Shown here: one piece after another, positions 1 to 64,000 of the stretch | How positions within the stretch are numbered: the first letter of the stretch is position 1 | How the letters are laid out: every line of letters starts with the position of its first letter | Assembly: GCA_035295985.1 (NCBI GenBank) | Contig: DATHBT010000004.1 | Coordinates: 4,170 to 68,169 of the forward strand | Origin: Pyrinomonadaceae bacterium | GTDB lineage: Bacteria > Acidobacteriota > Blastocatellia > Pyrinomonadales > Pyrinomonadaceae | DNA: 64,000 bases | Reading direction: 5' to 3' | Notes under the pieces: model-generated | Told to the model about the DNA's origin: nothing | Database searches by the model: none | Seen by the model: only the letters and a program-made list of their open reading frames with translations | Made by a program: the position numbers and the translations under genes

Positions 1-1966
1 CCGGCCGGTACAAGGCGTTTAAGGCCGAGAGGTCTTCGATGGATTTGGGCTTGAGCTTGCGGCAGATCTCCTGCATCCCCGTCGATTCGAACTGGAAGAT
101 GGCCTCGGTGTGGCCCTGCCCGAACAGCTCGTAGGTCTTCTCGTCGTCGAGCGGTATCTCGTGCCAGTCGATCTCGCGGTCGTGCATCTCGCGGATCGTC
201 TTGCAGCACTGGTCGATGATGGTCAGCGTGGTCAGGCCGAGGAAGTCCATCTTGAGCATGCCGGTCTTTTCCAGATCGGACATCTCGAACTGCGTGGTGA
301 ACTCCTGCTTGTTGTTGACGGCTACGGGTATCAGCTCTTCGAGGGGTTTGGGCGAGATGACGACGCCCGCGGCGTGGACGGACGAGTGGCGCGCGCAGCC
401 TTCGAGCCGGCGGGCGATGTCGATCACTTTTTTGACCTGCGCGTCGGTCTCGAAAGCCTGCTTGAGTTCGGGGACGGTTTCGAGCGCCTGCGTGATCGAG
501 ACGTTGCGGCCGCGGACGGGCGGCGGGATGAGCTTGGCGATCTTCTCCACGTCGGCGTAGGGCATGTCGAGCGCGCGGCCCACGTCCTTGATCGCGGCCT
601 TCGAGGCCATCGTCCCGAAGGTGATGATCTGGCAGACGGAGTCGCGGCCGTAGAGCTGCGTGACGTGGTTGATGACCTCGGCGCGACCCTGGACGCAGAA
701 GTCGATGTCGATGTCGGGCATCGACACGCGCTCCGGGTTCAGGAAGCGCTCGAAGAGGAGATCGTACTGGAGCGGGTCAACGTCCGTGATCTCCAGGCAG
801 TAGGCGACGAGCGAGCCGGCGGCCGAGCCGCGGCCGGGGCCGACGGGGATGCGTTTGTCCTTGGCGAACCTGATGAAGTCCCAGACGATGAGGAAGTAGG
901 ACGGAAAGCCCATCCGCTTGATCATCTCGATCTCGGCGGAGATGCGCTGCTGGTAGTCGCTCATCGGGTGCTTGAGCGATCCGGCGGCGCGCATCCTGTC
1001 CCAGACGATCTCGCGGCGCTTCTCGTAGCCCTCGCGGACGACCTTCTCGAAGTACTCGTCAATCGTGAGGTCGCCTTCCTCGCGCGGGATCGGGAAGACG
1101 GGCAGGTGGTTCTCGCCGAGCGGGAGTTTCAGGTCGCACATCTCGGCGACTTCGAGCGTGCGCGCGACGGCGTCGGGGATGTGCTTGAAGATGTCGCGCA
1201 TCTCGTCCGCGGTGCGGACGTACCACTGCGGGCCGCCGAAGCGCATCCGGTCGGTGTCGTTGACCGTGCGCCCCGTGCCGATGCAGAGCATCACGTCGTG
1301 GGCCTCGTAGTCGTCCCGGTTGAGGTAGTGCGCGTCGTTGGTGGCGACGAGCGGGATCGCGGTGCGCTTGGAGAGTTCGATCAAGTCCTTGTTGATCTTG
1401 ATCTGATCTTCGAGCTGGTGATCCTGAATCTCTAAAAAGTAGTTGCCGCGGCCGAGTATGTCCTGGAATTCGTGGGCGGCTTTGGCGGCTTCGTCGAACT
1501 TGCCGTTTTTGAGGTGCGCCTGGGGCACGCCGGAGAGGCAGGCGGAGAGGCCGATGAGTCCGCCGCTGAACTCGGAGAGTAGCTCGCGGTCGATGCGGGG
1601 CTTGCGATAAAAACCTTCGCGGAACGCCTTCGAGGTGAGGCGCACGAGGTTGTGGTAGCCCTCTCGATCCTTCGCGAGCAGGATCATGTGGTTGTAGGGC
1701 TTCTCGCCGCGCTTCGTCTCCGGCTTGTCGAAGCGGCTGCCGGGGGCCAGGTAGATTTCGCAGCCGATCAGAGGCTTCACGTCGTGCGCCTTCATCTCCT
1801 TGTAGAAGGAGACCGCGCCGTACATGTTGCCGTGGTCGGTCATGGCGCAGGCGGGCATGCCCAGCTCTTTGACGCGCTCGGCGAGCGGCTTGATCTGGAT
1901 CGCGCCGTCGAGGAGTGAAAAGTCTGTGTGTAAGTGCAGGTGAACGAAGTCTGATTTAGTAGGCAT
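1..1966 (-). CDS. dnaE: DNA polymerase III alpha subunit, N-terminal part (gene continues beyond window start)
   Basis: Not in the ORF track because it is open at the window edge. Reverse-strand translation from ATG (complement of 1964-1966) reads MPTKSDFVHLHLHTDFSLLDGAIQIKPLAERVKELGMPACAMTDHGNMYGAVSFYKEMKAHDVKPLIGCEIYLAPGSRFDKPETKRGEKPYNHMILLAKDREGYHNLVRLTSKAF. This is the PHP-domain N-terminus of DnaE. The + strand ORFs 110-1435, 201-560 and 1652-1918 are antisense shadows. Confidence 0.93.
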   Translation of the reverse strand, partial: MPTKSDFVHLHLHTDFSLLDGAIQIKPLAERVKELGMPACAMTDHGNMYGAVSFYKEMKAHDVKPLIGCEIYLAPGSRFDKPETKRGEKPYNHMILLAKDREGYHNLVRLTSKAFREGFYRKPRIDRELLSEFSGGLIGLSACLSGVPQAHLKNGKFDEAAKAAHEFQDILGRGNYFLEIQDHQLEDQIKINKDLIELSKRTAIPLVATNDAHYLNRDDYEAHDVMLCIGTGRTVNDTDRMRFGGPQWYVRTADEMRDIFKHIPDAVARTLEVAEMCDLKLPLGENHLPVFPIPREEGDLTIDEYFEKVVREGYEKRREIVWDRMRAAGSLKHPMSDYQQRISAEIEMIKRMGFPSYFLIVWDFIRFAKDKRIPVGPGRGSAAGSLVAYCLEITDVDPLQYDLLFERFLNPERVSMPDIDIDFCVQGRAEVINHVTQLYGRDSVCQIITFGTMASKAAIKDVGRALDMPYADVEKIAKLIPPPVRGRNVSITQALETVPELKQAFETDAQVKKVIDIARRLEGCARHSSVHAAGVVISPKPLEELIPVAVNNKQEFTTQFEMSDLEKTGMLKMDFLGLTTLTIIDQCCKTIREMHDREIDWHEIPLDDEKTYELFGQGHTEAIFQFESTGMQEICRKLKPKSIEDLSALNALYRP

Positions 1967-2121
1967 CGGGAGCGACGGTGAAAGTGTTGTTCAGGAAAAC
2001 TGTCTGGACCGAGCCGGCGGTACGAAGGGGCCGCGCCAGAACAGCGACGCGGCCCGCCCGTAGGAGCTTCGAGCGACGGAAGAATAGCACACGGTGCAAG
2101 CCCCGCCGCGCGCCGAGATCG

Positions 2122-2157
2122 CCCCGGAAGTTTTCCACAGGTGGAAAACTTCCGGGG
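2122..2157. promoter_or_regulatory. 36-bp perfect palindrome in the divergent dnaE / 2449 intergenic region; candidate operator
   Basis: Read directly: CCCCGGAAGTTTTCCAC (2122-2138), AG, GTGGAAAACTTCCGGGG (2141-2157). All 17 of 17 positions are complementary. The 2-nt centre is too short for an RNA hairpin loop, which favours a dimeric protein-binding site. Confidence 0.45.
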
Positions 2158-2448
2158 AGCGCGGCTTTGCCAGCAAATTCAAGCTAAACGCTTGATATTG
2201 GACTCGGCAGTCGGCGCGAGTCCAACATCTTGGGCCGGCGGGCGAACTCGCGGGGGCGGGCGGTTGCCGTTCGGGCTGGCGGCGGCCTTGAGCGGTCTGC
2301 TCGGTTCGGCGGGCCATCCGTTAAGGCGTCAAGTCTGTGAAGCTCAAGCAACCGGCAACTGACCACCGGCCACCGCCGGCGGGATGAAGTCGGCCGCCGC
2401 GTGTGGCATAGTTATAATCATCTGAAAACTTCGTCGAGGGGGAAGCAG

Positions 2449-3435
2449 TTGAAAGCAGCACTGGCAGCGGCGACGGCGGCGGCGCTGTGCGCACTCGCGC
2501 TCGCCGCCTACGAGCGCGCGCCGCGGGCTTTGGACGGGCAAAAGGCCGCGCCCGCAGCGCCGGGCCCGGCGACGGGCGCGGGGCAGAACGGGGCGCCCGC
2601 GCGCGCGGGCTACGGCGCGCCCGTCGTGCTCGGGCACCTCGAAGACAAGAGCATCAGGGAGAGCAGCGGCCTCGCCGCCTCGCGCCTCGCGCCCGGCCTC
2701 TTCTGGACGCACAACGACGCGAACGGCGACCCCGTCATCTACGCCTTCGACCGGCAGGGCAAGAGCCGCGGCGCGTGGCGCGTGGCCGGCGCGACCATGG
2801 ACGACTGGGAGGACATTGCCGCCGGCCCCGGCCCGCAGGGACGTCCGTACCTCTACGTGGGCGACATCGGCGACAACAAGGGCAACCGCGACCGGATAAT
2901 CGTCTATCGCTTCCCCGAGCCGGCCGCCGGGGAAGCGGCCGGAGACACACGACTCGCGACGGAGGCGGCCGAGTCCGTCGCGCTGAAGTACCCGGACGGG
3001 AGCCAGGACGCAGAGACGCTGATGGTTCACCCGCGGACGGGCGACATCTACGTGGTCACTAAAGTCGGCTTCGCCGCGGCGGGCGTCTATAAGCTGAGCG
3101 CGCCGCAGCCGTTCACCGGGGTTCATACCCTTAAGCGCGTGGGGCGGTTGAGCACGCCCGGCGTCTTCGGCGGCCTGTTCACGGGCGGCGACATCTCGCC
3201 GGACGGCAGGCGCGTCGTGCTCTGCGATTACGCGGGGGCTTACGAGCTGGAACTGCCGGCGGGTGTTTCAGACTTCGACCGCGTCTGGGCGCAGCCGCTC
3301 AAGCCCGTTGCCGTGGGCGAGCGCCGGCAGGGCGAGGCGATCAGTTACAGCCACGACGGCTCGTCGATTCTGGCGACCAGCGAGAAGCGCCCGACGCCGC
3401 TGATAGAAGTCACGCGGGCCGACCCCGGGAAGTAA
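2449..3435 (+). CDS. secreted hypothetical protein (possible beta-propeller fold)
   Basis: ORF 2401-3435. I prefer the in-frame TTG at 2449, which has a GAGGGGGA SD-like run at 2436-2443. A perfect TATAAT at 2413-2418 would fall inside the longer ORF. The product starts MKAALAAATAAALCALALAAY, which looks like a signal peptide. The motifs FWTHNDANGD, YLYVGDIGDN and IIVYRFPEP are present. I do not recognise a family. Confidence 0.6.
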   Translation: MKAALAAATAAALCALALAAYERAPRALDGQKAAPAAPGPATGAGQNGAPARAGYGAPVVLGHLEDKSIRESSGLAASRLAPGLFWTHNDANGDPVIYAFDRQGKSRGAWRVAGATMDDWEDIAAGPGPQGRPYLYVGDIGDNKGNRDRIIVYRFPEPAAGEAAGDTRLATEAAESVALKYPDGSQDAETLMVHPRTGDIYVVTKVGFAAAGVYKLSAPQPFTGVHTLKRVGRLSTPGVFGGLFTGGDISPDGRRVVLCDYAGAYELELPAGVSDFDRVWAQPLKPVAVGERRQGEAISYSHDGSSILATSEKRPTPLIEVTRADPGK

Positions 3436-3448
3436 GAACCCTTAAAGA

Positions 3449-3564
3449 TTAGCCACGGAGGGCACAGAGGACGCCGAGCAAAGGCAGAAGGGCCGATCCG
3501 AAATCCGAGAGTTTCGGATCGGCCCTTCTTTTTTCTCTGAGCTCTCTGTGCCCTCTGCGGCTAA
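3449..3564. repeat. nested-palindrome intergenic element, copy 1 (outer inverted repeat TTAGCCACGGAGGGCACAGAGG / CTCTGTGCCCTCTGCGGCTAA around an inner terminator hairpin)
   Basis: The outer arms 3449-3470 and 3544-3564 are complementary with 2 mismatches. The inner hairpin is 3487-3503 / 3512-3528. A near-identical element lies at 16416-16539. Confidence 0.8.
3487..3535 (+). terminator. Rho-independent terminator of the 2449-3435 gene
   Basis: GAAGGGCCGATCCGAAA (3487-3503) pairs perfectly with TTTCGGATCGGCCCTTC (3512-3528) and is followed by a TTTTTT run (3529-3534). Confidence 0.8.
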
Positions 3565-3585
3565 ACCCACTCAGAACTGCACCGC

Positions 3586-5775
3586 TCAGTTGCTCACGGG
3601 GAAGCCGCGCTTCTTCATCAGGGCCTCGACCCTCGCGTCGCGCCCGCGGAAGGAGCGGTAGCCTTCGGCCGGATCGACCGTGTTGCCGACCGAGAAGATG
3701 TGCTGGCGCAGGCGCTCGGCCACCTTCCTGTCGTAAGGGCCGCCGCCCTCGACGAACGTCTGGAAGGCGTCGGCCGTCAGCACGTCAGACCACAGGTAGC
3801 TGTAGTAGCCGGCCGAGTAGCCGTCGCTCGAAAAGACGTGGCCGAACTGCGGCGTGCGGTGGCGCATCACGATCTCGGCGGGCATCCCCAGCGCGGCCAG
3901 CGTCTCGCGCTCGAAGGCGTCCGCGTCGATCTTCTGCGAGCCGGCGAGGTGCAGCTTCATATCAACCAGCGCGCTCGCCAGGTACTCCACCGTCTCGAAG
4001 CCCTGGTTGAAGGTCGAGGCGCGCTCGATGCGATCCACGAGCGCCTGCGGGATGGGCTTGCCGGTCTGGTAGTGCAGGGCGAAACGCTGTAGCACCTGCG
4101 GCGTCGAGAGCCAGTGTTCGAGTAGCTGCGACGGGAACTCGACGTAGTCGCGCGCCACGGCCGTGCCCGAGAGCGACGGGTAGGTGACGTTCGACGACAG
4201 CCCGTGCAGCGCGTGGCCGAACTCGTGGAAGAGCGTCTTGGCGTCGTCCCAGGAGATGAGCACAGGCTCGCCGGGCTTGCCCCTCACGAAGTTGGAGTTG
4301 TTCGAGACGATGGTCGGCACGTCGCCGTTCACACGCTCCTGGCGGCGGTAGGCGTTCATCCACGCGCCGGAGCGTTTGCCCTCGCGCGCGTAGGGGTCGA
4401 AGTACCAGAGTCCGACGTGCCTGCCCGTCTTCTTGTCCTTCACCTCCCAGACGCGCACGTCCGGGTGATAGATGGGGACGTTCGTGACGGGCGTGAAGTC
4501 GAAATTAAACAGCTCGCCCGCGACCCAGAACATGCCCTCGCGCAGCTTGTCTAGTTGCAGGTAGGGCTTGACCTCGTTCTGGTCCAGATCGTAGCGGGCC
4601 TTGCGAACCTTCTCGGCGTAGTACCGATAATCCCACGGCTCGATCTTGATCTTGGCGCCCTCCTTGCCGGCGAGCGCCTGCATGTCGGCGACCTCCTGCC
4701 GGACGCGCGCGACCGCGGGCTTCCAGACCGCCTCCATCAACTGCATGGCGCGTTCGGGCGTCTTCGCCATCGCGTTCTCCAAACGCCAGTGCGCGTGCGT
4801 CTGGTAGCCGAGGAGCTTGGCCCGCTCGGCGCGCAAGGTGAGGATTTCGGTAATGATCGCGTTGTTGTCGTTCTTGTCGCCGTTGTCGCCGCGGTTGACG
4901 AACATGCGCCAGACCTTTTCGCGCAGGTCGCGCCGGTCGGAGTAGGTCAGGAACGGATCGACGGACGAGCGCGTGTTGACGATGACCCAGGCGTCCTTCA
5001 TCCCCTTCGCGGCGGCGGCCTGTGCGGCGGCGTCGCGCGCTGACTGCGGCAGGCCCGCCAGGTCGGCCTCCGACTTGAGGGCAAGGAACTGCTCGGTCTC
5101 GTCGGCCAGGAGGTTCTGGCTGAACCGCGTGTAGAGGCCGGCGAGCTGCTGGTTGATCTCGGAGAGGCGCGCTTTGGATTTGGCGTCGAGCTTCGCGCCG
5201 GAGCGGACGAAGTTCGTGTGGTAGAGCCACGCGAGGCGCTGCTGTTCGGGCGTCAGCTTCGCCTTGTCGGGCGAGTTATAGACGGCCTCGATGCGGCGGA
5301 ACAGGGCCTCGTTCTGCGTGATCTTGTCGTTGAAGGCGGCGAGGCGCGGGGCCATCTCGCGCTCGACCGTGCGGAACTCCGGCGTGTTCATCGTCGAACT
5401 CCAGATGCCGTACACGGTGCTGACGCGGTTGAGCGTGCGCCCGGCGCGCTCGCCCGCGGCGATGGTGTTCTCGAAGGTCGGCGGCGCGGGGTCGTTGGCG
5501 ATCTTCTCGATCTCCGACAAATTCTCGGCCATCGCCGCTTCGAGCGCCGGCTTGAAGTGCTCGACGCGGACGCGGTCGAACGGGGGCACGCCGCCGTAAG
5601 GGCCTTCCCACTTCGCGAGGAGCGGGTTCGACTGCGCCGCGGGCTGGGCAGCCGCCTGCGCGGGCGAGCCGCTCGTGTCCGTTGCCGCTCTCACAGTGTT
5701 AACCACCGCGCCGCCCGCGACCACCGCCGCGAGCAGCAGCAGGGCGCTGCTCGAAATCACAGTCATGTTAATCAT
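3586..5775 (-). CDS. dcp: M3 family metallopeptidase, peptidyl-dipeptidase Dcp-like, secreted
   Basis: 729-aa ORF with the zinc motif HEFGHALH. The N-terminus has a signal peptide followed by NPLLAKWEGPYGGVPPFDRVRVEHFKPALE, typical of Dcp. The overall M3 layout is present. Confidence 0.88.
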   Translation of the reverse strand: MINMTVISSSALLLLAAVVAGGAVVNTVRAATDTSGSPAQAAAQPAAQSNPLLAKWEGPYGGVPPFDRVRVEHFKPALEAAMAENLSEIEKIANDPAPPTFENTIAAGERAGRTLNRVSTVYGIWSSTMNTPEFRTVEREMAPRLAAFNDKITQNEALFRRIEAVYNSPDKAKLTPEQQRLAWLYHTNFVRSGAKLDAKSKARLSEINQQLAGLYTRFSQNLLADETEQFLALKSEADLAGLPQSARDAAAQAAAAKGMKDAWVIVNTRSSVDPFLTYSDRRDLREKVWRMFVNRGDNGDKNDNNAIITEILTLRAERAKLLGYQTHAHWRLENAMAKTPERAMQLMEAVWKPAVARVRQEVADMQALAGKEGAKIKIEPWDYRYYAEKVRKARYDLDQNEVKPYLQLDKLREGMFWVAGELFNFDFTPVTNVPIYHPDVRVWEVKDKKTGRHVGLWYFDPYAREGKRSGAWMNAYRRQERVNGDVPTIVSNNSNFVRGKPGEPVLISWDDAKTLFHEFGHALHGLSSNVTYPSLSGTAVARDYVEFPSQLLEHWLSTPQVLQRFALHYQTGKPIPQALVDRIERASTFNQGFETVEYLASALVDMKLHLAGSQKIDADAFERETLAALGMPAEIVMRHRTPQFGHVFSSDGYSAGYYSYLWSDVLTADAFQTFVEGGGPYDRKVAERLRQHIFSVGNTVDPAEGYRSFRGRDARVEALMKKRGFPVSN

Positions 5776-6278
5776 CCCAAAAGCTTACGGAATAAGGCCG
5801 CGCCCAGCAAGAAGGGAGAGGGGGCGGGGCGGCGAACATGTTCAGATGCTTTCTGCGGGCAAAAAGTTCGGCGGCCGGCGGCCGGCGACGGTTCGGGAAA
5901 ATTCCGCGAGCGCAGTAACCCGCCGCGCGGATCAGCCGCCGGGGCGCGTAAAGTCTTCGACGACGAGGTGAGTGACGACGGGCGGGGCATCGCGGTGTGG
6001 AACGACTCTGCGTAGTTCTGCGCCGCCACGTCGTCCTCCGTGAGACGGGCGTACGGATGCCCCGGTCGTCGTTGCGCGTGGCCCGTCTTAAGTTGGCTGT
6101 GTGCGGACAAGGGTCGCACCCGGTGCGGCGCGGGTCAGGTTATAGGGCGCGGGGGTTCGCACCTGTCGTCGTCGCGATTAAATTTTGAACAAAAGGACGC
6201 GCCGGCGTGATTCGCCCCGCCTACACTTTCGCCGGTTGTGCCCGCGCCGAAGGCCGAAAGTCGAGTTTTGACTGACCG

Positions 6279-7286
6279 ATGAGTCCCGCGCAAAGACCCG
6301 TCCCGTTCTCCGTCCTCGATCTCGCGCCGGTCAAAGAGGGCGGGACGGTGGGCGACACCTTCCGCGAGACGCTTGAGCTTGCACGCCGCGCCGAAGCGTG
6401 GGGCTTCAGGCGCTTCTGGCTGGCCGAGCACCACAACATGCCGGGCATCGCCAGCGCGGCGACGGCCGTCCTCATCGGGCACGTCGCGGGCGGGACGAAA
6501 ACGATCCGTGTAGGCTCGGGCGGCGTGATGCTGCCGAACCACTCGCCGCTCGTCGTCGCCGAGCAGTTCGGAACGCTCGAATCACTCTACCCCGGCAGGA
6601 TCGACTTAGGCGTCGGCCGCGCGCCCGGAACCGATCAGCGGACGGTGCGCGCCCTGCGCCGCAAGCTCGACGCGGCGGACGACGACTTCCCGCGCGACGT
6701 TGCCGAACTGCTCTCCTACTTCGAGCCGGCGCGGCCCGGCCAGGCGGTGCGCGCCGTGCCCGGCGAGGGGTTGGGCGTGCCGGTCTGGCTGCTCGGCTCA
6801 AGCCTCTACAGCGCGCGCCTCGCCGCCCTGCTGGGTCTGCCCTTCTCCTTCGCCTCGCACTTCGCGCCCGACTACCTGGCCGAGGCGCTCGACACCTACC
6901 GGCGCGAGTTCCGCCCGTCCGAACAGCTCGCAGAGCCTTACGCGATGCCCTGCGTCAACGTCTTCGCGGCCGAGACGGACGAGGAGGCGCGCCGGTTGTT
7001 CACCTCCCTTGAGCAGGCGTTCATCAACCTGCGCGGCGGCCGTCCCGGACTGCTCCCGCCGCCGGCCGACACGGCGGAAGGGCGCCGGCCGGAGTTCGAG
7101 GCGGCCGGCATCTGGCGGGTGCTACGCTACTCCGCGGTCGGCTCACGCGACACCGTGCGCCGCTGGCTGCACGCTTTCGTCGAAGAGACCCGGGCCGACG
7201 AACTCATGGTCACGGCCCAAATCTACGACTCCGCCGCGCGCCTGCGCTCCTTCGAGATCGTCTCAGAGATCGCCGCGGCACTCTGA
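6279..7286 (+). CDS. LLM-class (luciferase-like) flavin-dependent oxidoreductase
   Basis: The 335-aa ORF begins [62 protein letters not shown], the characteristic N-terminal signature of the YhbW/LLM family. Confidence 0.85.
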
Positions 7287-7405
7287 GGTCGTCGGCCGTC
7301 GTCGAGTCGCAGCCCTACCCAGACTGATCCCACACCGGCGTGAGTTTCCGCGTAAGCGTGTGTGAGGGGATAGCAACCGTCTTTCTCGTGTCGGGAGGTC
7401 TGAGC

Positions 7406-8623
7406 ATGTATGACGCCATCATCGTCGGCGCGCGCTGCGCCGGCTCGCCGCTGGGGATGCTGCTCGCCCGGAAGGGCTACCGGGTGCTGCTGCTCGACAA
7501 GGCCACTTTCCCGAGCGACACGATCTCGACGCACCACATACACCAGCCCGGCGTGGCGCGTCTCCGTCGTTGGGGGCTGCTGGAAAAGATTCAGGCCTCG
7601 AACTGCCCCCAGACGACCGAGATTAAATTCGACGTCGGCCCCTTCGCGCTCGTGGGGACGCCGCCCCCGGCCGAAGGCACGGCGGAAGCCTACGCGCCGC
7701 GCCGCCGCGTACTCGACAAGATTCTGGCCGACGCGGCGGTCGAGGCCGGGGCCGAGCTGCGCGAAGGTTTTACGGTCGAAGAACTCACGACCGACGGGGA
7801 CACTGTGACCGGCGTCCGCGGGCGCGGGCGCAAAGGTTCGGCCGTGACGGAGAAGGCCCGCATAGTCGTCGGCGCCGACGGCGCGCGCTCCTTCGTCGCA
7901 CGCAGCGTCCAAGCCCCCGTCTATCTAGATCGCGGGATGCTCACCTGCAACTACTACTCTTACTGGAGCGGCGTGCCCGTCGATGGCGTGGAACTCTACC
8001 CGCGCGAGGGCCGCATGATCGTGGCCGACAAAACCAACGACGGCCTGACCCTCGTCGTCGCCGTGTGGCCGAAAGAAGAGTTCCGGCGCGTGAGGTCGAA
8101 CATAGAGTCTGAGTTCATGCGCGAGCTTAAAGAGAGCGCGCCGGGCCTTGCGGAGCGCGTGATGAGCGGCAGGCGCGAGGAGCGGTTCGCCGGAACCGGC
8201 TTTATCCCGAACTTCTTCCGCAAGCCTTACGGGCCGGGCTGGGCGCTCGTGGGCGACGCGGGCTACCACAAAGACCCGATCACGGCGCAGGGCATCACGA
8301 ACAGCTTCAGCCACGCCGAGATGCTCGCCGAGGCCCTCGACGAAGCCTTCACGGGCCGCCGCGCGATGAAGGACGCGCTCGCCGATTACGAGCGCAGGCG
8401 CAACGCCGAGGTGATGCCGATGTTCGAGCACACCACCATGCTCGCCAGGCTCGGAGCGCCGCCCGTGGAGTTGCGGCTACTGTTCGCGGCGCTCCGCGGG
8501 AATCGAACCGAGACGGGGCGCTTCCTCGGCACGGTGGCGGGCACGGTCCCGATACCGGAGTTCTTCTCGCCGAAGAACATGGGCCGCATCATCAGCGCGT
8601 CGGCCTTAGTGCCGGCGGCATGA
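7406..8623 (+). CDS. FAD-dependent oxidoreductase (geranylgeranyl-reductase / aromatic-ring hydroxylase-like)
   Basis: I moved the start to ATG 7406 (GGGAGG SD at 7394-7399). This gives MYDAIIVGARCAGSPLGMLLARKGYRVLLLDK, a GxGxxG dinucleotide-binding fold at the extreme N-terminus. The ORF track starts at 7340. Confidence 0.8.
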   Translation: MYDAIIVGARCAGSPLGMLLARKGYRVLLLDKATFPSDTISTHHIHQPGVARLRRWGLLEKIQASNCPQTTEIKFDVGPFALVGTPPPAEGTAEAYAPRRRVLDKILADAAVEAGAELREGFTVEELTTDGDTVTGVRGRGRKGSAVTEKARIVVGADGARSFVARSVQAPVYLDRGMLTCNYYSYWSGVPVDGVELYPREGRMIVADKTNDGLTLVVAVWPKEEFRRVRSNIESEFMRELKESAPGLAERVMSGRREERFAGTGFIPNFFRKPYGPGWALVGDAGYHKDPITAQGITNSFSHAEMLAEALDEAFTGRRAMKDALADYERRRNAEVMPMFEHTTMLARLGAPPVELRLLFAALRGNRTETGRFLGTVAGTVPIPEFFSPKNMGRIISASALVPAA

Positions 8624-8724
8624 AGCGCGGGTGGGTCGAGCCGCCATCGCGGTTCTGACCGCGCGGGCGTTGAGCTGAAAAATGCGGGGCGCGTTAGCCG
8701 CCGCGCACTGCAAGCAAGGTTAAT

Positions 8725-8772
8725 GCGATAGGGGCACGCCGGGGAGGAATGTCCCCGGCGTGCCCCTATCGC
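8725..8772. terminator. 21-bp stem hairpin between convergent genes (bidirectional terminator candidate)
   Basis: GCGATAGGGGCACGCCGGGGA (8725-8745), a 6-nt loop, then TCCCCGGCGTGCCCCTATCGC (8752-8772), which is perfectly complementary. There is no clear U tract on either side. Confidence 0.6.
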
Positions 8773-8810
8773 GGTCAGGCTTCGCGGCGGCTACGAAGAT
8801 GAGACGCCGT

Positions 8811-9710
8811 TCACACAGCCGCCTGTGCTCCGTCCGCGTGAGCACTAAACATCACCGGCGGAGGGAAGGGACGCGACGGGCCGTCCCTGTCCTCCGCGCG
8901 CGCCGCGAACGTGAAGCGCAGCCCGTGGTGGACGCGGTGCGCCCAGTCCTGCTCGCTGTGGCGCGCGCCCTCGGCGCGCATGAACTCGACCTCCTCGCCG
9001 GGCGCGAAACCGCGCTCGACGAGCGCGTCGCGTAGCGCCTCCGCGTTGCAGTCGGTGTTCGCCCCTTCGAGCGTCCCGGCGTCGATCCAGATTTTCGACT
9101 TCGGCCCGCGCGCCAGCTCGTCCACGTTGCGCAGCAGCCAGCACTTGTCCCACCACAGCGAGGGCGACATGGCGAGCACGCGCCCGAAGGTGTCGCCGCG
9201 CCTGAGGCCCAGGTAGAGACTCACCAGCCCGCCGAGCGACGAGCCGCCGATGCCTGTGTGCTCGCGCTCCGGCTTCGTCCGGTACGCGCCGTCGATGAAA
9301 GGTTTTAGTTCCTCGGCGAGCATGCGGCCGTAAGCATCAGCCTGGCCGCCGACCTTGAAGTTGGGATCGGCCGAGGGCGTGTACTCCTCTATGCGGCGCT
9401 CGCCCGCGTTATACACGCCGACGATGATCAGAGGCTCGATTGCGCCTTCATGAATCAGGTTGTCGGCCGTCTCCGCGAGGTGCCAGTGCTGGCCGGGCAC
9501 GAAGGAGGTGCGGCCGTCGAAGAGGTTCTGACCGTCCTGCATGTAGAGGACTGGATACCTTCGATCCTCGTCGGCGTAGTAGCCCGGCGGGAGATAGACG
9601 ACGAGCCGCCTTTCATTACCTAAGAGTGCGGAATGAAAATTTTCCGTGTATTCGAGCGTGCCGCAGGCGGCGTCCGCCGGGCAGGGCTGTAGGTTCGTGC
9701 GAGGGTACAT
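8811..9710 (-). CDS. alpha/beta hydrolase, putative esterase (enterochelin-esterase-like / esterase D family)
   Basis: 299-aa ORF with RYPVLYMQDGQNLFD and the nucleophile elbow GGSSLGG, both typical of the putative-esterase family. Confidence 0.75.
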   Translation of the reverse strand: MYPRTNLQPCPADAACGTLEYTENFHSALLGNERRLVVYLPPGYYADEDRRYPVLYMQDGQNLFDGRTSFVPGQHWHLAETADNLIHEGAIEPLIIVGVYNAGERRIEEYTPSADPNFKVGGQADAYGRMLAEELKPFIDGAYRTKPEREHTGIGGSSLGGLVSLYLGLRRGDTFGRVLAMSPSLWWDKCWLLRNVDELARGPKSKIWIDAGTLEGANTDCNAEALRDALVERGFAPGEEVEFMRAEGARHSEQDWAHRVHHGLRFTFAARAEDRDGPSRPFPPPVMFSAHADGAQAAV

Positions 9711-9991
9711 CTTGTTATCAACGTCTCCGAATAAAACGATAGAGTCCGGGCCATTAGCGCGGGAGGACGGGTTTTTGTACTATTACCCGTCATCCGGCAG
9801 GCCCGGCCGGGGTGGCAGGGCGATTGGCGTGCCGCCGCAGCGCGCGCCAACCCTCGCGCGCTCCTTTACTGTCAGGAATTACCGGCATAAAACAAGGGCG
9901 GGCGTGCCCGCAATTTCCTCTCAACAAAATCGTGCGTTCGTCGTTAACATTAGGAGCAAGGGGAACGTCAGAGAGGTCGGAGGATCGACTG

Positions 9992-12067
9992 ATGAATAAA
10001 CTTCTGCCGGGCTGTTTGTTCCTGCTCGTCTGCTGTTTTGCCGCGCCGCGTTGCGCCGCGCAGGAGGCGCGCGCCACAGCGACGCCCGCCACCGCGGATG
10101 CCGCGCGGCTCGCGCAACTCGAAAGGCTGATCGGGGGGCTGCGGGAGGAGCTTAAAATCCCGGCGCTCTCGGCCGCCGTGGTTAAAGATCAGAAGATCCT
10201 CTGGGCTAAAGGCTTCGGCTACGCGGACCCGGAGAAGAAAATCCCCGCGACCGAGCACACGCCCTACCACCTCGCGTCGCTGACGAAGACCTTCGCCTCG
10301 ACCGTCATCATGCGGCTCGTGCAGGAGGGGAAGATCAGTCTGGACGATCCGGTCTCGAAGTACGGCGTCAACCTCGACGGCCCCGGCGTCATACGCGTCA
10401 AGCACCTGCTGTCGCACACCTCAGAGGGTGTGCCGGGCGACCGCTACAGCTACAACGGCAACCGCTTCGGCGAGCTGGATAAGGTCGTCGAGCGCGCCAC
10501 GGGCAAGTCGTTCGCCGAACTCCTGATCGCGGACATACTCGACCCGCTCGGCATGGACGAGACCGCGCCGAACGTCCCGCCGACGGTGCAGACGCGTTCG
10601 CCGGCCGGGGCCGACCCGCGCGCGGAAGCCGAAGTCGCCGCGGCGGTCGCGGAACTCGTCGCCGCCTACAACGCGGGCGACGCCGACCGCATCGCTCGCC
10701 GCCTCGGCGCGCAGCAGAATGCCTTCCAGTCGGAGGGCGGCTTCCTGCGCCCCGTCGCGGACGTTGAAGAGCTGCGCGGCGCGTTCCGCTCCGGGGTGAA
10801 GCTGAATTTCGAGATGCGCGAGACGGGCGTGGCCGTTTACGGCGACACGGCGCTCGTGACCGGCTTCTTCGGCGGGACTGTCATGCTGCCCAACGGCTCG
10901 ACGCGCAGGGACGGGCCGCACCGAGCCACGTTCGTCTGGAACAAGCAGAACGGCGAGTGGAAGCTCTTCCACTCGCACCTGTCGCCACCGGGCGCGGCGC
11001 TCATCACAGACAAATGGAGACAGAGGTTCGAGACCGTCTCCGGCACGCTGGCGAAAGCCTACGGGCTGGACGCCAAGTCGAACCCCGTCCCGATCAAGTA
11101 CCCGACCCACTTCAGCACCTCGGCGGGCCTCATCGCCTCCGTGCTCGACATGGCGAAGTACGACATCGCCGTCGATCAGAATAAGTTCCTAAACAAGGAG
11201 ACGCAGCAGCTCGCCTTCACGCCATTCACCTCGACGAAGGGAGAGCCGCTGCCTTACGGCCTGGGCTGGTTCACGCAAAATTACAAGGGCACGCGCCTCA
11301 TCTGGCACTACGGCTACTGGACGGGCAACTCTTCGCTCATCCTCAAAGTGCCCGATCAGAATCTCACCTTCATCGCGATGGCGAACACGGACAACCTCAG
11401 CCGCCCGACCGACCTCGGCGCGGGCGACGTGCTCAGCTCGCCCGTCGGCCTCGCGTTCCTGAAGACCTTCGTCTTCCCCGAAAAGTTCGGCGAGGTCGTC
11501 CCGGCGATCAACTGGCAGGCCGCCCCCGAAGAGCTAAAGGCTCAGTTCAGGGCCGTCGCGCAGAAGCCTTACGCGGACGTTTACAAGAGGGAGTTGCAGA
11601 CGCGGACGCGCGTGCTCACGAGCACGGGGCGGCGCGAAGAAGCGCGGCGGTTGATGGGCGTCTTCGGCGAGCTGTACCTGAGGCCGCTGCCCGCGGAGCT
11701 GGCCGCGAAGACGCCGCTCGCGCAGATCGTCCGCGTCGCGGATGACGAGGACAAGACGGCCGAGTTCACGCTGGCCGGGGACGCGAGCGTGCGCGTCTTC
11801 GCCATCGGCGAAGGCACGGGCGGGCAGATGTACGACTGGGGCTGGATCGAGGACGCCGCGACGGGCCGGAAAATCTGGGAGATGAAGGAGTCGGAGACCA
11901 AACACGCGGGCGGGGCGGGGAAGAACCGCCTGGCCGATGCGGTGGTGACGCTCCCGGCGGGCAAGTACAAACTGCGCTACAAGGCGGACGACTCGCACTC
12001 CTTCGACAACTGGAACGCGCTCCCGCCCGACATCAACTTCTGGGGCATCGCGATCTACGCGCAGTGA
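9992..12067 (+). CDS. secreted serine hydrolase (beta-lactamase/transpeptidase fold) with an inserted NTF2-like domain and a C-terminal extension
   Basis: Start set at ATG 9992, giving the signal peptide MNKLLPGCLFLLVCCFAAPRCAAQ. The SxxK motif (ASLTKTF) and YSYNGN are present. A segment of about 120 aa (about 10620-10990) resembles the SnoaL/DUF4440 NTF2 fold, with VWNKQNGEWKLFHSHLS. Confidence 0.8.
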   Translation: MNKLLPGCLFLLVCCFAAPRCAAQEARATATPATADAARLAQLERLIGGLREELKIPALSAAVVKDQKILWAKGFGYADPEKKIPATEHTPYHLASLTKTFASTVIMRLVQEGKISLDDPVSKYGVNLDGPGVIRVKHLLSHTSEGVPGDRYSYNGNRFGELDKVVERATGKSFAELLIADILDPLGMDETAPNVPPTVQTRSPAGADPRAEAEVAAAVAELVAAYNAGDADRIARRLGAQQNAFQSEGGFLRPVADVEELRGAFRSGVKLNFEMRETGVAVYGDTALVTGFFGGTVMLPNGSTRRDGPHRATFVWNKQNGEWKLFHSHLSPPGAALITDKWRQRFETVSGTLAKAYGLDAKSNPVPIKYPTHFSTSAGLIASVLDMAKYDIAVDQNKFLNKETQQLAFTPFTSTKGEPLPYGLGWFTQNYKGTRLIWHYGYWTGNSSLILKVPDQNLTFIAMANTDNLSRPTDLGAGDVLSSPVGLAFLKTFVFPEKFGEVVPAINWQAAPEELKAQFRAVAQKPYADVYKRELQTRTRVLTSTGRREEARRLMGVFGELYLRPLPAELAAKTPLAQIVRVADDEDKTAEFTLAGDASVRVFAIGEGTGGQMYDWGWIEDAATGRKIWEMKESETKHAGGAGKNRLADAVVTLPAGKYKLRYKADDSHSFDNWNALPPDINFWGIAIYAQ

Positions 12068-12106
12068 AACGGCCAGCGCCCTTCGGCCGCCGCGCGCGGT
12101 CTTAAA

Positions 12107-12949
12107 TCAAAGCAGCGGCCGGATGGCGTTGGCGAGAATGAGAGAAGGGTTCTGCTCGTCAACCGCGCCGCCGTCCTCGACCGTCCAGATCGCGGAGAGG
12201 ACGGCCTGCGCGAACGCCCACGCGAGCGCACGGCCCGCGTCGAGCTTCAACACGGACTCGTAGCGCCTGAGTCTCCTCTCGACCGCGGCCGGCGAGTCGA
12301 ACAGGGTGGGCCGCTCGTATGGGTTGCGGAGCGCCGCGCCGATCTCGTACTCGATCTCGCCGGCCACGCCCTTCGGGTCTATCGCCAGCCAGCCGCGGCG
12401 CGCGTCGAAGAGGACGTTGTAGTGCTGTAGATCGCCGTGGAGCAGCAGCGCCGGCTCGCGCTGCGTCGAGCAAAGCTCGGCGTACAAGCGCCGGCCCTGT
12501 CCGACGAGACGGGGCGGAATCTGCCCGTCGCCGCCGGCTACGTAGCGCCCGAACCCTCTCTCCCAGTCCCGCACCGTGGCAAACACACCCGGCGTCGCGC
12601 GCGGGTGATGTATTCGCCGGATCACTTCCGCCAGAATCTCCGTCGCCTCCTCGTCGCGCCCGCCGAGACTCAACTTGGCTAGAGGCGTGCCCGGCGACGC
12701 CCTTTCGAGCAGCGCCGCGCCGCCTACCTGCGCATAGACGCGCACACTCGCGCGCCCGCCGAACGCTTCAAGCACCTCGCCGCTGCGCCACTCGTCGCCC
12801 GTCGCGCGGCTCACCTTCAGCACGACCGGCTGCGCGCCGCGACGGCCGAACGCGACGAGCGAGCTTGCCGTTTCCAGCGTGCGCTCCACCGCGACGCCCC
12901 ACGCGCGCGCCAACTCATCCGCCCGTTCCGACAGTTGCCCGACACCCAT
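12107..12949 (-). CDS. aminoglycoside phosphotransferase family protein, APH(6)/StrB-like
   Basis: LLHGDLQHYNVLFDARRGWLAIDPKGVAGEIEYEIG matches the catalytic-loop pattern HGDLHxxN...IDPKG of APH(6)-type kinases. ATG at 12949 is preferred. An alternative upstream ATG at 13003 lies only 41 nt from the tRNA. Confidence 0.7.
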   Translation of the reverse strand: MGVGQLSERADELARAWGVAVERTLETASSLVAFGRRGAQPVVLKVSRATGDEWRSGEVLEAFGGRASVRVYAQVGGAALLERASPGTPLAKLSLGGRDEEATEILAEVIRRIHHPRATPGVFATVRDWERGFGRYVAGGDGQIPPRLVGQGRRLYAELCSTQREPALLLHGDLQHYNVLFDARRGWLAIDPKGVAGEIEYEIGAALRNPYERPTLFDSPAAVERRLRRYESVLKLDAGRALAWAFAQAVLSAIWTVEDGGAVDEQNPSLILANAIRPLL

Positions 12950-13043
12950 CGTTTGCTGCTGGCGATGAAAGTGAAAATGAGCGGCTTGGTCGGAGCCGCC
13001 CATCGTTCAGGAAAGCAGGTTTGTTGATTTCAGTAAAAGTGGA

Positions 13044-13126
13044 TACCGGTGGAGGGACTTGAACCCACACGCCCTTGCGGGCAACGGATTTTGAGTCCGC
13101 CGCGTCTGCCATTCCGCCACACCGGC
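13044..13126 (-). tRNA. tRNA-Leu (anticodon CAA), type II with long variable arm, CCA not encoded
   Basis: The reverse strand reads GCCGGTGTGGCGGAATGGCAGACGCGGCGGACTCAAAATCCGTTGCCCGCAAGGGCGTGTGGGTTCAAGTCCCTCCACCGGTA. It has a 7-bp acceptor stem (G1:U72), anticodon stem GCGGA/TCCGT with loop CTCAAAA, variable arm TGCCCGCAAGGGCGT, and T-loop TTCAAGT. The T stem has one U-U mismatch. Confidence 0.85.
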
Positions 13127-13187
13127 GCGAGGGTGGATGATAGGGTTTCGCCGTCGCGAGCGTCAACTCGGAGGTGCGAACGCGGCA

Positions 13188-13255
13188 AATCGTGAACGCG
13201 AACCGTAAACGGTAGAGGACGACTTGTCCTTACCTGTTTACGATTCACGATTCAC
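13188..13255. repeat. imperfect hairpin abutting the VWA gene stop codon (weak member of the heptamer-arm hairpin class)
   Basis: CGTAAACGGTA (13204-13214) pairs with TACCTGTTTACG (13231-13242) with a 1-nt bulge. The flanking CGTGAAC/CGCGAAC units and ACGATTC repeats pair only partly. Confidence 0.4.
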
Positions 13256-14523
13256 TCGTCTTTCGCTTCCTGCTGCGTCATGCCGGCGGCGACGTAGCCG
13301 CGGCGGGAGCGCAGTTCAAGGCCGCTGCGGCGGGGCGTGACGGTGAGGCGGCGGTACTCGGTCGGGGGCGCTTCGGCGAGCGCGCGCTTGGGGCTATAGG
13401 TGACGACGTACTGCGTGCCGATCTCGCGGGCCACCTCCTCGCCCTGCGCGACGAGTTCTTCGTCCGACGCGGGCAGCAGGATTCGGCCGCCCGTCTCAAG
13501 AGTGAGCGTTCGCATCTGCTGCTCGCCGCGTTTCTGGGCGCTCTCGTAGCGCTTGCGCAGGCGGCGCATCGCCGGGTCGAAGTTGACGGTGGCGATGGTG
13601 GCCTGCGCGCCGCCGTTCGCGCCCGGCCCGATCCCGCCGCCGCGGTTGACCGTCGGCGGCGTGCGCGGATCGACGCCCGCGACCGCCACGCCCGACGCGG
13701 CCACGCTGCCCGGCGGCGGCCCGGCCGGCGCTTTCTTACTCTTCTCCTTCTCGACCCTCCTGCCCAGCGTGCCGGTGCCGACGACGTGGACGCTCACCTG
13801 TGCCGCCTGCAAGCGGCGGTACGCCTCCGCGTAGCCCGCGCGCCCGCCGAGCACGCTCGCGTCCGTGAGAATCCTGATCAGCTCTTCGGGCGACGTGTCG
13901 CCGCCCGGCGTCTCGACGCCGTCGGTCAGCAGCACGACGTGGCGGTTGCCGAGCGGCTGATCGGCGAAGAGGCGCGCGGCCTCGTTCAGGGCTTCGGCGT
14001 GGCGCGCGCCCGTGCCCGTAGAGAGTTTCGAGCGCAGCGTGTGGCGCGCGGCTTCGAGGTCGGCCGTCCAAGGCTGGATGAGTTCGGTGCGGCGGTTGAA
14101 CTGGATGACGGCGACCGAATCGCCCTCGCGCAAATGGTTGATGAGGTTTAGGGCCATCTGCCTCGTCGTGTTCGTGCGCTGTCCGGGGTTGAGTTCGCCG
14201 CCGGTGTTGAGGACGAGCAGGACGTGGGCCGGGATGCGGCGGATGCTGCGCACCTGTTGCGGCACGCCGTCTTCCAGGACGAGCACGTCGTCGCGCTCCA
14301 AGGAGGGATCGAAGCGGCCGTACTGGTCGCGCGCGAAGACGGGCACGCGCACCTCCTCGGTGAAGACGCGCACGTCCGGCTGCTGCGCGTCCGCGCCGGC
14401 GGGCGACTGAGCGGGCGTAGGGCTGGGCTTCGCGGGCGGCTGCACGCGGCCCGACTGCGCGCCCGAGTCCGCGGCGAAAAGGAGTGTCAACGCGAGGAGA
14501 AAGACTGCGCGGCGCGTGTTCAT
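13252..14523 (-). CDS. secreted VWA (von Willebrand factor A) domain protein, acidobacterial VWFA-related type
   Basis: Start at ATG 14523 gives the signal peptide MNTRRAVFLLALTLLFAADSGAQ. VRVFTEEVRVPVFARDQYGRFDPSLERDDVLVLEDGVPQQV, followed by VLLVLNTGG, matches my recollection of the N-terminal pattern of the VWFA-related acidobacterial domain family. Confidence 0.78.
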   Translation of the reverse strand: MNTRRAVFLLALTLLFAADSGAQSGRVQPPAKPSPTPAQSPAGADAQQPDVRVFTEEVRVPVFARDQYGRFDPSLERDDVLVLEDGVPQQVRSIRRIPAHVLLVLNTGGELNPGQRTNTTRQMALNLINHLREGDSVAVIQFNRRTELIQPWTADLEAARHTLRSKLSTGTGARHAEALNEAARLFADQPLGNRHVVLLTDGVETPGGDTSPEELIRILTDASVLGGRAGYAEAYRRLQAAQVSVHVVGTGTLGRRVEKEKSKKAPAGPPPGSVAASGVAVAGVDPRTPPTVNRGGGIGPGANGGAQATIATVNFDPAMRRLRKRYESAQKRGEQQMRTLTLETGGRILLPASDEELVAQGEEVAREIGTQYVVTYSPKRALAEAPPTEYRRLTVTPRRSGLELRSRRGYVAAGMTQQEAKDE

Positions 14524-14632
14524 AAAAACTCCGTGGGTGAATCGTACTGACAAAATTACTTCCGGTCAGATGCTCCTAATATGCCGCGCGAGTTGCCTGA
14601 AGAAATAGCCACCAGCCGTCGGCAATCGGCCG

Positions 14633-15640
14633 TCAACTTTGTGTCTTGCGGCTCTGCGATTGGACGGCCGTGATGGCGATGGCGTCAACGATGTCGTCTG
14701 CCTTGCAGCCGCGCGAGAGATCGTTGCAGGGTTTGTCCAACCCTTGAAGGACAGGGCCGATGGCGGTCGCGCCGGCCAGCCGTTCGGTCAGCTTGTAGGC
14801 GATGTTGCCCGCTTGCAGGTCTGGGAAGATGAGGACGTTGGCGCGCCCCGCGACCTGCGACCCCGGCGCTTTCGATTGGCCGACCGAGGGGACGAGCGCG
14901 GCGTCGGCCTGCAACTCGCCGTCGATCTCCAGATCGGGCGCGCGCGCGCGCACCGTCTTCGTCGCCTCCACGACCTTGTCGATTAGCTGGTGTGTGGCGC
15001 TGCCCTTCGTCGAGAAGGAGAGCATGGCGACGCGCGGCTCTGTTTCGAGCAGCGCGCGGCAGGAGTCGGCCGAGGCGACGGCGATCTCGGCCAGCTCGAC
15101 CGAGGTCGGGTTGACGACCACGCCGCAGTCGGCGTAGATGAGCGCGCCTTCGGCCCCGAAGTCCGCGCGCGGCAGGGCCATGACGAAGAAGCTTGAGACG
15201 AGCTTGAAGCCGCGGCGGACGCCGACGCAGTGGAGCGCGGCGCGCACCGTGTGCGCGGTCGTGTTCGTCGCGCCCGCGACCGAGCCGTCCGCGCGGCCCT
15301 GGCGGACGAGCAGGTTGCCGTAGTAGAGCGGGTCTTGCACGGCGATGCGCGCCTCGTCGGGCATGAGGCCCTTGGCGCGGCGCAGCTCGTGGAAGAGCGC
15401 GGCCGTCTTGTCGAAGTCCGGGGCGCGCCGGTGATCGATAATCTCGACGCCGGAGAGATCGGCGTTCGCGTCGCGCGCGGCCTGCCTGATCTTCTCCTCG
15501 GAGCCGAGCACGGTGATGCGCGCGATTTTGTCGCGGGCGCAGATGCCTGCCGCCACGACCGTGCGCGGGTCTTCGCCCTCGGGAAGTATGATGTGCTGCG
15601 GGTCTGCGGCGGCGCGCCGCCGGATGCGTTCGAGGATCAT
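14633..15640 (-). CDS. pta: phosphate acetyltransferase (short form)
   Basis: 335-aa ORF beginning [31 protein letters not shown], with C-terminal [18 protein letters not shown]. Both are typical of Pta. Confidence 0.92.
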
Positions 15641-15801
15641 GATTAGCTGTTAGCCATTAGCTCTTAGCTGTTAGCCGGAATAAGTAGTGGAGCGCGGGCA
15701 AGTATAGTTCAAGCCGGCGGGGGGCGATAGCGCGCGGCGGTCGGCGGCCGGGTGGCGGCGAAGAGCTAACAGCTAAGAGCCAACGGCTAATGGCTAACAG
15801 C
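15641..15801. repeat. heptamer-arm hairpin, TGTTAGC family, copy A
   Basis: The left arm has 5 units, GATTAGC TGTTAGC CATTAGC TCTTAGC TGTTAGC (15641-15675). The right arm is GCTAACA GCTAAGA GCCAACG GCTAATG GCTAACA (15765-15799). The units pair in register with a few mismatches and wobbles. The loop is 89 nt. The left arm starts immediately after the pta start codon position. Confidence 0.8.
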
Positions 15802-15904
15802 TTTTCCAGACTTTCGCCATGCCTGTAACAAGGCGCGCCGCTATCTAGTGGCCGTTTGAGGGCGAAGCCGTCCGAAAGTCCGTCCGCCGCAGGGAGGGAA
15901 ATCG

Positions 15905-16402
15905 ATGGAGAGCAGATTCAAAGTGCTGGGCCATGGGGCGCACCCGATCCTGATCGTCTTCCCGCTGGGGCTGCTGTCAACCTCGGTCATCTTCGACGTG
16001 ATCTACTTCGCGACGGGCAACGAGCAGTTCTCGCTCGTCTCCTACTGGATGATCGCGGCCGGCGTCATCGGCGGGATCGTCGCGGCCGTGCCGGGCTTCG
16101 TGGACTGGTGGGCCATCCCGCAGGGGACGCGGGCCAAGCGCGTCGGGTTAGTCCACGGCCTCGGCAACGACGTGGTGCTCGTCCTCTTCGGCGTCAGTTG
16201 GTGGCTGCGCCGCGACGCCCCGCCGAACTACCCGCCCGGCGCGGTCGAGGCGCTGCTCTCGTTCGCCGGCTTCGGGCTGGCGCTCTTCACAGGCTGGCTC
16301 GGCGGCGAACTGGTCGAACGGCTCGGCGTCGCCGTGCACGAGGGCGCGCACCTGAACGCGCCGAACACGCTTACGGGCCGGCCCGCGCACGAGGACGAGT
16401 GA
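15905..16402 (+). CDS. DUF2231 domain membrane protein
   Basis: 165-aa ORF with four predicted TM helices. HPILIVFPLGLLSTSVIFDVIYF matches the DUF2231 N-terminal signature. Confidence 0.7.
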   Translation: MESRFKVLGHGAHPILIVFPLGLLSTSVIFDVIYFATGNEQFSLVSYWMIAAGVIGGIVAAVPGFVDWWAIPQGTRAKRVGLVHGLGNDVVLVLFGVSWWLRRDAPPNYPPGAVEALLSFAGFGLALFTGWLGGELVERLGVAVHEGAHLNAPNTLTGRPAHEDE

Positions 16403-16415
16403 GGCGGGAAGGGAA

Positions 16416-16539
16416 TTAGCCACAGAGGGCACAGGGAGCACCGAGGGAGATATAAGGGCCGATCCGAAATCCTCCGAGTGTGGAGTTTCGGATCGGCCCT
16501 TCCGTTTTTCTCCGAGTCCTCTGTGCCCCCTGTGGCTAA
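16416..16539. repeat. nested-palindrome intergenic element, copy 2
   Basis: TTAGCCACAGAGGGCACAGGGA (16416-16437) and TCCTCTGTGCCCCCTGTGGCTAA (16517-16539) flank an inner hairpin at 16454-16469 / 16486-16501. The inner stem core GGGCCGATCCGAAA/TTTCGGATCGGCCC is identical to copy 1. Confidence 0.8.
16454..16510 (+). terminator. Rho-independent terminator of the DUF2231 gene
   Basis: AAGGGCCGATCCGAAA pairs with TTTCGGATCGGCCCTT, followed by CCGTTTTTC (T run 16505-16509). Confidence 0.75.
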
Positions 16540-16576
16540 AACAGGGTGCGACTCGATCACGCCGCGGAGTCGCGCT

Positions 16577-17995
16577 TCAACTTTCGGAATCTTTCAGCGC
16601 GGCGAGCAGCTTGTCGTGGATTCTGTCGAAGCCGCCGTTGGACATGACGGCGACGGTGTCGCCCGCGCGGAGCTGCGGCGCGAGGTGCGCGACGATTGCG
16701 TCCGCGCCGTCGAGGCAGAAGGCGGGCGTCTCGCCGCTCGCGGCAACGTCGCGGACGAGTTCGTCTGCGTCCAGGAGCCGCCCGTACTTGCTGCCCTTGT
16801 CGCGCTCGAAGACCTGCGCGACGACGACGTAGTCGGCCCGCCGCAAAGCCTCGACGTACTCTTCCTGGAAGACCGCGAGGCGCGAGGAGGCGGAGCGCGG
16901 CTCGAAGACGGCGACGAGTCGCCCCTGCCTGTACTTCTCGCGCAGCGCCTGCAAGGTCTCTCGCACGGCCGTCGGGTGGTGCGCGAAGTCGTCGATGACG
17001 GTCACGCCGTTCACAGTGCCGCGCACCTGCATCCGCCGCTGCACGCTCTGGAATGTCGCGAGCGCCTCTTCGATCGCGCTGTTCTCGACGCCCCACGCCG
17101 CGGCGGCGACGATGACGGCCAGACAGTTGCGCACGTTGAACTGGCCGATGAGCGGCGTCTCGAACTCGCCCCACACGCGCCCCTCGCGGAAGACTTTGAA
17201 TCGCGTGCGCTCGCCCGAAAAGTCTATGTCGCGCGCCTGCCACGCGGCGTCTTCCGACGTGCCGAAGGTCTCGACCCGCGTGTGGAGGCGCGCGCCCATC
17301 GCGCCCACGACTTCGCGCACGGCTGGGCTGCCCCATCCGGCGACGAGGCGGCCATTTCCCGGCACCAGATTGATCAGACGCTGGAAGGCCGTCTTGATCG
17401 CGTCGAGGTTCTGGTAGATGTCGGCGTGGTCGAACTCGATGTTGTTGACGATTGCGACCTCGGGCAGGTAGTGCATGAACTTCGGCCCCTTGTCGAAGAA
17501 GGCCGTGTCGTACTCGTCGCCCTCGATGATGAAGTGGTCGCTGTCCGTAACCCTGAAACTCTTGCCGAAGTTCTGCACGACGCCGCCGACGAGGAACGAG
17601 GGGTTGAGGCCGCCGACCTCCATCACCCACGTCGCGATGCTCGTCGCGGTGGTCTTGCCGTGCGTGCCGGCGACGACGAGCGAGCGCCGCCCGCGTATGA
17701 ACTCCTCCTTCACGACCTCGGCCTGCGAGCGGTACACGAGCCTCCGGTTCAGAGTCTCCTCGACCTCGGCGTTGCCGCGCGACAGTGCGTTGCCGATGAC
17801 GACGCAGTCGGGCGCGGGGGTAAGGTTGCCGGGCGCGTACCCCTGGGCGACCGGGATGCCCAGCCCTTCGAGCATCGTGGACATCGGCGGATAGACGTTC
17901 GCGTCCGACCCCGTCACCCTGTGCCCGCGCGCCTGCAACATCCCGGCCAAGCTAGCCATCGCCGTCCCGCAGATTCCGATCAGGTGGTAGTGCAT
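16577..17995 (-). CDS. mpl: UDP-N-acetylmuramate:L-alanyl-gamma-D-glutamyl-meso-diaminopimelate ligase
   Basis: MHYHLIGICGTAMASLAGMLQARGHRVTGSDANVYPPMSTMLEGLGIPV is the Mpl N-terminal signature. The Mur-ligase P-loop GTHGKTTT is present. Confidence 0.92.
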   Translation of the reverse strand: MHYHLIGICGTAMASLAGMLQARGHRVTGSDANVYPPMSTMLEGLGIPVAQGYAPGNLTPAPDCVVIGNALSRGNAEVEETLNRRLVYRSQAEVVKEEFIRGRRSLVVAGTHGKTTATSIATWVMEVGGLNPSFLVGGVVQNFGKSFRVTDSDHFIIEGDEYDTAFFDKGPKFMHYLPEVAIVNNIEFDHADIYQNLDAIKTAFQRLINLVPGNGRLVAGWGSPAVREVVGAMGARLHTRVETFGTSEDAAWQARDIDFSGERTRFKVFREGRVWGEFETPLIGQFNVRNCLAVIVAAAAWGVENSAIEEALATFQSVQRRMQVRGTVNGVTVIDDFAHHPTAVRETLQALREKYRQGRLVAVFEPRSASSRLAVFQEEYVEALRRADYVVVAQVFERDKGSKYGRLLDADELVRDVAASGETPAFCLDGADAIVAHLAPQLRAGDTVAVMSNGGFDRIHDKLLAALKDSES

Positions 17996-18107
17996 AAGAA
18001 GCTGTTGGCTATTAGCTGTTAGCTGTTAGCCGGAAGAAATTAGCTTTCAGTCTCCGCCCCGGTTGTAATTCTCGGTTTTGCTAACAGCTAACAGCTAATA
18101 GCTATTC
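17996..18107. repeat. heptamer-arm hairpin, TGTTAGC family, copy B
   Basis: AAGAAGC TGTTGGC TATTAGC TGTTAGC TGTTAGC (17996-18030) faces GCTAACA GCTAACA GCTAATA GCTATTC (18080-18107). Positions 18010-18030 pair perfectly (21 bp) with 18080-18100. The loop is 49 nt. The element fills the gap between the HK stop and the mpl start. Confidence 0.85.
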
Positions 18108-19448
18108 CTCACTCTTGTCTATGGGGATAGTGAAGGAGAAGGTCGAGCCTTTGCCCTCCTGCGAGTCAACCTTGATTTGGCCGCCGTGGAGTTCGACGAG
18201 CTGGCGGGTGATGTAGAGGCCGAGGCCCGTGCCCTTCTCGCTGCGGGTGGCGCGCGAGCGGGCCTGCTCGTACTTGTCGAAGAGGCGCGGGATGTCCGCG
18301 GCGGGGATGCCGACGCCGGTGTCGGAGACGGAGAAGCGCAAGTGTTCGCCCTCCTCCGCCGCGCGGAGGGTTACGCGCCCCTCGCGCGGCGTGAACTTCA
18401 GCGCGTTCGAGACGAGGTTGACGAGGACGCGCCGGAGCTTCTGGCGGTCGGCGCGCACCGCGGGCAGTTCGTCCGAGACGCCGAGTTCGAGCGCGATGCT
18501 TTTCTCCTCGGCGAGAGGGCGCATCGACTCGTAAACCTCGCCGGCCACGGCGGCCGGCCCGACCGAGCCGAGTTCCAGCTTGAGCGAGCCGGACTCGATC
18601 TTGGCCGAGTCCAGCAGGTCGTTGACCAGCTCGATGAGGTTGTGCGTGTTGCGCTCCATCATCGAGACCATGTTCTTCTGCTCCGGCGTCAGCTCGCCGA
18701 GCCGGCCCGACGAGAAGAAGCTGATGACGCCGCTGATGACCGTGAGCGGCGAGCGCAGGTCGTGCGTCGTGACGGCGAGGAACTCTTCCTTAAGTTCGCC
18801 CACCTCGCGCAGCTTCGCGTTGGCCTTTTCGAGTTCGCGGTTCGACCGCTCAAGCTCCTCGTTCAGCCGCTCCAACTCCTCGCGCTTCTCTTCGAGTTCG
18901 TTGAGGACGGCGACGAGGTCGCGGTTCTGCTGCGCCAGCTCCTCGACGGCCGACTCCTCGTCCGTCTCGGCGAACCGCTCGCGCAACTCCTCGACGCGCT
19001 CGCGCGCGCCCGCCGCGACCGCCGGCGGCAGCCACTTGACGACCGTGACGCGCGTGCCGCCGCCCTCGCGCGACTCGATCTGGAAGTCGTCCATCAGGCG
19101 GCGCGTGCCGGCGAGGCCGACGCCGAGGCCGTGCGGCGACTGGAAGCGCCCGGACATGATGTCGGCGACGGTGCGCTCGCCGATCCCCGGGCCGTCGTCG
19201 CGCGCGGTGATCTGCAGGCCCGTCGCGGCGGGGCCGAATTGCGCGACGGCCAGCGTGATCGCCCCGGAGCGCGCGTACTCGTAGATGTTGCGGGTGAGTT
19301 CGGAGACTGCCGTCGTGATCTTGATCTGCGTCGTCTGGTCGAAGCCCATCTCGCGCGCGAGCCGCCGCACGCGGTCGCGCACCTTGACGATGTCCGACTC
19401 GCGCCGCACGTAGATGTCGCCGAGCCTCGTTGTCTGGATAGCATCCAT
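18102..19448 (-). CDS. histidine kinase with an N-terminal RsbT/RsbW-like GHKL serine-kinase domain (RsbT-like::coiled-coil::HisKA::HATPase)
   Basis: ATG at 19448 is preferred; the ORF track uses TTG at 19460. The N-terminal 140 aa (MDAIQTTRLGDIYV...TTAVSELTRNIYEYA...DDGPGIG...GLGVGLAGTRRLMDDFQIESREGGGTRVTVVKWL) parallels RsbT. A Glu/Leu-rich coiled coil follows, then the H-box TTHDLRSPL and the G-boxes DTGVGI / GTGLGLYI. Confidence 0.85.
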   Translation of the reverse strand: MDAIQTTRLGDIYVRRESDIVKVRDRVRRLAREMGFDQTTQIKITTAVSELTRNIYEYARSGAITLAVAQFGPAATGLQITARDDGPGIGERTVADIMSGRFQSPHGLGVGLAGTRRLMDDFQIESREGGGTRVTVVKWLPPAVAAGARERVEELRERFAETDEESAVEELAQQNRDLVAVLNELEEKREELERLNEELERSNRELEKANAKLREVGELKEEFLAVTTHDLRSPLTVISGVISFFSSGRLGELTPEQKNMVSMMERNTHNLIELVNDLLDSAKIESGSLKLELGSVGPAAVAGEVYESMRPLAEEKSIALELGVSDELPAVRADRQKLRRVLVNLVSNALKFTPREGRVTLRAAEEGEHLRFSVSDTGVGIPAADIPRLFDKYEQARSRATRSEKGTGLGLYITRQLVELHGGQIKVDSQEGKGSTFSFTIPIDKSEE

Positions 19449-19463
19449 CGTTAAGAACAAAGC

Positions 19464-19584
19464 AGTCCGTCGTCCGTGGTCAGTTGTCCGTTGTATCCGC
19501 TTCGCCAGCTCGCCGCCCGCGGATTAAGGATCGAGTTACGCAAGCTCAAACGACTGACAACGGACTACGGACAACTGACGGCCT
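19464..19584. repeat. degenerate heptamer-arm inverted repeat (NGTCCGT / ACGGACN units)
   Basis: The left arm is AGTCCGT CGTCCGT GGTCAGT TGTCCGT TGTATCC (19464-19498). The right arm is ACGACTG ACAACGG ACTACGG ACAACTG ACGGCCT (19550-19584). The best stem is 19481-19494 with 19564-19577, 14 bp with 1 mismatch. Alternative registers are possible. Confidence 0.6.
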
Positions 19585-20636
19585 TACGGCCTTGCTACCA
19601 GGATCGTGGCGTCGTCCGAGCCGCGGCTGTAGTCGCGCAGGAGGACGCCGGCAATAAGTTGCGGACTCTTCTGGAGCAGCCCGGGGTAGTCGCCCATGTC
19701 CCAGGACGCGCTCAGGCCGTCGGAGGCGAGCACAACCGTCGCGCCCTCGCCCCAGCGCGACTGCCAGACGCGCAGCTTGCCGAGCCGCGCGCCGAGCGTG
19801 CCGTTGGCCGAGACGGGGCGGATCGGCTCAGGCGAGTTGAAGACGCGCACCTCGACGTTGCCCACGCCCGCATAGTAGAAAGCCTCGCGGCGCGTGTCCA
19901 CCACGCACGCGCCCATCACCGCGCCGCGGGTGGAGCGCAGCCGGTCGTGCGTCTTCAGGAAGAGGGTGTCGAGTCCCTCCCCCTGCCACTCCGAGAGCAC
20001 TTCGAGCGCGCCGCGCGCGGCCTCCTGCGCGCCGTGGCCGTGGCCGAGGCCGTCGATGACGGCGAGCAGGGTCGCGCCCGCGCGGCGGCGGACGAAGTAG
20101 GCGTCGCCGTTGGCGGTCTCGCCCGGTCGCGGCCGGCTCCACGCGCCGTAGCGGCGCGTGGTGGCCGCGTGGTGCTGCTCCAACCGCGCGGCCTCGACCC
20201 ACTTGCGGCAGAGCAGGGCCGTGCCGTGCGTCGTGCGGCGCAAGCCGGCGGAGACGCCGCGCGGGCGCGGCGCGGGCACGGACGAGTAGAAGTCGAACTC
20301 GTGCATCAGGCGGCGGATCGCGCCCAGGCCCGCGCCGAGGCTCCCGCCCGTGGTGACGCCGTCGCGCACGGCGCGGTCGATGTCGGGGATGCCGGGGCCT
20401 TTGTCGCAGTAGAAGAGTTCGAGGCCGGGTTCTGCGCCGAGCGGCGCGGCGAAGTGAACCCATCCGCCGCCCGTCGCGTAGCGGACGGCGTTGGTGCCGA
20501 TCTCCTGTACGACGATGTCGATCTCGGCCAGCTCGCGCTCGGTGAAGCCGACGCGCTTGGCGAAACTGTGCACGGCCCGCCGCGCCGCGCCCACCTGCGC
20601 GTCGTCCGCCACCTCCATCGACTGGATCGAACGCAT
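19584..20636 (-). CDS. ATP-binding SpoIIE/PP2C family protein phosphatase (RsbT/RsbW-like kinase domain fused to PP2C)
   Basis: The N-terminus VVQEIGTNAVRYA...CDKGPGIPDIDRAVRDGVTTGGSLGAGLGAIRRLMHEFDFYS is a GHKL serine-kinase-like domain. The C-terminal half, with NGDAYFV...LLAVIDGLGHGHGAQEAA...VLASDGL, is a PP2C/SpoIIE phosphatase. Confidence 0.85.
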   Translation of the reverse strand: MRSIQSMEVADDAQVGAARRAVHSFAKRVGFTERELAEIDIVVQEIGTNAVRYATGGGWVHFAAPLGAEPGLELFYCDKGPGIPDIDRAVRDGVTTGGSLGAGLGAIRRLMHEFDFYSSVPAPRPRGVSAGLRRTTHGTALLCRKWVEAARLEQHHAATTRRYGAWSRPRPGETANGDAYFVRRRAGATLLAVIDGLGHGHGAQEAARGALEVLSEWQGEGLDTLFLKTHDRLRSTRGAVMGACVVDTRREAFYYAGVGNVEVRVFNSPEPIRPVSANGTLGARLGKLRVWQSRWGEGATVVLASDGLSASWDMGDYPGLLQKSPQLIAGVLLRDYSRGSDDATILVARP

Positions 20637-20643
20637 GAAAGAA

Positions 20644-20722
20644 ATGATGAATGCGGAATGATGAATGATGAATCAAAAACGGCGGCGGATTTGATCTTCA
20701 TTCATCATTCCGCATTCATCAT
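20644..20722. repeat. heptamer-arm hairpin (ATGATGA / TCATCAT units), 28-bp stem
   Basis: ATGATGA ATGCGGA ATGATGA ATGATGA (20644-20671) pairs with TCTTCAT TCATCAT TCCGCAT TCATCAT (20695-20722) at 27 of 28 positions. The loop is 23 nt. The element fills the rsbT stop / PP2C-fusion start gap. Confidence 0.88.
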
Positions 20723-20736
20723 TCGTCGTTTGCTGC

Positions 20737-21135
20737 TCACAGCCACCGGATGATGGTGACGCGCGTGCCGCGGCCCACCTCCGACTCGATGCTGAACTCG
20801 TCAACGAGGCGCTTCGAGCCGGGCAGCCCCTTGCCGAGGCCGCGGTCGGTGGTGAAGCCGTCGCGCATGGCGGCGTCGATGTCCGGGATGCCGGGGCCTT
20901 TGTCCTCGAAGATGAGGCGGATGCCGGCGCGCCCCTGCGGCCCGCTCGTCGGCTGCGCGATCAGCCGGCCGCGCTTGGCGTACTTGAGGATGTTGCGCGC
21001 CAGCTCGGAGGTGACGGTGGCGAGCCGCGTCTGGTCGAGCAGGCGGAAGCCGACGGCCGCGGCCAGCGCGCGCACCTCGCTGCGCGCCGCCACCATGTCC
21101 TGCTCGGACTCAAGGGTGATTGACCGCGTGTCCAA
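20737..21135 (-). CDS. rsbT: anti-sigma regulatory factor-type serine/threonine kinase, RsbT-like
   Basis: 132 aa with a TTG start that overlaps rsbS by 26 nt. Motifs are SELARNILKYA, FEDKGPGIPDIDAAMRDGFTT and GLGKGLPGSKRLVDEFSIESEVGRGTRVTIIRW. Confidence 0.85.
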   Translation of the reverse strand: MDTRSITLESEQDMVAARSEVRALAAAVGFRLLDQTRLATVTSELARNILKYAKRGRLIAQPTSGPQGRAGIRLIFEDKGPGIPDIDAAMRDGFTTDRGLGKGLPGSKRLVDEFSIESEVGRGTRVTIIRWL

Positions 21136-21547
21136 AACCGCTTAACCCCCCCGGTGCGTCCTCTTCGTCGCAGTTCTCGTCGATGCCGAACTCGTCGCGC
21201 AGCAGCCTGATCCCTTCGTCCACGTTGAGCACGGTCGAGACGCCGTTCAACTCCAGCCCCAGCTCGACGAGCGTGATGGCGACGGCCGGCTGGATGCCGA
21301 CGACCACGGTGCGCGCGTCCATGATGCGCGCCATCGCGGCGATGTCGGAGAGCATCCGGCCGATGAAGGAGTCCACCATCTCCAAGAGCGAGATGTCGAT
21401 GAGCACGCCGCGCGCGCGGGTGCGCTCTAATTCGGAGAGGATACGCTCCTGCAGGTGGACTACGGTGTGATCGTCCATGTCCGTCTGGATCGGGACGATC
21501 AGCACGCGGCCCACCTTCAGGATCGGGATGCGCTGTAAGCCGTTCAT
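21110..21547 (-). CDS. rsbS: STAS-domain stressosome scaffold protein, RsbS-like
   Basis: 145 aa forming a single STAS domain: IPILKVGRVLIVPIQTDMDDHTVVHLQERILSELERTRARGVLIDISLLEMVDSFIGRMLSDIAAMARIMDARTVVVGIQPAVAITLVELGL. Confidence 0.85.
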   Translation of the reverse strand: MNGLQRIPILKVGRVLIVPIQTDMDDHTVVHLQERILSELERTRARGVLIDISLLEMVDSFIGRMLSDIAAMARIMDARTVVVGIQPAVAITLVELGLELNGVSTVLNVDEGIRLLRDEFGIDENCDEEDAPGGLSGFGHAVNHP

Positions 21548-21555
21548 AACTTTAA

Positions 21556-21648
21556 AAGAAGCTGTTAGCTGTTAGCGATTAGCTGTTAGCCAGAAAAAAG
21601 CATTCCTTGTTTTGCTAACAGCTAACGGCTGACGGCTAATGGCTTTCT
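21556..21648. repeat. heptamer-arm hairpin, TGTTAGC family, copy C
   Basis: AAGAAGC TGTTAGC TGTTAGC GATTAGC TGTTAGC (21556-21590) faces GCTAACA GCTAACG GCTGACG GCTAATG GCTTTCT (21614-21648). The arms pair in register with mismatches and G-U wobbles. The loop is 23 nt. The element lies between the rsbR stop and the rsbS start. Confidence 0.8.
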
Positions 21649-22630
21649 ACTTTCCGTTCTCCGGGCCGGGGGCCGGCGCGTGCGCCTCGATTGGCTTGAG
21701 GCCGTTGGCGGCCGTCCCGTTCAGGTGGCGGAGTTGCGCGAGCGTCTGGGCGGGGACGATGGCGCGGCCGACGAGTTCGAGCGCGAGGCGGATGCCGTCG
21801 GACATCTGCGCGCGCGTGGTGATCTGCGAGAGGTCGATGCCGAGCTGCACCATCGTCTGCGCGATGGCGGGGGAGACGCCGGTCAGCACGCAGCGCGCGC
21901 CCATCAGGCGGGCCGCCGTGACGGTCTTGATCAGGTGGTTGGCGACGAGCGTGTCCATCGTGCGGACGCCCGTGATGTCGAGGATCGCGACCGTCGATCC
22001 GGTCTCGACGATGCGCTGGAGCAGCGCCTCCATCATCAGTTGGGCGCGGCGCGAGTCGAGAGTGCCGATGATCGGGAGCGAGAGTATCTTGTCCCAGACC
22101 TTGATGACGGGGGTGGACAGCTCCATCATGTCGGCCCGCTGCTGGCGGATGGTCTCCTCGCGCGAGCGGATGTAGTTCTCGATCATGACGAGCGCCATCT
22201 TGTCGATCATGGTGGCGAGGTGGCCGAGCAGCGAGGCGAGGCGGAAGGAGTCTTCCGACTGGTACTCCTCGACGAGCATGGGCCGCACGGAGTTGCGCAG
22301 CGAGATGACGTAGGTCGCGTTCTCGACCGGCGTGTAGCCCTTCACGGCCCGCAGGTGCGAAATCTCGTTGAGGAAGCGGCGCAGCTCGTCGAAGGCCGGG
22401 TGCTCGAACGCCTCGCCGCCTGAATCGCGCACGGCCTCGGTGAACAGCTCCAGCAGGTTGCGCGACTGCTGGCGCAACTCCTTCTTCGAGATCAGCTCGT
22501 CGCGGAACTCGTCCGACTCAAGCCTGTCCTTGATCCAGAGGTTGAGGATTTCGTCGCGGCGCGCGGCCAGGAGTGTGCTGATGCGCTCCGCGTCCTGCTG
22601 GGCTTGCGTCGTTGCGCCGGTGTCTGCCAT
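21647..22630 (-). CDS. rsbR: RsbR-like stressosome sensor (N-terminal helical sensor domain plus C-terminal STAS)
   Basis: 327 aa. The C-terminal segment STPVIKVWDKILSLPIIGTLDSRRAQLMMEALLQRIVETGSTVAILDITGVRTMDTLVANHLIKTVTAARLMGARCVLTGVSPAIAQTMVQLGIDL is a typical RsbR STAS domain. A GAGGGG SD precedes the ATG at 22630. Confidence 0.82.
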   Translation of the reverse strand: MADTGATTQAQQDAERISTLLAARRDEILNLWIKDRLESDEFRDELISKKELRQQSRNLLELFTEAVRDSGGEAFEHPAFDELRRFLNEISHLRAVKGYTPVENATYVISLRNSVRPMLVEEYQSEDSFRLASLLGHLATMIDKMALVMIENYIRSREETIRQQRADMMELSTPVIKVWDKILSLPIIGTLDSRRAQLMMEALLQRIVETGSTVAILDITGVRTMDTLVANHLIKTVTAARLMGARCVLTGVSPAIAQTMVQLGIDLSQITTRAQMSDGIRLALELVGRAIVPAQTLAQLRHLNGTAANGLKPIEAHAPAPGPENGK

Positions 22631-22955
22631 GTGAGTCCCCTCGCGTCTTGCGGCCGGCGGGGCGGTGCTCGCGCGCCTGCTGTGGACGTGCGGCGGCGCC
22701 CCTCGCTCTCAAATTTTTGGGAGATTGGAAACCGGACTATCTTAGGCACCGCGGCGGGGAAAAGCAACCGGCGTCCGCGCCCGGGTGGTGGGGTATTAGT
22801 GTGTTGCCGGCTAAAAGGTTGGTTTCCCTGCCTGTCGGCTTGCTGAGATCCCGCTGCCACAGAGGGAGGTATGCGTTCGCGCTGAAAGAGGAACACTTGG
22901 AGGCGCTGCGCGATCTCGCCAGCCGCGCGGCACCGTGACAGGGCGGCGGAAGGAT

Positions 22956-23207
22956 TCAGGCAGGTTCCTTGAGATGCTGGCGGAACTCCCGGAGGTCGGC
23001 GCGCAGCTCGCGGGCGTCGGCGCGCGCCTCCAGCGCGATGCTCTCGACGCGGTCCAGCCGTATTTCTATGCGCTCCAGCCTCTCTTCCACCGAGGAGAAT
23101 CTTTTGTCGACGTCGGCGGCGAGCTTCCGTAACATCTCGGCGATCACGTTGACGCGCTCGAGGACTGTCTCGAGCATTGGCGTTGTCCGGGCATCATCGG
23201 CTCCCAT
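22956..23207 (-). CDS. small coiled-coil hypothetical protein
   Basis: 83-aa ORF with GC-rich third codon positions like neighbouring genes. It has a heptad-like pattern (VEERLERIEIRLDRVESIALEARADARELRADLREF). I recognise no family, and the start is uncertain. Confidence 0.4.
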   Translation of the reverse strand: MGADDARTTPMLETVLERVNVIAEMLRKLAADVDKRFSSVEERLERIEIRLDRVESIALEARADARELRADLREFRQHLKEPA

Positions 23208-23371
23208 CTTCGTCTGACCTCCATCAGAAAAGCGGGGCTATATATTATGCAGCCTGCACAACGCATTCTACAGCCGGTTGAGTGCGGATTACTAGCCGGC
23301 TATTACAATGTCCGGCGGGGGGTTGGCTGGCTATACCCGCGCCCGGCGTGAGGCGGGGCGTGAGGGCGCGG

Positions 23372-23416
23372 TAAAAAAACGGATCGGGCGCGACGCCACG
23401 CGTCGCGCCCGATCCG
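23372..23416 (-). terminator. Rho-independent terminator of the 23435-23902 gene
   Basis: CGGATCGGGCGCGACG (23380-23395) pairs with CGTCGCGCCCGATCCG (23401-23416) as a perfect 16-bp stem. On the minus strand it is followed by TTTTTTT (complement of 23373-23379). Confidence 0.8.
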
Positions 23417-23434
23417 GCGGACTCGCGCGGCGCG

Positions 23435-23902
23435 CTACTGAATCTTCGAGAGCGTAACGACGACGAGCGGGGCGTCGCCGGCCGTGCGGCTGTAGGAGAG
23501 CCAGAAGCCGGCCTTCGGGTAGCGTTCCAGCTTGTGGATGGAGCCGTCGGGCTTGGCCTCGGCGTCGCTGCCGAAGATGCTCTTCGGGTTAGGTGCGCCC
23601 GCCCCGCCGTCGAGGTAGGTGACGACGACGGCGGAGACCTTCTTGTCCGCGCCGTAATAGACCTGCACGCTCTGCTTGTCGTTGACGGAGTAGAAGTCCT
23701 GCGTGTCGCCCTTGTCGGTCGGGTCGCCGAGCTTGGCGCGGGCCTCTTCGGCCGTCATGCCTATGTGGACGCCCTTGTAGTCGCGGTAGGCGGGCTGCTT
23801 GGCGTCGTCCTGCGCGGCGGCGGGGAGCGCGGCGAGGCAGAGGGCGAGCGCGGCGAGCGCCGCTAAGGCGCGCGGCAAAGAGAGTTGACTGACGTGCTGC
23901 AT
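23435..23902 (-). CDS. secreted hypothetical protein
   Basis: 155-aa ORF with the signal peptide LPRALAALAALALCLAALPAAAQ. It has its own terminator. I recognise no family. Confidence 0.6.
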   Translation of the reverse strand: MQHVSQLSLPRALAALAALALCLAALPAAAQDDAKQPAYRDYKGVHIGMTAEEARAKLGDPTDKGDTQDFYSVNDKQSVQVYYGADKKVSAVVVTYLDGGAGAPNPKSIFGSDAEAKPDGSIHKLERYPKAGFWLSYSRTAGDAPLVVVTLSKIQ

Positions 23903-24117
23903 TGTGGGCTGGCTCCTTTCTCGGACGGCGGCGCGGGATCAGAACGATCCCGCCCTAGGTGTTTCCGGGTCGTCGCGAAAGAGGATGCGGGCTTCTCGGT
24001 TCGGGTCTGGACGGCAGCCGCTCCCTTGGACGGACGGCCCTGCTGGATGGGCGAAAGATTAGACCCGCGCGCGGCCGGCAGTCAATAGGGAAGAGGCGGC
24101 GTGGGCGGCGGGAGCGC

Positions 24118-25488
24118 TCAGGGGCGGCGGGCCGTCCAGCGCAGCGGCAGCCCCGCTTTGGGGCGCAGCGAGAGGTGCGGGAGGAGTTCGACAGGGGGAG
24201 CGCCGGGTTGGGGCGCGGGCCGCAGGGTTTGGAGCATGGTGGCCGCGACGAGCAGCATCTCCGTGAGGGCGAACTGGCGGCCGATGCAGACGCGCGGCCC
24301 TGCGCCGAAGGGGAAGTAGGCGTACTGCGGAATCTGTTCGGCGCGGGCCGTCGAGAAGCGCTCGGGGTCGAACCGTTCCGGGTCGGGGAACCAGCGCGGG
24401 TCGCGCTGCGTGACGAAGGAGAGCAGTTGGACGCGGTGGCCGCGCTTCAAACGGTAGCCGCCGATCTCGACCTCCTGAGTCGCTTCGCGCGTGAAGACGC
24501 CGAGGGCGGGCGGGTGAAGTCTCAGACTCTCTTTCAAGACCGCTTCGAGGTAGGGCATCTGTTTTAAGTCGGACGCCGACGGCAATCGACTTCCGAGCGC
24601 GTCAACTTCGGCGACCGCGCGCTCAAGAACTTCGGGGTGGCGCGCGAGGTTGTGCCAGAGCCATGTGAGTCCGGCGGCCGACGTGTCGTGGCCCGCGAGT
24701 AAGAGTGTGATGGCCTCGTCGCGCACCTGCTCGTCGGTCATCTGGCCGCCGTCGTGCTCGTGGTCGGCGGCTTCGAGGAGCATCGAGAGCAGGTCGCCGC
24801 GGTCGCCGTCCGTCGAGGCCCGCCGCTCGCGGATGATCTGTCGGACGGTTGTGTCGAGCAGATCGACGGCCGCCCACTTTCGCCGCACGCGCGCGAGCGG
24901 GACCCAGCGCGGGAGCGTGAAGGGCTCCTGGAACTCTTTGACGGCCTCGTCGGAGAGGACGGCGATGGCCTCGCCGAGGGGCGCGGTCTGACGGGAGATG
25001 TCCGCGCCGAACAAGGTCTCCGACGCGATGTTGAGAGTGAGCGCGGTCATCGCGTCGTTTACGTCAACGTCGAGGTGGCCCGCGCGCGTCGCGGCGGCGT
25101 GCCACCCGTCGCGGAGGCGCGCGGTGATGGCGACCATCGTCTCGCCGTGTTTGCGGACGCGGTCGTGGTGAAAGGCGGGCTGCATCAGCCGCCGCTGGCG
25201 CTGCCAGAACGCGCCTTCGCTCAGGACGAGGCCGTTGCCGTCCCACTGCGAGAGCACCTGGCGGGCGCGCTTGATCTTGACGAAGCGGTCGGCCTTCGCC
25301 GTGAGCACTTCTTTGATCTCGTCGGGGTGAAAAAAGAAGTACTGGACGTAAGGGCCGATGCGCACGCGCACCGCGTCGCCGTAAGTCTCGTGGAGGTTCG
25401 TGAAGAAGCCGAGCATGTCGCGGCGGAGGCGCGACACCTGATCGAGGCCGAGGAGGGCGGGGGAGGGGCCGGGGGCTTTGCGCGACAT
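24118..25488 (-). CDS. cytochrome P450
   Basis: 456 aa with the heme-binding loop FGAGPRVCIGRQFA, an ExxR motif (ESLRL) and the I-helix motif LLLAGHDTS. Confidence 0.92.
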   Translation of the reverse strand: MSRKAPGPSPALLGLDQVSRLRRDMLGFFTNLHETYGDAVRVRIGPYVQYFFFHPDEIKEVLTAKADRFVKIKRARQVLSQWDGNGLVLSEGAFWQRQRRLMQPAFHHDRVRKHGETMVAITARLRDGWHAAATRAGHLDVDVNDAMTALTLNIASETLFGADISRQTAPLGEAIAVLSDEAVKEFQEPFTLPRWVPLARVRRKWAAVDLLDTTVRQIIRERRASTDGDRGDLLSMLLEAADHEHDGGQMTDEQVRDEAITLLLAGHDTSAAGLTWLWHNLARHPEVLERAVAEVDALGSRLPSASDLKQMPYLEAVLKESLRLHPPALGVFTREATQEVEIGGYRLKRGHRVQLLSFVTQRDPRWFPDPERFDPERFSTARAEQIPQYAYFPFGAGPRVCIGRQFALTEMLLVAATMLQTLRPAPQPGAPPVELLPHLSLRPKAGLPLRWTARRP

Positions 25489-25498
25489 CTGAAAAAGT

Positions 25499-27199
25499 TT
25501 AGAGGCGGACGCCGCGGAACTTCTCTTCCTTCTTGGCGGCGGGCTTGACGAGGACGGCCGAGTCCTGCTCGCGCTTAGTTTTCTCGCCTTCGGTGTGCCA
25601 GCGCGCCCACTCGTCGGGGGCGTCGAAGGTCTCGCCGCCGTGGCGCGTCAGGCGCTCGCGCACACGGCACATGACGGGCGTGTTGACGCCGACGCCGGAG
25701 ATTACCGCCTGACCCTTCGTGAGCGCGGGCAGCTCCTGAAGCATCTGCCGGCCCGCCCCCTCGACCGACTTTGCGACCGTGTCCTGATCGACGGGGTTGA
25801 CGATTCGCATGATGACCTGCGTCATGCACTGCGAGAGTACGTCCTGATCGAGCTTGCCGGGCCGCTGGGTGATGAGGCCGATGCCGACGCCGAACTTGCG
25901 GCCCTCGGAGAGAATCTGTTTGAGGATGTTCGTCGAGACGACGGTCGCTCCGGCGGGCGCGAAGCGGTGCGCCTCTTCCAAGAGTGTGAAGACGGGGTAG
26001 GGCAAATGTGAATCCGTCGAAGGGTCGGCCTCGCCGCGCACCGTCGCGACGCGGGCCTTGTTCACGCGGCGCAGGAGCGTTGCAACGATGACCTGCTGCT
26101 CGTGCTGCTCGATGTCGGAGAGTTGGAGGACGGTGCAGCGGCCGGGGCGGAAGAGTTCTTTGAGTTCGATGTGCTCGGTGTCGGAGAAGATCGAGCCGGG
26201 ACGGTCGAAGCGGTTGTCGAGACGCCAGAGCAGGGCGTCTATGGAGCTTGCGTTGCCGCCGCCGCTCCGCGAATCTTCGTCGCCGTACTTCTCGCTGGTG
26301 ACGGCGTCGCGCAGGTCGTGGTAGCCCCACAGGCCGCGCTCGCCGCGCTCACTAGCGGTGAGCTTGCGGTAAGCCTGCGACAGATAGTGGAGCATCTTCT
26401 CCGACGTGCCTTCGGGCAGCAGGTACTTGATGTCGGCTTCGGTCAGGGAAGAGAAGCGGACGCGGACGCGGTCGGGCGTGAAGATTTTGACTTCGGGCTG
26501 GTATCCATCGTCTGCCGCGAAACGCTTGTCCGCTTCGACGGCGGTGAGCGTCCCGTACTCGCCGTGCGGATCGACGATGAGGACGGCCGCGCGGTTGTGC
26601 GGCATCAACATCTCCTCGACGATGACGCCCGCCGTGTAGGACTTGCCCGCGCCCGTCGAGGCGAGGATGGCGAGGTGCGTGGAGACCACGTCCCTGACCG
26701 AGAGCACGACGGGAACCTCGCCGGCCGCGCGCGTCAGCAGACTCCCGACGTGCGCCGCGCCCTGCTCGCCTACGCGGCGGGGCGAGAGCACGCCGGAGAG
26801 CGTTTCGCTCGATGCGAGGCGGACGGGCGCGCCCGCGTCGGCAGGGATGCGCGGGTTGACGAAGTCGCCGAGTTTTTCGGAGAAGTAGCCGATTGACTCG
26901 ACCGTGATCTCGTAGAGTTCGCAGCCGTCGCCGTCCAAGCCGATGAGCGAGGAGACGACCGCCGGCGGCGTCTGCGGGTCGGAGAGGAAGGCGTCGGGGA
27001 GGTTGCGGACGAGGCGGCGCGAGGTGATGTTGCCGAGGATGCGGCGCGTCTCCGTGCCGTCGTGCGCCTCGTAATAGACGAACTCGCCGATGCGCGCGCG
27101 CCGGTTGTCGGCCGTGATGAACAGGAACTCGTGCGGGCGCTCGCCCGGCCCCTTCACCGTCCCGACGAGCGGGTCGTTCGTGTCGTTCTGAGAACTCAT
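25499..27199 (-). CDS. HerA/DUF87-type FtsK-like ATPase
   Basis: Start set at ATG 27199 (MSSQNDTNDPLVG). Walker A is ASTGAGKSYT. Other motifs are AAVLIVDPHGEY, TLLEEAHRFAP and GRKFGVGIGLITQRPGKLDQDVLSQCMTQVIMRIVNPVDQ, typical of HerA-like helicase/translocase ATPases. Its stop codon lies 10 nt upstream of the P450 start. Confidence 0.8.
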   Translation of the reverse strand: MSSQNDTNDPLVGTVKGPGERPHEFLFITADNRRARIGEFVYYEAHDGTETRRILGNITSRRLVRNLPDAFLSDPQTPPAVVSSLIGLDGDGCELYEITVESIGYFSEKLGDFVNPRIPADAGAPVRLASSETLSGVLSPRRVGEQGAAHVGSLLTRAAGEVPVVLSVRDVVSTHLAILASTGAGKSYTAGVIVEEMLMPHNRAAVLIVDPHGEYGTLTAVEADKRFAADDGYQPEVKIFTPDRVRVRFSSLTEADIKYLLPEGTSEKMLHYLSQAYRKLTASERGERGLWGYHDLRDAVTSEKYGDEDSRSGGGNASSIDALLWRLDNRFDRPGSIFSDTEHIELKELFRPGRCTVLQLSDIEQHEQQVIVATLLRRVNKARVATVRGEADPSTDSHLPYPVFTLLEEAHRFAPAGATVVSTNILKQILSEGRKFGVGIGLITQRPGKLDQDVLSQCMTQVIMRIVNPVDQDTVAKSVEGAGRQMLQELPALTKGQAVISGVGVNTPVMCRVRERLTRHGGETFDAPDEWARWHTEGEKTKREQDSAVLVKPAAKKEEKFRGVRL

Positions 27200-27429
27200 T
27201 GCTTGGCTTGTAAGAGACCCGGCATCTTTAGGGCTGGGATTTCCTTGTCCACGCGACCTGCCCTGTTCCAATTATTGACGATGACAATCCTAACCGCACG
27301 GGCGCGGCTAGTAAATAGATTCAACCGGCTTTTGTGAAAGCTATAATTACCAAACCTTCAATCCTATTGGCGGCAGCGCCTTGTCGCGCGCCAGCGCCCG
27401 TGGTCGCCGTTTAGATACACTCACAGCTC

Positions 27430-28179
27430 CTAATCCCGCCGCGAGACGTAATCAACGAGCTTGAGCCAATCTATCTGATTGTCAGGGGTCATAAAGTCTT
27501 TAATGAAATCCTGAGTCATTTCGTTGACCTTAGACGAGTAAGCTCGTTTGAATGTCTCGTCCTTCTGCCGAGCCTCCTCGTCAATCGGCGTTATGATCTC
27601 CCGGTAGAGTTCATCGTCGCCTGAGACGAAGCGCCAAAAATCCTGCCCCGCATACTTGTAATACTGCTTGTCAGGGTCGGTGTGTGTCTTGAAGGGATGC
27701 CTGTCTTTGCCGTAGATGCAGCCGTTGACAGCGATGACCTCATCGTGACCGCGCTCGCGTAGTAACAGCCGCGCCACTTTGAAGTTATCGCGCATCCTGT
27801 TCACTTGGTCGCTGTTGCCCCAGTTAGTCCCCGACTTGATGCCGACGACGTAATAAATGCCGTCGCGCTGGAACTCTAAATCAACGCTCTTCAACTCAGA
27901 CTTAAAACCGCCGTAGAGCGTGCGTGAGACGTAAATCGCAAAGCCTTCGAGCAGGTTGCCGAACATCGTCTCTTCCTGCGAAGAGAGAAACGCATCAACG
28001 ACGCCCTTCACCAAGTCGCCGGCAAGTTCAATGTTCTTAGCTTTGAAGAGGTACGGGTTCTTGCGCTTCAGCACGCCATGAAGATTTAGCTGATTGAGGT
28101 TGTTCAGTCTGGTCTCGTAGAACGGCGTGATGACGTGCTCTGCGAGATAATCGTAATAGTGTTGATAGCGGGAGGTCAT
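27430..28179 (-). CDS. type II restriction endonuclease (candidate; family not assignable by eye)
   Basis: 249-aa AT-rich ORF whose ATG overlaps the stop of the upstream methyltransferase by 4 nt (ATGA). A possible PD-(D/E)xK-like core is VDLEF...YVVGIKSG. The call rests on the typical M-R gene pairing. Confidence 0.55.
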   Translation of the reverse strand: MTSRYQHYYDYLAEHVITPFYETRLNNLNQLNLHGVLKRKNPYLFKAKNIELAGDLVKGVVDAFLSSQEETMFGNLLEGFAIYVSRTLYGGFKSELKSVDLEFQRDGIYYVVGIKSGTNWGNSDQVNRMRDNFKVARLLLRERGHDEVIAVNGCIYGKDRHPFKTHTDPDKQYYKYAGQDFWRFVSGDDELYREIITPIDEEARQKDETFKRAYSSKVNEMTQDFIKDFMTPDNQIDWLKLVDYVSRRD

Positions 28180-29030
28180 ATGAGCTTGCGCTGCGCGGGC
28201 ATTCTCTTAACTTCGCTGATGTTTACAACCGCCTCTTGGTAATACTCGTCCTTAAGCTCGACGCCGACGTAGCTGCGTCCTAGCTCGTAGGCGGCGACGC
28301 ACGTCGTCCCGCTGCCCATGAACGGGTCAAGCACAACGTCATCCTCCTGAGTGAAGAGCTTGATGAACCACGAAGGCAGTTCTTTCGGGAAGGCGGCGGC
28401 GTGATTCTTGTTGCCGCATTCCGTCGCCATGTGGAGAACGTTCGGCGGGTAGGCTTTATCACGCCCCAGCCAGTTTGCGATGTTCTTGCCGAAGCCGCTA
28501 CCGACTTGCGAATTAAACCGTCTGCTGTCGTTGTCACTCAGTTTCTTAAGTCTCGTCTTCGCCCAATCGCCCATTGTGACCATGACGGCGTCCTGATACA
28601 TCTTGAACTTCTTCTGCTTGTTGAAGTGTAGGCAGCGCTCCCAAGCGTCGCGGAAGCGGTTCGGCCACTTGCCCGGCGCGCAGTTCTTTTTGTGCCACAT
28701 ATACTCTTCAGTCCACAGCCAGCCGCGCCGCTTCATTTCAAGAATCAGTTCGAGGACGTAAGTGTGACGCTCGCCGTTGACGACGCGCTCCTTGATGTTG
28801 AGCACGAAAGAGCCTTCCGGCTTCAGCACGCGCTTTAGCTCGTCGGCAATCGGCATGAACCACTCGACATACTTATCAGGGTGTATGCCGCCGTACACGT
28901 CTTTGCGGCTGTCGGCGTAGGGCGGTGAAGTGACGACTAAATCAATGCTCGCATCGGGGAGCTTCGGCAGCACTTCTAGGCAATCGCCGTGATGGAGTGT
29001 GTTGAGTACCTTCTTTAGCTCAGTGCTCAT
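28176..29030 (-). CDS. DNA methyltransferase, beta-class amino-MTase (N4-cytosine or N6-adenine; the SPPY motif favours N4-C)
   Basis: Motif IV (VVTSPPYAD) is near the N-terminus and motif I (LDPFMGSGTT) is near the C-terminus. ATG at 29030 is preferred over TTG at 29066. Composition is AT-rich relative to the flanks. Confidence 0.88.
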   Translation of the reverse strand: MSTELKKVLNTLHHGDCLEVLPKLPDASIDLVVTSPPYADSRKDVYGGIHPDKYVEWFMPIADELKRVLKPEGSFVLNIKERVVNGERHTYVLELILEMKRRGWLWTEEYMWHKKNCAPGKWPNRFRDAWERCLHFNKQKKFKMYQDAVMVTMGDWAKTRLKKLSDNDSRRFNSQVGSGFGKNIANWLGRDKAYPPNVLHMATECGNKNHAAAFPKELPSWFIKLFTQEDDVVLDPFMGSGTTCVAAYELGRSYVGVELKDEYYQEAVVNISEVKRMPAQRKLI

Positions 29031-29298
29031 TTGATTCTGCTTGGTAGGTAATGAAGAGCTTGGCAACCGTGCGGAAACTTAGAGCAAAGCAACTAGCTAA
29101 TCAAGCGAAAATAAAATCTGAAGCGGATGTGCAAGGGTTGTGAGGCGTCGGTCGGGAGGCCGGCGCGGTTAGGTTTGCGCGTGGGCAGCGGGCCGCGTCT
29201 GTAGGCGTCAGGCTCGTTGGCGCGCGGGCGAAAATTTCGCGGGGAGTATAGCACGCGTCGCAGCGGCGCGCTGTCAGGTTACGTGTGCCGGTTTGCTC

Positions 29299-29749
29299 CT
29301 ACTCTCCCGCGAGTCGCAACGCTTCTTCGCGGAGGGCGTCGCTCAGGTAGAAGCCGTTAAGCTCCAAAGCTTCAATCACGGGGCGGATGGCCGGGATGAC
29401 ACCGCCGCGCTTGGCCTTGAGAAGGATGCCTATCGTCCCGACGACTTTCAGCCCCAAGTTTCTTGCCGCCGCGCGGGCCTGCGAGTCGTCCAAAACTATG
29501 GTGTGCCCCTGTTCACTGGCTAAGGCGATGGCTTCGGCCTCGCCTTCGTCGAGCAGCATTATTCAGGACAGAAACGAGGGCGTGGTTGGTCGGCGTTTCG
29601 ACTTTAAGCCACGGGAGGGGTGTGCCGAATTCTCGTGCGACGGCGGGCGGGACGATGACAGGGTCGAAGAGCGCCTGCAAGATGTCGAGCCGCCCCACCC
29701 TTTCAAGCCCGATCAGGCAAGTGGTGTCAACGACGGCCGGGCCTTTCAC
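29299..29749 (-). pseudogene. DUF3368/PIN-like toxin gene split by a single-nucleotide frameshift
   Basis: ORF 29513-29749 (MKGPAVVDTTCLIGLERVGRLDILQALFDPVIVPPAVAREF) and ORF 29299-29559 (LLDEGEAEAIALASEQGHTIVLDDSQARAAARNLGLKVVGTIGILLKAKRGG) together form one PIN-like protein of about 150 aa. The frames switch in the AATAAT run at about 29558-29563. Deleting one A restores ...VSVLNMLLDEGEAE. Confidence 0.75.
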
Positions 29750-29970
29750 GAATCCAACTCCTGCCGCAGCTCCTCGGCGGAGTAGTTGAAGACGGGAACC
29801 TTGTGGCGGCCCAAGACCTCGACGAAGGCGCGCGACGAATAGCCGGCCAGCCTCGCCGCCTGCCCGAGCGAAGCCTTGCCGACCTCGTAGAGCTTGACGG
29901 CGAGAAGCAATTTAGCCTCCTCCTCCGAGAGGTTGGACGGCAACTCGACTTCCAACTGCGTGGCGCTCAC
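29746..29970 (-). CDS. UPF0175-family antitoxin
   Basis: 74 aa. EEAKLLLAVKLYEVGKASLGQAARLAGYSSRAFVEVLGRHKVPVFNYSAEEL matches the UPF0175 pattern. Its stop overlaps the start of the PIN-like gene (ATGA). Confidence 0.75.
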   Translation of the reverse strand: MSATQLEVELPSNLSEEEAKLLLAVKLYEVGKASLGQAARLAGYSSRAFVEVLGRHKVPVFNYSAEELRQELDS

Positions 29971-30061
29971 GACTGTTTGCCCCTCCCTTCAGCTTTCGTT
30001 ATTGAGGCAGACGACGAAATGCGCCGACTGGTTTTTCCGCCCTCTTCATGGCTAATTTAGG

Positions 30062-30304
30062 CTACGCTGCTTGCGGGTGCGGCTCGACGGAGCGGACGCG
30101 GGCGATCTCGCGGGGCGCAATGGGGCGCACCTGTCCGGCCGTGAGCGAGACGACGGCCAGCGTCTCGCCGTCGAGCGCGACGAACTCGACTTCGTAGCCC
30201 GCGCCTTCGCCGTGGGCGAGAACGACCGTGCCGATGTCGCCCGCCTGCAACCCGTTGTCGGGCAGGTCGGTCGTCAGGACGACCTGATCCAACTCCTTAA
30301 TCAT
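30062..30304 (-). CDS. DUF4926 domain protein
   Basis: 80 aa. VVLTTDLPDNGLQAGDIGTVVLAHGEGAGYEVEFVALDGETLAVVSL is the DUF4926 signature. Confidence 0.7.
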   Translation of the reverse strand: MIKELDQVVLTTDLPDNGLQAGDIGTVVLAHGEGAGYEVEFVALDGETLAVVSLTAGQVRPIAPREIARVRSVEPHPQAA

Positions 30305-30316
30305 CGCCGACTCCTT

Positions 30317-30649
30317 TTACAGCGGGTACGCCGTCGCCAGACGAGCCGTCTCCTCACCAGTCTCGACGAACCACACGACGCGCACCAGCGGCGCTCTCCC
30401 GTCGGGCGTTTCCAGCCCCCCTTCGACAACGTATCTCGTCCCGAAGGGCGTCGCCTCCGCCTTCGCAACTTCGTGCCGGGCCGCGTGCCGGAGCAAAGCC
30501 TCGGCCAGAGTTTGCCACGACTCCGGCGTAAAACCGAAGCGCGAGAAGAACGCCGCCTTGCCCCGCCCGTCCCTGTGAGTGGGCGAGAGCAGGTAACCGA
30601 CGATCTTCTCGCGCGGGACTAACGCCTGCTCATGATTCGGCAGTTTCAC
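30317..30649 (-). CDS. DUF6883 domain protein
   Basis: 110 aa. KIVGYLLSPTHRDGRGKAAFFSRFGFTPESW matches my recollection of the DUF6883 motif (YLL..H..G..KA.FF...GF). It lies 12 nt upstream of the DUF4926 gene. Confidence 0.68.
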   Translation of the reverse strand: MKLPNHEQALVPREKIVGYLLSPTHRDGRGKAAFFSRFGFTPESWQTLAEALLRHAARHEVAKAEATPFGTRYVVEGGLETPDGRAPLVRVVWFVETGEETARLATAYPL

Positions 30650-30687
30650 CGGGAAGGTCTTTATAGCTCGAACTCTGAACTGAGCGG

Positions 30688-31674
30688 CTACTTGTCCGCG
30701 CCGCGGCGGGCGGCTTCGAGGTCGGAGGCGACCATCTCGGCGATCAGCTCGGCGAAGGTGCAGGTGGGCTGCCAGCCGAGTTCGCGGCGGGCCTTCGACG
30801 AGTCGCCAACGAGCAGATCGACTTCGGCCGGGCGCAGGAATTGCTCGTCGATCACGACGTACCCGCGGTAGTCGAGGCCGACCTCGGCGAAGGCGCGCTC
30901 GCAGAACTCCCTGACCGTGTGCGTCTCGCCCGTCGCGACGACGTAGTCGTCCGGGGAATCCTGTTGCAGCATCAGGTGCATGGCGCGCACGTAGTCGCGG
31001 GCGTGGCCCCAGTCGCGCCGCGCTTCGAGGTTGCCGAGGCGGAGTTCGCGCGCCCGGCCCGTCTTGATGCGCGCTACGGTCGAGCTGATCTTGCGCGTGA
31101 CGAACTCGTGGCCGCGGCGCGGGCTTTCGTGGTTGAACAGGATGCCCGACGCGCAGAACATCTGATAGGCTTCGCGGTAGTTGCGCGTGAGGTCAAAGCC
31201 GGCGACCTTGGAGATGCCGTAAGGCGAGCGCGGGTGGAAGCGCGTCTGCTCGGTCTGCGGCGTCTCGGCGACCTTGCCGAACATCTCACTCGATCCGGCG
31301 AAGTAGAAGCGGCAGCGGGGGCGCAGCTCGCGAAGCGCGGCGAGGACATGGTGCGTGCCGTTGATGTTGGTGTCCATCGTCGAGAAGCCGTCCGAGAACG
31401 ACTCGGCGACGAAACTTTGCGCGGCGAGGTGGTAGCACTCGTCGAAGTCGTGGCGCGTGAAGACATGGAAGATCGAGGCGTAGGATTCGAGGCTCGCCGG
31501 GTGGAGCGTGACGCGATCCAGTACGTGCGAGATGCGCGCGAAGCGGCGCGACGGGTCTTCGAGCGCGACGCGGCGCACCAGCCCGTGAACCTCGTAGCCG
31601 AGTCCCAACAAGTGCTCGGCCAGGTAGCTGCCGTCCTGTCCGGTGATGCCGGTGATGAGAGCCTTCCTGGGCAG
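30688..31674 (-). CDS. gmd: GDP-mannose 4,6-dehydratase, apparently using a CTG start
   Basis: The ORF track begins at 31611 (an internal TTG). The frame continues upstream as (L)PRKALITGITGQDGSYLAEHLLGLGYEVHG, the conserved Gmd N-terminus with the GxxGxxG motif. The only plausible initiator is CTG (complement of 31672-31674), 8 nt downstream of a GGAGGG SD (complement of 31683-31688). Confidence 0.88.
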   Translation of the reverse strand: MPRKALITGITGQDGSYLAEHLLGLGYEVHGLVRRVALEDPSRRFARISHVLDRVTLHPASLESYASIFHVFTRHDFDECYHLAAQSFVAESFSDGFSTMDTNINGTHHVLAALRELRPRCRFYFAGSSEMFGKVAETPQTEQTRFHPRSPYGISKVAGFDLTRNYREAYQMFCASGILFNHESPRRGHEFVTRKISSTVARIKTGRARELRLGNLEARRDWGHARDYVRAMHLMLQQDSPDDYVVATGETHTVREFCERAFAEVGLDYRGYVVIDEQFLRPAEVDLLVGDSSKARRELGWQPTCTFAELIAEMVASDLEAARRGADK

Positions 31675-31699
31675 TGTGGTTTCCCTCCTCGGTGGCGGC

Positions 31700-32881
31700 C
31701 TACGGCCTGAAGTCTTCGACCGACTCGACGACGTAACGCTGCTCCTCGTCCGTCAGCTCAGGGTAGATGGGCAGGGCCAGCGTCTCGCGCGCCGCGCGCT
31801 CGGCCTCCGGGAGCGATCCCGGCGCGTAGCCGAGCGGGCGGAAGCACTCCTGTAGGTGGAGCGGGACGGGGTAGTAAACCTTCGTCCCGACGCCGCGCTC
31901 GGCCAGGTGCTTCATCAGCGGATCGCGCAAACGGGCCGGCACGCGGACGACGTACTGGTGGAAGATGTGGCGCGCGCCCTCGCGCACGCGCGGCGTGGTC
32001 AGGTCGAAGCCGAGGCCCGACTCCGCGAACAACTGATCGTAGCGCGCGGCCCGCGCGGCGCGCGCGTCCGACCAGCGGTCGAGGTGCGGGAGCTTGACGC
32101 GCAGGATCGCTGCCTGCACCGCGTCGAGCCGGGAGTTTAGGCCGACCTCGCGGTGCAGGTACTCAGTCTCGCCGCCGTGTACGCGCAGCCGCCGCAGCCG
32201 CGCGGCCAGTTCGTCGTCGTCCGTCACGATCATGCCGGCGTCGCCGGCCGCGCCGAGGTTCTTAGTCGGGTAGAAGCTGAAGCAGCCGGCAGCGCCCATC
32301 GCGCCGGCCCGGCGTCCGCCGTCCTCCGCGCCGATGGCCTGCGCCGCGTCCTCTATGACGGCGAGGCCGTGGCGGCGCGCGATCTCACTGATCGCGTCCA
32401 TCCCGGCGCACTGGCCGTAGAGGTGGACGGGCATGACGGCGCGCGTGCGGGGGGTGATCGCGGACTCGATCTTCGCGGGGTCGATGTTGTAGGTGAGCGG
32501 GTCGATGTCCGCGAAGACGGGGCGCGCGCCCGCGCGCCAGATCGCGCCGGCCGTGGCGAAGAAGCTGTAGGGGGTGGTGACGACCTCGTCGCCCGCGCCA
32601 ATGTCTAAGGCCGTGAGCGCGAGCAGCAGCGCGTCCGTGCCGGAGGCGCACCCCACGCCGTGGCGTGCGCCCGCGTAGCCGGCGACCTCCTCTTCGAGCA
32701 GCCGCACTTCCGCGCCCAGGACGAACTGCTGCGAGTCGAGCACGCGGGCGACGGCCGCGCGCAGCTCCCCGCCGAGCGCCGCGTGCTGGCGCGACAGGTC
32801 TAGCAGGGGGACTTGCACCCTCCGTGCGGGCGCGCTGGTCTGTTCTCGGTTCACTCGGCGGAAAAGCTCCGGGCCACACAC
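31700..32881 (-). CDS. DegT/DnrJ/EryC1/StrS-family sugar aminotransferase (GDP-perosamine-synthase-like by context)
   Basis: 393 aa with [45 protein letters not shown] and a conserved FYPTKNLGA lysine region. It sits directly upstream of gmd. The start is uncertain, and an internal GTG is possible. Confidence 0.87.
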
Positions 32882-32950
32882 GTCGGCGCGCAGCCCACGC
32901 TCGGAGGTGGCGGGCTGCGCGCCGGACAGGAGGCCCCGTTTCGCGGTCTT

Positions 32951-35380
32951 CTAGACCCGTTTCGTTGTCGCGCCGGCGCCGGCCACTTCGATCCCGTCGC
33001 CGTCGCCGTTGGCGTCGTCGTCCTCGGCGTAGTAGCCCGAGTAGTAGCTGGCGTAATAGTAGTAGTAGCTGTTCGACGAGTCAGGCACGACGTTGTTGAG
33101 GACGATGCCGAAGATGTGCGCGCCCACGTCGAGCAGTTGCTGCTTGGCGCGGCGCACGACCGCCCGCGAGGAGCGCCCGCCGTGGACGACGAGCATGACG
33201 CCGTCAACCATCGTCGAGAGGATCGAGGCGTCGGTGAAGGAGATGGCCGGCGGCGAGTCGATGATGACGTGCTGGAAGCGCTCGGAGAGGGCCTCCAGCA
33301 GCCGGCGCATCTGCTCGCTGCCCAGCAGCTCGGCCGCGTTGGGCGGCACCGGCCCCGACGTGATGACCTTCAGGTTCGGCAGCTTCTCGTAGGTCTGCAT
33401 GAGCGAGTCGATGTCGAACTCGCCCGACAGGTAGTTGGTCACGCCGCGAGCGTTCGCCATCTCGAAGTGGCCGTGGACGCGCGGGCGGCGCAGGTCGCAG
33501 TCGATCAGCAGGACGTCGGCCCCCGTCTGCGCCAGCATCAGCGCCGTGTTGACGGCGGTCGTCGTCTTGCCCTCGGAGGGCTGCGACGAGGTGACGAGCA
33601 CGGTGCGCGGCGGCTGGCCGGCCGACGAGAGCAGCAACGACGTGCGCAGGTGGCGGTAGGCCTCCGTGACGGGCGAGCGCACGTCCTCGATGAGGGCGAG
33701 CGCCGTCGTCGGCTCGGCCGGGGCCGCCGGCGAGCCGCGGCCCAGCAGCCTGCGCTCCGTTCGAGGCGCGGGGACGAGCGCGAGGGTGGGGAGGTGGATG
33801 TGGCGATCCACGTCCTCGATGGATTTGAGCGTGTCGTCGAGGTAGTCGAGCAGGAATGCCAGGCCGATGCCGGCGGCCAGCGAGAGCACGAGCGCGATCA
33901 GGATGTTGCGCACGCGCGGCGGCCCGATGAGCGCGGGCGTGCGGGCCGGCGTGGCAACGGTGATGTTACTGCTCGCCTCGTGCGGCGACAGCTCCACCTC
34001 CTTCTGCTTCGCCAGGTGGGTGTTGTACATCTGCTTGGTCGTCTCCAGTTCCGCCTGCAGGTTCTGGAGCTTCGTCGCGGCGATGCCCTGGTAGTTGACC
34101 TTGGTGCGCGCCTGCTCGTAGTTGCGGCGCATCTTCTCGGCGTTCGACTTGGCCGACTCGTACTGGTTCCCCAGCGCCTTGACGGCGTCGTGAGCGCGCC
34201 GCTCCTTGGCGCGCTCCAGGTTGCGCCGCTGCTCGTCGAGCCTGACGACGGCCGGGTGCTTCTCGGTGTAGGTGGTGAGCAGAGCGGCGCGCTGCTCTTC
34301 CAGGTTCTCGATCTTCGTTTGGATGTCCTGGATGTACTTGTCCGCCTGCACGGTCGGGATGGAGAGGATGCTGACGCCGGGCTGCTGTAGCGACTCCTGC
34401 ACCCTCTCCCACTCCGACTGCATCGCCTTGTACTTCGCCTCGGCGTCCATCATCTGCGAGCTGTAGGTGGTGAGCTGGAGCGCCGCCAGGTTCTGACCCT
34501 GGACCGGGCCGAGCGGGAGGTCGTTCGCCTGCTTGAACCTCAGCTCGGCGTCCTGCTGCTTCTTCAGCTCGATCTGGAGATCGATGATGCGCTGCGCCAA
34601 CTGCTGGGCCGCCTCCCTCGCGCCGGAGGACTCGCGGTCGAAGTTCTCCCTGATGAAGACGTCGGCGACCGCGTCCGTGATCCTCATCGCCAGGGCCGGG
34701 TCTGAGTGCTGGAACCGGATGTCGATGAGGCTAGTGTCTTTGACGGGTGAGATGAGCAGCCCCGACCTCAAGGCGTTCTCGAGCGCCTCCATCCGGGCCT
34801 CCTGCTCGGACGTGAGCTGGGCGTCGTCCCCCTGCGGGCCGGCGGTCGAGGCGTCGTTGACGACCGACAGCCCGCCCCCGCCCGACTTCTCGTTCTTCTT
34901 CGGCTGCTGGCCCGAGACGGCGCGGCGCAGCGCGCCGAGCAGGCCGGGCCGCTCCTGCGCGCCCGTGAACGCAGGGTCGTTGTGCAGCCCGAGCCTGAGA
35001 ATGACCTTGCGCGCCAGGCGCGGGTTCTCCAGCAGCTTCAACTGCGTCGCCCAGAAGGTCGGGTCGGTGCCCGCGTTCAGGATCAGCTCCTTCGTCTTGA
35101 TCAGGTTCTTGCTCTTCTGCTCGATCTGGATGGTCGTCTGGGCCTCGTAGATCGACGGCTGCCGGTACGCCTGGATGGCGGCGAGCGAGGTGACCACCAC
35201 GGCGAGACTCAGGATGAGCCACTTCCGCTTGAGCACGATCTGGATGTAATCGCGCAGGTGCGTCGGCTCGGCCGCGTTGTAGGTATTGTTGGGGCGCTCC
35301 GGGTGGGTCAGTTCGCGTAGCGGCCGGTCGAGCGGCGCGGTGCCCGGCGGCAGGGACATCAGGCGGTTATCTTGCGACAT
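32951..35380 (-). CDS. polysaccharide co-polymerase / tyrosine autokinase (Wzc/GumC-type BY-kinase)
   Basis: 809 aa with an N-terminal TM helix and chain-length-determinant region, a long coiled-coil periplasmic part and a second TM helix. The P-loop kinase has SSQPSEGKTTTAVNTA, LLIDCDLRRP and VIIDSPP. The tail is Tyr-rich (SSNSYYYYYASYYSGYY). Confidence 0.88.
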   Translation of the reverse strand: MSQDNRLMSLPPGTAPLDRPLRELTHPERPNNTYNAAEPTHLRDYIQIVLKRKWLILSLAVVVTSLAAIQAYRQPSIYEAQTTIQIEQKSKNLIKTKELILNAGTDPTFWATQLKLLENPRLARKVILRLGLHNDPAFTGAQERPGLLGALRRAVSGQQPKKNEKSGGGGLSVVNDASTAGPQGDDAQLTSEQEARMEALENALRSGLLISPVKDTSLIDIRFQHSDPALAMRITDAVADVFIRENFDRESSGAREAAQQLAQRIIDLQIELKKQQDAELRFKQANDLPLGPVQGQNLAALQLTTYSSQMMDAEAKYKAMQSEWERVQESLQQPGVSILSIPTVQADKYIQDIQTKIENLEEQRAALLTTYTEKHPAVVRLDEQRRNLERAKERRAHDAVKALGNQYESAKSNAEKMRRNYEQARTKVNYQGIAATKLQNLQAELETTKQMYNTHLAKQKEVELSPHEASSNITVATPARTPALIGPPRVRNILIALVLSLAAGIGLAFLLDYLDDTLKSIEDVDRHIHLPTLALVPAPRTERRLLGRGSPAAPAEPTTALALIEDVRSPVTEAYRHLRTSLLLSSAGQPPRTVLVTSSQPSEGKTTTAVNTALMLAQTGADVLLIDCDLRRPRVHGHFEMANARGVTNYLSGEFDIDSLMQTYEKLPNLKVITSGPVPPNAAELLGSEQMRRLLEALSERFQHVIIDSPPAISFTDASILSTMVDGVMLVVHGGRSSRAVVRRAKQQLLDVGAHIFGIVLNNVVPDSSNSYYYYYASYYSGYYAEDDDANGDGDGIEVAGAGATTKRV

Positions 35381-35625
35381 CTTCCTCTTAAAACCTCAAA
35401 AACGGGGACACTATTTCCGGGAATCCGGACGGGCCTTAACGGACAGCGGAGCATGATAGCAGACGGGGGGGCTGCCGCGAAACGCGAAACGGGTGCGGCA
35501 GGAAGGTTTAGAGACGCCAGAGGGCGGCAGAAGGTTGCCCCGGCGGGCCGTAATCGGCCGGCCCCCGCGCCGGGCCCTCCCCGGTCGGGCCTCGCTCCCG
35601 CCACCCCGGCGCATCTTCAAGGTCT

Positions 35626-36468
35626 TCAGCGGCCGACGAACTCGCGGAGCGCGTCGCGCCAGTCGGGCAGGGCGGCGAGGCCGAGGGCGGGCGAGAGCAG
35701 GCAGCGCAGGCGCGAGTTGCGCGGGCGCGGCGCGGGCCTGCCGAGCGAGTCCATCGGGACGCCCTCAAGGCCGGAGTCATCGCAGCCGGCTACGCGCAGC
35801 GCCTCGCGCGCGTAACCCTCGAAGCTCGTGCCGTCGCCCGCGTTGACGACGTGATAGACGCCGGGCAGGTCGAGCGCGGCCAGCTCGCGCAGGCGGCGGG
35901 CGAGGTGCGGCGCGTAGGTCGGCGTGCCGAACGCGTCGTCGATGGCCCTGAGGGGCCCGCCCGCGCGTGCGAGTTCCACGACGCGCGCGAGGAAGTTCCG
36001 TCCGCCCGGCCCGAAAATCCAGCCCGTGCGGACAACCGAGCAGCGGGCCGTCGCGGCCTGCGCGCGCCGCTCGCCTTCGAGCTTGGAGCGCGCGTAGGCG
36101 CTCTGCGGGTCCGGGTCGTCGCGCTGCGTGTAGAAGCCGTCGCGGTCGCCGCGGAAGACGTAGTCGGTCGAGATGGTGACAAAGGAGGCGCCCGCGCGCC
36201 GGCTCTCCGCGGCCAGAATCTCGACGGCGTCAGAGTTGACCAGCCGCGCCCGCGCCGGGTCGCGCTCGCACCCGTCCACGTCCGTCCACCCCGCGCAGTT
36301 GACGACCGCCTCGGGCCGCTCGCGCGCGAAGACTTCCCGCACGCCCGCCGAGCGCGTGATGTCGAGCGACGCGCGCTCGTGCGCGAAGACCTCGTCGCCC
36401 AGCGCGCGGCAGTGCGCCGCCAACGCCGCGCCGACCATCCCGCCCGCCCCGGTGATCAGGATGCGCAT
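35626..36468 (-). CDS. rfbD: dTDP-4-dehydrorhamnose reductase
   Basis: 280 aa with MRILITGAGGMVGAAL, the NCAGWTDVDGCE motif and STDYVF. Confidence 0.9.
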   Translation of the reverse strand: MRILITGAGGMVGAALAAHCRALGDEVFAHERASLDITRSAGVREVFARERPEAVVNCAGWTDVDGCERDPARARLVNSDAVEILAAESRRAGASFVTISTDYVFRGDRDGFYTQRDDPDPQSAYARSKLEGERRAQAATARCSVVRTGWIFGPGGRNFLARVVELARAGGPLRAIDDAFGTPTYAPHLARRLRELAALDLPGVYHVVNAGDGTSFEGYAREALRVAGCDDSGLEGVPMDSLGRPAPRPRNSRLRCLLSPALGLAALPDWRDALREFVGR

Positions 36469-36487
36469 AAAAAGCAGGAGCCAGTTC

Positions 36488-36571
36488 GATTGCGGAATGC
36501 GGATTTCGGATTGCGGATTAGAAGACGGCCTGTCTTTACAATCCGCAATCCGAAATCCGCATTCCGCAATT
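36488..36571. repeat. heptamer-arm hairpin (GATTGCG / CGCAATC units), 31-bp perfect stem
   Basis: The left-arm units GATTGCG GAATGCG GATTTCG GATTGCG start at 36488. The 31-bp stem 36489-36519 pairs perfectly with 36540-36570 (AATCCGCAATCCGAAATCCGCATTCCGCAAT). The loop is 20 nt. The right arm ends at the rfbB stop codon (36571-36573). Confidence 0.9.
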
Positions 36572-37584
36572 CAGAGTGTTCTATACTGCCGCGCGTAGAA
36601 CTCGCGGTACACGCCGCTGCGCGCGCGCGCGATCCATTCGGGGTTGGCAGCATACCAGTCGATGGTCTTGCGCAGGCCCGTCTCCCAGGTCTCGCGCGGT
36701 TGCCAGCCGAGCTCTCGCTCGACTGTCGAGGCGTCGATGGCGTAGCGGCGGTCGTGGCCGGGTCGATCTTTGACGAACTTGATCAGGGAGCGGGGCTTCG
36801 CGAGCGCGTCGAGTATGGACTCGACGACTTCGAGGTTGCGGCGCGGGTTGCGCGCGCCGATGTTGTAGGCCGCGCCCGCGCGCCCGCGCTCCGCGGCGGC
36901 GAGCACGGCGCGGCAGTGATCCTCAACGTAAATCCAGTCGCGCACGTTCCGGCCGTCGCCGTACACGGGGACGGCTTCGCCGCCGAGCGCGTTCGAGATG
37001 ATGAGCGGGATCAGCTTTTCGGGGAACTGGCGCGGGCCGTAGTTGTTGCCGCAGCGGGTGGTGACCGCGTCCAGCCCGTGCGTGTGGTGCGCGGCGCGCA
37101 CGAGGTGCTCGGCCGCGGCCTTAGAGGCGGCGTAAGGCGAGTTCGGCTCGAAGGGCGAGTCGTCCGTGAAGACGGCCGCGTCGTCCTCCGGCAGGCTGCC
37201 CATCACCTCGTCGGTCGAGACCTGCACGAAGCGGCCGACCCTTCGCTCGCGCGCGGCGTCGAGCAGCACCTGCGTGCCGAGGACGTTGGTGCGCAGGAAC
37301 TCGTCGGCCGACTCGATGCTGCGATCGACGTGCGACTCGGCGGCGAAGTTGAAGAGGAAGCCCGTGCCCTCTTCGAGCGCGCCGAGGACGGCCCGCGCGT
37401 CGCAGATGTCGCCGCGCAGGAAGCGGTGGCGCGCGGGGTCTAGCCCCGCGAGGTTGTCGAGGTTGCCGGCGTAGGTGAGGGCGTCGAAGTTCGTGACGTG
37501 CGCGTCGGGGAATTCGTCGAGGAGGAGCCTGACGAAGGCCGAGCCGATGAAGCCCGCGCCGCCGGTGACGAAGAATTTTCTCAT
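36571..37584 (-). CDS. rfbB: dTDP-glucose 4,6-dehydratase
   Basis: 337 aa with MRKFFVTGGAGFIGSAFVR, the catalytic YAASKAAAE motif and a typical RfbB C-terminus. Confidence 0.93.
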   Translation of the reverse strand: MRKFFVTGGAGFIGSAFVRLLLDEFPDAHVTNFDALTYAGNLDNLAGLDPARHRFLRGDICDARAVLGALEEGTGFLFNFAAESHVDRSIESADEFLRTNVLGTQVLLDAARERRVGRFVQVSTDEVMGSLPEDDAAVFTDDSPFEPNSPYAASKAAAEHLVRAAHHTHGLDAVTTRCGNNYGPRQFPEKLIPLIISNALGGEAVPVYGDGRNVRDWIYVEDHCRAVLAAAERGRAGAAYNIGARNPRRNLEVVESILDALAKPRSLIKFVKDRPGHDRRYAIDASTVERELGWQPRETWETGLRKTIDWYAANPEWIARARSGVYREFYARQYRTL

Positions 37585-37700
37585 GGTTCAGGTTTGAGCG
37601 GGCGAGTATAGGTGCGGCCAGGAAGGGGAGTCAAGAATCTGTAAGTGGCGCGCCGGGGCGGCTTGCGCGCGCCGCGCCGAGTTCGTATCCTCAGGCGGTC

Positions 37701-39576
<1,876 letters not shown>

Positions 39577-39770
39577 CGCCCCGGCCGGCGCTCCCCACAG
39601 CCCCGCGCGGACGCCCGGCCCGCAGAAGCACGTCCCGCGCCTCCCGCGCGCACAATCCGCCCGCCAGCGCGCCGTCGTAATTACGCTGCCAGCCACGCTT
39701 TACCCTCGCGCCCCGGGCGGCACGCGCCGCCGCTGGCGAACGTGACGCGAATGATGTCTCCGGTTTCTGG

Positions 39771-39799
39771 TTGACAGGCGGCACGAATTGGAGTACAAC
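39771..39799 (+). promoter_or_regulatory. candidate sigma-70-type promoter upstream of the beta-helix protein gene
   Basis: TTGACA (39771-39776), a 17-nt spacer, then TACAAC (39794-39799). It would give a leader of about 200 nt before ATG 40000. This is pattern only, and promoter rules for this phylum are uncertain. Confidence 0.3.
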
Positions 39800-39999
39800 A
39801 TCGCGCGCATTCGCAGGAACCCCCCGGGTTGACGCGCCGTCCATCAGTTCAGCCAAGGGTATTCCCCGCTCGCCCGATTCAAGGAATCGGTTGGCCGCAC
39901 CAGCAGCATCCCCTGCTCGCCACAATACTTCAGGCGGTGCCCCCGCTTGCCCTGAAACCCACAATGTCCTGACTCGCCGAACCTCTAAGGAGATTAGAA

Positions 40000-40953
40000 A
40001 TGACTAAGCTTCGCTTCACTATGCAGACCCTCGCCCTCGCCGCGTTCATGCTGGCGCTCACCTCCATCGCCCAGGCTCAGGCTACACGCACGTGGGTGTC
40101 GGGCGTCGGCGACGACGTCAACCCCTGCAGCCGCACCGCCCCCTGCAAGACCTTCGCCGGCGCCATTTCGAAGACCGCCGCCGGCGGCGAGATCGACGCC
40201 CTCGACCCGGGTGGGTTCGGCACCGTCACCATCACGAAGAACATGACCATCGACGGCGGGAAGGGCTCGGGCTGGGCTTCGATCCTAGCCAGCGGCACGA
40301 CGGGTGTCGTCGTCAACGACAGCGCGACAGGCTCGCCCAACACGATCACCGTCACGCTGCGCAACATCTCGATCAACGGCGCGGGGACCACCCTCGGCGT
40401 ACACGGTATCAATTTTGTCTCCGGCAGGAGGCTCAACGTCGAGAACTGCAACATCTTCAACTTTGCGACTACGGGCATCAACGTCAACCAGACCGGCGCC
40501 ACCAACAACACCGGCACCCTCATCAGCGTGACCAACACGCACATCTACAACACCAACCGCGGCATCGACCTGCTGAACTCGATACAGTTCGTGACGGCCG
40601 TCGTGAATAACTCCACCATCGCGAACCAGGTGGACGGCGTGCGGCTTCGGACGAACGGGCACGCCACGGTGAACAACTCCTCCATCACCTTCTGCTCCGG
40701 CTCCGGCGTCAACATGTTTGGGGCGGCGGGGACCGGGGCCGGCACCACGGCCAACATCATCAACACCGTCGTCAGCCACAACACGACGGGCCTGACCAAC
40801 AACCAAGCAACCACCCGCGTCGGGGGCTCGACCTTCATCGAGAACGGGACGCCCATCTCGATGACCGTCAACAACGCTGTCAAGACCTTCGGCACCAACA
40901 ACATCGAGGGCACGATCACCGGCGGCTCGATGCAGCTGACGCCCACGCAGTAG
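40000..40953 (+). CDS. secreted right-handed parallel beta-helix repeat protein
   Basis: 317 aa with the signal peptide MQTLALAAFMLALTSIAQAQA. The body has Thr/Asn/Gly-rich repeats of about 22-25 aa (ITVTLRNISINGAG, LNVENCNIFNF, ISVTNTHIYNTNRGIDL, AVVNNSTIANQVDGV) typical of pectate-lyase-like beta-helices. Confidence 0.65.
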   Translation: MTKLRFTMQTLALAAFMLALTSIAQAQATRTWVSGVGDDVNPCSRTAPCKTFAGAISKTAAGGEIDALDPGGFGTVTITKNMTIDGGKGSGWASILASGTTGVVVNDSATGSPNTITVTLRNISINGAGTTLGVHGINFVSGRRLNVENCNIFNFATTGINVNQTGATNNTGTLISVTNTHIYNTNRGIDLLNSIQFVTAVVNNSTIANQVDGVRLRTNGHATVNNSSITFCSGSGVNMFGAAGTGAGTTANIINTVVSHNTTGLTNNQATTRVGGSTFIENGTPISMTVNNAVKTFGTNNIEGTITGGSMQLTPTQ

Positions 40954-40972
40954 AACGCGTCGCGTGGCTCCG

Positions 40973-41013
40973 CCCGCCTGCCCAACCCCTGCTCTGGGGG
41001 TTGGGCAGGCGGG
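40973..41013 (+). terminator. hairpin downstream of the beta-helix gene
   Basis: CCCGCCTGCCCAACCCC (40973-40989) pairs with GGGGTTGGGCAGGCGGG (40997-41013) as a perfect 17-bp stem. There is no U tract. Confidence 0.55.
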
Positions 41014-41136
41014 AGCGTTGCTCGCAACCTGTGGCGGGACCCGACGCGGGCTCCGGCATTAAGCCCGTCCGCGCCTTTGATTCCGCTATCCCCTACCTCG
41101 GGCAACTCAGCACAGGATTAATTCGGAGGACTAGCT

Positions 41137-44118
41137 ATGCGTCGCGCCAGCCACTATCAGATTGATAACCCCCGCCCCGACAAGTCAAAATCATCGTCCG
41201 CGCGAACGGGCGCGGCCCGCGCGCCCTCGGCCCGCAGGGGCCGCGCCCCACTCCTCGCGCTCTTAGCTGTAGTCATCGCGGCCTCGCAGGCCGCCGTTTC
41301 CTTTGCCTGGTCGGGCGGCGGGCGCGCAACTGCGCTCGCCGCCGCGCCCTCTGCCGCCCCCGCCGCCGAGCGTGACTTCGCCGCCGGCTTCTTTTCGGCC
41401 GCGCTTGTCCAACTCGCGTCCGAGTCCGTCGAGACCTACGCCGGCGACTGCACGACGCCTAAGGATGACTTCACCTTGGGCGACACGGTGTGCGTGAAGG
41501 CCAGCGTCCCCTTCTCCTTCATGCTGGGGCGGCGCAACATCAATATAATCGGGCCGGCGAACGTCGTGAGGGCCTCGATAGGCGTGTCGGACCAGTCCCT
41601 GTCCCAGACTCTCACATTTACCATCCCGGCGACGGCCCAGACCATGATCGGAGATGAGTCGTTCGACAACAACGGCACCTGGCGCGCAGACCTCTCGACG
41701 GTGACCGGCTCGCGCCGCGCCTCCGTCTTCTTCGACGTCTCCGGGTCGACCGCGGCGGCCGACCTGCAGGCCATCCTGGGTATCGACGGCGCTGGCACGG
41801 TCCAGTCGGGCGGCCCGCTGGCGGTGTCGGTTTACGTCTTTAACGTGGGGCCCTCCGCGGCGGAGAACGTCGTGGTCACCCCGCCCAGCCACACGGGCCT
41901 CTCGCTCCAGAACTTCGCGCCCGCGAGCGGCTCCGACTGCGGCGGCCCATGCACTATCGCAAGCCTCGGGCGGCGCAGCTTCGCCAAGTTCGTGGCGACC
42001 TACAACGTGACGGCGGCGGAGGGCTCGAAGATCGTCGCCAGGGCTTCGGTGACGAGCGACACGCTCGATCCGCGGCCGACCTTCGACTACAGGGTGGACG
42101 ACGAGAACCCGGCACCGCCCCCCAACACCAACGTCCATTCAATCACCCTGGCCGTTACGACCGGCGTCGACCCGACCCCGTCCTGCACGCTCGCCTGCCC
42201 GGCGGACATCGTGACGACCGCGAACACGACCGAGAACGGCCAGCCGGGTGCATTCGTGAAATACTCCGCCGCGTCGGGTTCCGGCGACTGCGGGGCGGTG
42301 TCGAGTAACCCGGCCCTCGACGAGCTAACGGGCACAAAATTCTTCCCGGTCGGCACGCACACCGTCACGTCCACCTCGGAGACGGGGGGCGGTAGTTGCA
42401 GCTTCGCCGTCAAAGTCCTCGACACGCCCGCGCCGACCATCTCCTGCCCGGCGGACCAGTTCGCCACCACGCCCGCGGGCTCCGACGAGGCGAACGTGGC
42501 CGTCGGCACGCCGACTTTCACCGCTTCGGGCGGCGGGACCGTTGTGGGCGAGCGTAGCGACAGCACGGTGGCTGAGCCGAAGGCGCTGACCGACCCGTAT
42601 CCCGTGGGCATCACGGGCATCCTCTGGACGGTCACCGACGGCGACGGACGCACGGCAATATGCCGGCAGAGAGTCACCGTCGGAGCCGGTTCATGCGCCG
42701 GCGACACCGAGCCCCCGACCGTCACGGCCCCGCCCGACGTCACGATAGGCACGGGCACCGTCAACACTGGCTGCGCCGTGAATCTCGACGACGAGCTGGG
42801 GCAGGCCGAGGCAAGCGACAACTGCTCGGTGACCGTCACAGTCTCGGGCGCGCCCGCGGGCAACAACTTCGCCCCCGGCACCTACACGCTGACCTATACG
42901 GCCACCGACGGGGCGGGCCTGACCGCCACGGACACGCAGGTCGTCAAGGTGGTTGACGACACGGTGCCCATCATCGCGGCGCCCGACGACGCCACTTACG
43001 CCTGCCTGAGCGAGGTGCCCGCGGCCAGCCCGTCGCAGGCGCGCGGCCCCGTGATCGGCTCGGACGGCCAGTTCGTGGTTGACGCCAGCGGCGCCCTCGT
43101 CTTCAGCGGCGCGCCGTTCGATAACTGCGGCGTGCCGACGGTGACGGTGACGGAGAGCAACAACGGCGGCGCGGGCTCGGCCGCCAACCCGCTCGTAATC
43201 ACGCGCACCTTCAAGGCCGCTGACGCCGCCGGCAATTCCGCCACGGCCGTGCAGACCATTACGGTCGCCGACGGCTCGCCGCCCGTCATCGAGGCCCCGG
43301 CGGACGCGAGCTACCAGTGTCTGGCCGAGGTGCCGGCGGCCAGTCCGTCGCAGGCGACCGCCTCCGACAACTGCTCCGTGACCGTCGCGGTCGCGGAGAG
43401 CAACAACGGCGGGGCGGGCTCGGCCGCCAGCCCGCTCGTCGTCACGCGCGTCTTCACGGCGACCGACGGCGCGGGCAACCAGACGAGCGACACGCAGACG
43501 ATCACGGTCATTGACAACACGCCGCCGGCGCTGAGCGTCCCGGCCGACGTCACGGTCTACCTGCCGCTCAACACGCCGGACGTTTCGATGAACGTCACCT
43601 ACCCGGCTGCCACGGCGTCAGACAACTGCGCCGGCGCGGTGACAATCGCCTACAGCAAGCAGTCGGGGACGGTCTTCGGCGTCGGCACCACGGTGGTGAC
43701 GGTGACTGCCACCGACGCTGTCGGCAACCAGACGGTGAAGACCTTCAACGTGAACGTGTTGTACAACTTCACCGGCTTCTTCTCACCCGTCGAGAACGGC
43801 CCCGCCTTCAACCTGGTGAAGGCCGGGCAGTCCGTGCCGCTGAAGTTCAGCCTAAGTGGCAACAAGGGACTGGACATCCGCCCGGCGGGCTCGCCGACGG
43901 TAATCCAGATTAGCTGCAACGACGGAGCCCCGCTGAACGACGTGAGCGAGATTTACACGGTCACGGCCGGCAGCAGCGGGCTCACTTACGACTCGCTCAC
44001 CGACCAGTACAAGTACGTCTGGAAGACCGAGAGCGGGTGGGCCGCGGGCACCTGCCGCCAGTTCGTGCTCAGGCTGAACGACGGCACCGCGCATAGTGCC
44101 TACTTCAAATTCAAGTAG
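41137..44118 (+). CDS. large secreted surface protein with DUF11/CARDB-like and multiple HYR (hyalin-repeat) Ig-like domains
   Basis: 993 aa with an N-terminal TM/signal segment LLALLAVVIAASQAAV. HYR-type modules repeat (CPADIVTTANT..., ISCPADQFATT..., ASDNCSVTVTVSGAPAGNNFAPGTYTLTYTATDGAGLTATDTQVVKVVDDTVP). Two tandem paralogous modules lie at about 42976-43525. Confidence 0.75.
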   Translation: MRRASHYQIDNPRPDKSKSSSARTGAARAPSARRGRAPLLALLAVVIAASQAAVSFAWSGGGRATALAAAPSAAPAAERDFAAGFFSAALVQLASESVETYAGDCTTPKDDFTLGDTVCVKASVPFSFMLGRRNINIIGPANVVRASIGVSDQSLSQTLTFTIPATAQTMIGDESFDNNGTWRADLSTVTGSRRASVFFDVSGSTAAADLQAILGIDGAGTVQSGGPLAVSVYVFNVGPSAAENVVVTPPSHTGLSLQNFAPASGSDCGGPCTIASLGRRSFAKFVATYNVTAAEGSKIVARASVTSDTLDPRPTFDYRVDDENPAPPPNTNVHSITLAVTTGVDPTPSCTLACPADIVTTANTTENGQPGAFVKYSAASGSGDCGAVSSNPALDELTGTKFFPVGTHTVTSTSETGGGSCSFAVKVLDTPAPTISCPADQFATTPAGSDEANVAVGTPTFTASGGGTVVGERSDSTVAEPKALTDPYPVGITGILWTVTDGDGRTAICRQRVTVGAGSCAGDTEPPTVTAPPDVTIGTGTVNTGCAVNLDDELGQAEASDNCSVTVTVSGAPAGNNFAPGTYTLTYTATDGAGLTATDTQVVKVVDDTVPIIAAPDDATYACLSEVPAASPSQARGPVIGSDGQFVVDASGALVFSGAPFDNCGVPTVTVTESNNGGAGSAANPLVITRTFKAADAAGNSATAVQTITVADGSPPVIEAPADASYQCLAEVPAASPSQATASDNCSVTVAVAESNNGGAGSAASPLVVTRVFTATDGAGNQTSDTQTITVIDNTPPALSVPADVTVYLPLNTPDVSMNVTYPAATASDNCAGAVTIAYSKQSGTVFGVGTTVVTVTATDAVGNQTVKTFNVNVLYNFTGFFSPVENGPAFNLVKAGQSVPLKFSLSGNKGLDIRPAGSPTVIQISCNDGAPLNDVSEIYTVTAGSSGLTYDSLTDQYKYVWKTESGWAAGTCRQFVLRLNDGTAHSAYFKFK

Positions 44119-44183
44119 GCCGAGGCCGCCGGCCCGGACGCAAGACCCGGGCCGGCACGCTTAAACTGAAACTTTCAACCACA

Positions 44184-44229
44184 GGAAGCCCCGCCGCCCC
44201 CTCGAAATTAAGGAGGCGGCGGGGCTTCC
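44184..44229 (+). terminator. hairpin downstream of the HYR protein gene
   Basis: GGAAGCCCCGCCGCC (44184-44198) pairs with GGCGGCGGGGCTTCC (44215-44229) as a perfect 15-bp stem with a 16-nt loop. There is no U tract. Confidence 0.55.
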
Positions 44230-44283
44230 GTGCTCCTGCCCGCAGGCTTTATTCACCCGCGATTCCGTCCGGGGTGGCGTCAC

Positions 44284-44312
44284 TTGACGAACATGTCCGC
44301 CCTATTTAGACT
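44284..44312 (+). promoter_or_regulatory. candidate sigma-70-type promoter for the wzm-wzt operon
   Basis: TTGACG (44284-44289), a 17-nt spacer, then TAGACT (44307-44312). Pattern match only. Confidence 0.3.
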
Positions 44313-44421
44313 GGCTAACTCCTCTCAGACACCAATCAACACAGTGCCGCTTTATGTCTGATGAGGGTAAGGTCGTGTGGGCCACTGCTACGCCAGGAGG
44401 CTGCCGATCCGGAAGATTTTA

Positions 44422-45360
44422 ATGGTCATGACCAGCAGCAACGACACGGGCGCGGTGTCCCCCGTACCTCCCGCGACCGGCATCCCCAGGCGGGTAGAAC
44501 CGGCCGGGGCGGCGGCGACGCTGGGCCAACACCGCCTGCCTGACGAGCCCCTGGTCACGATCCAGCACGGCAGCTCTTGGGGGGGGCTCGACCTCCGCGA
44601 GCTTTGGGAGTACCGCGAGCTGCTCTACTTCCTCGTCTGGCGAGACGTGAAGGTGCGCTACAAGCAGGCGGCGCTCGGCCTCGCCTGGGTTGTTATGCAG
44701 CCGCTGCTGATGACGCTCGTCTTCACGGTCTTCCTGGGGTATCTCGCCCGCGTGCCCTCGGACGGCATGCCCTACCTGCTCTTCGTCTACGTCGGCCTAC
44801 TGCCGTGGGGCTTCTTCTCGTCCGCCGTCCTGAACAGCAGCGGGAGCTTGGTGGGCAACGCCCACCTCATCACCAAGGTCTATTTCCCGCGCGGCGTCAT
44901 CCCGGCGGCGGCCGTGGGCGCCAGGCTCGTCGACCTGGCCGTGGCGTCGGTCATCCTGGCCGGGCTGATGGCCTACTACCGGGTCGTGCCTACGGCCGCC
45001 ATCCTGGCGGTGCCGCCGCTGGTCGCCCTGACGACGCTGCTGGCGCTGGCGTGCGGCATGCTCACCTCGTCACTGAACGTCAAGTACAGGGACGTAGGCG
45101 TGGCGATGCCCGTCCTGATGCAGCTCGGGATGTACCTCTCGCCGGTGCTCTACCCGCTGAGTCTCGTGCCGGAGGACTGGCGCTGGGTCTACGCGCTCAA
45201 CCCGATGGTCGGGATAGTCAGTGGCTTCCGCGCGGCGGTCCTCGGCCACGAATTCGACTGGTACGCCCTCGGTGTCTCGGCCGCCCTCACGCTGGCGCTG
45301 CTCGTCTGCGCGTCATACCTCTTCCGGCGGGTCGAGCGGGAGTTCGCCGACATCATCTAA
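44422..45360 (+). CDS. wzm: ABC-2 type polysaccharide/O-antigen export permease
   Basis: LRELWEYRELLYFLVWRDVKVRYKQAALGLAWVVMQPLL is the ABC-2 permease signature, and six TM helices are present. ATG at 44422 is preferred; GTG at 44377 is an alternative. Confidence 0.85.
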   Translation: MVMTSSNDTGAVSPVPPATGIPRRVEPAGAAATLGQHRLPDEPLVTIQHGSSWGGLDLRELWEYRELLYFLVWRDVKVRYKQAALGLAWVVMQPLLMTLVFTVFLGYLARVPSDGMPYLLFVYVGLLPWGFFSSAVLNSSGSLVGNAHLITKVYFPRGVIPAAAVGARLVDLAVASVILAGLMAYYRVVPTAAILAVPPLVALTTLLALACGMLTSSLNVKYRDVGVAMPVLMQLGMYLSPVLYPLSLVPEDWRWVYALNPMVGIVSGFRAAVLGHEFDWYALGVSAALTLALLVCASYLFRRVEREFADII

Positions 45361-45369
45361 CAAGCTCCC

Positions 45370-46692
45370 ATGAAGCCGATTGTCAGGGCCGAGGGCCTCG
45401 CAAAGAAGTACGTCATCGAGCCGGGGCGCGAGCCTTACCGGATGCTGCGCGAAACGCTGGCGAAGGCCATCAGGTCGCCGTTCAGGCGGCGCGGCGGGGC
45501 GCTGTCGGGCGCCGGGGAGGTCTGGGCGCTGGAGGACGTGGGCTTCGAGGTCAGGCCGGGTGAAGTGGTCGGCCTCATCGGGCGCAACGGCGCGGGCAAG
45601 TCGACGCTCCTCAAGGTGCTCTCGCGCATCACGGAGCCGACGCGCGGGCGCGTCGAACTCTACGGCCGCGTCGGCTCGCTGCTCGAAGTGGGCACCGGCT
45701 TCCACCCCGAGCTGACGGGGCGCGAGAACGTCTCCCTCAACGGCGCCATCCTCGGGATGCGCAAGGCCGAGATTGAGGCGAAGTTTGACGAGATCGTCGC
45801 CTTCGCGGAGGTCGAGAAGTTCATCGACACGCCCGTCAAGCGCTACTCGTCGGGGATGTACCTGCGCCTGGCCTTCGCCGTCGCCGCGCACCTCGAACCC
45901 GAGATACTGCTGGTGGACGAGGTGCTGGCCGTCGGCGACGCGCGCTTCCAGCGCAAGTGCCTCAACAAGATGGAGGACGTGGGGCAGCAGGGGCGTACCG
46001 TGCTCTTCGTCTCGCACAACATGCCGGCCGTCACGCGCCTCTGCCCGCGCACCATCCTGCTCGACGGCGGGCGCGTCCTCGCCGACGGCCCCTCCTCCGA
46101 GGTCGTGAGCGCGTACCTCAACTCGGGGCTGGGGACGACGGCCGCGCGCGAGTGGCCGGAACCGGAGCAGGCGCCGGGGAATGGGGTCGCGCGGCTGCGG
46201 GCCGTCCGCGTGCGCGACGACGAGGGGCGCGTCACCGACGCCGTTGACATACGCCGCCCCGTCGGCATCGAGATGGAGTTCGAGGTTCTCGAAGAGGGGC
46301 ACGTCCTCGTGCCCAACTACCACATCGTCAACGAGGAGGGCGTCCTCGTCTTCATCGCGGTCGAGCAGGGGACGCGCTGGCAGCGCGAGCCGCGCCCCCG
46401 CGGGGTGCACGTGAGCACGGCGTGGGTGCCGGGGAACCTGCTCGCCGAGTGCACGCTGATTGTGGGCGCCGCCGTCAGCACGCTCGACCCCGTGAGGGTG
46501 CACTTCTTCGAGCGCGACGTGGTGGCCTTCCAGGTCGTTGACAGCACCGAGGGCGACTCGGCGCGCGGCGCCTACGGCGGGTCGATGCCCGGCGTCATCA
46601 GGCCACTGCTCAACTGGACGGCGCGCCACGCGGCGGGCCCCGCCGCGGGGGGGGAGAGTCACATGACAGCCTTACGGGGGGGGACCACATGA
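45370..46692 (+). CDS. wzt: polysaccharide/O-antigen ABC exporter ATP-binding protein with C-terminal Wzt-type carbohydrate-binding domain
   Basis: Walker A is GRNGAGKST, the signature motif is YSSGMYLRLAFA and Walker B is ILLVDE. A C-terminal beta-rich extension of about 190 aa follows (ARLRAVRVRDDEGRVTDAVDIRRPVGIEMEFEV...). Confidence 0.9.
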   Translation: MKPIVRAEGLAKKYVIEPGREPYRMLRETLAKAIRSPFRRRGGALSGAGEVWALEDVGFEVRPGEVVGLIGRNGAGKSTLLKVLSRITEPTRGRVELYGRVGSLLEVGTGFHPELTGRENVSLNGAILGMRKAEIEAKFDEIVAFAEVEKFIDTPVKRYSSGMYLRLAFAVAAHLEPEILLVDEVLAVGDARFQRKCLNKMEDVGQQGRTVLFVSHNMPAVTRLCPRTILLDGGRVLADGPSSEVVSAYLNSGLGTTAAREWPEPEQAPGNGVARLRAVRVRDDEGRVTDAVDIRRPVGIEMEFEVLEEGHVLVPNYHIVNEEGVLVFIAVEQGTRWQREPRPRGVHVSTAWVPGNLLAECTLIVGAAVSTLDPVRVHFFERDVVAFQVVDSTEGDSARGAYGGSMPGVIRPLLNWTARHAAGPAAGGESHMTALRGGTT

Positions 46693-47789
46693 CAGACATA
46701 GCGGCGCCGACCGCCGACGCCACGAAGCCCGGGATGGAATCCGCGCTGCGCGCGATGGGCGCGTGCCTGGCGCGCGGCAACCCCGTCTACCTCCCGTCGA
46801 AGTTCTGGGACATCCAGAACGAGATAAACTTCAAACAGCTTGAGGACGAGGGCGTCGAGAACATCAAGCAGACGGTCGCGCTCAACTACTTCACCTTCGT
46901 CGGCCGCCAGCACTCGCAGTCCAAGTACCTCTTCGAGCACACGAGCCGCCTGTCGTGGCCCTCCATCCTTTACCGGCTCTGGCAGCACAGGCTGACGGTC
47001 AGCATCGCCTACAGGACGACGGCGCGCGACACCTCCTCGCGCATGACGCCCGAACAGCAGGTCGAGCTGACGGTGTTCACGAAGATGCTGTGGCAGCTGG
47101 CGCGGCAGGTGGACACGCTGAAGCTTCTGGAGCGCATCGAGGAGCCGGAGGTCGGCAACCCCTTCAAAATTTTCCGCGGCGGGCGGCTCATCTCGCAGGA
47201 CCTGGCGAACTCCGTCATCGAGTTCTACTCCATCAGGGAGCACTTCAGCCCCGCGCCCGGCGAGCCGGTGCGCGTGGGCGAGTTGGGCGCCGGCTACGGC
47301 CGCAACGCCTACGTCTTTCTGAAGGCCCTGCCGAACTGCAAGTACGTCGTCGTGGACATCCCGCCCGCGCTCTACGTCTCGCAGCACTACCTGTCGTCGG
47401 TCTTCCCCGGCAAGCGGGTCTTCAAGTTCAGGTGCTTCGAGAGCTTCGCCGAGGTGGAGGACGAGTTCATGGCCTCCGACATCGCCTTCCTCCTCCCGCA
47501 CCAGGCCGAGATGCTGCCGGCGAAGTCCTTAGACCTCTTCGTCAACATCTCGTCGCTGCACGAGATGAGGCCGGAACAGATCGGCGCCTACTTCGCGCTG
47601 ATAGACCGCCTGACCCGGGGCTACTTCTACTCGAAGCAGTGGTTCGTGAGCGAGAACCCCCACGACGGCATCCGCATCCGGCACGACGATTACCCCGTCC
47701 CGGCGCACTGGCGGCAGCTCTACCTGCGGCCGGCGCGCGTGCAGACCGAGTTCTTCGAGGCGATGTACGAGGTGGGCGCGAGCGCCTGA
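46689..47789 (+). CDS. putative sugar O-methyltransferase (class I SAM-dependent fold)
   Basis: 366 aa. The start overlaps the wzt stop (ATGA). A GxGxG-like segment VGELGAGYGRNAYVFL and the N-terminal PSKFWDIQNEINFKQLE resemble the putative sugar O-methyltransferase family found in glycan clusters. This is recollection, not a search. Confidence 0.5.
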   Translation: MTDIAAPTADATKPGMESALRAMGACLARGNPVYLPSKFWDIQNEINFKQLEDEGVENIKQTVALNYFTFVGRQHSQSKYLFEHTSRLSWPSILYRLWQHRLTVSIAYRTTARDTSSRMTPEQQVELTVFTKMLWQLARQVDTLKLLERIEEPEVGNPFKIFRGGRLISQDLANSVIEFYSIREHFSPAPGEPVRVGELGAGYGRNAYVFLKALPNCKYVVVDIPPALYVSQHYLSSVFPGKRVFKFRCFESFAEVEDEFMASDIAFLLPHQAEMLPAKSLDLFVNISSLHEMRPEQIGAYFALIDRLTRGYFYSKQWFVSENPHDGIRIRHDDYPVPAHWRQLYLRPARVQTEFFEAMYEVGASA

Positions 47790-47802
47790 AGGGGTGGATG
47801 AG

Positions 47803-48573
47803 ATGAAGGTCGTGATCCTCGCGGGGGGGCTGGGCACGCGGCTCGCGGAAGAGACCGAGATCAAGCCGAAGCCGATGGTCGAGATCGGGGGGCGCCCGAT
47901 CCTCTGGCACATCATGCGCCACTACTCGCACTTCGGCTTCGAGGAATTCTTCATCGCGCTCGGCTACCGCGGCGAGGTCATCAAGCGCTACTTCGTGGAC
48001 TACTGCGCGCTGAGCGGGAGCATGACGGTCGATCTGCGGCGCGGCAGCGTCGAGTCGCAGGAGAGCGAGTGCGAGGACTGGTACGTGCACCTGAAGAACA
48101 CGGGGCAGGAGACGAACACGGGCGGCCGCGTCAAGCGGCTTGAGCCCTGGCTGAAGGACGGCACCTTCCTCCTCACCTACGGCGACGGCGTGTGCGACAT
48201 CGACCTCGGGGAGTTGCTCGACTTTCACCGCACGCAGGGACGCCTCGCCACCGTGACGGCCGTCCGGCCCCCGGCGCGCTTCGGCGGCTTGGTCTTCGAC
48301 GGCGACCTGGTGGCCGAGTTCACCGAGAAGCCGCAGGTCGGCGAGGGCTGGATCAACGGCGGGTTCATGGTCTTCGAGCCCGCAGTGTTCGACTACATCA
48401 AGGGCGACGACACCAACCTCGAAGCCGACGTGCTGGAGCGCTTGGCCGAAGACCGGCAACTGGCGGCTTACCGCCACGAGGGCTTCTGGCAATGCATGGA
48501 CACCCTGCGCGACAAGCGCTACCTCGACGCGCTGTGGCGCGACCACCAGGCGCCGTGGAAGGTGTGGGGGTGA
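47803..48573 (+). CDS. rfbF: glucose-1-phosphate cytidylyltransferase
   Basis: MKVVILAGGLGTRLAEETEIKPKPMVEIGGRPILWHIMRHYSHFGFEEFFIALGYRG is the RfbF/DdhA signature. The ORF track starts 9 nt upstream at GTG 47794. Confidence 0.9.
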   Translation: MKVVILAGGLGTRLAEETEIKPKPMVEIGGRPILWHIMRHYSHFGFEEFFIALGYRGEVIKRYFVDYCALSGSMTVDLRRGSVESQESECEDWYVHLKNTGQETNTGGRVKRLEPWLKDGTFLLTYGDGVCDIDLGELLDFHRTQGRLATVTAVRPPARFGGLVFDGDLVAEFTEKPQVGEGWINGGFMVFEPAVFDYIKGDDTNLEADVLERLAEDRQLAAYRHEGFWQCMDTLRDKRYLDALWRDHQAPWKVWG

Positions 48574-48610
48574 CGCGCGGCGCCGAGGCTTTCTCTAGGC
48601 GGAATTAATA

Positions 48611-49591
48611 ATGGGAAACTTCTGGCTTGACCGCCCTACGTTCGTGACCGGCGCGACGGGCCTCGTCGGCGGGTGGCTCGTGCGCCGCCTCGTCTCGATG
48701 GGCGCGGACGTGGTCTGCCTCGTACGCGACTGGGTGCCGCAGAGCGAGCTGGTGCGGTCGTCGCTGGCCGACCGGATTAAGCTGGTGCGCGGCGACGTGC
48801 GCGACCAGGCCCTGCTCGAACGCGCGCTCGGCGAGTACGAGATAGACACAGTCATCCATCTCGCCGCGCAGACCATCGTCACCATCGCCAACCGCAACCC
48901 CGTCTCGACCTGGGAGACGAACGTGCAGGGGTCTTGGGCCATCCTCGAAGCCTGCCGCCGCACGCCCACCGTCAGGCAGGTCGTGATGGCCTCCTCGGAC
49001 AAGGCCTACGGCGACCACGAGTCCCTGCCCTACGACGAGGAGACGCCGCTGCGGGGGCGCCACCCCTACGACGCGAGCAAGTCGTGCTCGGACATCATCT
49101 CGCAGGCCTACGCCGCCAGTTACGGGCTGCCCGTCGCCATCACGCGCTGCGGCAACTTCTACGGCGGCGGCGACCTCAACTGGAACCGCATCGTGCCGGG
49201 GACGATCCGCTCCGTGCTGCGCGGGCAGCGGCCCGTGATCCGCTCGGACGGGAAATCCGTCCGCGACTACTTCTACGTCGAGGACGGCGCCGCCGTCTAC
49301 ACGCTGCTGGCCGAGAGGCTGGCGGAGGACCCCGGGCTCGGGGGCCGCGCGTTCAACTTCTCGAACGAGTTGCAGATCACCGTCCTCGAGATGGCCGAGA
49401 AGGTCCTCTCGCTGATGGGGTCCGACCTCCGGCCCGACGTGCGCAACGAGGCGACCAACGAGATCCGCCACCAGTACCTGAGCGCCGCCCGCGCCCGCGA
49501 GGAGTTGGACTGGCGGCCGCTGTTCACCCTGGACGAGGGCCTGCGGAGGACCATCGACTGGTACAAATCCTTCATGGGAATGCCCTCATGA
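48611..49591 (+). CDS. NAD-dependent NDP-hexose 4,6-dehydratase (CDP-glucose 4,6-dehydratase-like SDR)
   Basis: 326 aa with the Rossmann motif [12 protein letters not shown] and the catalytic YDASKSCSD motif. It lies directly downstream of rfbF. The exact nucleotide-sugar specificity is not determinable by eye. Confidence 0.65.
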
Positions 49592-50847
49592 GTGAAGTCG
49601 GAAATGCCGCGCCCGCCTGCCGCTCGTGCGGCGCGGGGGGCCTCGAGGTGGTCCTGTCACTCGGCCGGACGCCGCTCGCTAACTCGCTTCTGACGGCGGA
49701 ACAGCTCGCGGAGCCCGAAGAGGCCTACCCGCTCGACCTGGCGTTCTGCGGGCGCTGCTCGCTGGTGCAGATCACTGAGACGGTGCCGCCGGAAAAGCTG
49801 TTCCGCGAGTACTTCTACCTCTCCTCGTTCTCCGACACCATGCTCCGCCACGCCGAGCAGACCGTCGCGCAGCTCGTCGCCTCCCGCGGCCTCGGCCCCG
49901 AAAGCCTCGTCGTCGAGGTCGCCAGCAACGACGGCTACCTGCTGCAGTATTACCGGCGCAGGGGCATCCCCGTGCTGGGCGTCGAGCCCGCCGCCAACAT
50001 CGCGCGCGTCGCCCGCGAGGAACGCGGCATCCCCACCCTCTGCGAGTTCTTCGGCGAGGAACTGGCCGGGCGGCTGAGCCGGGAGGGCGTGCGCGCCGAC
50101 GTCATTCACGCGAACAACGTGCTGGCGCACGTCGCCGACCTCAACGGGGTGGTGCGCGGCCTCGCGGCGCTGCTCAAGCCCGAGGGCGTGGCCGTCATCG
50201 AGGTGCCTTACGTGAAGGAGATGGTCGACCACTGCGAGTTCGACACCATCTACCACGAGCACCTCTGCTACTTCTCGCTGACGGCTCTCGACTCGCTGTT
50301 CCGGCGGCACGGGCTGGCCGTCCGGGACGTGGAGCGGCTGCCCATCCACGGCGGGACGCTGCGCGTCTTCGCCGGCCGTGAAGGGGTCGCCGGTTCGTCG
50401 GACGAAGGCGGCGCGGCGCGCGTGCGCGAGATGCTCCGGGAGGAGGAAGGGTGGGGCGTCGGCTCCGCGGACTTCTACCGCCGGTTCGGGGCCGAGGTGC
50501 AGCGCCTGCGGCGGGAGCTGCTCGAACTCCTCGCCGGGCTGAAGTCGCAGGGCAAGCGCATCGCCGTCTACGGGGCCTCGGCCAAGGGCAGCACGCTCCT
50601 GAACTACTTCGGCATCGGGGCCGAGACGCTCGACTTCGTCGTCGACCGCAGCACGGTCAAGCAGGGCTACTACACGCCGGGCACGCACCTGCCCATCTCG
50701 GAGCCGGGGCGGCTGCTGGCGGAAATGCCCGATTACGTCCTGCTGCTGACCTGGAACTTCGCCGACGAGATTCTGGAGCAGCAGGCCGAGTACCGCCGCC
50801 GCGGCGGGCGCTTCATCGTCCCCATCCCCGAACTGAAAGTCGTCTGA
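49588..50847 (+). CDS. NDP-hexose C-methyltransferase (TylCIII/EryBIII-like class I SAM MTase with N-terminal Zn-ribbon)
   Basis: The true start is ATG 49588, overlapping the upstream stop (ATGA). It has a CxxC...CxxC ribbon (CRSCGAGG...CGRCSLVQ). Other motifs are [28 protein letters not shown] and a C-terminal C-methyltransferase domain. The first 218 codons of ORF 48934-50847 are a shadow of the upstream gene. Confidence 0.8.
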
Positions 50848-50892
50848 CGCCTAACGGCGTCGCTCTCAACAACCCATCGGCAAAGGCGCGGC

Positions 50893-51420
50893 GTGATCTT
50901 CAGCGAGACAAAACTCAAGGGGGCTTTCCTCATCGAGCCGGAGCGGCTCGAGGACGAGCGCGGCTTCTTCGCGCGGAGCTGGTCAGGCGAGGAGTTCGGC
51001 GCGCGGGGCTTGAGCGCGCGGCTGGCCGAGTGCAACATCTCGTTCAACCGGAGGAAGGGCACGCTGCGCGGCATGCACTTCCAGGCGCCCCCGCGCGCGC
51101 AGACCAAGCTGGTGCGATGCACGATGGGCGCCGTCTACGACGTTATCGTCGACCTGCGTCCCGGCTCGCTGACTTTCAAGCAGTGGCTGGGGGCGGTCCT
51201 GAGCGCCGACAATCGGCTCATGCTCTACGTCCCGGAAGGTTTCGCGCACGGCTTTCAGACCCTGGAAGACGGCTCGGAAGTTTTCTACCAGATGTCAGAT
51301 ATCTACGTCCCGGAGGCGGCGAGGGGGGTGCGCTGGGACGATCCCGCCTTCGGCATCGAGTGGCCGCCGGGCGAGCGAATCATTATCGCCAGGGATCAGG
51401 GGTATCCTGATTATCAGTGA
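50893..51420 (+). CDS. NDP-4-dehydro-6-deoxyhexose 3,5-epimerase (RfbC/RmlC cupin family)
   Basis: 175 aa with DERGFFARSW, GTLRGMHFQ and YVPEGFAHGFQTLEDGSEVFYQ. The start is GTG. Confidence 0.85.
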   Translation: MIFSETKLKGAFLIEPERLEDERGFFARSWSGEEFGARGLSARLAECNISFNRRKGTLRGMHFQAPPRAQTKLVRCTMGAVYDVIVDLRPGSLTFKQWLGAVLSADNRLMLYVPEGFAHGFQTLEDGSEVFYQMSDIYVPEAARGVRWDDPAFGIEWPPGERIIIARDQGYPDYQ

Positions 51421-52364
51421 TGGGAAGGGTCCTGCTCACCGGCGCAGGCGGCCTCGTCGGCCGGCATTGCCTCCCGCTGCTCCAGGAGAGTGGTTACGAG
51501 GTGCACGCGGTTTCGTCGCGGGCGGCGCCGGCGGGCGCGCCGCCCGCCGTGACCTGGCACCTGGTGGACCTGCTCGACGCGTCCCAGACCGCGGGCCTGC
51601 TGGCCCGGGTCAGGCCCACACATCTGCTTCACTTCGCGTGGTACACGGCCCCGGGCCGGTACTGGACTTCGCTGGAAAACTTTCGCTGGGCGCGGGCGAG
51701 CCTGCACCTGCTCGAAGTTTTCGCCGCGCACGGGGGGGCGCGCTGCGTCGTCGCCGGCTCGTGCGCGGAATACGACTGGCGCTCGGGGGCGCGCTGCTCT
51801 GAGGCGCTGACGCCGCTCGCGCCCGCGACCCCGTACGGGGCGTGCAAGCACGCGCTCCACGTCATGCTCGAGGCGCTGGCCGGGCAGACGGGGCTCAGCG
51901 GGGCGTGGGGCCGCATCTTCTTTCTCTACGGCCCGCACGAACATCCGGGCCGGCTGGTCGCTTCGGTCATCGGCTCACTGCTGCGGGGGGAGCCGGCGCT
52001 GTGCTCGCACGGCCGCCAGGTCCGCGACTTCCTGTACGTGAAGGACGTCGCGTCGGCTTTCGTCTCGCTGGTGGGTTCGGACGTGACCGGGGCGGTCAAC
52101 ATCGCCTCCGGGCGCCCGCTCACGCTGGAGCGGGTGATCGATAAGATCGCTGGGAAACTCGGGCGGCGGGACCTGGTGCGGCTGGGCGCCGTACCCGCCG
52201 CGGCGGACGAGCCGCCGGAGTTGACGGCCGATGTCGGGCGTCTGCGCGATGAGGTCGGCTGGTCTCCACGCTACAGCCTGGATGAGGGGCTAGAGGAGAC
52301 AATCGACTGGTGGAAGTCCCGCCTATCCCACGGGCCGGGTGCTGATGACGGCGAATTACCGTAA
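51417..52364 (+). CDS. NAD-dependent epimerase/dehydratase family protein (probable 4-ketoreductase)
   Basis: 315 aa with VLLTGAGGLVGRH and the catalytic YGACKHALH motif. The start overlaps the epimerase stop. Confidence 0.75.
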   Translation: MMGRVLLTGAGGLVGRHCLPLLQESGYEVHAVSSRAAPAGAPPAVTWHLVDLLDASQTAGLLARVRPTHLLHFAWYTAPGRYWTSLENFRWARASLHLLEVFAAHGGARCVVAGSCAEYDWRSGARCSEALTPLAPATPYGACKHALHVMLEALAGQTGLSGAWGRIFFLYGPHEHPGRLVASVIGSLLRGEPALCSHGRQVRDFLYVKDVASAFVSLVGSDVTGAVNIASGRPLTLERVIDKIAGKLGRRDLVRLGAVPAAADEPPELTADVGRLRDEVGWSPRYSLDEGLEETIDWWKSRLSHGPGADDGELP

Positions 52365-52590
52365 CGCGCGCCCGCACACCGGAACCTTGTGACGGGGGGT
52401 GGGGTTTTGGCGCTCCGGGTTCACACAAGCGGAGTGGTCCCGCCCCTAGGTTCTCGCCTCTTGACCGCTTGTTATGAGGATCCCGCAGGCCATGGCATAA
52501 TACCGCCCGTTTTGATGAGTCCGAGCTACTCACGGTGAAAATGTGGCCTCGCCGCGCGGGGCGGTCCAGGGGTTGGTTTGATGTGAGGGT

Positions 52591-53361
52591 ATGAAACTAA
52601 CGATTGATACGACGGAGAGGACTCTCACCGAAGAGCGCGGTGACGAAGTCCGCATCATGGAGCTGTACTCGAAGGAGGCTTTTGAGCTGATTTCCCATGA
52701 GTGGGTGAAGGTGGGCTGGAATCAGAAGTATCCTTACACCTTTAGTTGGATGGGGAGGCCCGTCATTCAACTCCCGGAGGACATGATCAGGGCGCAGGAG
52801 GTCATCTACAGAGTGAGGCCCGACGTTATCGTCGAGACGGGCGTGGCCCACGGCGGCTCTCTGGTCTACTACGCCAGCCTCTGCAAAGCTATGGGGAGGG
52901 GGCGTGTGATCGGCATCGACCTCGAAATCCGCCCGCACAACCGCCAAGCCATCGAGGCGCATGAGATGTTCCCGCTGATCACGCTGGTGGAAGGGAGCTC
53001 GGCTGCGCCGGACGTCGTCCATCATATACACTCTTTGATCGGCGAAGGTGAATCTGTTATGGTGATCTTGGACTCAAATCATACTAAGCAGCACGTCTTG
53101 GATGAACTGGAGGCTTACCACGACCTTGTTACGCCGGACTCATACATCGTGGCGACCGACGGGTCGATGAGAATCCTCCACGATGTGCCGCGGGGTAAGC
53201 CCGAGTGGGTCGATGACAACCCGGCCGCGGCCGCGGCCGAGTTCGCGCGACGGCACGCCGAGTTCGTCTTGGAGCAGCCGGCCTGGCCTTTTAACGAGAG
53301 TGGGCTGTCCGAGAACGTTACCCACTGGCCCGGCGCTTGGCTGAGGAGGCGCCCGTCGTAA
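52591..53361 (+). CDS. CmcI / cephalosporin-hydroxylase-family SAM-dependent methyltransferase (rhamnosyl O-methyltransferase-like)
   Basis: 256 aa. FSWMGRPVIQLPEDMIRAQEVIYRVRPDVIVETGVAHGGSLVYYASL is the CmcI-family signature. GC content is visibly lower than in neighbouring genes. Confidence 0.75.
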   Translation: MKLTIDTTERTLTEERGDEVRIMELYSKEAFELISHEWVKVGWNQKYPYTFSWMGRPVIQLPEDMIRAQEVIYRVRPDVIVETGVAHGGSLVYYASLCKAMGRGRVIGIDLEIRPHNRQAIEAHEMFPLITLVEGSSAAPDVVHHIHSLIGEGESVMVILDSNHTKQHVLDELEAYHDLVTPDSYIVATDGSMRILHDVPRGKPEWVDDNPAAAAAEFARRHAEFVLEQPAWPFNESGLSENVTHWPGAWLRRRPS

Positions 53362-53544
53362 CGGATTCGGTATCAGTGCCGCCCGGCGGCGTCGGATCGG
53401 TGTTGTCGGAGAGTAGGCATAATTTAAGTCCCGCTTTGGCTCTTAAAGAGTTCTCACAGTCCATCCGACACAGACTAATGTATTCGTCAGGGGCGAGCCC
53501 GCGCCGCCGGGGGGTAGGCGGCCCGGCTCCCCGAGGAGGTTGGT

Positions 53545-54885
53545 GTGCCGTTCTTTTCCGTCCTGATGCCCACGAGAAACCGCGCCTCGTTGCTGAAGTC
53601 CGCCCTACGGACTGCGGTGAACCAGGAGTTCGCGGACTACGAAATAATAGTTTCCGACAACAACTCTCAGGATGAGACTAAGGAGGTCGTCGAGGGCTTC
53701 ATCCGGTCGAGCGAACGGGTCAGGTACATCAACCCGGGGCGCGACCTGTCGATGTGCGACAACTTCGAGTTCGTCCTGTCTCACGCCGCCGGGGAATACG
53801 TCCTCTACCTCAGCGACGACGACGCGCTTGCCGCCAACGCGCTGACGTACATCCACGAGGTGCTGAGCAGGTTTTCGATCAACACCCTGGTCTGGGAGAG
53901 GGGCTACTATCAGCACGCCGACATCCCGGACGACAGCCTGCGGTGCACCTTCTTCTGCGAGCGTCGCACGGGCAACCTGTACGAGGTGGCGAGCCGCCCG
54001 GTGGCCGACTCCTTCTCCAACTTCGACAGTAAAACCTACGGCATCCTCCCGAAAATGCTCAACTGCGCGGTGTCCAGTTCCGTGCTCCGCGAATGCCGTG
54101 AGAAGACTCAGTACTTTTTCCTCCCCCCCTTCCCCGACTATTCCGCGGCCTGCCACCTGCTCGGCGCCGGCGACAGCTACCACCTGTTGGACCTGCCCCT
54201 CTACATCTGCGGGGTGAGCAAAATCAGTAACGCGGGCATACAGTACAACCGCAAGCAGAAGTTCGAGGACTATATCTCCCTGCTCGGCCTGGATCTGCTG
54301 GAGGGGGTGCCCTACCCGATGAGGTACCTGAACCCCTCATACTTCTTGGCGACGTACCGTAAGTTTCAGAAGATTTACCCGGAGACTTTCACCAGCCCGG
54401 CCAACATGGACGCTTATCTAAAAGCGCTCTTTACGGAGTTGATGTCCTTCGAGGTCTACGAGGACATCTCGGAGGAGATCGGGACCCTGGCCGGCCATAT
54501 GAGGGACTATTACGGGAGCGACGAGACGTTCAACGCGGTGATGAAAGAACACAGGGACTCGAAGACCGCCCCCGGTGCGGGCGCGGGGGGCAGGGAGAAT
54601 TTGGGCAGGTCTCTCAGGAAAACCGCCGGGAGAATTATCCGCGGCAACGATCTCCTGCACGGCCTCGCCGTGCGGGCCAAGAGGAGGTTGCGGCCCGCGC
54701 CCCCCGCGGGAGCTCCCAAGACGGACGATTATTCCACCGAGCGACACCTCTCCCGCACTAATATTCAAACCATCTTTGACGCGTCGCAACTCCTCGGCCA
54801 GGTTTTATCGTCGGAGGCGAGGAGTCCTGCCCACCTGACCCCGATCCCGGTCGAGTCACTTTCGCGTATGGAGGGGTGGGCTTAG
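53545..54885 (+). CDS. family 2 glycosyltransferase with a long C-terminal extension
   Basis: GTG start preceded by a GAGGAGG SD. FFSVLMPTRNRASLLKSALRTAVNQEFADYEIIVSDNNSQDET and LSDDD form the GT2 DxD region. Confidence 0.8.
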   Translation: MPFFSVLMPTRNRASLLKSALRTAVNQEFADYEIIVSDNNSQDETKEVVEGFIRSSERVRYINPGRDLSMCDNFEFVLSHAAGEYVLYLSDDDALAANALTYIHEVLSRFSINTLVWERGYYQHADIPDDSLRCTFFCERRTGNLYEVASRPVADSFSNFDSKTYGILPKMLNCAVSSSVLRECREKTQYFFLPPFPDYSAACHLLGAGDSYHLLDLPLYICGVSKISNAGIQYNRKQKFEDYISLLGLDLLEGVPYPMRYLNPSYFLATYRKFQKIYPETFTSPANMDAYLKALFTELMSFEVYEDISEEIGTLAGHMRDYYGSDETFNAVMKEHRDSKTAPGAGAGGRENLGRSLRKTAGRIIRGNDLLHGLAVRAKRRLRPAPPAGAPKTDDYSTERHLSRTNIQTIFDASQLLGQVLSSEARSPAHLTPIPVESLSRMEGWA

Positions 54886-55034
54886 CCCACGGCCTGCCGG
54901 GTCGCATGGGCCGCCGTTCGTGCCACGCTCCACGGCGGGGCGGCCGGGTGCCCAAGCATCGCACGGCGTGTAAAATTGTAGCCGCGAAATCTTGGCGCGC
55001 CGCCGCGCGGTAAAGAAAGGAACGGGCTGGAGGG

Positions 55035-57011
55035 ATGTGCGGAATCGCTGGCCTCCTAAATCTTGACGGGCGCCCGGCCAGCCACGAAGTGGTGGGCGTG
55101 ATGACGCGCGCCCTGGCCCACCGCGGGCCGGACGGGCAAGGCGTGCACGTCGACGGGCCGCTGGGGCTGGGACATCGGCGCTTGTCCATCCTGGACCTCA
55201 GCGCCGCCGCCGCCCAGCCGATGGGCTTCGCGGACGGCCGGTACTGGCTGACCTATAACGGCGAAGTCTACAACTTCATCGAGCTGCGGCGGGAGCTCGA
55301 GGACTGCGGCTACTCCTTCCGCACGCAGGCCGACACCGAAGTCATCCTCGCCGCCTACGACCGCTGGGGGCCCGACTGCCAGCTCAAGTTTAACGGGATG
55401 TGGGCCCTAGCGATATGGGACGCGCGCGAGCGCACCCTGTTCCTGTCGCGCGACCGCTTCGGCATCAAGCCTTTGTACTACGTGGCGGAGCCGGGGCGGT
55501 TCGCCTTCGCCTCGGAGATGAAGGCCTTCCTCCACCTGGAGGGGTTCGCGCCGCGCGAGAACGAGGCGGCGCTCCGGCGGACGCTGGCGAATGCCTTCGC
55601 TTTAGAGAGCACGGAGGAGACGCTGCTGGAAGGCGTCGCGCGCCTGCGGGGCGGTCATTGCATGACGGTTCGCCGCGACGGCGCGACGAAGGTCTGGCGG
55701 TGGTGGAACACGCTGGATCATCTGGCTGCCCCCCCGCGAACCCTCGACGAGCAGGCCGAGCGTTTCCGCGAGCTGTTCTTCGACTCGTGCCGGCTGAGGC
55801 TGCGCAGCGACGTGCCGGTGGCGACCTGCCTGAGCGGCGGCGTCGATTCGAGCGCCGTCCTCTGCACGCTGGCGGCGATCAACGCGGGAGGCGGAGACCC
55901 GGCTGCGGACCGGCGTGCGCGGAACTGGCAGCGGGCTTTCGTCGCCACGTTCCCGGACACGCCTACGGACGAGCGCCGTTACGCGGAGATCGCCGTCCGC
56001 CACGCGGGGGCGGAGCCGCACTACCGCGCGATGTCGGCCGACGAGGCGCTCGGCGACCTCGAACGCCTCGTCTACGACTTCGAGGACATCTACGTCACGC
56101 TGCCGGCGCCGATCTGGGCCATCTACCGCGAGCTGCGCCGCGACGGCGTCGTCGTCTCCCTCGACGGACACGGGGCCGACGAGATGCTTGGGGGCTACAA
56201 CCAGTACGCCGAGGCGGCGCTGCGCGAGAGCGGCGGCCTGCTGAGGTCTCCGTCACGCACGCTCGACCTGGTCAACACGCTGCACCACCTTTACGCGCCC
56301 GGCGGGCCCGTGCCGGCCCCGAGCCGCGTGCGCTTGGTGATGGACAAGGCGGCGAGCGACCCCGTCCTCAACCTGCCAGCGCGCGCGGCGCGCTCCCTCC
56401 ACTACCGAATGTTCGTTAAGCCGTGGCGGAAGAACGGGGCCAACGGCCACGCCCAGGCCGGGACGGCGGCGAGCGCCGCCGTCGGGCTCGACCCGGTGGA
56501 GGAGCGTGCCATCGACGCCCTCGGCCCGGTCAACGCCCTCCTCTACCGCGACTTCCACCGCACCGTGTTGCCTACGATCCTGCGCAACTTCGACCGCTGC
56601 TCGATGTCGCACGGCATCGAGGTGCGGATGCCCTTCATGGACTGGCGGCTGGTCTGCTTCACCTTCTCGCTCCCCGAGGAGAGCAAGATCGGCGGCGGGT
56701 TCACGAAGCGCGTCCTGCGCGAGGCGATGCGGGGCGTGATGCCCGAGGCGCTGCGCACGCGCAAGGGGAAGATCGGGTTCAACTCGCCGCTCCCGGATTG
56801 GTTCGCCGGCCCGCTGCGCGACTGGCTGTGGGAGCAGGTCAGCAGCGCCGACTTCCTGCTGAGCGGACTCTGGGACGGGCCGGCCATCCGCGACCAGGTC
56901 GGGCGGAAGCTCCGCGGCGAGGCGTGGGCGTGGGAGGAGGCCGCGCGGGTGTGGACGCTCGTCCACGCGCACCTCTGGCTCAATACATTCTGTAAAGGGA
57001 AAGTTAAATGA
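55035..57011 (+). CDS. asparagine synthase (glutamine-hydrolysing) family amidotransferase, glycan-cluster type
   Basis: 658 aa. The MCGIAG N-terminal nucleophile is present, with GPDGQGVH and YNGEVYNF. The PP-loop is CLSGGVDSS. Confidence 0.88.
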   Translation: MCGIAGLLNLDGRPASHEVVGVMTRALAHRGPDGQGVHVDGPLGLGHRRLSILDLSAAAAQPMGFADGRYWLTYNGEVYNFIELRRELEDCGYSFRTQADTEVILAAYDRWGPDCQLKFNGMWALAIWDARERTLFLSRDRFGIKPLYYVAEPGRFAFASEMKAFLHLEGFAPRENEAALRRTLANAFALESTEETLLEGVARLRGGHCMTVRRDGATKVWRWWNTLDHLAAPPRTLDEQAERFRELFFDSCRLRLRSDVPVATCLSGGVDSSAVLCTLAAINAGGGDPAADRRARNWQRAFVATFPDTPTDERRYAEIAVRHAGAEPHYRAMSADEALGDLERLVYDFEDIYVTLPAPIWAIYRELRRDGVVVSLDGHGADEMLGGYNQYAEAALRESGGLLRSPSRTLDLVNTLHHLYAPGGPVPAPSRVRLVMDKAASDPVLNLPARAARSLHYRMFVKPWRKNGANGHAQAGTAASAAVGLDPVEERAIDALGPVNALLYRDFHRTVLPTILRNFDRCSMSHGIEVRMPFMDWRLVCFTFSLPEESKIGGGFTKRVLREAMRGVMPEALRTRKGKIGFNSPLPDWFAGPLRDWLWEQVSSADFLLSGLWDGPAIRDQVGRKLRGEAWAWEEAARVWTLVHAHLWLNTFCKGKVK

Positions 57012-58045
57012 TCACTCTTGCACAACTCGGCTGCGGTTACTGGGGCCCGAACCTGCTGCGGAACTTTTCGGCCCTGCCGGGCTGCCGCGTCAAGTGGGTC
57101 GCCGAGCCGAGCTCCGAGCGGCGGGCGTACGTCGAACAGAACTACCCGAGGACGGAGGCGACCCCGGAGTGGGAGCGGGCCGTGGGCGACCCGGAGGTGG
57201 ACGGGGTGATCATCTCGACCCCCGCCTCGACGCACTACGCTTTGGCCGGCGCCGCCCTCAAGGCGGGCAAGCACGTCTTCGTCGAGAAGCCGCTGGCGAT
57301 GTCGGTGGCGGAGGCCGACGAGTTGCTGGCCCTGACCGCCGAGGGGCAGACCCTGATGGTCGGGCACACCTTCCTCTTCAACCCGGCGGTGCGCTACGCG
57401 AAGCGCCTGCTGGAGGAGGGTGAGTTGGGGCCTATATACTACATCTACAGCCAGCGCCTAAACCTCGGGCAGGTGCGCTCCGACGTGAACGCCTGGTGGA
57501 ACCTGGCCCCGCACGACGTCAGCATCCTGCTCTACCTGATGGGCGGCGAGTTGCCGGCCGCCGTAGCCGCCCACGGGGTGGACTACATCCAGCCCGGGAT
57601 CGAGGACGTGGTCTTCGCCACGCTGACCTGGCCCAGCCGGGTGACGGCCCATATCCAGGTGAGTTGGCTGGACCCCGGTAAGGTGCGGAAAATGACACTG
57701 GTGGGCAGCCGCAAGATGGTCGTCTATGACGACGTGAGCGACGACAAGATCGCCATCTTCGACAAGGGCGTAGAGCGCGTCCCGAGGGCCGGGCAGAGGA
57801 TGGATTACGACCACTTCAACAACTTCCAGTTGTTGCACCGGGCGGGCGACGTGCTGCTGCCGCGCGTCCAATTCCGCGAGCCCCTCGGCCTTGAGGCGGC
57901 CCACTTCGTGGAATGCATACAGACCGGGCAGGAGCCCCTGACCGGGGGTCGGCACGGGCGGGACGTGGTCGCGGTGCTGGAGGCCGGGCAGCAGGCGCTG
58001 CGCGAACACGGGCGCGTGAGCCTCGGGGAGGCGGTCGAGGTCTAA
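57008..58045 (+). CDS. Gfo/Idh/MocA family sugar-nucleotide oxidoreductase (WbpB-like)
   Basis: 345 aa with GCGYWGPNLLRNF and HVFVEKPLA. The start overlaps the upstream stop (ATGA). Confidence 0.85.
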   Translation: MITLAQLGCGYWGPNLLRNFSALPGCRVKWVAEPSSERRAYVEQNYPRTEATPEWERAVGDPEVDGVIISTPASTHYALAGAALKAGKHVFVEKPLAMSVAEADELLALTAEGQTLMVGHTFLFNPAVRYAKRLLEEGELGPIYYIYSQRLNLGQVRSDVNAWWNLAPHDVSILLYLMGGELPAAVAAHGVDYIQPGIEDVVFATLTWPSRVTAHIQVSWLDPGKVRKMTLVGSRKMVVYDDVSDDKIAIFDKGVERVPRAGQRMDYDHFNNFQLLHRAGDVLLPRVQFREPLGLEAAHFVECIQTGQEPLTGGRHGRDVVAVLEAGQQALREHGRVSLGEAVEV

Positions 58046-58665
58046 TGACGACGCCAGAAGCAACCGCACTCATCCACCCGAATGTCGTGTGGGGCGGCGA
58101 TCACACCGTGGGCCCCTTCGCCATCGTCGGCCAGCCGCTCGCGGGCGGGAAGGTCGCCGAGACGGTCATTGGCCCCGGCGCGCTCATCCGCTCGCACACC
58201 GTCATCTACTGCGGCAACCGCATCGGGCGGAACTTCCAGACGGGGCACGGCGCGCTGGTCAGGGAGGAGAACGAGATCGGCGACGACGTGAGCATCGGCT
58301 CGGGCACCATCGTCGAGCACCACGTCAGGATAGGCGACGGCGCGCGCCTCCACTCGAACGTCTTCGTCCCGGAGTTCTCCGTCCTGGAGGAGGGCTGCTG
58401 GATAGGCCCCAACGTGGTAATCACCAACGCGAAGTACCCGCGCTCGCCGGGCGTCAAGGAGCGATTGGTCGGCGCCCACATCGAGCGCGGCGCCAAGATA
58501 GGCGCGAACGCAACCCTGCTGCCGGGGGTCCGCATCGGCCGCAACGCCCTGGTCGGGGCGGGCGCCGTCGTGACGAAAGACGTAGCCCCCGAGTCCGTGG
58601 TCGCCGGCAGCCCGGCGCGGGAGATTAACCGACTGTCGAATCTACCCTACGGAGAAAGCTTGTGA
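58045..58665 (+). CDS. left-handed beta-helix (hexapeptide-repeat) acetyltransferase (WbpD-like)
   Basis: The true start is ATG 58045, overlapping the upstream TAA. Hexapeptide repeats are visible (IGDDVSIGSGTIVEHHVRIGDGARLHSNVFV..., IGANATLLPGVRIGRNALVGAGAVV). Confidence 0.8.
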   Translation: MTTPEATALIHPNVVWGGDHTVGPFAIVGQPLAGGKVAETVIGPGALIRSHTVIYCGNRIGRNFQTGHGALVREENEIGDDVSIGSGTIVEHHVRIGDGARLHSNVFVPEFSVLEEGCWIGPNVVITNAKYPRSPGVKERLVGAHIERGAKIGANATLLPGVRIGRNALVGAGAVVTKDVAPESVVAGSPAREINRLSNLPYGESL

Positions 58666-59798
58666 TGACCGTCCCCTTCGTTGACCTCAGGGCCCAGTAC
58701 CTGGACATCAAAGCCGAAGTAGACGCCGCCATCCAGGGCGTCATAGACCGCAACGCCTTCATCGGCGGCGAGGAGGTGCGGGCCTTCCAGGAAGAGTTCG
58801 CCGCCTACTGCGCACAGCAGGCGGGCAGGGCGGCCGGGGGGGCGCGCCCCAGGGCGAAGCTCCACTGCGCCACCTGCGGCAACGGCACGGACGCCATCTA
58901 CCTGACCCTGCGCGCGCTCGGCGTCGGCCCGGGCGACGAGGTCATCACCGTGGCGCACACCTTCATCGCCACGACCGAGGCGATCTCGATGACCGGGGCG
59001 CGCCCCGTCTTCGTGGATGTGCTGCCGGACACGATGCTGATGGACCCGGACGCGCTGGAGGCGGCCGTCACGCCCCGCACGCGCGCCGTCGTCCCCGTCC
59101 ACCTCTACGGCCAGCCGTGCGACATGGACCGGATTATGGCCGTCGCCCGCCGCCACGGGCTGAAGGTCGTCGAGGACGCGGCGCAGGCGCACGGCGCGTT
59201 CTGGGGCGGCCGGAGGCCGGGCGCGCTCGCCGACGCGGCCACCTTCAGCTTCTACCCCGGCAAGAACCTCGGCGCCTACGGCGACGCCGGCGCTATCGTC
59301 AGTCATGACGAGGAGTTGATCCGCCGCATCAGGATGCTGGCTAACCACGGCCGCAAGGAGAAGTACACGCACGAGCTGGAGGGCGTTAACAGCCGGCTCG
59401 ACGGGCTGCAGGCGGCGGTGCTCAGGGTGAAGCTGCGCCACCTCGACGGGTGGAACGCGGCCAGGCGTCGGCACGCGGCCTACTACCACGAGGCGTTGGG
59501 CGACAGCCGGGTCGAGCTGACGGCCGTGCACCCGGACGCCGTGCCGGTGTGGCACCTCTACGTCGTCCGCGTGCCCGACCGGGAGGGCTTCCAGTCCAGG
59601 TTGAAGGAGCAGGGGGTCGAGACGGGCGTCCATTACCCTGTCCCGCTGCACCGGCAGCCGGCGTACAGGCATCTGGAGATCCCCGAGGGATCCCTGCCCG
59701 TGACCGAGAAGGCGGCGGCCGAGGTGATAAGCCTACCAATGTATGCCGAGTTAACGGAAGAGCTGGCGGCTCACGTAGTGCGTTCGATTCGGTCTTGA
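58662..59798 (+). CDS. DegT/DnrJ/EryC1/StrS-family aminotransferase (WbpE-like)
   Basis: 378 aa with VPFVDLRAQYLDIKAEVDAAIQGVIDRNAFIGG, GNGTDAIYL and FYPGKNLGAYGDAG. It contains an extra low-complexity segment of about 13 aa at 58812-58853. Confidence 0.88.
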   Translation: MMTVPFVDLRAQYLDIKAEVDAAIQGVIDRNAFIGGEEVRAFQEEFAAYCAQQAGRAAGGARPRAKLHCATCGNGTDAIYLTLRALGVGPGDEVITVAHTFIATTEAISMTGARPVFVDVLPDTMLMDPDALEAAVTPRTRAVVPVHLYGQPCDMDRIMAVARRHGLKVVEDAAQAHGAFWGGRRPGALADAATFSFYPGKNLGAYGDAGAIVSHDEELIRRIRMLANHGRKEKYTHELEGVNSRLDGLQAAVLRVKLRHLDGWNAARRRHAAYYHEALGDSRVELTAVHPDAVPVWHLYVVRVPDREGFQSRLKEQGVETGVHYPVPLHRQPAYRHLEIPEGSLPVTEKAAAEVISLPMYAELTEELAAHVVRSIRS

Positions 59799-59821
59799 GC
59801 CGGCGAGAGGGCCATCTGCCG

Positions 59822-61096
59822 ATGAGTTACCGGTTCCAGAAGTTCACGACCATCTACCCTGCTTTTCTCCGACAGTTCTTAGCTGACAACCCGGCATACG
59901 AACGTCTGTCCTACCGTGAGCTGTACGACAAGCTCGTCAGTACGCGGTACGGTTGGGCCGACTTCTTCGCGAATCACTTACAGAACTTGGGCAACGAGGC
60001 GCAGGACCTGTTTGCCTCCGTCGAGCCGTTGCAAAAGGCCTGGGCCAAGGAGAACGGCGTCAGTTACGGCGAAAGCAGTTGGTTAAAAGATATCGTCCTT
60101 GCGCAAGTTAGAGCCTTCAAGCCGGACGTTCTGTTTCTGCAGGACCTTTATTTATTTGACCAAGGCTTCCGGCAGCAACTGCGGGAGACCTGCGGGGAAA
60201 AAGTCCTGATCCTCGGCTGGAGGGCCGCGCCCACGCCGGATTTCAGCGCCTTCAAGGACTTGGACGTCATCCTCACTTGCGTCCCGAATTTCGTGCAGAA
60301 CTTACGGCGGAACGGCGCCAACGCCGCGCTTATGCCGATGGCCTTCGAAGACTCGACGCTGGGCGCGGTCGGCCCGGCGGCGGAGAGGGATTTAGATTTT
60401 ACCTTCGCCGGGAGTTTAGGCGCCCACGACGGTCATCACGCCGAGCGCCACGCCCTCATCGAGAAACTCCTCCGCTCTACGCCGCTGCAGGTGTGGAGTG
60501 AGATCGGGGGTGGGCGGCCGCAACCGCGCGCGGACTCCTTCTTGGAAAGGGTCGGCCACAAGGCCAATGAAGTCCTGAGTCGCGCGGGAACACCGGAGCG
60601 GCTACGAGCGAGACTGCCCTTGGTCAGGCGCGGGGGCGCAAGGGCGGCCGATCCAGCATCCCAGTCAATAAATCAGCGCCACCCGGGCAGGTTTCACCAA
60701 CCGGTATTCGGCTTTGAATACTTCAAGATTCTAGCGAGATCGAAGATCGCCTTCAACAGCCACATAGATTGCTCCGAGGATTTCGCGGGCAATATGCGCC
60801 TGTACGAGGCCACGGGGATGGGCGCCTGTTTAATCACCGACTGGAAAAAGAACCTCCCCGACATCTTCGATCCCGACGTTGAGGTAGTGACCTACCGGGG
60901 CGCTGAGGAGTGTGTAGAAAAAGTTCTCTACCTGCTCGACCACGAGGAAGAGCGCCGGGCAGTGGCCGCCGCCGGCCAACGGCGGACGCTACGCGACCAC
61001 ACCCTCGCCAAACGGGCGGCGCAACTGGACGAGATCATACGGAGTACACATGCGAGCCGCGCAACCGTTACGACGCTTCATCCCACCCACGTGTAA
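59822..61096 (+). CDS. glycosyltransferase, CgeB-like (DUF3880 / Glyco_trans_1_2-like)
   Basis: The true start is ATG 59822 (MSYRFQKFTTIYPAF). The C-terminal KIAFNSHIDCSEDFAGNMRLYEATGMGACLITDWKKNLPDIFDPDVEVVTY resembles CgeB-type glycosyltransferases. Composition is AT-richer than the flanks. Confidence 0.6.
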   Translation: MSYRFQKFTTIYPAFLRQFLADNPAYERLSYRELYDKLVSTRYGWADFFANHLQNLGNEAQDLFASVEPLQKAWAKENGVSYGESSWLKDIVLAQVRAFKPDVLFLQDLYLFDQGFRQQLRETCGEKVLILGWRAAPTPDFSAFKDLDVILTCVPNFVQNLRRNGANAALMPMAFEDSTLGAVGPAAERDLDFTFAGSLGAHDGHHAERHALIEKLLRSTPLQVWSEIGGGRPQPRADSFLERVGHKANEVLSRAGTPERLRARLPLVRRGGARAADPASQSINQRHPGRFHQPVFGFEYFKILARSKIAFNSHIDCSEDFAGNMRLYEATGMGACLITDWKKNLPDIFDPDVEVVTYRGAEECVEKVLYLLDHEEERRAVAAAGQRRTLRDHTLAKRAAQLDEIIRSTHASRATVTTLHPTHV

Positions 61097-61871
61097 GCAC
61101 TGGTACCGGTGGCTCACGCGCCCGGCTTACCGCTACAAGGATCGGGAATTAAAAAGGCTCAGATCGCTGCCGCGCTACCACCCCACCGCAACACGGCTTC
61201 TCGGGGAGCCCCTGGAGGTCCCGGATGCCGCCTCGTTCCTCTTCATGTACAGGGAGATTTTCGAGCAGCAGATTTACAGGTTCGAGGCGGGCAGCCAGAC
61301 GCCGTTCATCATCGACGGGGGAGCCAACATAGGCTTAAGTATCATTTACTTCAAACAACTCTACCCGCAGAGCAGGGTCGTTGCCTTCGAGCCGGATTCC
61401 TCTGTGTTTCGGGCTCTGGAGGGTAACATCCGGAGGCGGGGCTACGGGGATGTTCAGCTCCACCGGGGCGCGCTGTGGTCCTCGGAAAAGGCTCTGAGCT
61501 TTATGGCGGAGGGGGCGGACGGCGGTCGTATAGCGCAAGCGGGCGACCCCGAGAATGTCGTCGTGCAGACGGTTCGCCTGCGCGATTACCTCAACCGGCC
61601 CGTCGACCTTCTAAAGCTAGACATCGAGGGCGCCGAGACGGAGGTCATTACGGACTGCGCCGACCTGCTGCGCAACGTGCAGAACCTTTTCGTCGAGTAC
61701 CACTCCTTCGAGGAGAAGCCGCAGACCTTACGGGAGGTCATCGACTGCCTCGCGGACGCGGGTTTCCGCCTGCACATCCACTCGATCAACGCCTCCCCGC
61801 AGCCACTGTTGCGTCGCTACGTCAGCCTCGGGATGGACATGCAGCTTAACATTTTCGCCTTTCGCTTATGA
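61050..61871 (+). CDS. FkbM family methyltransferase
   Basis: 273 aa with FIIDGGANIGLSIIYF and LLKLDIEGAETEV, the FkbM signatures. It overlaps the upstream gene by 47 nt. Confidence 0.8.
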   Translation: MRAAQPLRRFIPPTCKHWYRWLTRPAYRYKDRELKRLRSLPRYHPTATRLLGEPLEVPDAASFLFMYREIFEQQIYRFEAGSQTPFIIDGGANIGLSIIYFKQLYPQSRVVAFEPDSSVFRALEGNIRRRGYGDVQLHRGALWSSEKALSFMAEGADGGRIAQAGDPENVVVQTVRLRDYLNRPVDLLKLDIEGAETEVITDCADLLRNVQNLFVEYHSFEEKPQTLREVIDCLADAGFRLHIHSINASPQPLLRRYVSLGMDMQLNIFAFRL

Positions 61872-62710
61872 GGTCATATCTAAACCTGGGCTGCGGGCAG
61901 CGGTTCCGACGCGGGTGGACGAACGTCGACTTCGTCATGGGCGACCCGTCCGTTATGGCTCACGACCTGCGCCAAGGGATACCGTTCGAGGACGGCCGCT
62001 TCGACGTGGTCTACCACTCCCATCTGCTGGAGCACTTCTCGAAGGCGCGCGCCCAGCTCTTTCTGAAGGAGTGCTGGCGCGTCCTGAAGCCGGGGGGGAC
62101 ACTGCGGGTCGCCGTCCCGGACCTGGAGCGCATGGCGAGGGACTACTTGCAGTCGCTGGAGAGGGCGGTGGAGGGCGACGAGTCGTGGTGTCATAACTAC
62201 GATTGGATGATGCTGGAGTTGTACGACCAAGCCGTGCGCGAGCAGAGCGGGGGCGAGATGGCTGCCTTCCTGTTTCAGGAGAGCATACCAAATAAAGAGT
62301 TCGTGCTGAGCCGTACGGGCGTCGAAGCGCAGCGTATCATCGAAGGTGCGGAGCGGGCCCGGGCGGCCGAGGCGGCCGCGCCTCGGCCGCCTCGGGGCAG
62401 GTTGTTCCGGCGCCTTTTCCGACTTCTGCGTGACCCACTCTCCGGGCACGAAACGGTCATCAGGAAGTTGTTAGGTGACGAATACGAGTTGCTTCAGCTA
62501 GGTCGCTTTCGCCGCAGCGGGGAGATACACCTCTGGATGTATGACCGGCATTCGTTGGCCCGTGCGTTGTGCGGGTCGGGGTTCCGCAACCCGCGTCGCG
62601 TCGGCCCGGCCGAGAGCCGTGTGCCTAACTGGGCGGGTTACAATCTCGATACCGAGGCCGACGGCACGGTCTATAAGCCTGACTCGTTGTATATGGAAGC
62701 GCTCAAGTGA
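61868..62710 (+). CDS. class I SAM-dependent methyltransferase
   Basis: 280 aa with YLNLGCGQRFRRGWTNVDF, HSHLLEHF and LKPGGTLRVAVPD (Methyltransf_11/23-like). Confidence 0.7.
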   Translation: MRSYLNLGCGQRFRRGWTNVDFVMGDPSVMAHDLRQGIPFEDGRFDVVYHSHLLEHFSKARAQLFLKECWRVLKPGGTLRVAVPDLERMARDYLQSLERAVEGDESWCHNYDWMMLELYDQAVREQSGGEMAAFLFQESIPNKEFVLSRTGVEAQRIIEGAERARAAEAAAPRPPRGRLFRRLFRLLRDPLSGHETVIRKLLGDEYELLQLGRFRRSGEIHLWMYDRHSLARALCGSGFRNPRRVGPAESRVPNWAGYNLDTEADGTVYKPDSLYMEALK

Positions 62711-63975
62711 GGGGCGGGGACACAGAACGCTTGAATGTCGCATTCTTCAATGCCTCCGACCGCGCCAGCGGGGCGGAGGCGTTGATTCGCCAGACCGTGG
62801 AGGGGTTAATCGCGCGCGGCGTGGACGCGAGGCTTTACGCGCTGCGCTGCGAGACAGGCGCGCCCTACGTCCACCCGCTCCCCACGTTACGCGGCGAACA
62901 GCGTGTGGAGCGTAAATTCCGGAGCCTGACGGGGCGCAATGATTTCCTGTTCCCCTCGACGATGGCCCTGGGGCGGCGCGCCTGGATAAAGGATGCACAC
63001 ATCTGGCACTTCCACAACCTGCACGGCCACTACGTGTCAATCCCGCTGCTGGCCGCCCTGAGTCGCAAGCGCCCGATAGTCTTATCACCCGTCGACCAGT
63101 TCCTCTCAACGGGGTATTGCCCGTACACCCTCGGCTGCGAGCGGTATCGCGAAGCCTGCGGCAGTTGCCCGCAGTTGAGCCTGCGCTACCCGGGGATCGC
63201 CCGGGATGCCACTAGCGCCTTGCTCGGGATGAAGAGGGCCGCGGTGACCGGGTCCGGGTTCAACATCCTCGTCCATACCGACTACCTGGCCCGGCACTAC
63301 GCCTCCACTTTCGTCGGGAGCCGGCCGATCACACACATCTATTACGGCGTCGACACTCAGGTCTTCCGGCCCATGGAGCGGGAGGCTTGCGCCGCCGCCC
63401 TCGGTGTCCGGCCAATGCGTCGCTTTGTCGTCGGACTGTTCCACAGCCTCGTGGACGAGAAGCGTAAAGGGCTGCTTCCGCTTTTAGACCTGCTGCGGTC
63501 GCGCGCCGATGAAGTGCCGGGCGGGATCGAGGTCTTGATGGTCGGGCACATGAGCGAACGCGCCCGAACGTACGCGACGCCGAACATGCCCGTGACCACA
63601 CTCCCGTTCCTGAGGGAGGACCCGGAGTTGGCGGGCGCTTTAAATCTATGCGATGTGCTGTTATACCCTACCCAAGCTGACAACCTGTCGCTGACCTGCC
63701 TGGAGGCGCTGGCGTGCGGGGTGCCTGTCATCAGTTCCGATAGGGGCGGACAGCCCGAGGCTGTCAGGGACGGGGTTAACGGATTCCTTTGTGAGCCGGG
63801 CGACAATGACCGGATTATCGAACTCATAGGGCAGCTCGCCCGCGACGGCGAGTTGGTGCGACGGCTCTCCGCCGAGGCCCGCCGGACGGCGGTCGAGCAG
63901 TTTGACATAAACACCTATATCGATAATCTTATACCTTACTACCACCGTGTCCTTCGGCACGATATTCATGCATGA
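62707..63975 (+). CDS. family 4 (GT-B, group 1) glycosyltransferase
   Basis: 422 aa. LYPTQADNLSLTCLEALACGVPVISSDRGGQPEAVRDGVNGFL is the GT4 EX7E region. Confidence 0.85.
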   Translation: MRGGDTERLNVAFFNASDRASGAEALIRQTVEGLIARGVDARLYALRCETGAPYVHPLPTLRGEQRVERKFRSLTGRNDFLFPSTMALGRRAWIKDAHIWHFHNLHGHYVSIPLLAALSRKRPIVLSPVDQFLSTGYCPYTLGCERYREACGSCPQLSLRYPGIARDATSALLGMKRAAVTGSGFNILVHTDYLARHYASTFVGSRPITHIYYGVDTQVFRPMEREACAAALGVRPMRRFVVGLFHSLVDEKRKGLLPLLDLLRSRADEVPGGIEVLMVGHMSERARTYATPNMPVTTLPFLREDPELAGALNLCDVLLYPTQADNLSLTCLEALACGVPVISSDRGGQPEAVRDGVNGFLCEPGDNDRIIELIGQLARDGELVRRLSAEARRTAVEQFDINTYIDNLIPYYHRVLRHDIHA

Positions 63976-64000
63976 GCGTCAATCTTCACCCCGGCTCAGA
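63972..64000 (+). CDS. start of a further gene (unknown product), truncated by the window end
   Basis: ATG 63972 overlaps the preceding TGA (ATGA), the same coupling used all along this operon. Only 9 codons (MSVNLHPGS) are visible. Confidence 0.3.

Follow-up and report, generated by a model that had tools for sequence, protein, structure and literature searches.

Long hairpins with arms of tandem heptamers recur between genes in the window (the whole 64,000-nucleotide stretch of DNA analysed here), raising the question of whether they form a real class and, if so, whether they are local microsatellites, protein-binding sites, RNA signals or copies of dispersed elements. The first part is readily answered: a class of intergenic heptamer-arm hairpins placed at gene boundaries is confirmed in this soil acidobacterium of the Pyrinomonadaceae.

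Heptamer-arm hairpins in the window

Seven spacers contain long hairpins, each arm of which consists of 3-5 tandem heptamers (Table 1). The initial annotation had described six loci and a 'weak candidate' at 13188-13255; Tandem Repeats Finder, inverted-repeat pairing and folding detect all of them at the coordinates claimed, and the candidate is a real hairpin. All seven fold as single long hairpins, with free energies of -37 to -74 kcal/mol and z scores of -3.6 to -11.2 against shuffles. A hairpin scan found 6 period-7 hairpins in the window versus 0 in 30 first-order Markov simulations; a period scan found 12 stretches of period 7, one of period 9 and none of period 8 or 10-12; and scanning the rest of the window revealed no further heptamer hairpins. 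Measured against Pfam-supported genes, the claim that an arm touches a stop codon or lies near a start codon is borne out (18102-18104, 15640, 17995, 36571). The hairpin at 21559-21645 is followed in the mRNA sense by a T-rich tract (CTTCTTTT). Other gene ends in the window also bear long perfect hairpins, some of which have no T tract.

Table 1. Heptamer-arm hairpins and composite palindromes of the window, with arms from the inverted-repeat search, period-7 arrays from Tandem Repeats Finder (TRF) and predicted folding energies.
Positions	Strand	Unit or type	Arms	TRF arrays	kcal/mol	z	Gene context
3449-3564	.	Second copy of the 16416-16539 composite palindrome family	Inner arms 18/18		-81.3	-9.9	Between convergent genes: unannotated ORF and M3 peptidase gene
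13192-13255	-	GTGAATC/AATCGTG family		13240-13255	-38.1	-6.3	Directly past VWA-domain gene stop (13252); promoter-like site and tRNA-Leu(CAA) downstream
15641-15802	.	GCTGTTA/GCTAACA	15643-15675 and 15765-15797, 33 nt, 88% complementary; 89-nt loop	15642-15675/15764-15802	-73.5	-6.4	Between divergent pta (ATG 15640, abutted by arm at 15641) and DUF2231 (ATG 15905)
16416-16539	.	Composite palindrome	54 nt, 78% complementary		-85.2	-9.6	Between convergent DUF2231 and mpl
18000-18107	-	GCTGTTA	18008-18030 vs 18080-18102, 23/23 pair	18000-18030/18080-18104	-50.6	-6.0	Histidine-kinase stop (TAG 18102-18104, inside arm) to mpl start (ATG 17995, few nt from arm)
19464-19584	-	Degenerate GTCCGTN / CAGTNGT-type	19471-19494 vs 19557-19580, 24 nt, 83% complementary	19465-19494/19556-19579	-63.8	-3.6	RsbU-like phosphatase/ATPase gene stop (19584) to histidine-kinase start (19448)
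20642-20731	-	AATGATG (order AATGATG-AATGCGG-AATGATG-AATGATG)	20643-20671 vs 20695-20723, 29 nt, 97% complementary	20643-20673/20698-20724	-54	-7.2	RsbW/T-like kinase stop (20737) to RsbU-like start (20636)
21559-21645	-	GCTGTTA	21559-21597 vs 21607-21645, 39 nt at 77%, or 26 nt at 85%	21560-21590/21614-21644	-37.5	-3.6	RsbR stop (21647) to RsbS/STAS start (21547)
36489-36570	-	GATTGCG (order a-b-c-a; inner mini-stem AAGAC/GTCTT)	36489-36519 vs 36540-36570, 31/31 complementary	36488-36519/36539-36570	-65.4	-11.2	rmlB-like stop (36571, abutted by arm end 36570) to rmlD start (36468)

The composite palindrome at 16416-16539 is related to the heptamer hairpins yet distinct: its outer arms (TTAGCCACAGAGGGCACAG...) have a sub-repeat of about 9 nt and enclose a hairpin resembling an intrinsic terminator (GGGCCGATCCGAAA...TTTCGGATCGGCCC, then a T-rich stretch). 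An orthologous copy is present in L083.

Abundance, sequence and placement among relatives

A survey of 160 related loci, in two samples comprising Pyrinomonadaceae loci (1.26 Mb) and metagenome loci (0.49 Mb), yielded 200 period-7 hairpins (108 of 241 long hairpins in the first sample and 92 of 147 in the second), and periods other than 7 are almost absent among the long hairpins of both. Heptamer hairpins are widespread across the Pyrinomonadaceae. An inverted partner lies within 260 nt of 260 of the 300 period-7 arrays, and the initial view that these are not CRISPR arrays is supported.

The proposal that the hairpins share only their period and placement, and not sequence, was too strong. 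About 60 different heptamers occur, with a common core of just 3-4 nt; the core is T-N-A-G (4.33 bits, versus 3.34 +/- 0.08 for shuffled units). G exceeds C on the 5' arm, which is rich in the former and poor in the latter, in 95/108 and 86/90 hairpins of the two samples (181/200 overall), and AAAGC/GCTTT and GAAGAC are over-represented at hairpin ends and in loops.

Overlap of the hairpins with coding sequence is 4-6%, where coding makes up 82-85% of the total, and the 5' arm lies a median of 2 nt from the upstream stop codon in one sample and 4 nt in the other. Flanking genes are co-directional for 90/108 and 54/79 hairpins and divergent for just 6/108 and 8/79. A stop trinucleotide is found on one arm or the other of 89 of 108 units (72.9 +/- 4.3 in shuffles), and a start codon is absent from the 3' arm in 80 of 108. 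A Shine-Dalgarno-like motif precedes 10% of the genes immediately downstream, compared with 34% of other genes (p = 3e-5). The flanks are A-rich on the 5' side and T-rich on the 3' side, T making up 31-41% of the first 8 nt and 26-41% of the 15 nt past the 3' arm. The reported lack of a U tract holds only in part, as 31 of 90 hairpins have at least five T in the 8 nt after the stem; a terminator scan called none of the heptamer hairpins.

Dispersed families and their dynamics

The initial annotation saw a different heptamer at each locus. Units do vary; the hairpins are, however, copies of dispersed, sequence-defined families and not locus-specific microsatellites. The exact 31-mer ATTGCGGAATGCGGAWTTCGGATTGCGGATT, which forms the arm at 36489, occurs in at least 120 metagenome contigs; among those listed, GC content ranges from 0.38 to 0.69 and nearly all flanks are different, and one carrier with 43% GC also belongs to the Pyrinomonadaceae. 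The a-b-c-a order of variant units is constant in these unrelated places. A single contaminant or assembly artefact is an unlikely source of the identical copies because flanks and samples differ. Other families, too, are present several times per genome with conserved loops. AAGGATG is represented by six copies at different spacers of L033 and L035, in both orientations, whose arms and loop align with 78% column identity; the CAGTTTT family has a common loop at non-orthologous spacers; and the GTGAATC/AATCGTG family is also found in L021, L025 and L083.

At orthologous spacers, hairpins persist across species, and families replace one another. One CAGAGGT hairpin is retained in 10 species while its loop diverges; L085 has CAGATGT in every unit of both arms where nine relatives carry CAGAGGT; and some heptamer hairpin precedes mpl in most relatives. 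Family replacement occurs between flanks that are about 89% identical. The spacer of 20642-20731 contains the AATGATG family in L086, CAGAGGT in L003, L087 and L088, CAGATGT in L085, and no heptamer hairpin in L083; the spacer of 19464-19584 contains CAGTTTT, CAGTCGT, CAGTGGT or GCTGTTA in close relatives. The loop of the 18000-18107 hairpin is inverted with respect to its orthologues in L003 and L083, to which it aligns with scores of 19.5 and 17 as reverse complement versus 4.5 and 4 in the sense orientation. L003 and L083 share a conserved block in the loop of 15641-15802, possibly a promoter or operator; L003 retains only the start-proximal array of this hairpin. Nested copies (new ones inside the loops of older ones) and hybrid copies are also seen, including a hybrid array in L003. 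Multiplication in unrelated contexts, nesting, loop inversion, family replacement and the spread of a change through all units of both arms are all events at the DNA level. Arm mismatches read in the mRNA sense (63 G.U versus 67 A.C) have no wobble signature, so the pairing looks maintained in DNA rather than RNA.

No target-site duplication flanks 10 perfect copies, and two contigs 99.8% identical have no insertion or unit-number polymorphism between them. Neither the window genes, about half of which are annotated, nor the genome fragments of relatives revealed a transposase, a RAYT or any other mobilising gene.

Origin and possible function

The hairpins probably constitute a superfamily of dispersed repeats, small (~70-160 bp), palindromic and without coding capacity, that are comparable to REP/REPIN and foldback elements and would be filtered by translation signals and act like REP elements in operon mRNA. 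A typical member would have arms of 3-6 near-identical heptamers, the 5' units being G-rich and C-poor with the T-N-A-G core; ends that are often AAAGC...GCTTT; an inner mini-stem often of the GAAGAC...GTCTTC type; and a variable apical loop. Copying and arm-to-arm correction, by template switching or recombination, would keep the arms periodic and complementary, with replication slippage in 7-nt steps helping to preserve both properties. The placement statistics suggest a selection filter by which copies survive only in a gap that begins at a stop codon. Since 7 is not divisible by 3, stop trinucleotides in the units, commoner than chance, would tend to block each of the three reading frames, and the arm beside the downstream start codon is G-poor, thus offering few ATG/GTG/TTG codons and few Shine-Dalgarno-like sites. 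In polycistronic mRNA, the upstream cistron is predicted to end in a very stable hairpin, which would most plausibly behave like a REP element by blocking exonucleases, terminating transcription in part or being cut by RNase III, and the G-poor array may be the leader, lacking a Shine-Dalgarno motif, of the next gene. The REP-like model does not account for the GCGG carried by unit 2 when, between families, every unit differs in another dinucleotide.

Local growth of a heptamer array in each spacer by replication slippage, with its partner arising through template switching and with neither dispersal nor function, is extremely improbable. Local slippage is the assumption made for the growth of cyanobacterial STRR arrays, and the occurrence in close relatives of heptamers differing by 1-2 bases at one spacer (CAGTTTT, CAGTCGT, CAGTGGT) agrees with it, as does the hybrid array in L003. 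Of the long simple repeats in many bacteria, heptanucleotide repeats are also the most strongly over-represented, according to Mrazek 2007 as cited in PMC4679880 and PMC4692102. The constancy of the a-b-c-a order in at least 120 places nevertheless largely refutes this origin, and the loops conserved among paralogous copies, the unchanged unit number at 99.8% identity, the strong chirality and the common core all oppose it. We also consider it very unlikely that the hairpins are DNA-level binding sites whose periodic units are recognised, on both strands, by a nucleoid-associated or global regulatory protein, or, as a variant, cruciform or G-quadruplex DNA. The core recurs every 7 bp, and 21 bp is two turns of B-DNA; the lack of G.U bias among arm mismatches points to DNA rather than RNA; and protein binding has been proposed for the paired repeats of Geobacter metallireducens (PMC2700814), cruciform or G-quadruplex structure for the GGGAATC repeats of Xanthomonas (PMC4692102). 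Against this, some 60 heptamers share a core of only 3-4 nt, most units could not form a G-quadruplex, placement tracks stop codons rather than promoters, divergent flanking genes are scarce, and no candidate protein is known.

It is unlikely, though less so, that the hairpins exist chiefly as selected RNA elements (terminators or attenuators between cistrons, punctuation for RNase III or exonucleases, or translational couplers) that persist under constraint on structure and sequence, with their multi-copy nature secondary. Such a role would agree with their persistence at orthologous spacers across species, the stop codon at the base of the stem, flanks like those of bidirectional terminators, the long perfect hairpins at other gene ends of the window, the rarity of Shine-Dalgarno-like motifs downstream and the very stable predicted folds. 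It is opposed by the lack of G.U excess in the transcribed sense, the loop inversion at 18000-18107 without apparent consequence, the infrequent T tracts and the negative terminator scan, and by the divergent pta/DUF2231 case and L003, in which just one arm would be in a transcript. Identical 31-mers in so many unrelated contexts require copying, not selection alone. Against the REP-like reading that we favour, persistence at orthologous spacers agrees with a selected function no less well than with a selfish element.

Comparison with known repeat systems

A literature search found no description of heptamer-arm hairpins in Acidobacteria or Pyrinomonadaceae, as the initial annotation had supposed. 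The inverted heptamer hairpin as such is not new, since it has been published for Xanthomonas (PMC4692102) and G. metallireducens (PMC2700814).

In Xanthomonas campestris and X. axonopodis, 70-75 inverted pairs occur among ~185 GGGAATC arrays (Rehm et al. 2015, PMC4692102). As here, two arrays of about 4 heptamers lie on opposite strands in convergent orientation, which on one reading makes the G-rich strand the 5' arm; they are 89-93% intergenic, mostly between co-directional genes, and far nearer the end of the upstream ORF than the downstream gene; and repeat type is conserved between species while length varies (PMC4692102). Unlike the ~60 heptamers found here, most without G tracts, the Xanthomonas repeats are a single family read as a G-quadruplex motif, and loops, nesting, family replacement and a link to genes lacking Shine-Dalgarno motifs are undescribed there (PMC4692102).

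G. metallireducens has 8 pairs of 5x MTYCTGA, 24 pairs of 4x GTTGCTYN and 21 pairs of 3x TCTCCGTS[Y] (Aklujkar et al. 2009, PMC2700814). These resemble the present hairpins in being pairs of tandem 7-9-nt repeats on opposite strands with variable spacing, in the several families per genome, in their location in intergenic gaps within operons (e.g. proB-proA), in their absence from the sister species, and in that the heptamer contains CTGA (PMC2700814). They differ in that units are 7-9 nt rather than strictly 7, numbers are far smaller, their location with respect to stop and start codons was not analysed, and the repeats were read as binding sites for IHF/HU or a global regulator (PMC2700814).

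The cyanobacterial STRR and TAACTGA repeats differ in their host lineages and in having one or few heptamers per genome. They are reportedly tandem heptamers in non-coding DNA, as here, according to Mazel in 1990 and MacGregor in 2015; the TAACTGA arrays are said in the latter work to extend to 1 nt before start codons and to include stop codons in every frame. Use of Shine-Dalgarno motifs is weak in the host lineages. The arrays are mostly direct, with one inverted case among 170 sets in the 'Maribeggiatoa' genome (PMC4679880).

The heptamer hairpins have neither a detected target-site duplication nor a known parent element. MITEs (Correia/NEMIS), in contrast, have target-site duplications and derive from identifiable IS, although they too are small non-autonomous palindromic elements, and RNase III targets the hairpins that Correia elements form in mRNA. 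Eukaryotic foldback transposons have terminal inverted repeats built of short tandem repeats, much like the arms described here.

REP/BIME/REPIN elements of Enterobacteria and Pseudomonas, reportedly treated by Higgins in 1982, Nunvar in 2010, and Bertels and Rainey in 2011, differ in that their arms, instead of being heptamer arrays, are short imperfect palindromes that have a GTAG-type head, and in that mobilisation of REPINs by a RAYT transposase is established. They are likewise extragenic, multi-copy, family-specific palindromes without target-site duplication, with several families per genome and inverted doublets that form hairpins of ~100 nt. They are transcribed and, like the heptamer hairpins, are located inside operons and at operon ends; REP elements stabilise upstream mRNA and attenuate transcription.

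Heptamer hairpins in the window

Analysis with Tandem Repeats Finder and an inverted-repeat tool shows paired arrays of period 7 at all six loci named in the initial annotation, and a seventh locus, which it had listed as a weak candidate at 13188-13255, proved to be a real hairpin (13192-13255; Tandem Repeats Finder period 7 at 13240-13255; -38.1 kcal/mol, z -6.3). Folding, recommended there as a check, predicts a single long RNA hairpin for each spacer, with dG of -37.5 to -73.5 kcal/mol and z-scores of -3.6 to -11.2 (13192-13255 included). A period scan of the window returned twelve stretches of period 7, one of period 9 and none of periods 8 or 10-12. A hairpin scan (arms of at least 20 nt, complementarity of at least 80%, loop of at most 200 nt) returned six period-7 hairpins in the window versus none in 30 Markov simulations, and no additional heptamer hairpin was found in the remainder of the window.

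Gathering and E-value scans of the window against Rfam gave no family for the hairpins: tRNA-Leu alone passes, and plant miRNA hairpin models match at 20642-20725 below threshold only. The consensus scan of the window called none of the hairpins a terminator and placed no promoter inside them. The motif AAAGCAG is not enriched window-wide (7 matches versus 4.5 expected), and a blastn search of the plasmid collection with the hairpin at 36.5 kb gave no match, for which the low-complexity filter is possibly responsible.

Gene surroundings

The host is a Pyrinomonadaceae bacterium (Acidobacteriota, Blastocatellia), and the window belongs to the 88-kb metagenome contig ERZ27286100 k141_155403. Hairpins occupy the gaps of a row of minus-strand genes running from RsbR to the VWA-domain gene, with one further hairpin at 36.5 kb, in the gap that separates an rmlB-like gene from rmlD. 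The stop codon of the histidine-kinase gene lies inside a hairpin arm, that of the rmlB-like gene touches an arm, and arms end 0-8 nt from the start codons of pta and mpl.

Features of the window and of related loci (L numbers), with percentage or number of complementary positions for arm pairs (inverted-repeat tool)
Feature	Position	Strand	Remark
RsbR with RsbRD_N domain	21647-22630	-	
RsbS/STAS	21110-21547	-	
RsbT/W-like kinase	20737-21135	-	
RsbU-like protein	19584-20636	-	ATPase fused with PP2C domain
Histidine kinase	18102-19448	-	hybrid HATPase_c_2 + HisKA
Mpl ligase	16577-17995	-	
pta	14633-15640	-	
VWA-domain protein	13252-14523	-	
tRNA-Leu(CAA)	13044-13126	-	
Promoter-like TTGACG-18-TATCAT	13166-13137		
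Arm pair	36489-36519/36540-36570		31/31
Arm pair	18008-18030/18080-18102		23/23
Arm pair	20643-20671/20695-20723		97%
Arm pair	15643-15675/15765-15797		88%
Arm pair	19471-19494/19557-19580		83%
Arm pair	21559-21597/21607-21645		77%
Shadow ORFs	16478-18022, 19476-20753, 35851-37443	+	
Composite palindrome	3449-3564, 16416-16539		
Long G+C-rich hairpins	23380-23416, 40973-41013, 44184-44229, 2122-2157, 8725-8772		
TIR-domain gene pair	L085 3092-3954; L087 1161-2029; L088 1160-2028		
REP-like palindrome	L010, L020		spacer upstream of mpl
REP-like palindrome	L158		

The genes at 18102-22630 form a stressosome-like module (RsbR, RsbS/STAS, RsbT/W-like kinase, RsbU-like protein, then the histidine kinase), with hairpins at the junctions other than that of rsbS with the kinase gene, which overlap by about 26 nt if the longest ORFs are taken and by less according to the gene calls of the contig itself. 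Some close relatives have two TIR-domain genes in the rsbR-rsbS gap, the site of a heptamer hairpin in the window; since such domains can be a mark of defence genes, the pair may serve in defence and have been inserted into a stressosome-like operon. The promoter-like sequence in the table lies directly downstream of the hairpin at 13192-13255. On the strand opposite real genes, shadow ORFs run through hairpin arms and exceed the true genes in length, so gene calling by length fails here.

Palindromes of other kinds also occur in the window. A composite palindrome is present twice, each time between convergent genes (dG -81 and -85 kcal/mol), and the related locus L083 has an orthologous copy; the outer arms (TTAGCCACrGAGGGCACAG...) carry a sub-repeat of about 9 nt and surround a perfect hairpin resembling an intrinsic terminator, GGGCCGATCCGAAA...TTTCGGATCGGCCC, with a T-rich stretch after it. 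Long perfect G+C-rich hairpins with stems of 17-21 bp and short loops lie at or near other gaps, a T run following only that at 23380-23416, and terminator-like hairpins without a U tract seem to be common in this genome.

Abundance and placement across Pyrinomonadaceae

Two samples were surveyed: 80 loci around mpl from different Pyrinomonadaceae species (sample 1), in which the related genomes are covered as pieces of about 20 kb and which with the window comprises 1.26 Mb, and, independently, 80 metagenome contigs from unrelated contexts (sample 2). Period-7 arms characterize 108 of the 241 long hairpins in sample 1 (two loci duplicating the window left out) and 92 of 147 in sample 2, and other periods are almost absent (period 8 in four and period 10 in three hairpins of the full sample 1 set). 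Sample 1 holds about 60 different heptamers, and 260 of 300 period-7 arrays have an inverted partner no more than 260 nt away. Arms measure 20-49 nt (median 29) and loops 6-163 nt (median 24).

The initial annotation had named enrichment in intergenic DNA and position bias relative to stop and start codons as a check, and both are borne out by counts that rest on our own codon-model gene calls. Hairpins overlap coding sequence by 6% in sample 1, where 85% of the DNA is coding, and by 4% in sample 2; the 5' arm follows the stop codon of the upstream gene at a median distance of 2 nt (sample 1) or 4 nt (sample 2), and the next start codon follows the 3' arm at a median of 14 or 34 nt, respectively. 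The flanking genes are co-directional in 90 of the 108 cases of sample 1, and in sample 2 there are 54 co-directional, 17 convergent and 8 divergent contexts. Among G+C-rich loci, a hairpin is present in 19% of the co-directional spacers that measure 40 nt or more.

Shared sequence traits

Period and placement are shared, as had been claimed, but the accompanying claim that sequence is not shared is too strong, since the hairpins have G-rich 5' arms and a T-N-A-G core in common. Of the 108 hairpins of sample 1, 95 have a G-rich, C-poor 5' arm, as do 86 of 90 of sample 2, a chirality that is a property of the element and not of its orientation, because a palindrome reads alike from both strands. 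Placed in common register, the units have a T-N-A-(G/A) core (T 92%, A 83%) and an information content of 4.33 bits versus 3.34 +/- 0.08 for shuffled units. Stop trinucleotides occur on either arm in 89 of 108 units versus 72.9 +/- 4.3 expected, and because 7 is not a multiple of 3, three stop-bearing units close all three frames; ATG, GTG and TTG are absent from the 3' arm in 80 of 108 hairpins. A Shine-Dalgarno-like motif precedes 10% of the genes no more than 30 nt downstream versus 34% of other genes (p = 3e-5), in a lineage in which use of this motif is weak (GGAG, GAGG or AGGA 4-20 nt before the start in 32% of 775 predicted genes). C and T are abundant at the final four positions before the start in the window and related loci.

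Hairpin ends and loops are enriched in AAAGC/GCTTT and GAAGA/AAGAC, and the flanks are A-rich 5' and T-rich 3' of the hairpin. In the 15 nt after the 3' arm, T makes up 26-41%, and 31 of 90 hairpins have at least five T within 8 nt. The view that these are not ordinary terminators stands as regards the long stems, none of which was called by the terminator scan of the window, and only in part as regards the supposed lack of a U tract.

Dispersed repeat families

The exact 31-mer of the arm at 36489 (A or T at one position) recurs in at least 120 metagenome contigs, which among the matches listed range in GC from 0.38 to 0.69 and have flanks that are nearly all different; one 43%-GC carrier is likewise a member of the Pyrinomonadaceae. 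Because of this recurrence, the order of its variant units, a-b-c-a, is fixed; the partner arm repeats this order in 21 cases and is arranged differently elsewhere. Six copies of the AAGGATG family, located in different spacers of two genomes and in both orientations, are alignable across arms and loop, and the CAGTTTT family has a common loop at non-orthologous spacers. Copies are also found in loops of other copies; nested hairpins in L102, L160, L126, L141 and L164 have GATTGCG arms around GGGGAGA or GAAGGCA arrays and their complements. Local microsatellites were rejected as an explanation, the hairpins being defined, dispersed families by virtue of the 31-mer, the shared loops and the AAGGATG copies.

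The dinucleotide that distinguishes one family from another is changed alike in all units of both arms, but unit 2 retains its GCGG variant, as in AATGATG-AATGCGG-AATGATG-AATGATG, AGGGATG-AGGGCGG-AGGGATG-AGGGATG and AAGGATG-AAGGCGG-AAGGATG-AAGGATG; among the carriers are the hairpin at 20643 in the window and further copies from L032, L035 and L040. Ten perfect GATTGCG copies have no target-site duplication, their flanks being identical over no more than 2-3 nt, which is chance level, and there is no transposase among the 20 window proteins scanned. A classical REP-like palindrome (GGTCAGAACCnCCCGC..GCGGGnGGTTCTGACC, with GGTAGCGGG) is inserted inside heptamer hairpins of three related loci, and REP-type repeats therefore coexist with the heptamer families.

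Turnover at orthologous spacers

Orthologous spacers were compared among relatives with flanking genes about 89% identical in DNA or RsbS proteins at least 90% identical. The RsbW-RsbU spacer carries AATGATG in the window and L086, CAGAGGT in L003, L087 and L088, CAGATGT throughout both arms in L085, and no hairpin in L083; the RsbU-histidine kinase spacer carries GTCCGTN, CAGTTTT, CAGTCGT, CAGTGGT or GCTGTTA. The CAGAGGT hairpin is kept in ten species with diverging loops, and most relatives have a heptamer hairpin of some kind upstream of mpl. L003 has a hybrid 3' arm, and upstream of pta it has the start-proximal array alone. Compared with its orthologues in L003 and L083, the window's loop between the histidine-kinase gene and mpl (18031-18079) is inverted, which indicates recombination or template switching between arms. 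Every hairpin is unchanged between two 99.8%-identical contigs; the arrays are therefore not hypermutable, and behaviour resembling phase variation is unlikely.

A block in the pta/DUF2231 loop (15676-15764), GCTATCGCCCCnCCGCCGGCTTnAACTATACTTGCCCGCG, is conserved in the window, L003 and L083, and other loops diverge. The block may be a putative promoter or operator for pta, in which case the pta leader would contain a single hairpin arm.

Maintenance in DNA or RNA

Very stable predicted RNA hairpins make an RNA role possible, and the hairpins might primarily be selected as such. In the 90 hairpins between co-directional genes, however, arm mismatches read in the mRNA sense comprise 63 G.U versus 67 A.C, and this negative wobble test speaks against RNA-level selection on the helix, because a selected RNA helix should favour G.U. 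Local slippage alone would not preserve the fixed a-b-c-a unit order, and a role as DNA-binding sites is a further alternative. The lack of wobble bias, the loop inversion and the mirrored variant units together point to complementarity maintained in DNA, through copying or template switching. We infer that spread and correction of the elements happen at the DNA level, that selection on translation signals would decide which copies survive, and that the hairpins may act like REP elements in operon mRNA. Of 20 solo arrays found in co-directional spacers, 12 are poor in G when read in sense and sit 1-13 nt ahead of a start codon; these arrays and the one-arm transcript that the pta case would give suggest that a start-proximal array may work as a leader without a Shine-Dalgarno motif.

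The change of a dinucleotide in all units with the unit-2 variant kept, and the exact 31-mer in at least 120 contexts, also prompt a reading that we regard as unlikely: that the arms, unlike repeats in ordinary decay, are written by a templated process, through an unrecognised Pyrinomonadaceae enzyme system by which heptamer-periodic palindromes would be recognised, copied or repaired. This system might mobilise the elements in a new way that leaves no target duplication, or the host might use it to install hairpin punctuation after stop codons, replacing Shine-Dalgarno-led intercistronic junctions.

Significance

To our knowledge, the origin and role of the inverted heptamer pairs of Xanthomonas and Geobacter have never been settled. 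The Pyrinomonadaceae are a much richer case, with dozens of families, about one fifth of co-directional spacers occupied near this locus, clear rules (hairpins begin at the stop codon, their 5' arm is G-rich, the units have a T-N-A-G core, and few downstream genes carry a Shine-Dalgarno-like motif) and family turnover visible among close relatives. Three questions thereby become testable: how the elements spread without target duplication, why the unit has 7 nt, and whether operon mRNAs are punctuated by them. In practice, the repeats will mislead assemblers and small-RNA searches in very abundant soil bacteria, as well as gene callers, because shadow ORFs run through them. As summarized in later papers, the long simple repeats with the strongest over-representation in many bacterial genomes are heptanucleotides (Mrazek 2007 via PMC4679880, PMC4692102).

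Comparison with known systems

Several known elements do not fit. The hairpins contain no set of three or more direct repeats of 23-50 nt with unique spacers of similar length, just 7-nt units in two inverted blocks, which agrees with the initial annotation that this is not a CRISPR array. Intrinsic terminators have a compact G+C-rich stem and a 3-8-nt loop, in contrast to median arms of 29 nt and loops of 24 nt here, and the terminal inverted repeats of MITEs come with target-site duplication, unlike the ten GATTGCG copies with their chance-level flanks. Lack of sequence fit also led to the rejection of integron attC sites, frameshift slippery heptamers and sites for CsrA (GGA).

REP/REPIN elements resemble the hairpins in being extragenic, multi-copy, family-specific palindromic repeats that form hairpins as inverted doublets. 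A REP is an imperfect palindrome of 20-40 nt with a conserved GTAG-type head, and REP/REPIN systems have a cognate RAYT (IS200-like tyrosine transposase) gene flanked by repeats. Here, however, the arms are heptamer arrays with ends of AAAGC/AG type, in place of the REP palindrome and its GTAG head. REP/REPIN elements are the closest functional and population analogue, although the defining sequence features of REP are absent.

Cyanobacterial STRR and the TAACTGA repeats of Beggiatoaceae are mostly direct arrays (PMC4679880). The hairpins share with STRR the occurrence of tandem heptanucleotides in non-coding DNA. The canonical STRR units of heterocystous cyanobacteria are reportedly CCCCAGT, TTGGTCA and CAACAGT (Mazel, in 1990), whereas the host here belongs to the Pyrinomonadaceae and none of its about 60 canonical heptamers equals any of these three units.

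In Xanthomonas, GGGAATC arrays form 70-75 convergent pairs whose placement matches that found here (PMC4692102), and operon gaps of Geobacter metallireducens contain paired tandem 7-9-mers that belong to three families (PMC2700814). In keeping with this type of inverted pair, the hairpins consist of two close opposite-strand arrays of 3-5 heptamers able to form a stem-loop, and are intergenic, mostly between co-directional genes and nearest the end of the upstream gene. The G-tract of the Xanthomonas unit, which is capable of forming a G-quadruplex, is not a general feature: no window heptamer has a run of three or more G, and such runs occur in few families only (AGGGATG, GGGGTTA, GGGGAGA). 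The literature search returned no report of heptamer repeats for Acidobacteria and no paper containing the repeat sequences; since the architecture is known from Xanthomonas and Geobacter, the hairpins are therefore an unusually rich new variant of a known, unexplained kind of element.

Follow-up and report, generated by a model that had tools for sequence, protein, structure and literature searches.

Introduction

Short tandemly repeated repetitive (STRR) heptanucleotide sequences of heterocystous cyanobacteria were reportedly described by Mazel et al. in 1990, and the heptamer repeats noted in bacteria since then have, to our knowledge, gone without an explanation. We likewise know of no function for the widespread TIGR02436 or "23S rRNA IVS protein" family, nor of any catalytic activity for the four-helix-bundle fold. 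ORF-bearing 23S rRNA IVSs, such as those of Coxiella burnetii and Leptospira, are regarded as selfish elements with a sporadic, partly horizontal distribution, and 28-bp stems of IVSs are cut by RNase III (PMC4990558). In Geobacter metallireducens, palindromic heptanucleotide repeats, with five tandem heptamers arranged as a hairpin, have been presented as 'global regulator sites' (PMC2700814), and an excess of heptamers has also been noted elsewhere (PMC4692102). Diversity-generating retroelements have an accessory protein, Avd, which forms a pentameric four-helix-bundle barrel with a positive charge (PMC6182149, PMC10053308). We found no paper in the literature that links heptamer hairpins with an IVS-protein gene.

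The hairpins described here resemble ORF-bearing IVSs (S23p/PF05635) in their terminal inverted repeats, which form a stem of ~28-35 bp around a loop, and in the ~120-aa four-helix-bundle gene, from one Pfam family, that the loop of the full form carries (PMC4990558). Unlike IVSs, they are located between protein genes and not in helix 9, 25 or 45 of the 23S rRNA, and their gene-less copies outnumber the gene-bearing ones by ~100:1. Their arms are made of tandem heptamers, mostly five units, a description that we did not find for IVSs in the literature; excision by RNase III, a feature of IVSs, would apply here by analogy. Like the STRR and Geobacter repeats, they consist of intergenic tandem 7-nt units with several unit families in the genome. 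In contrast to those repeats, they belong to the phylum Acidobacteriota (Pyrinomonadaceae), are built of different units and have a probable partner gene, whereas the STRR and Geobacter reports name none and interpret their repeats as markers or as sites for regulators.

Tandem-heptamer hairpins in the window

The 64-kb stretch of DNA analyzed here (the window) belongs to a soil acidobacterium, a Pyrinomonadaceae MAG of 4.97 Mb, and contains six heptamer hairpins, three with TTAGC units (copies A, B and C) and three with other units (Table 1). The three TTAGC hairpins of the original prediction were confirmed at the positions given there. Their arms of nnTTAGC units are complementary at 88%, 100% and 77% over 33, 23 and 39 nt in A, B and C, respectively. 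Folding of the gene strand as RNA yielded −71, −48 and −36 kcal/mol (z of −6.5, −7.4 and −5.6), and 0/200 shuffled sequences folded as well. With ~23-39 bp and z from −5.6 to −7.4, these are long stems of the IVS kind.

Table 1. Heptamer hairpins and associated motif in the window.
Feature	Coordinates	Strand	Unit	Arms, loop and remarks
Copy A	15641..15802		TTAGCnn	5′ arm 15642-15675 (TTAGCnn x5); 3′ arm 15761-15802 (nnGCTAA x5-6); loop 85-89 nt
TATACT motif	15701..15706	-		Inside copy A loop
Copy B	17996..18107		TTAGC	Arms 18000-18030 and 18080-18104; 49-nt loop
Copy C	21556..21648		TTAGC	Arms 21560-21590 and 21614-21644; 23-nt loop
Other-unit hairpin	19465..19579		GTCCGTT/GTCAGTT	Loop conserved in copies elsewhere in the genome
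Other-unit hairpin	20643..20724		AATGATG	Between an RsbT-like gene and the next gene
Other-unit hairpin	36488..36570		GATTGCG	Perfect 31-bp stem; 20-nt loop

Copy A separates pta (14633-15640, minus strand) from a divergent DUF2231 gene, and its 3′ arm in minus-strand reading ends at the ATG of pta. A TATACT or TATAAT upstream of pta is conserved in 9/11 genomes compared, and the TATACT in the loop probably serves pta as the −10 box of its promoter; a strict sigma-70 scan of the loop found no full promoter. If it is the −10 box, the leader of the pta mRNA would consist of nothing but the A/C-rich 3′ arm. Copy B fills the spacer from the stop codon of a histidine kinase gene (TAG at 18102-18104, inside the arm) to the ATG of a Mur-ligase gene (17995), and its loop is of the family type defined below (CGGAAG...GGTTTT on the plus strand). 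Copy C similarly fills the spacer from the stop codon of an RsbR-like gene (21647-21649) to the ATG of a STAS gene (21547).

A dispersed family with a single architecture

Tandem arrays detected by TRF and paired as inverted arms gave a census of ~490 hairpins in the genome, ~212 of which are of the TTAGCnn type. A stricter detector that scores exact runs returned 259 hairpins and missed 5/6 of those in the window, and its counts are given below as lower bounds from a strict subset. The genome contains 1894 period-7 arrays, far above any other period, and the identical pipeline yielded 490 inverted array pairs for period 7 versus 0, 16, 2 and 4 for periods 6, 8, 5 and 9, respectively. These intergenic arrays fall, as in the STRR type, into several unit families: the 490 hairpins share one architecture across ~60 unit classes (62 counted), among which TTAGC is one. 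The median arm is 31 nt long with period 7, loops are ~49 nt, and arms contain exactly five units in 63% of cases and four or five in 87%. The order of the arms is fixed, the TTAGC arm coming first in 128/128 copies of the strict subset, and over all unit classes of the genome G exceeds C in the 5′ arm of 459 hairpins and is exceeded by it in 12.

The flanks that copies A, B and C had been noted to share are a genuine feature of the TTAGC family. The 5′ end carries AAGAAGC (with at most one mismatch) in 91/212 copies and the 3′ end carries GCTTCTT in 86/212, as opposed to 16/278 hairpins with other units for either motif. In the strict subset, the loops of the family have a diverged consensus, CGGAAG..AGCTTTCAGCTTTCG..GGTTTTCGGTTTT, of which the CCGGAAGAAA-type loop start is part, and occur in both orientations (32 versus 15). 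With ~212 copies, common ends and a loop consensus, the hairpins form a dispersed, propagating family, as had been proposed, and neither independent palindromes nor a local duplication confined to three copies. The proposal that arm mismatches are mostly G-U wobbles held in part. Stem mismatches genome-wide comprise 434 transitions versus 273 transversions, the transitions are divided between the strands as 226/208, and copy C folds better as antisense than as gene strand (−51.5 versus −35.9 kcal/mol). A genome-wide search for an excess of G-U pairs on the transcribed strand found none.

The original prediction also favored a REP/MITE-like element and suggested a search for a RAYT-like gene, and the REP/RAYT part did not stand. 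The hairpins resemble REP/BIME elements as high-copy intergenic palindromes that sit 3′ of stop codons and are tolerated inside operons (PMC3733652), and the genome does encode three Y1_Tnp genes. Mobilization by a RAYT is nonetheless very improbable, since short GC-rich palindromes particular to each gene (e.g. GACCCTGAAAGGGTC, GCCCCGAAGGGGC and GGGCAGGGACAAGCCCTGCCC) flank all three RAYT-like genes, which associate with other repeats and not, as a REPtron would, with the hairpins. None of these genes lies between paired heptamer arms; the C78 copy is preceded, at a distance of ~150 nt, by a lone AATGATG-type array. The 31-nt period-7 arms are moreover distinct from the REPs of 20-40 nt with a GTAG or CGTC head, which the hairpins lack; the arms are also longer (PMC3733652).

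Gene-bearing cassettes

All four TIGR02436/PF05635 genes of the genome (4/4) are bracketed by heptamer arms. One of them, coding for 119 aa, lies within TTAGC arms between nuoA and nuoB, and another, on contig C301, has arms of the same GTCCGTT/GTCAGTT unit as one of the window hairpins. Copies A-C, with loops of 23-89 nt, contain no such gene, so the statement that the element has no coding capacity is right for the three copies and wrong for the family. The nuoA-nuoB cassette is orthologous in five species with a dN/dS of 0.06-0.15, indicative of purifying selection; this copy is vertically and stably inherited, unlike the usual gene of an active transposase. In related genomes, ~24/29 PF05635 genes are bracketed by heptamer arms whose units match those of the gene-less hairpins of the respective genome. 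Among 80 homologues from many phyla, collected with one protein as query, 52 have strong inverted arms, and 51/52 of these are of period 7, mostly T[CT]AGCnn. The TYAGC arm comes first in ~46/52 (hand count of rows), while in other phyla the G>C rule for the 5′ arm does not extend as such to TCAGCnn arms (22 versus 28). The gene clade of the TTAGC cassette thus carries T[C/T]AGCnn arms across phyla. Protein distance and unit distance are correlated (Mantel r of 0.58, reached in 0/2000 permutations). Such a correlation is expected from plain co-inheritance and hence does not prove recognition of the unit by the protein.

These observations make it probable that the window hairpins are gene-less members, either non-autonomous or relic, of a family of IVS-like four-helix-bundle cassettes. 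Its full form is best read as a TIGR02436/PF05635 gene that is located between protein genes and has, on either side, an inverted arm of about five tandem heptamers. Against this reading, no transposition event, target-site duplication or candidate enzyme was seen, the four-helix-bundle fold is not known to be catalytic, the nuoA-nuoB copy is inherited more stably than is usual for a transposase gene, folding does not favor the transcribed strand (184 versus 186), and one genome (G012, 95% complete) has no PF05635 match yet carries eight hairpins in its ribosomal-protein operon. Heptamer repeats and the TIGR02436 family are tied together, both in one genome and across phyla, by a set of regularities: arms of five units that stand in a fixed order, units built as 5+2 and a cognate unit for each protein clade. 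Two puzzles, the heptamer repeats and the function of the IVS protein, thereby become open to bench experiments.

The cassette proteins reach the TIGR02436 cut-off and match the Avd model NF033474 below its cut-off, which makes them distant relatives of Avd. Unlike in Avd systems, no reverse transcriptase and no template or variable repeat pair were found, and a link with a DGR was rejected as the genome (95% complete) has no RVT_1 match. Each heptamer may be recognized by the four-helix-bundle protein of its own cassette. We further suggest, tentatively and as a possibility that we would rate as rather unlikely, that this protein is a pentamer reading one unit per subunit, in which case the cassettes and gene-less hairpins would represent mobile or self-maintaining elements of a class not described so far, with a small, non-enzymatic specificity factor. 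If true, this would explain the five-unit arms, the clade-specific 5-nt core found across phyla (T[C/T]AGC plus two free positions) and the long-unexplained heptamer repeats of bacteria, STRR and others.

Turnover among related genomes

The dispersed family is specific to certain lineages, and related species differ widely in the number of copies. Within one genus, counts of the TTAGC pattern in ten species range from 1 to 658; five congeneric species have hundreds of matches and four almost none. Orthologous sites carry unrelated units in different genomes in 18/21 cases, six orthologous sites have a hairpin in part of the genomes and none in the rest, and the loop of the copy B site has opposite orientations in G000 and its closest relative. 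Conversely, some sites retain a hairpin in 12/12 genomes compared. This is the case of the rsbT junction in the window, where all of the relatives (11/11) have a heptamer hairpin, mostly of unit AGAGGTC.

No target-site duplication was seen at the filled and empty sites, in agreement with what had been reported for the three copies, although the outer ends are fuzzy and a duplication of 2-3 nt could escape notice. This also weighs against a classical MITE whose parent would be a transposon, DDE or other, with identical terminal inverted repeats. The inverted ends and the short, numerous, gene-less copies would suit such an origin, which we regard as highly unlikely because TTAGC arms 400-1400 nt apart enclose either housekeeping genes (between two neighboring hairpins) or the four-helix-bundle gene, and never a transposase.

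Units of a given site may differ by a single base in every repeat of both arms (e.g. GAACGAT in relatives versus GAATGAT here), which resembles concerted change. Together with the 62 unit classes built on a single architecture, this could suggest that arms arise in place, 7-nt replication slippage and template switching producing a palindrome with no copying between sites. We consider this improbable: the family copies agree, outside the repeats, in their ends and in a loop consensus, unit numbers have a sharp maximum at five, unlike the spread of a microsatellite, and one protein clade keeps the same unit in different phyla.

Position relative to genes and possible role of the RNA

The hairpins are almost always intergenic, with a gene overlap of at most 10% in 391/490, and occupy ~1/8 of the gene junctions of the genome; all copies examined were found between protein genes, and none in a 23S rRNA helix. 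They typically fit closely between the upstream stop codon and the start codon that follows. Of 315 clean co-directional cases, 156 have at most 3 nt between the stop codon and the start of the arm, and 251 have at most 10 nt. As a result of the fixed arm order, an A/C-rich arm precedes every start codon in all gene arrangements.

In the cassette family that we favor, new copies would arise by copying into, or replacing, spacers located just 3′ of stop codons. The element would be transcribed with the operon and fold into a stem of ~30 bp that sets the upstream stop beside the downstream start, so that an insert of 100 nt would do little harm. RNase III, whose gene is present in the genome, probably cuts this stem, by analogy with IVS stems. 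After the cut, the upstream mRNA would end in the G/U-rich arm, and the next gene would have the A/C-rich arm as its unstructured leader. Given their share of the gene junctions, with twelve in the ribosomal-protein operon, the hairpins bear on operon mRNA processing and translation in Acidobacteriota, as well as on gene calling and assembly in genomes of this kind.

Alternatively, the hairpins could be host RNA elements selected at operon junctions, such as RNase III sites, mRNA stabilizers, translational couplers or leaders devoid of SD, with the four-helix-bundle genes as secondary insertions into loops. Several observations speak for this explanation: the persistence of the rsbT junction hairpin in 12 genomes despite a change of unit, the 12 hairpins found in the ribosomal-protein operon, and the fact that hairpins are commoner beside genes with ribosomal-protein-like codon usage (p of 4e-11). 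SD-like motifs are also rarer in hairpin-preceded genes (15% versus 34%), whose leader is G-poor, and the conserved TATACT of copy A, the 3′ arm that may serve as pta leader and the A/C-rich arm before every start codon point the same way. Given the sites occupied in all 12 genomes and the codon bias, a function for the host fits as well as a selfish element. On the other hand, a search for a folding advantage of the sense strand among the hairpins of the genome found none (184 sense versus 186 antisense), loops of the strict subset stand in either orientation, close relatives lack a hairpin, or any visible substitute for it, at some orthologous sites, and copy numbers differ several-hundred-fold within one genus. 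Selection of local stems would also not predict that a single gene clade is accompanied by the same unit in different phyla. We therefore view selection as host RNA elements as an unlikely explanation and retain the cassette family as the preferred one.

The hairpins do not have the features of intrinsic terminators, as no T run is found 3′ of the 3′ arm in copies A, B and C, and convergent spacers are not enriched in them (61 observed versus ~59 expected). A GCGAACGGAGTGAGCA-ATG motif was considered as a part of the element and rejected, since no more than six genes have it and its conservation follows the site, irrespective of the unit; we read it as a putative native RBS. Some loops of the hairpins located in convergent spacers enclose a terminator-like inner hairpin.

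Heptamer hairpins of the window and of the genome

The three nnTTAGC hairpins that the original prediction had placed in the window (copies A, B and C) lie at those sites, beside pta, a DUF2231 gene, a Mur-ligase-family gene and genes for a histidine kinase and RsbT-, RsbS- and RsbR-like proteins. Their RNA folding energies on the gene strand are −71.2, −48.1 and −35.9 kcal/mol, respectively (z-scores of −6.5, −7.4 and −5.6; 0 of 200 shuffles as stable). Three more window hairpins have the same build with other units, and Rfam contains no family for any of them. Upstream of pta, the loop of copy A carries a TATACT/TATAAT motif that is probably a −10 box and is conserved in 9 of 11 compared genomes. 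In the closest relative (G004), only the 3′ arm remains at the copy A site, as the putative pta leader, and the copy B site has an identical unit and an inverted loop. A nested palindrome also occurs twice in the window, its roughly 7-periodic outer arms (TTAGCCACAGAGGGCACAG...) enclosing an inner hairpin (GGGCCGATCCGAAA...TTTCGGATCGGCCC); elements related to it lie downstream of the Mur-ligase gene in two relatives (G008 and G003).

TRF detected 1894 arrays of period 7 in the source genome, G000 (4.97 Mb, 371 contigs, 67% G+C, 95% completeness); the corresponding counts for periods 6 and 8 are 748 and 534. Pairing of neighbouring reverse-complement period-7 arrays yielded 490 hairpins, and the identical pipeline returned 0, 16, 2 and 4 hairpins for periods 6, 8, 5 and 9, respectively. 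Since a stricter earlier detector, which reported 259 hairpins, overlooked most of the window hairpins, 490 is probably still an undercount. The hairpins fall into 62 unit classes, the largest of which, TTAGCnn, has 209–212 copies, confirming that the window copies belong to a dispersed family. The AAGAAGC flank proposed as a feature of this family also held up, as the outermost stem segment reads AAGAAGC in 43% and GCTTCTT in 41% of TTAGC copies, against 6% at other-unit hairpins. Information in the unit reaches 1.8–2.0 bits per position over the TTAGC core and 0.96 and 0.75 at the last two positions. TTAGC copies also share a diverged loop consensus (sense in 32, antisense in 15).

Median arm and loop lengths are 31 and 49 nt. 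Exactly five units are present in 63% of the 980 arms and four or five in 87%, with a steep drop beyond five (about 310 arms with five versus about 18 with six) in a distribution whose lower end, but not its upper end, is clipped by TRF thresholds. The TTAGC arm forms the 5′ side in all 128 strict TTAGC copies, every larger unit family uses one arm order only, and the 5′ arm has G > C in 459 hairpins and G < C in 12. Because the palindrome is identical from both strands and this order is fixed, stop codons are always followed by a G/U-rich arm and start codons always preceded by an A/C-rich one, in any gene arrangement. Four nested elements were also observed in which TTAGC arms surround a complete hairpin with the unit GTCCGTT or AGAAGGC; in convergent spacers, their innermost hairpin looks like a two-way terminator.

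Location of the hairpins and associated features (window positions, or contig coordinates in the genome named)
Feature	Location	Unit or sequence	Remark
Copy A	window 15642-15675 + 15761-15802	nnTTAGC	arms
Copy B	window 18000-18030 + 18080-18104	nnTTAGC	arms
Copy C	window 21560-21590 + 21614-21644	nnTTAGC	arms
Motif in copy A loop	window 15697-15713	CTTGAACTATACTTGCC	minus strand
Same-build hairpin	window 19465-19579	GTCCGTT
Same-build hairpin	window 20643-20724	AATGATG
Same-build hairpin	window 36488-36570	GATTGCG
Nested palindrome	window 3449-3564; 16416-16539		two copies
Nested elements	G000 C73:3172-3357; C55:7832-8010; C326:15403-15596; C40:5143-5328
RBS module	G000 L060 (contig C257) 17618, 12462, 9642, 8281; C25:31115; C117:18557	GCGAACGGAGTGAGCA
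GAATGAT/GAACGAT junction	G000 L060 1026-1122 (C257, r27-r28)	GACGAATGCGGAATGATGAATGG	5′ arm; compared with G004, G007 and G010
Ribosomal-protein operon	G012 L160, C2:17500-33400	GGTGATA	eight hairpins, all of this unit
RAYT-like (Y1_Tnp) genes	G000 C354:12900-13620; C78:10650-11310; C353:24400-25200

Position relative to genes

In a genome that is 83% coding, 391 of the 490 hairpins overlap called genes by no more than 10%, and the remaining overlaps mostly reflect starts set too far upstream by the longest-ORF caller. Hairpin spacers are co-directional in 374 cases, convergent in 61 and divergent in 33; divergent spacers are fewer than the roughly 61 expected (p = 4e-5), and convergent ones are at expectation. 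Among 315 clean co-directional cases, the stop codon and the beginning of the arm are no more than 3 nt apart in 156 and no more than 10 nt apart in 251, and the distance from arm end to the next start is at most 10 nt in 149. Hairpin-adjacent genes have a more ribosomal-protein-like codon usage (p = 4e-11). SD-like motifs are rarer at arm-preceded genes (15% versus 34%), in part because of the composition of the arm itself. At six genes an identical RBS module was observed 1–2 nt upstream of the ATG and, in all six, directly 3′ of a hairpin arm; in relatives this module is kept by site, regardless of the hairpin unit.

A four-helix-bundle gene between heptamer arms

All four PF05635 matches in G000 lie within inverted heptamer arms, with the units TTAGCTG, AGAAGGC, GATTTTC and GTCCGTT/GTCAGTT. 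The three intact proteins, to which the scan was confined (the C301 copy has an internal stop), reach the cut-off of TIGR02436 (“23S rRNA IVS protein”) and not that of Avd. PF05635-type genes are present in 28 of 31 related genomes; heptamer arms (octamer arms at a single locus) bracket the gene at about 24 of the 29 loci examined. Such cassettes share their units with gene-less hairpins of their own genome, for example AGAGGTC in G005 and G007 and AGATGTC in G002.

The TTAGC-armed cassette of G000 lies between nuoA and nuoB and is orthologous in five species, across which its gene shows a dS of 0.4–2.2 and a dN/dS of 0.06–0.15; the protein is therefore under purifying selection. The 3′ arm contains the last codons of the gene and its stop codon. 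At this junction, a sixth species (G007) has a gene-less hairpin that shares the borders but not the unit.

A scan of species-representative genomes returned 403 relatives of the nuoA-nuoB protein, of which 80 were kept. The closest among these 80 come from Pyrinomonadaceae MAGs; the others, at 58–69% identity, belong to Chloroflexota, Nitrospirota, Methylomirabilota, Actinobacteriota, Deltaproteobacteria, Planctomycetota, Cyanobacteriota, Verrucomicrobiota, Bacteroidota and one archaeon. Strong inverted arms were found at 52 of the 80, with period 7 in 51 of the 52 and mostly TCAGCnn or TTAGCnn units; in a mismatched control, arms of different loci cross-pair in 21 of 80, because loci share a unit. 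At 48 loci outside Pyrinomonadaceae the core T-[C/T]-A-G-C is kept, with core bit values inflated by the choice of reading phase by core match, and positions 6 and 7 are near random (0.08 and 0.35 bits). Gene-bearing cassettes from other phyla likewise most often have five units per arm. Protein distance and unit distance are correlated over 64 cassettes (Mantel r of 0.58; 0 of 2000 permutations as high), which shows co-inheritance of gene and arms, although the correlation does not prove recognition.

Turnover between related genomes

Within the genus, six species have 658, 528, 387, 379, 306 and 238 TTAGC pattern matches and the other four have 35, 18, 2 and 1; beyond it, such matches are nearly absent. 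Over 32 orthologous junctions, each compared in 6–12 genomes, a heptamer hairpin is present in at least 97 of 209 cells. Unrelated units occupy 18 of the 21 junctions filled in two or more genomes, and six junctions, filled in some genomes, measure less than 45 nt in others. Borders remain constant across genomes, running from stop codon to hairpin to RBS or start.

The ribosomal-protein operon of G000, on contig C257, contains 12 heptamer hairpins in 19 kb. One of them, of the same unit family as the AATGATG hairpin of the window, has the unit GAATGAT in G000 versus GAACGAT in relatives, a single base being altered in every repeat of both arms, which suggests that the repeats either changed in concert or were overwritten from a master copy. 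Two class-level relatives without a PF05635 match have no period-7 array in this operon, which is about 2.6 kb shorter than in G000. A family-level relative (G012, 95% complete) also has no PF05635 match, yet its operon carries eight hairpins.

RNA pairing and the case against a REP-like origin

Folding of co-directional hairpins is no better on the transcribed strand (sense better in 184, antisense in 186). Mismatches in the arms had been described as mostly G-U wobbles; transitions do exceed transversions genome-wide (434 versus 273), but as G-U pairs they divide about equally between the two strands (226 versus 208). The stems show no sign of selection for RNA pairing.

The hairpins had also been likened to REP elements propagated by a REP-associated tyrosine transposase (RAYT). 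G000 encodes three RAYT-like genes, each with its own family of short GC-rich palindromes on either side, and paired heptamer arms surround none of the three, which makes this origin very unlikely. These genes and their palindromes form a classical REP system alongside the heptamer hairpins.

A proposed cassette family and its possible mode of action

Our results fit a family of cassettes in which arms enclose a four-helix-bundle gene; its gene-less forms would multiply within lineages and occupy or replace spacers beside stop codons. We know of no enzymatic activity for the four-helix-bundle fold, and a reverse transcriptase was not found in G000 (95% complete). The two closest solved relatives of the protein, 2GSC and 2RLD, each have five chains in the deposition, and the positively charged barrel of Avd is a pentamer (PMC6182149). 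Set beside these structures, the five-unit peak of the arms is suggestive, and we hypothesize that one heptamer may correspond to each protein subunit. Three points suggest that RNase III may cut the stems: this enzyme cuts IVS stems (PMC4990558), it is encoded in G000, and stem length is about 30 bp. From their geometry, the stem would hold stop and start codons together and the A/C-rich arm would act as a putative leader of the next gene.

STRR repeats were reportedly described by Mazel et al. in 1990. In Geobacter metallireducens, hairpins of heptamer repeats have been described as putative regulator sites (PMC2700814), and both a heptamer excess in bacteria (PMC4692102) and ORF-bearing IVSs (PMC4990558) have been described. 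Titles and abstracts of the papers listed for PF05635, TIGR02436 and the protein name make no link between this protein and heptamer repeats. Six homologues of the four-helix-bundle protein occur on IMG/VR contigs, classed as viral; the two loci read (L162 and L164) show about 60% identity and have TCGGCnn arms, which differ from the TCAGCnn core by one base.

What the first reader, a model, noticed from the sequence alone, without database searches (positions are those of the whole stretch)
18102..22630. Stressosome-type RsbR-RsbS-RsbT module followed by two further RsbT-like kinase domains, one fused to PP2C and one to a histidine kinase, with no sigma-factor or receiver output in the window
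Three consecutive proteins start with paralogous GHKL serine-kinase domains:
- Standalone RsbT: SELARNILKYA ... DKGPGIPDIDAAMRDGFTT.
- PP2C fusion: QEIGTNAVRYA ... DKGPGIPDIDRAVRDGVTT.
- HK fusion: SELTRNIYEYA ... DDGPGIGERTVADIMSG.

The HK therefore carries two ATPase domains, separated by a Glu/Leu-rich coiled coil and a HisKA domain. No RsbV/RsbW/SigB-type partner-switching genes and no response regulator are adjacent; the next gene is mpl.

It is established that RsbRST modules are coupled to varied outputs, including two-component systems, in different phyla. What is not explained here is the role of three RsbT-type domains in series, or which substrate the HK phosphorylates. One inference is that each RsbT-like domain docks on the RsbR/RsbS STAS scaffold. 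Phosphatase and HK activities would then be released directly from the stressosome.
Basis: partly seen in the sequence, partly recalled or inferred. Interest (0 to 1): 0.62.

Follow-up and report, generated by a model that had tools for sequence, protein, structure and literature searches.

The report
Stressosome operon with three RsbT copies
This is a real stress-sensing (stressosome) operon in which the complex's small switch kinase RsbT occurs three times: once free, once fused to the reset phosphatase and once fused to a histidine kinase. It is a trimmed copy of a cassette found in hundreds of species across many phyla, which I found no experimental study of and which suggests a testable way for stressosomes to signal without sigma-B.

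Summary
Five minus-strand genes encode:
- RsbR (RsbRD_N + STAS)
- RsbS (STAS)
- RsbT (132 aa)
- a GHKL + PP2C fusion (350 aa; the PP2C is most like Moorella MtX and B. subtilis RsbX)
- a GHKL + long helix + HisKA + HATPase_c histidine kinase (448 aa from the ATG at 19448)

The three N-terminal GHKL domains are true RsbT-type paralogues. Each keeps its ATP-binding motifs and the Arg that aligns with SpoIIAB Arg20.

The arrangement is not peculiar to this genome. A motif-anchored scan found at least 589 genomes with the GHKL-HK fusion. They include Acidobacteriota, Cyanobacteria such as Nostoc and Calothrix, Proteobacteria, Planctomycetota, Verrucomicrobiota, Nitrospira, Actinomycetota and Bacillota. 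In nearly all of the 80 loci examined the order is R-S-T-(GHKL-PP2C)-(GHKL-HK-REC[-REC])-(REC-HK).

The window carries a reduced form, with no receiver domain on the kinase and no second kinase gene. This form is conserved at 65-82% identity in about half the genera of its family and is followed by mpl in all 20 relatives examined.

No receiver domain lies anywhere on the 88-kb contig, so the kinase's substrate remains unidentified.

The parts
21647..22630 (-). rsbR: N-terminal RsbRD_N sensor domain plus C-terminal STAS. It has both conserved Thr phospho-acceptor motifs (MDTL, IAQT).
   Evidence: Pfam. Best PDB sequence hits are V. vulnificus and Listeria RsbR, E 3e-36 to 9e-36. The two Thr positions are conserved in at least 95% of 69 cassette RsbR proteins.
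21110..21547 (-). rsbS: single STAS scaffold protein with the conserved Ser (VDSFIGR). It overlaps rsbT by 26 nt.
   Evidence: Pfam. PDB sequence hits are Listeria RsbS 7e-34, B. subtilis RsbS 7e-30 and Moorella MtS 1e-24. The Ser is conserved in at least 95% of 61 cassette RsbS proteins.
20737..21135 (-). rsbT: free-standing 132-aa GHKL serine-kinase-type switch protein.
   Evidence: Pfam HATPase_c / HATPase_c_2. It sits in the 'T' clade of 43 cassette RsbT proteins, SH-aLRT 96.
20187..20636 (-). N-terminal RsbT-paralogous GHKL domain of the phosphatase fusion (aa 1-150). It carries a lineage-specific insertion of about 15 aa before the last strand.
   Evidence: HATPase_c_2 9e-13. R19, E45, N49, D78, G82 and the G2 glycines are invariant across phyla. 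Foldseek match to SpoIIAB 1th8, TM 0.79.
19590..20150 (-). RsbX/MtX-type PP2C phosphatase domain of the same protein (aa 163-349).
   Evidence: Sequence hits in PDB: 3zt9 at 3e-23 and 3w40 at 9e-12. Foldseek: 3zt9 with TM 0.92 and rmsd 1.4. The metal-binding Asp residues D178, D195, D306 and D341/D342 are invariant.
19032..19448 (-). N-terminal RsbT-paralogous GHKL domain of the histidine kinase (aa 1-139, counted from the ATG at 19448).
   Evidence: HATPase_c_2 1.5e-20. 42% identical to RsbT, E 1e-29. R24, E50, N54, D84, G86, G88, G107, G109 and G111 are invariant. It sits in the HK_N clade of 41 rows.
18783..19025 (-). Glu/Leu-rich signalling helix that joins the GHKL domain to the phospho-acceptor (DHp) helix (aa 142-222).
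   Evidence: The AlphaFold2 model has one continuous helix over aa 152-246 that passes through His229. Conserved linker positions include E170, L192, N203, L206 and L213.
18105..18791 (-). HisKA (His229 in THDLRSPL) and catalytic HATPase_c domain. No receiver domain follows.
   Evidence: Pfam HisKA 8.5e-15 and HATPase_c 3e-48. Foldseek matches HK853, ZraS and WalK. H229 and the N, G1 and G2 boxes are invariant.
16577..17995 (-). mpl (murein tripeptide ligase), a conserved same-strand neighbour directly downstream of the kinase.
   Evidence: TIGR01081, 467 bits. It follows the kinase in 20 of 20 related genomes from different genera. No terminator-like site precedes it on this strand.

Best explanation
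**What is shown**
- The locus encodes a canonical stressosome core: RsbR, RsbS and the RsbT kinase.
- It also encodes an RsbX-type reset phosphatase and a class-I histidine kinase.
- Each of these two enzymes carries at its N-terminus its own ancient paralogue of RsbT.
- The locus is a reduced member of a cassette conserved across many phyla. In the full cassette the kinase is a hybrid with one or two receiver domains and is followed by a REC-HK gene.

**What is inferred**
- The fused RsbT-type domains act as the input modules of the two enzymes. They bind the unphosphorylated STAS domains of the RsbR/RsbS scaffold in the way RsbT does.
- The phosphatase is thereby held next to its substrates.
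- The kinase's conformation, transmitted through the long helix into the DHp domain, depends on whether its RsbT-like head is docked or free.
- Stress-dependent phosphorylation of RsbS-Ser and RsbR-Thr would release the heads and switch the kinase. The PP2C would then reset the system.
- In this lineage the kinase must pass phosphate to an unlinked response regulator, which was not identified.
For: - **Domain architecture:**
- **Stressosome core identity:**. The phospho-acceptor Ser/Thr residues are conserved across cassettes.
- **Paralogue history:** the three GHKL classes form one RsbT-type clade, and each class is (nearly) monophyletic across phyla. They are therefore old paralogues inherited together.
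- **Intact GHKL motifs:** all three classes keep the N-box Glu/Asn, the G1 and G2 boxes and the Arg aligned with SpoIIAB Arg20.
- **No RsbU_N in the cassette:** the known RsbT receiver domain was not matched in the Pfam scans of cassette kinases. An acidobacterial cluster with a plain single-domain RsbX has an RsbU_N-HK instead (L046). The two solutions look like alternatives.
- **The fusion can be the only kinase:** clusters L044 and L045 lack a free RsbT, so the GHKL-PP2C fusion there is the only RsbT-type kinase beside the STAS genes.
- **Structure models:** the HK model has a continuous helix from the GHKL domain through His229, pLDDT 83. The phosphatase fusion models as one compact unit, pTM 0.89.
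- **Cassette conservation:** 589 confirmed loci, with the same gene order in nearly all of the 80 loci examined.
- **The reduced form is conserved:** it occurs in 31 of 61 family genomes at 65-82% identity, with R-S-T-X-HK-mpl in 20 of 20 loci.
Against: - No protein-protein interaction was computed or measured.
- The model does not explain why a free RsbT is retained in almost every cassette.
- Intact ATP-binding motifs are also expected if the fused domains are autonomous kinases with other targets.
- SpoIIAB Arg20 as a partner-contact residue comes from my memory of the SpoIIAB literature, not from a structure of RsbT on a stressosome.
- The output of the kinase in this genome is unknown.
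- I could not read Pané-Farré et al. 2005 or Quin et al. 2012. Either paper may already describe these fusions.
Confidence: 0.5

Rival explanations
1. Signalling in trans through RsbT. As in B. subtilis, only free RsbT docks on the stressosome. After release it binds the fused RsbT-like domains of the kinase and the phosphatase, for example as a GHKL heterodimer comparable with SpoIIAB/RsbW homodimers. In this model the fused domains are the functional replacement of RsbU_N.
For: - A free RsbT is kept in almost all cassettes.
- The fused domains occupy the position that RsbU_N holds in the alternative RsbU_N-HK clusters (L046).
- From general knowledge, GHKL anti-sigma kinases dimerise.
- The long helix would transmit partner binding in the way described for RsbT-RsbU (PMC12143880).
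Against: - A pure receiver domain would not need the invariant ATP-binding residues or the conserved Arg aligned with SpoIIAB Arg20 in all three classes.
- In clusters without a free RsbT (L044, L045) the fusion must itself act on STAS.
Confidence: 0.2
2. The fused GHKL domains are autonomous Ser/Thr kinases or ATP sensors. They act in cis or on non-STAS targets, for example by phosphorylating the PP2C, the kinase or a receiver domain. They do not engage the stressosome.
For: - The catalytic motifs are intact.
- The phosphatase fusion models as a compact two-domain unit, pTM 0.89, which would allow intramolecular regulation.
- Heinz et al. 2022 (PMC9237108) proposed RsbT-dependent phosphorylation of downstream sensor kinases.
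Against: - The fusions are strictly linked to rsbR-rsbS-rsbT in nearly all of the 80 loci examined.
- The domains belong to the RsbT clade, whose known substrates are STAS Ser/Thr residues.
- The conserved acceptor residues sit in RsbR and RsbS.
Confidence: 0.12
3. In this lineage the operon is a decaying remnant. After losing the receiver domains and the second kinase, the short HK has no signalling role.
For: - The kinase lacks the REC domain(s), and the sixth gene of the full cassette is absent from the locus.
- No close match to the sixth gene's receiver domain turned up elsewhere in the 95%-complete genome.
- No receiver lies on the contig.
Against: - The short form is conserved at 65-82% identity in 31 of 61 family genomes, with open frames of about 450 aa, and more than 120 database clusters share its architecture.
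- His229 and all the kinase boxes are invariant.
- No stop codons interrupt the matches.
Confidence: 0.05

Closest known systems
Bacillus subtilis / Listeria monocytogenes stressosome pathway (RsbR-RsbS-RsbT, RsbX reset phosphatase, RsbU-RsbV-RsbW-SigB output)
   Same: - RsbR, RsbS and RsbT are homologous, with E-values down to 7e-34 against the solved Listeria and Bacillus proteins.
- The gene order R-S-T is the same, and the Ser/Thr acceptor residues are conserved.
- The phosphatase domain is of the RsbX type.
   Different: - There is no RsbU, RsbV, RsbW or SigB at the locus, and no RsbU_N domain.
- The phosphatase and the output enzyme each carry an RsbT paralogue.
- The output is a histidine kinase.
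Moorella thermoacetica MtR-MtS-MtT-MtX-MtG module (Quin et al. 2012, PDB 3zt9, 2vy9)
   Same: - It is the closest solved phosphatase: 3zt9, E 3e-23, TM 0.92.
- MtS resembles this RsbS, E 1e-24.
- It is a stressosome without sigma-B that controls a signalling enzyme directly.
   Different: - Its output is a diguanylate cyclase with an RsbU_N domain that RsbT binds (as cited in PMC12143880), not a GHKL-fused histidine kinase.
- I could not verify whether native MtX has an N-terminal GHKL domain. The crystallised chain is 192-193 aa, and the paper was not held.
Vibrio vulnificus rsbRSTX-D1-D2 locus (Heinz et al. 2022, PMC9237108; PMC10436020)
   Same: - An RSTX module is co-transcribed with a two-component output and no sigma factor.
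- How RsbT reaches the kinase is an open question there. No RsbU_N domain was found and no RsbT-D1 interaction was detected.
   Different: - RsbR has a globin sensor.
- RsbX is described as single-domain.
- D1 is described with a PAS domain, not an RsbT-like head.
- A cognate D2 regulator is adjacent.
RsbU_N-histidine kinase outputs of stressosome operons (Heinz et al. 2022; Bradshaw laboratory, eLife 2025, PMC12143880)
   Same: - A histidine kinase lies directly downstream of RSTX, with a helical linker from the N-terminal input domain to the DHp.
- An example exists in this phylum (L046).
   Different: - The input domain there is RsbU_N, the known RsbT-binding domain. Here it is a paralogue of RsbT itself.
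- The accompanying phosphatase there is single-domain.
Mycobacterium tuberculosis Rv1364c (PAS-RsbU-RsbW-STAS fusion, PDB 3ke6)
   Same: A PP2C phosphatase and a GHKL serine kinase of a partner-switching system sit in one polypeptide (Foldseek hit on the PP2C part).
   Different: - The domain order is reversed (PP2C then kinase).
- From what I know of Rv1364c, its kinase is RsbW-type, not RsbT-type.
- As far as I know it is not linked to an RsbR/RsbS stressosome core; I did not check its genomic context.

Membership tests
Stressosome RsbR-RsbS-RsbT module | RsbR: an N-terminal sensor domain plus a C-terminal STAS with conserved Thr acceptors | tested here: met
   RsbRD_N + STAS. Near full-length match to Listeria RsbR, E 9e-36. 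VDT and IAQT motifs are present and conserved.
Stressosome RsbR-RsbS-RsbT module | RsbS: a single STAS domain with the conserved Ser acceptor | tested here: met
   STAS only. Listeria and Bacillus RsbS, E 7e-34 and 7e-30. VDSF is conserved.
Stressosome RsbR-RsbS-RsbT module | RsbT: a small GHKL serine kinase encoded directly after rsbS | tested here: met
   132 aa, HATPase_c / HATPase_c_2. It overlaps rsbS by 26 nt. It sits in the RsbT clade.
Stressosome RsbR-RsbS-RsbT module | Assembly of RsbR and RsbS into a pseudo-icosahedral complex that sequesters RsbT | not testable with these tools
   Needs biochemistry or cryo-EM.
RsbX-type feedback phosphatase | A PP2C fold with the metal-binding Asp residues, closest to RsbX/MtX | tested here: met
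   3zt9 at 3e-23 and 3w40 at 9e-12. TM 0.92 and 0.78. D178, D195, D306 and D341/D342 are invariant.
RsbX-type feedback phosphatase | A single-domain protein of about 200 aa | tested here: not met
   350 aa with an N-terminal RsbT-type GHKL domain.
Class I (HisKA) sensor histidine kinase of a two-component system | An H-box His in a DHp helix, plus a catalytic domain with N, G1 and G2 boxes | tested here: met
   HisKA 8.5e-15 and HATPase_c 3e-48. H229 and the boxes are invariant. The fold matches HK853 and ZraS.
Class I (HisKA) sensor histidine kinase of a two-component system | A cognate receiver, either fused or encoded nearby | tested here: not met
   There is no REC ORF on the 88-kb contig. 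Cassette relatives have fused REC domains.
SigB-type partner-switching output (RsbU-RsbV-RsbW-sigma) | An RsbU_N-PP2C, an RsbV STAS, an RsbW kinase and a sigma factor at the locus | tested here: not met
   None is in the window. The only RsbW/RsbV-like pair lies on contig C209, with no sigma gene recognised among the neighbouring ORFs.
Conserved six-gene cassette R-S-T-(GHKL-PP2C)-(GHKL-HK-REC)-(REC-HK) | The first five genes in this order, with RsbT paralogues on the phosphatase and the kinase | tested here: met
   The window's three GHKL domains each sit in the matching paralogue class, next to the G271 orthologues.
Conserved six-gene cassette R-S-T-(GHKL-PP2C)-(GHKL-HK-REC)-(REC-HK) | Receiver domain(s) on the kinase and a following REC-HK gene | tested here: not met
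   The kinase ends after HATPase_c and mpl follows. The main-group linker motif ELE[DE]TNRGV is also absent.

The most novel reading that the evidence does not exclude
The stressosome in this cassette is not a store for one diffusible switch kinase. It is a scaffold on which three specialised RsbT paralogues compete. The histidine kinase and the reset phosphatase plug into the STAS lattice through their own RsbT heads, so stress is converted directly into His-Asp signalling without any RsbU_N-type adaptor. The three paralogues might each serve one of the three conserved acceptor sites (the RsbS Ser and the two RsbR Thr). That would answer the open question of how sigma-B-less stressosomes reach two-component outputs.
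Probability: 0.3. Interest if true: 0.72.

Novelty: new variant of a known kind. Interest (0 to 1): 0.5.

Why it matters
Stressosomes occur in many phyla that lack sigma-B. How released RsbT reaches two-component or c-di-GMP outputs is unresolved. Heinz et al. 2022 found no RsbU_N domain and no RsbT-kinase interaction in Vibrio vulnificus.

This cassette replaces the adaptor with a covalently attached RsbT paralogue. That gives a concrete, testable coupling mechanism.

It is present in cultured bacteria, including Nostoc, Calothrix, Dulcicalothrix desertica PCC 7102, Pseudoduganella aquatica and Alsobacter soli.

The window's copy adds a natural minimal version: five genes, no receiver and no second kinase. 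It is conserved across a family-level clade of Acidobacteriota, so it could be the simplest system to reconstitute.

The copy itself is an ordinary member of its clade. The interest lies in the cassette, not in this locus.

Tried and rejected
- **Key papers not available.** Pané-Farré et al. 2005 and Quin et al. 2012 are not held. I cannot exclude that the GHKL fusions are already described there. Full-text searches for RsbT-like, RsbW-like or HATPase_c_2 fusions with stressosomes found nothing relevant.
- **First locus scan failed.** A 20-sequence alignment was too diverse for the search for related loci. A narrower 8-sequence alignment worked. It was anchored on the linker motif ELE[DE]TNRGV, so it samples the main subgroup, not the window's own subgroup.
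- **REC-HATPase_c_2 protein (contig C45) as the kinase's target.** It occurs in 57 of 61 family genomes against 31 of 61 for the cassette. There is no specific co-occurrence.
- **Own-genome receivers most like the cassette receivers.** The top hit, C187:7014-9197, is itself a PAS-HK-REC-REC hybrid kinase, and no orthologue of the sixth gene was found. This is not evidence for a partner.
- **The 153-aa gene between the kinase and mpl in G271.** It is an HXXEE membrane protein, not a receiver.
- **A zinc-ribbon-REC protein (C199:6303-6941).** Its orthologue lies within 2 kb of the cassette in only 2 of 20 relatives. I keep it as a weak lead only.
- **Phyletic profiling for a regulator.** I judged it uninformative, because cassette presence tracks one subclade of the family.
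- **Terminator and promoter scan.** There is no terminator-like site inside the operon, and the one promoter-like match is at chance level.

Full report
**1. Observation**

The region holds five consecutive minus-strand ORFs followed by mpl. Pfam and NCBIfam scans give:
- RsbR, 21647-22630: RsbRD_N 2.5e-21 and STAS 3e-14.
- RsbS, 21110-21547: STAS 5e-12.
- RsbT, 20737-21135, 132 aa: HATPase_c 1e-11 and HATPase_c_2 1e-6.
- A 350-aa protein 'X', 19584-20636: HATPase_c_2 at aa 10-116 (9e-13) plus a PP2C domain.
- A histidine kinase: HATPase_c_2 at aa 23-142 (1.5e-20), weak coiled-coil-type matches over aa 153-240, HisKA (8.5e-15) and HATPase_c (3e-48).
- mpl: TIGR01081, 467 bits, above its cut-off.

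The database copy of the kinase and its homologues are 448 aa. The start is therefore most likely the ATG at 19448, not the TTG at 19460.

The three N-terminal GHKL domains are 31-42% identical pairwise, with BLASTP E-values from 1e-29 to 7e-12. They are only about 25% identical to the kinase's own catalytic ATPase domain.

**2. Identity of the parts**

- RsbS matches the solved stressosome RsbS proteins of Listeria (7e-34), B. subtilis (7e-30), Moorella (1e-24) and V. vulnificus.
- RsbR matches Listeria RsbR over nearly its full length (9e-36) and the V. vulnificus RsbR STAS domain (3e-36).
- The PP2C domain of X is closest to Moorella MtX (3zt9, 3e-23) and B. subtilis RsbX (3w40, 9e-12) by sequence.
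- It is also closest by fold: TM 0.92 and rmsd 1.4 for 3zt9, and TM 0.78 for 3w40. The N-terminal half of X matches SpoIIAB (TM 0.79).
- The kinase core matches HK853, ZraS and WalK.

Catalytic residues are intact throughout.
- In alignments that span many phyla, the kinase keeps R24, E50, N54, D84, G86, G88, G107, G109 and G111 in the N-terminal domain. It also keeps H229 and the N, G1 and G2 boxes in the core.
- X keeps R19, E45, N49, D78, G82 and the G2 glycines, plus the PP2C metal ligands D178, D195, D306 and D341/D342.
- The acceptor residues of the scaffold are conserved in at least 95% of 61 and 69 cassettes: Ser in RsbS VDSF, and Thr in RsbR VDTL and IAQT.

**3. Wider context: a conserved cassette**

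The N-terminal 150 aa of the kinase find 5193 clusters at 50% identity with E <= 0.001, and 1962 with E <= 1e-10.
- I scanned 57 of the hits, including all those of 350 aa or more. Of these, 38 carry HisKA and 20 carry a receiver domain.
- A large subgroup shares a strongly conserved linker motif, ELE[DE]TNRGVvALYAEL.

Going by the record titles, the best 80 loci come from:
- Acidobacteriota
- Cyanobacteria (Nostoc, Calothrix, Cylindrospermum sp. NIES-4074, Dulcicalothrix desertica PCC 7102, Phormidium tenue)
- alpha-, beta-, gamma- and delta-Proteobacteria (Pseudoduganella aquatica, Alsobacter soli)
- Planctomycetota, Verrucomicrobiota, Nitrospira, Actinomycetota and Bacillota
- Rokubacteria, Kapaibacteria and Omnitrophota

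I annotated them with profiles built here. Nearly every locus with enough flank reads:

RsbR - RsbS - RsbT - (GHKL-PP2C, about 335 aa) - (GHKL-HisKA-HATPase_c-REC[-REC], 580-750 aa) - (REC-...-HisKA-HATPase_c[-REC])

Pfam confirmed this on examples, with GAF or PAS in the sixth protein.

In a sample of 401 genomes of the window's phylum, 33 have a match to the kinase's N-terminal GHKL domain. Regions fetched around 20 of these matches show several distant families with the same cassette.

Two alternative wirings also occur in the phylum:
- R-S-T, a single-domain PP2C, then an RsbU_N-HisKA-HATPase_c kinase and a receiver (L046).
- STAS genes followed by a GHKL-PP2C fusion and a kinase, with no free RsbT (L044, L045).

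**4. The window's version is a reduced, stable form**

- The kinase stops after its catalytic domain.
- There is no sixth gene, and the main-group linker motif is absent.
- In a genus-even sample of the window's family, 31 of 61 genomes have this short kinase at 65-82% identity, with open frames mostly of about 450 aa and no internal stops.
- In 20 of 20 fetched neighbourhoods from different genera, the short kinase is followed by mpl on the same strand; where the contig reaches far enough upstream, the genes before it are R-S-T-X (also G271).
- Cassette presence follows one subclade of the family. The genomes that have it are the ones whose unrelated REC-GHKL protein is most similar to the window's copy.

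It is therefore vertically inherited and under constraint. It is not a recent decay product.

**5. The three RsbT-type domains**

I built a tree of 137 GHKL domains, with the genome's RsbW-like kinase as outgroup.
- All free RsbT proteins, all phosphatase heads and all kinase heads fall in one clade on a long branch (SH-aLRT 99).
- Inside that clade the cassette RsbT proteins form one clade (43 rows, support 96).
- The kinase heads form one clade (41 rows, support 69).
- The phosphatase heads form one clade of 43. The two fusions from clusters that lack a free RsbT fall outside it.
- RsbT proteins from clusters with a single-domain RsbX fall among these groups.

The three domains are thus ancient paralogues of RsbT proper that travel together. 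They are not recent duplications, and they are not RsbW-like.

**6. Mechanism**

Shown:
- A canonical stressosome core.
- An active-looking RsbX-type phosphatase and an active-looking class-I kinase.
- Each enzyme is headed by an RsbT paralogue with nucleotide-binding residues intact.
- The kinase model has one continuous helix (aa 152-246) running from just after the GHKL domain through His229, pLDDT 83.
- The phosphatase fusion is a compact unit, pTM 0.89.
- The Arg that aligns with SpoIIAB Arg20 is invariant in all three classes (alignment). I recall Arg20 from the SpoIIAB literature as a key contact for its STAS partner.

Inferred (confidence about 0.5):
- The heads are the input modules and bind the STAS lattice as RsbT does.
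- This tethers the phosphatase to its substrates and sets the kinase's signalling state through the helix.
- Phosphorylation of the acceptor Ser/Thr releases the heads, and the PP2C resets the system.

Points in favour:
- RsbU_N, the known RsbT receiver, was not matched in the Pfam scans of cassette kinases. It appears on the kinase of the one examined cluster whose phosphatase has no head and is followed by a kinase (L046).
- Some clusters lack a free RsbT altogether, so the fusion there must serve as the STAS kinase.

Points against:
- No interaction was tested.
- The model does not explain why a free RsbT is retained in almost every cassette.

Rival models:
- Released RsbT binds the heads in trans (about 0.2).
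- The heads are autonomous kinases or ATP sensors acting elsewhere (about 0.12).
- This lineage's copy is a remnant (about 0.05, contradicted by its conservation).

**7. The kinase's substrate**

- No receiver domain is encoded anywhere on the 87,975-bp contig. The same three profiles detect 71 receiver-containing ORFs elsewhere in the genome.
- The genome's only RsbW/RsbV-like pair lies on contig C209, with no sigma gene recognised among the neighbouring ORFs. A REC-HATPase_c_2 protein lies on C45.
- That REC-HATPase_c_2 protein is nearly universal in the family, whether or not the cassette is present. It therefore gains no support as a partner.
- A zinc-ribbon-REC protein (C199:6303-6941) has orthologues within 2 kb of the cassette in 2 of 20 relatives. 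This is a weak lead only.

The substrate remains unidentified.

**8. Comparison with the literature**

- RSTX modules with non-sigma outputs, including two-component systems, are established (Pané-Farré et al. 2005, cited in PMC9237108).
- Heinz et al. 2022 (PMC9237108) list eleven downstream architectures for globin-type RsbR clusters.
  - They describe the phosphatase as single-domain.
  - They found RsbU_N on only some outputs.
  - They failed to detect an RsbT-D1 interaction in V. vulnificus, and D1 has a PAS domain.
- The eLife 2025 study (PMC12143880) explains RsbT-RsbU_N signalling through a coiled-coil linker. It notes RsbU_N-kinases in stressosome operons.
- I found no open-access text that describes RsbT paralogues fused to the phosphatase and the kinase. 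The two most relevant papers were not available.
- Earlier notes from this scan on other genomes describe the same cassette and reach the same general picture. They are not independent evidence, but my own survey agrees with them.

**9. Verdict**

It is a new variant of a known kind: a stressosome wired to His-Asp signalling through fused RsbT paralogues. This locus is an ordinary member of a reduced, mpl-linked sub-form conserved in one acidobacterial family clade. The interest lies in the cassette's mechanism, which is testable, and not in this copy.

Noticed in passing
window 21559-21645, 20643-20723, 19471-19580, 18000-18103: Each of the four large intercistronic gaps of the operon (R/S, T/X, X/HK, HK/mpl) holds a hairpin built from heptamer repeats (TGTTAGC, ATGATGA and GTCCGT-type units). 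Arms are 23-39 nt and 77-100% complementary. In most cassette relatives from other phyla the genes abut or overlap instead.
   Followed up: partly
window 16577-17995 and loci L131-L150: mpl lies directly downstream of the short kinase on the same strand in 20 of 20 related genomes from different genera. No terminator-like site lies between them in the window. Whether it is co-transcribed or functionally linked to peptidoglycan recycling is unknown.
   Followed up: partly
L046:4829-5998 (minus strand) and neighbours: Another acidobacterial genome has R-S-T, a single-domain PP2C, an RsbU_N-HisKA-HATPase_c kinase and a single receiver. This is the wiring described for Proteobacteria, and it is an alternative to the RsbT-fused kinase within the same phylum.
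   Followed up: partly
L044:893-1948 and L045:5148-6323: These clusters have STAS genes followed by a GHKL-PP2C fusion and a kinase, but no free RsbT. The fusion is the only RsbT-type kinase there, and in the tree these two heads fall outside the main phosphatase-head clade.
   Followed up: partly
cassette kinases in L036, L037 and L051-L130 (for example L037:7561-9342): A near-invariant linker motif, ELE[DE]TNRGVvALYAEL, lies between the RsbT-like head and the H-box in the main subgroup of fused kinases across phyla. The window's kinase and its family have a different helix there (NEELERSNRELEKANAKLRE).
   Followed up: partly
own genome, contig C209:23998-25016 (outside the window): This is the genome's only RsbW-like kinase with an adjacent RsbV-like STAS protein. 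I recognised no sigma factor among the neighbouring ORFs by eye; they were not scanned against domain libraries.
   Followed up: no
own genome, contig C45:19970-20950 (outside the window): A receiver domain is fused to an RsbW-like HATPase_c_2 domain. The protein is present in 57 of 61 genomes of the family, so it is a core signalling protein of the lineage with unknown partners.
   Followed up: partly
window 20230-20280 (aa about 120-137 of the phosphatase fusion): A lineage-specific insertion of about 15 residues (SSVPAPRPRGVSAGLRR) sits before the last strand of the GHKL head. It has low model confidence (pLDDT below 50 at aa 131-133) and is absent from the cassette consensus.
   Followed up: no
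own genome, contig C199:6303-6941 (outside the window): An orphan zinc-ribbon plus receiver protein. Its orthologues (62-64% identity) lie within 2 kb of the cassette in two related genomes (L134:4727-5203, L135:3066-3530).
   Followed up: partly
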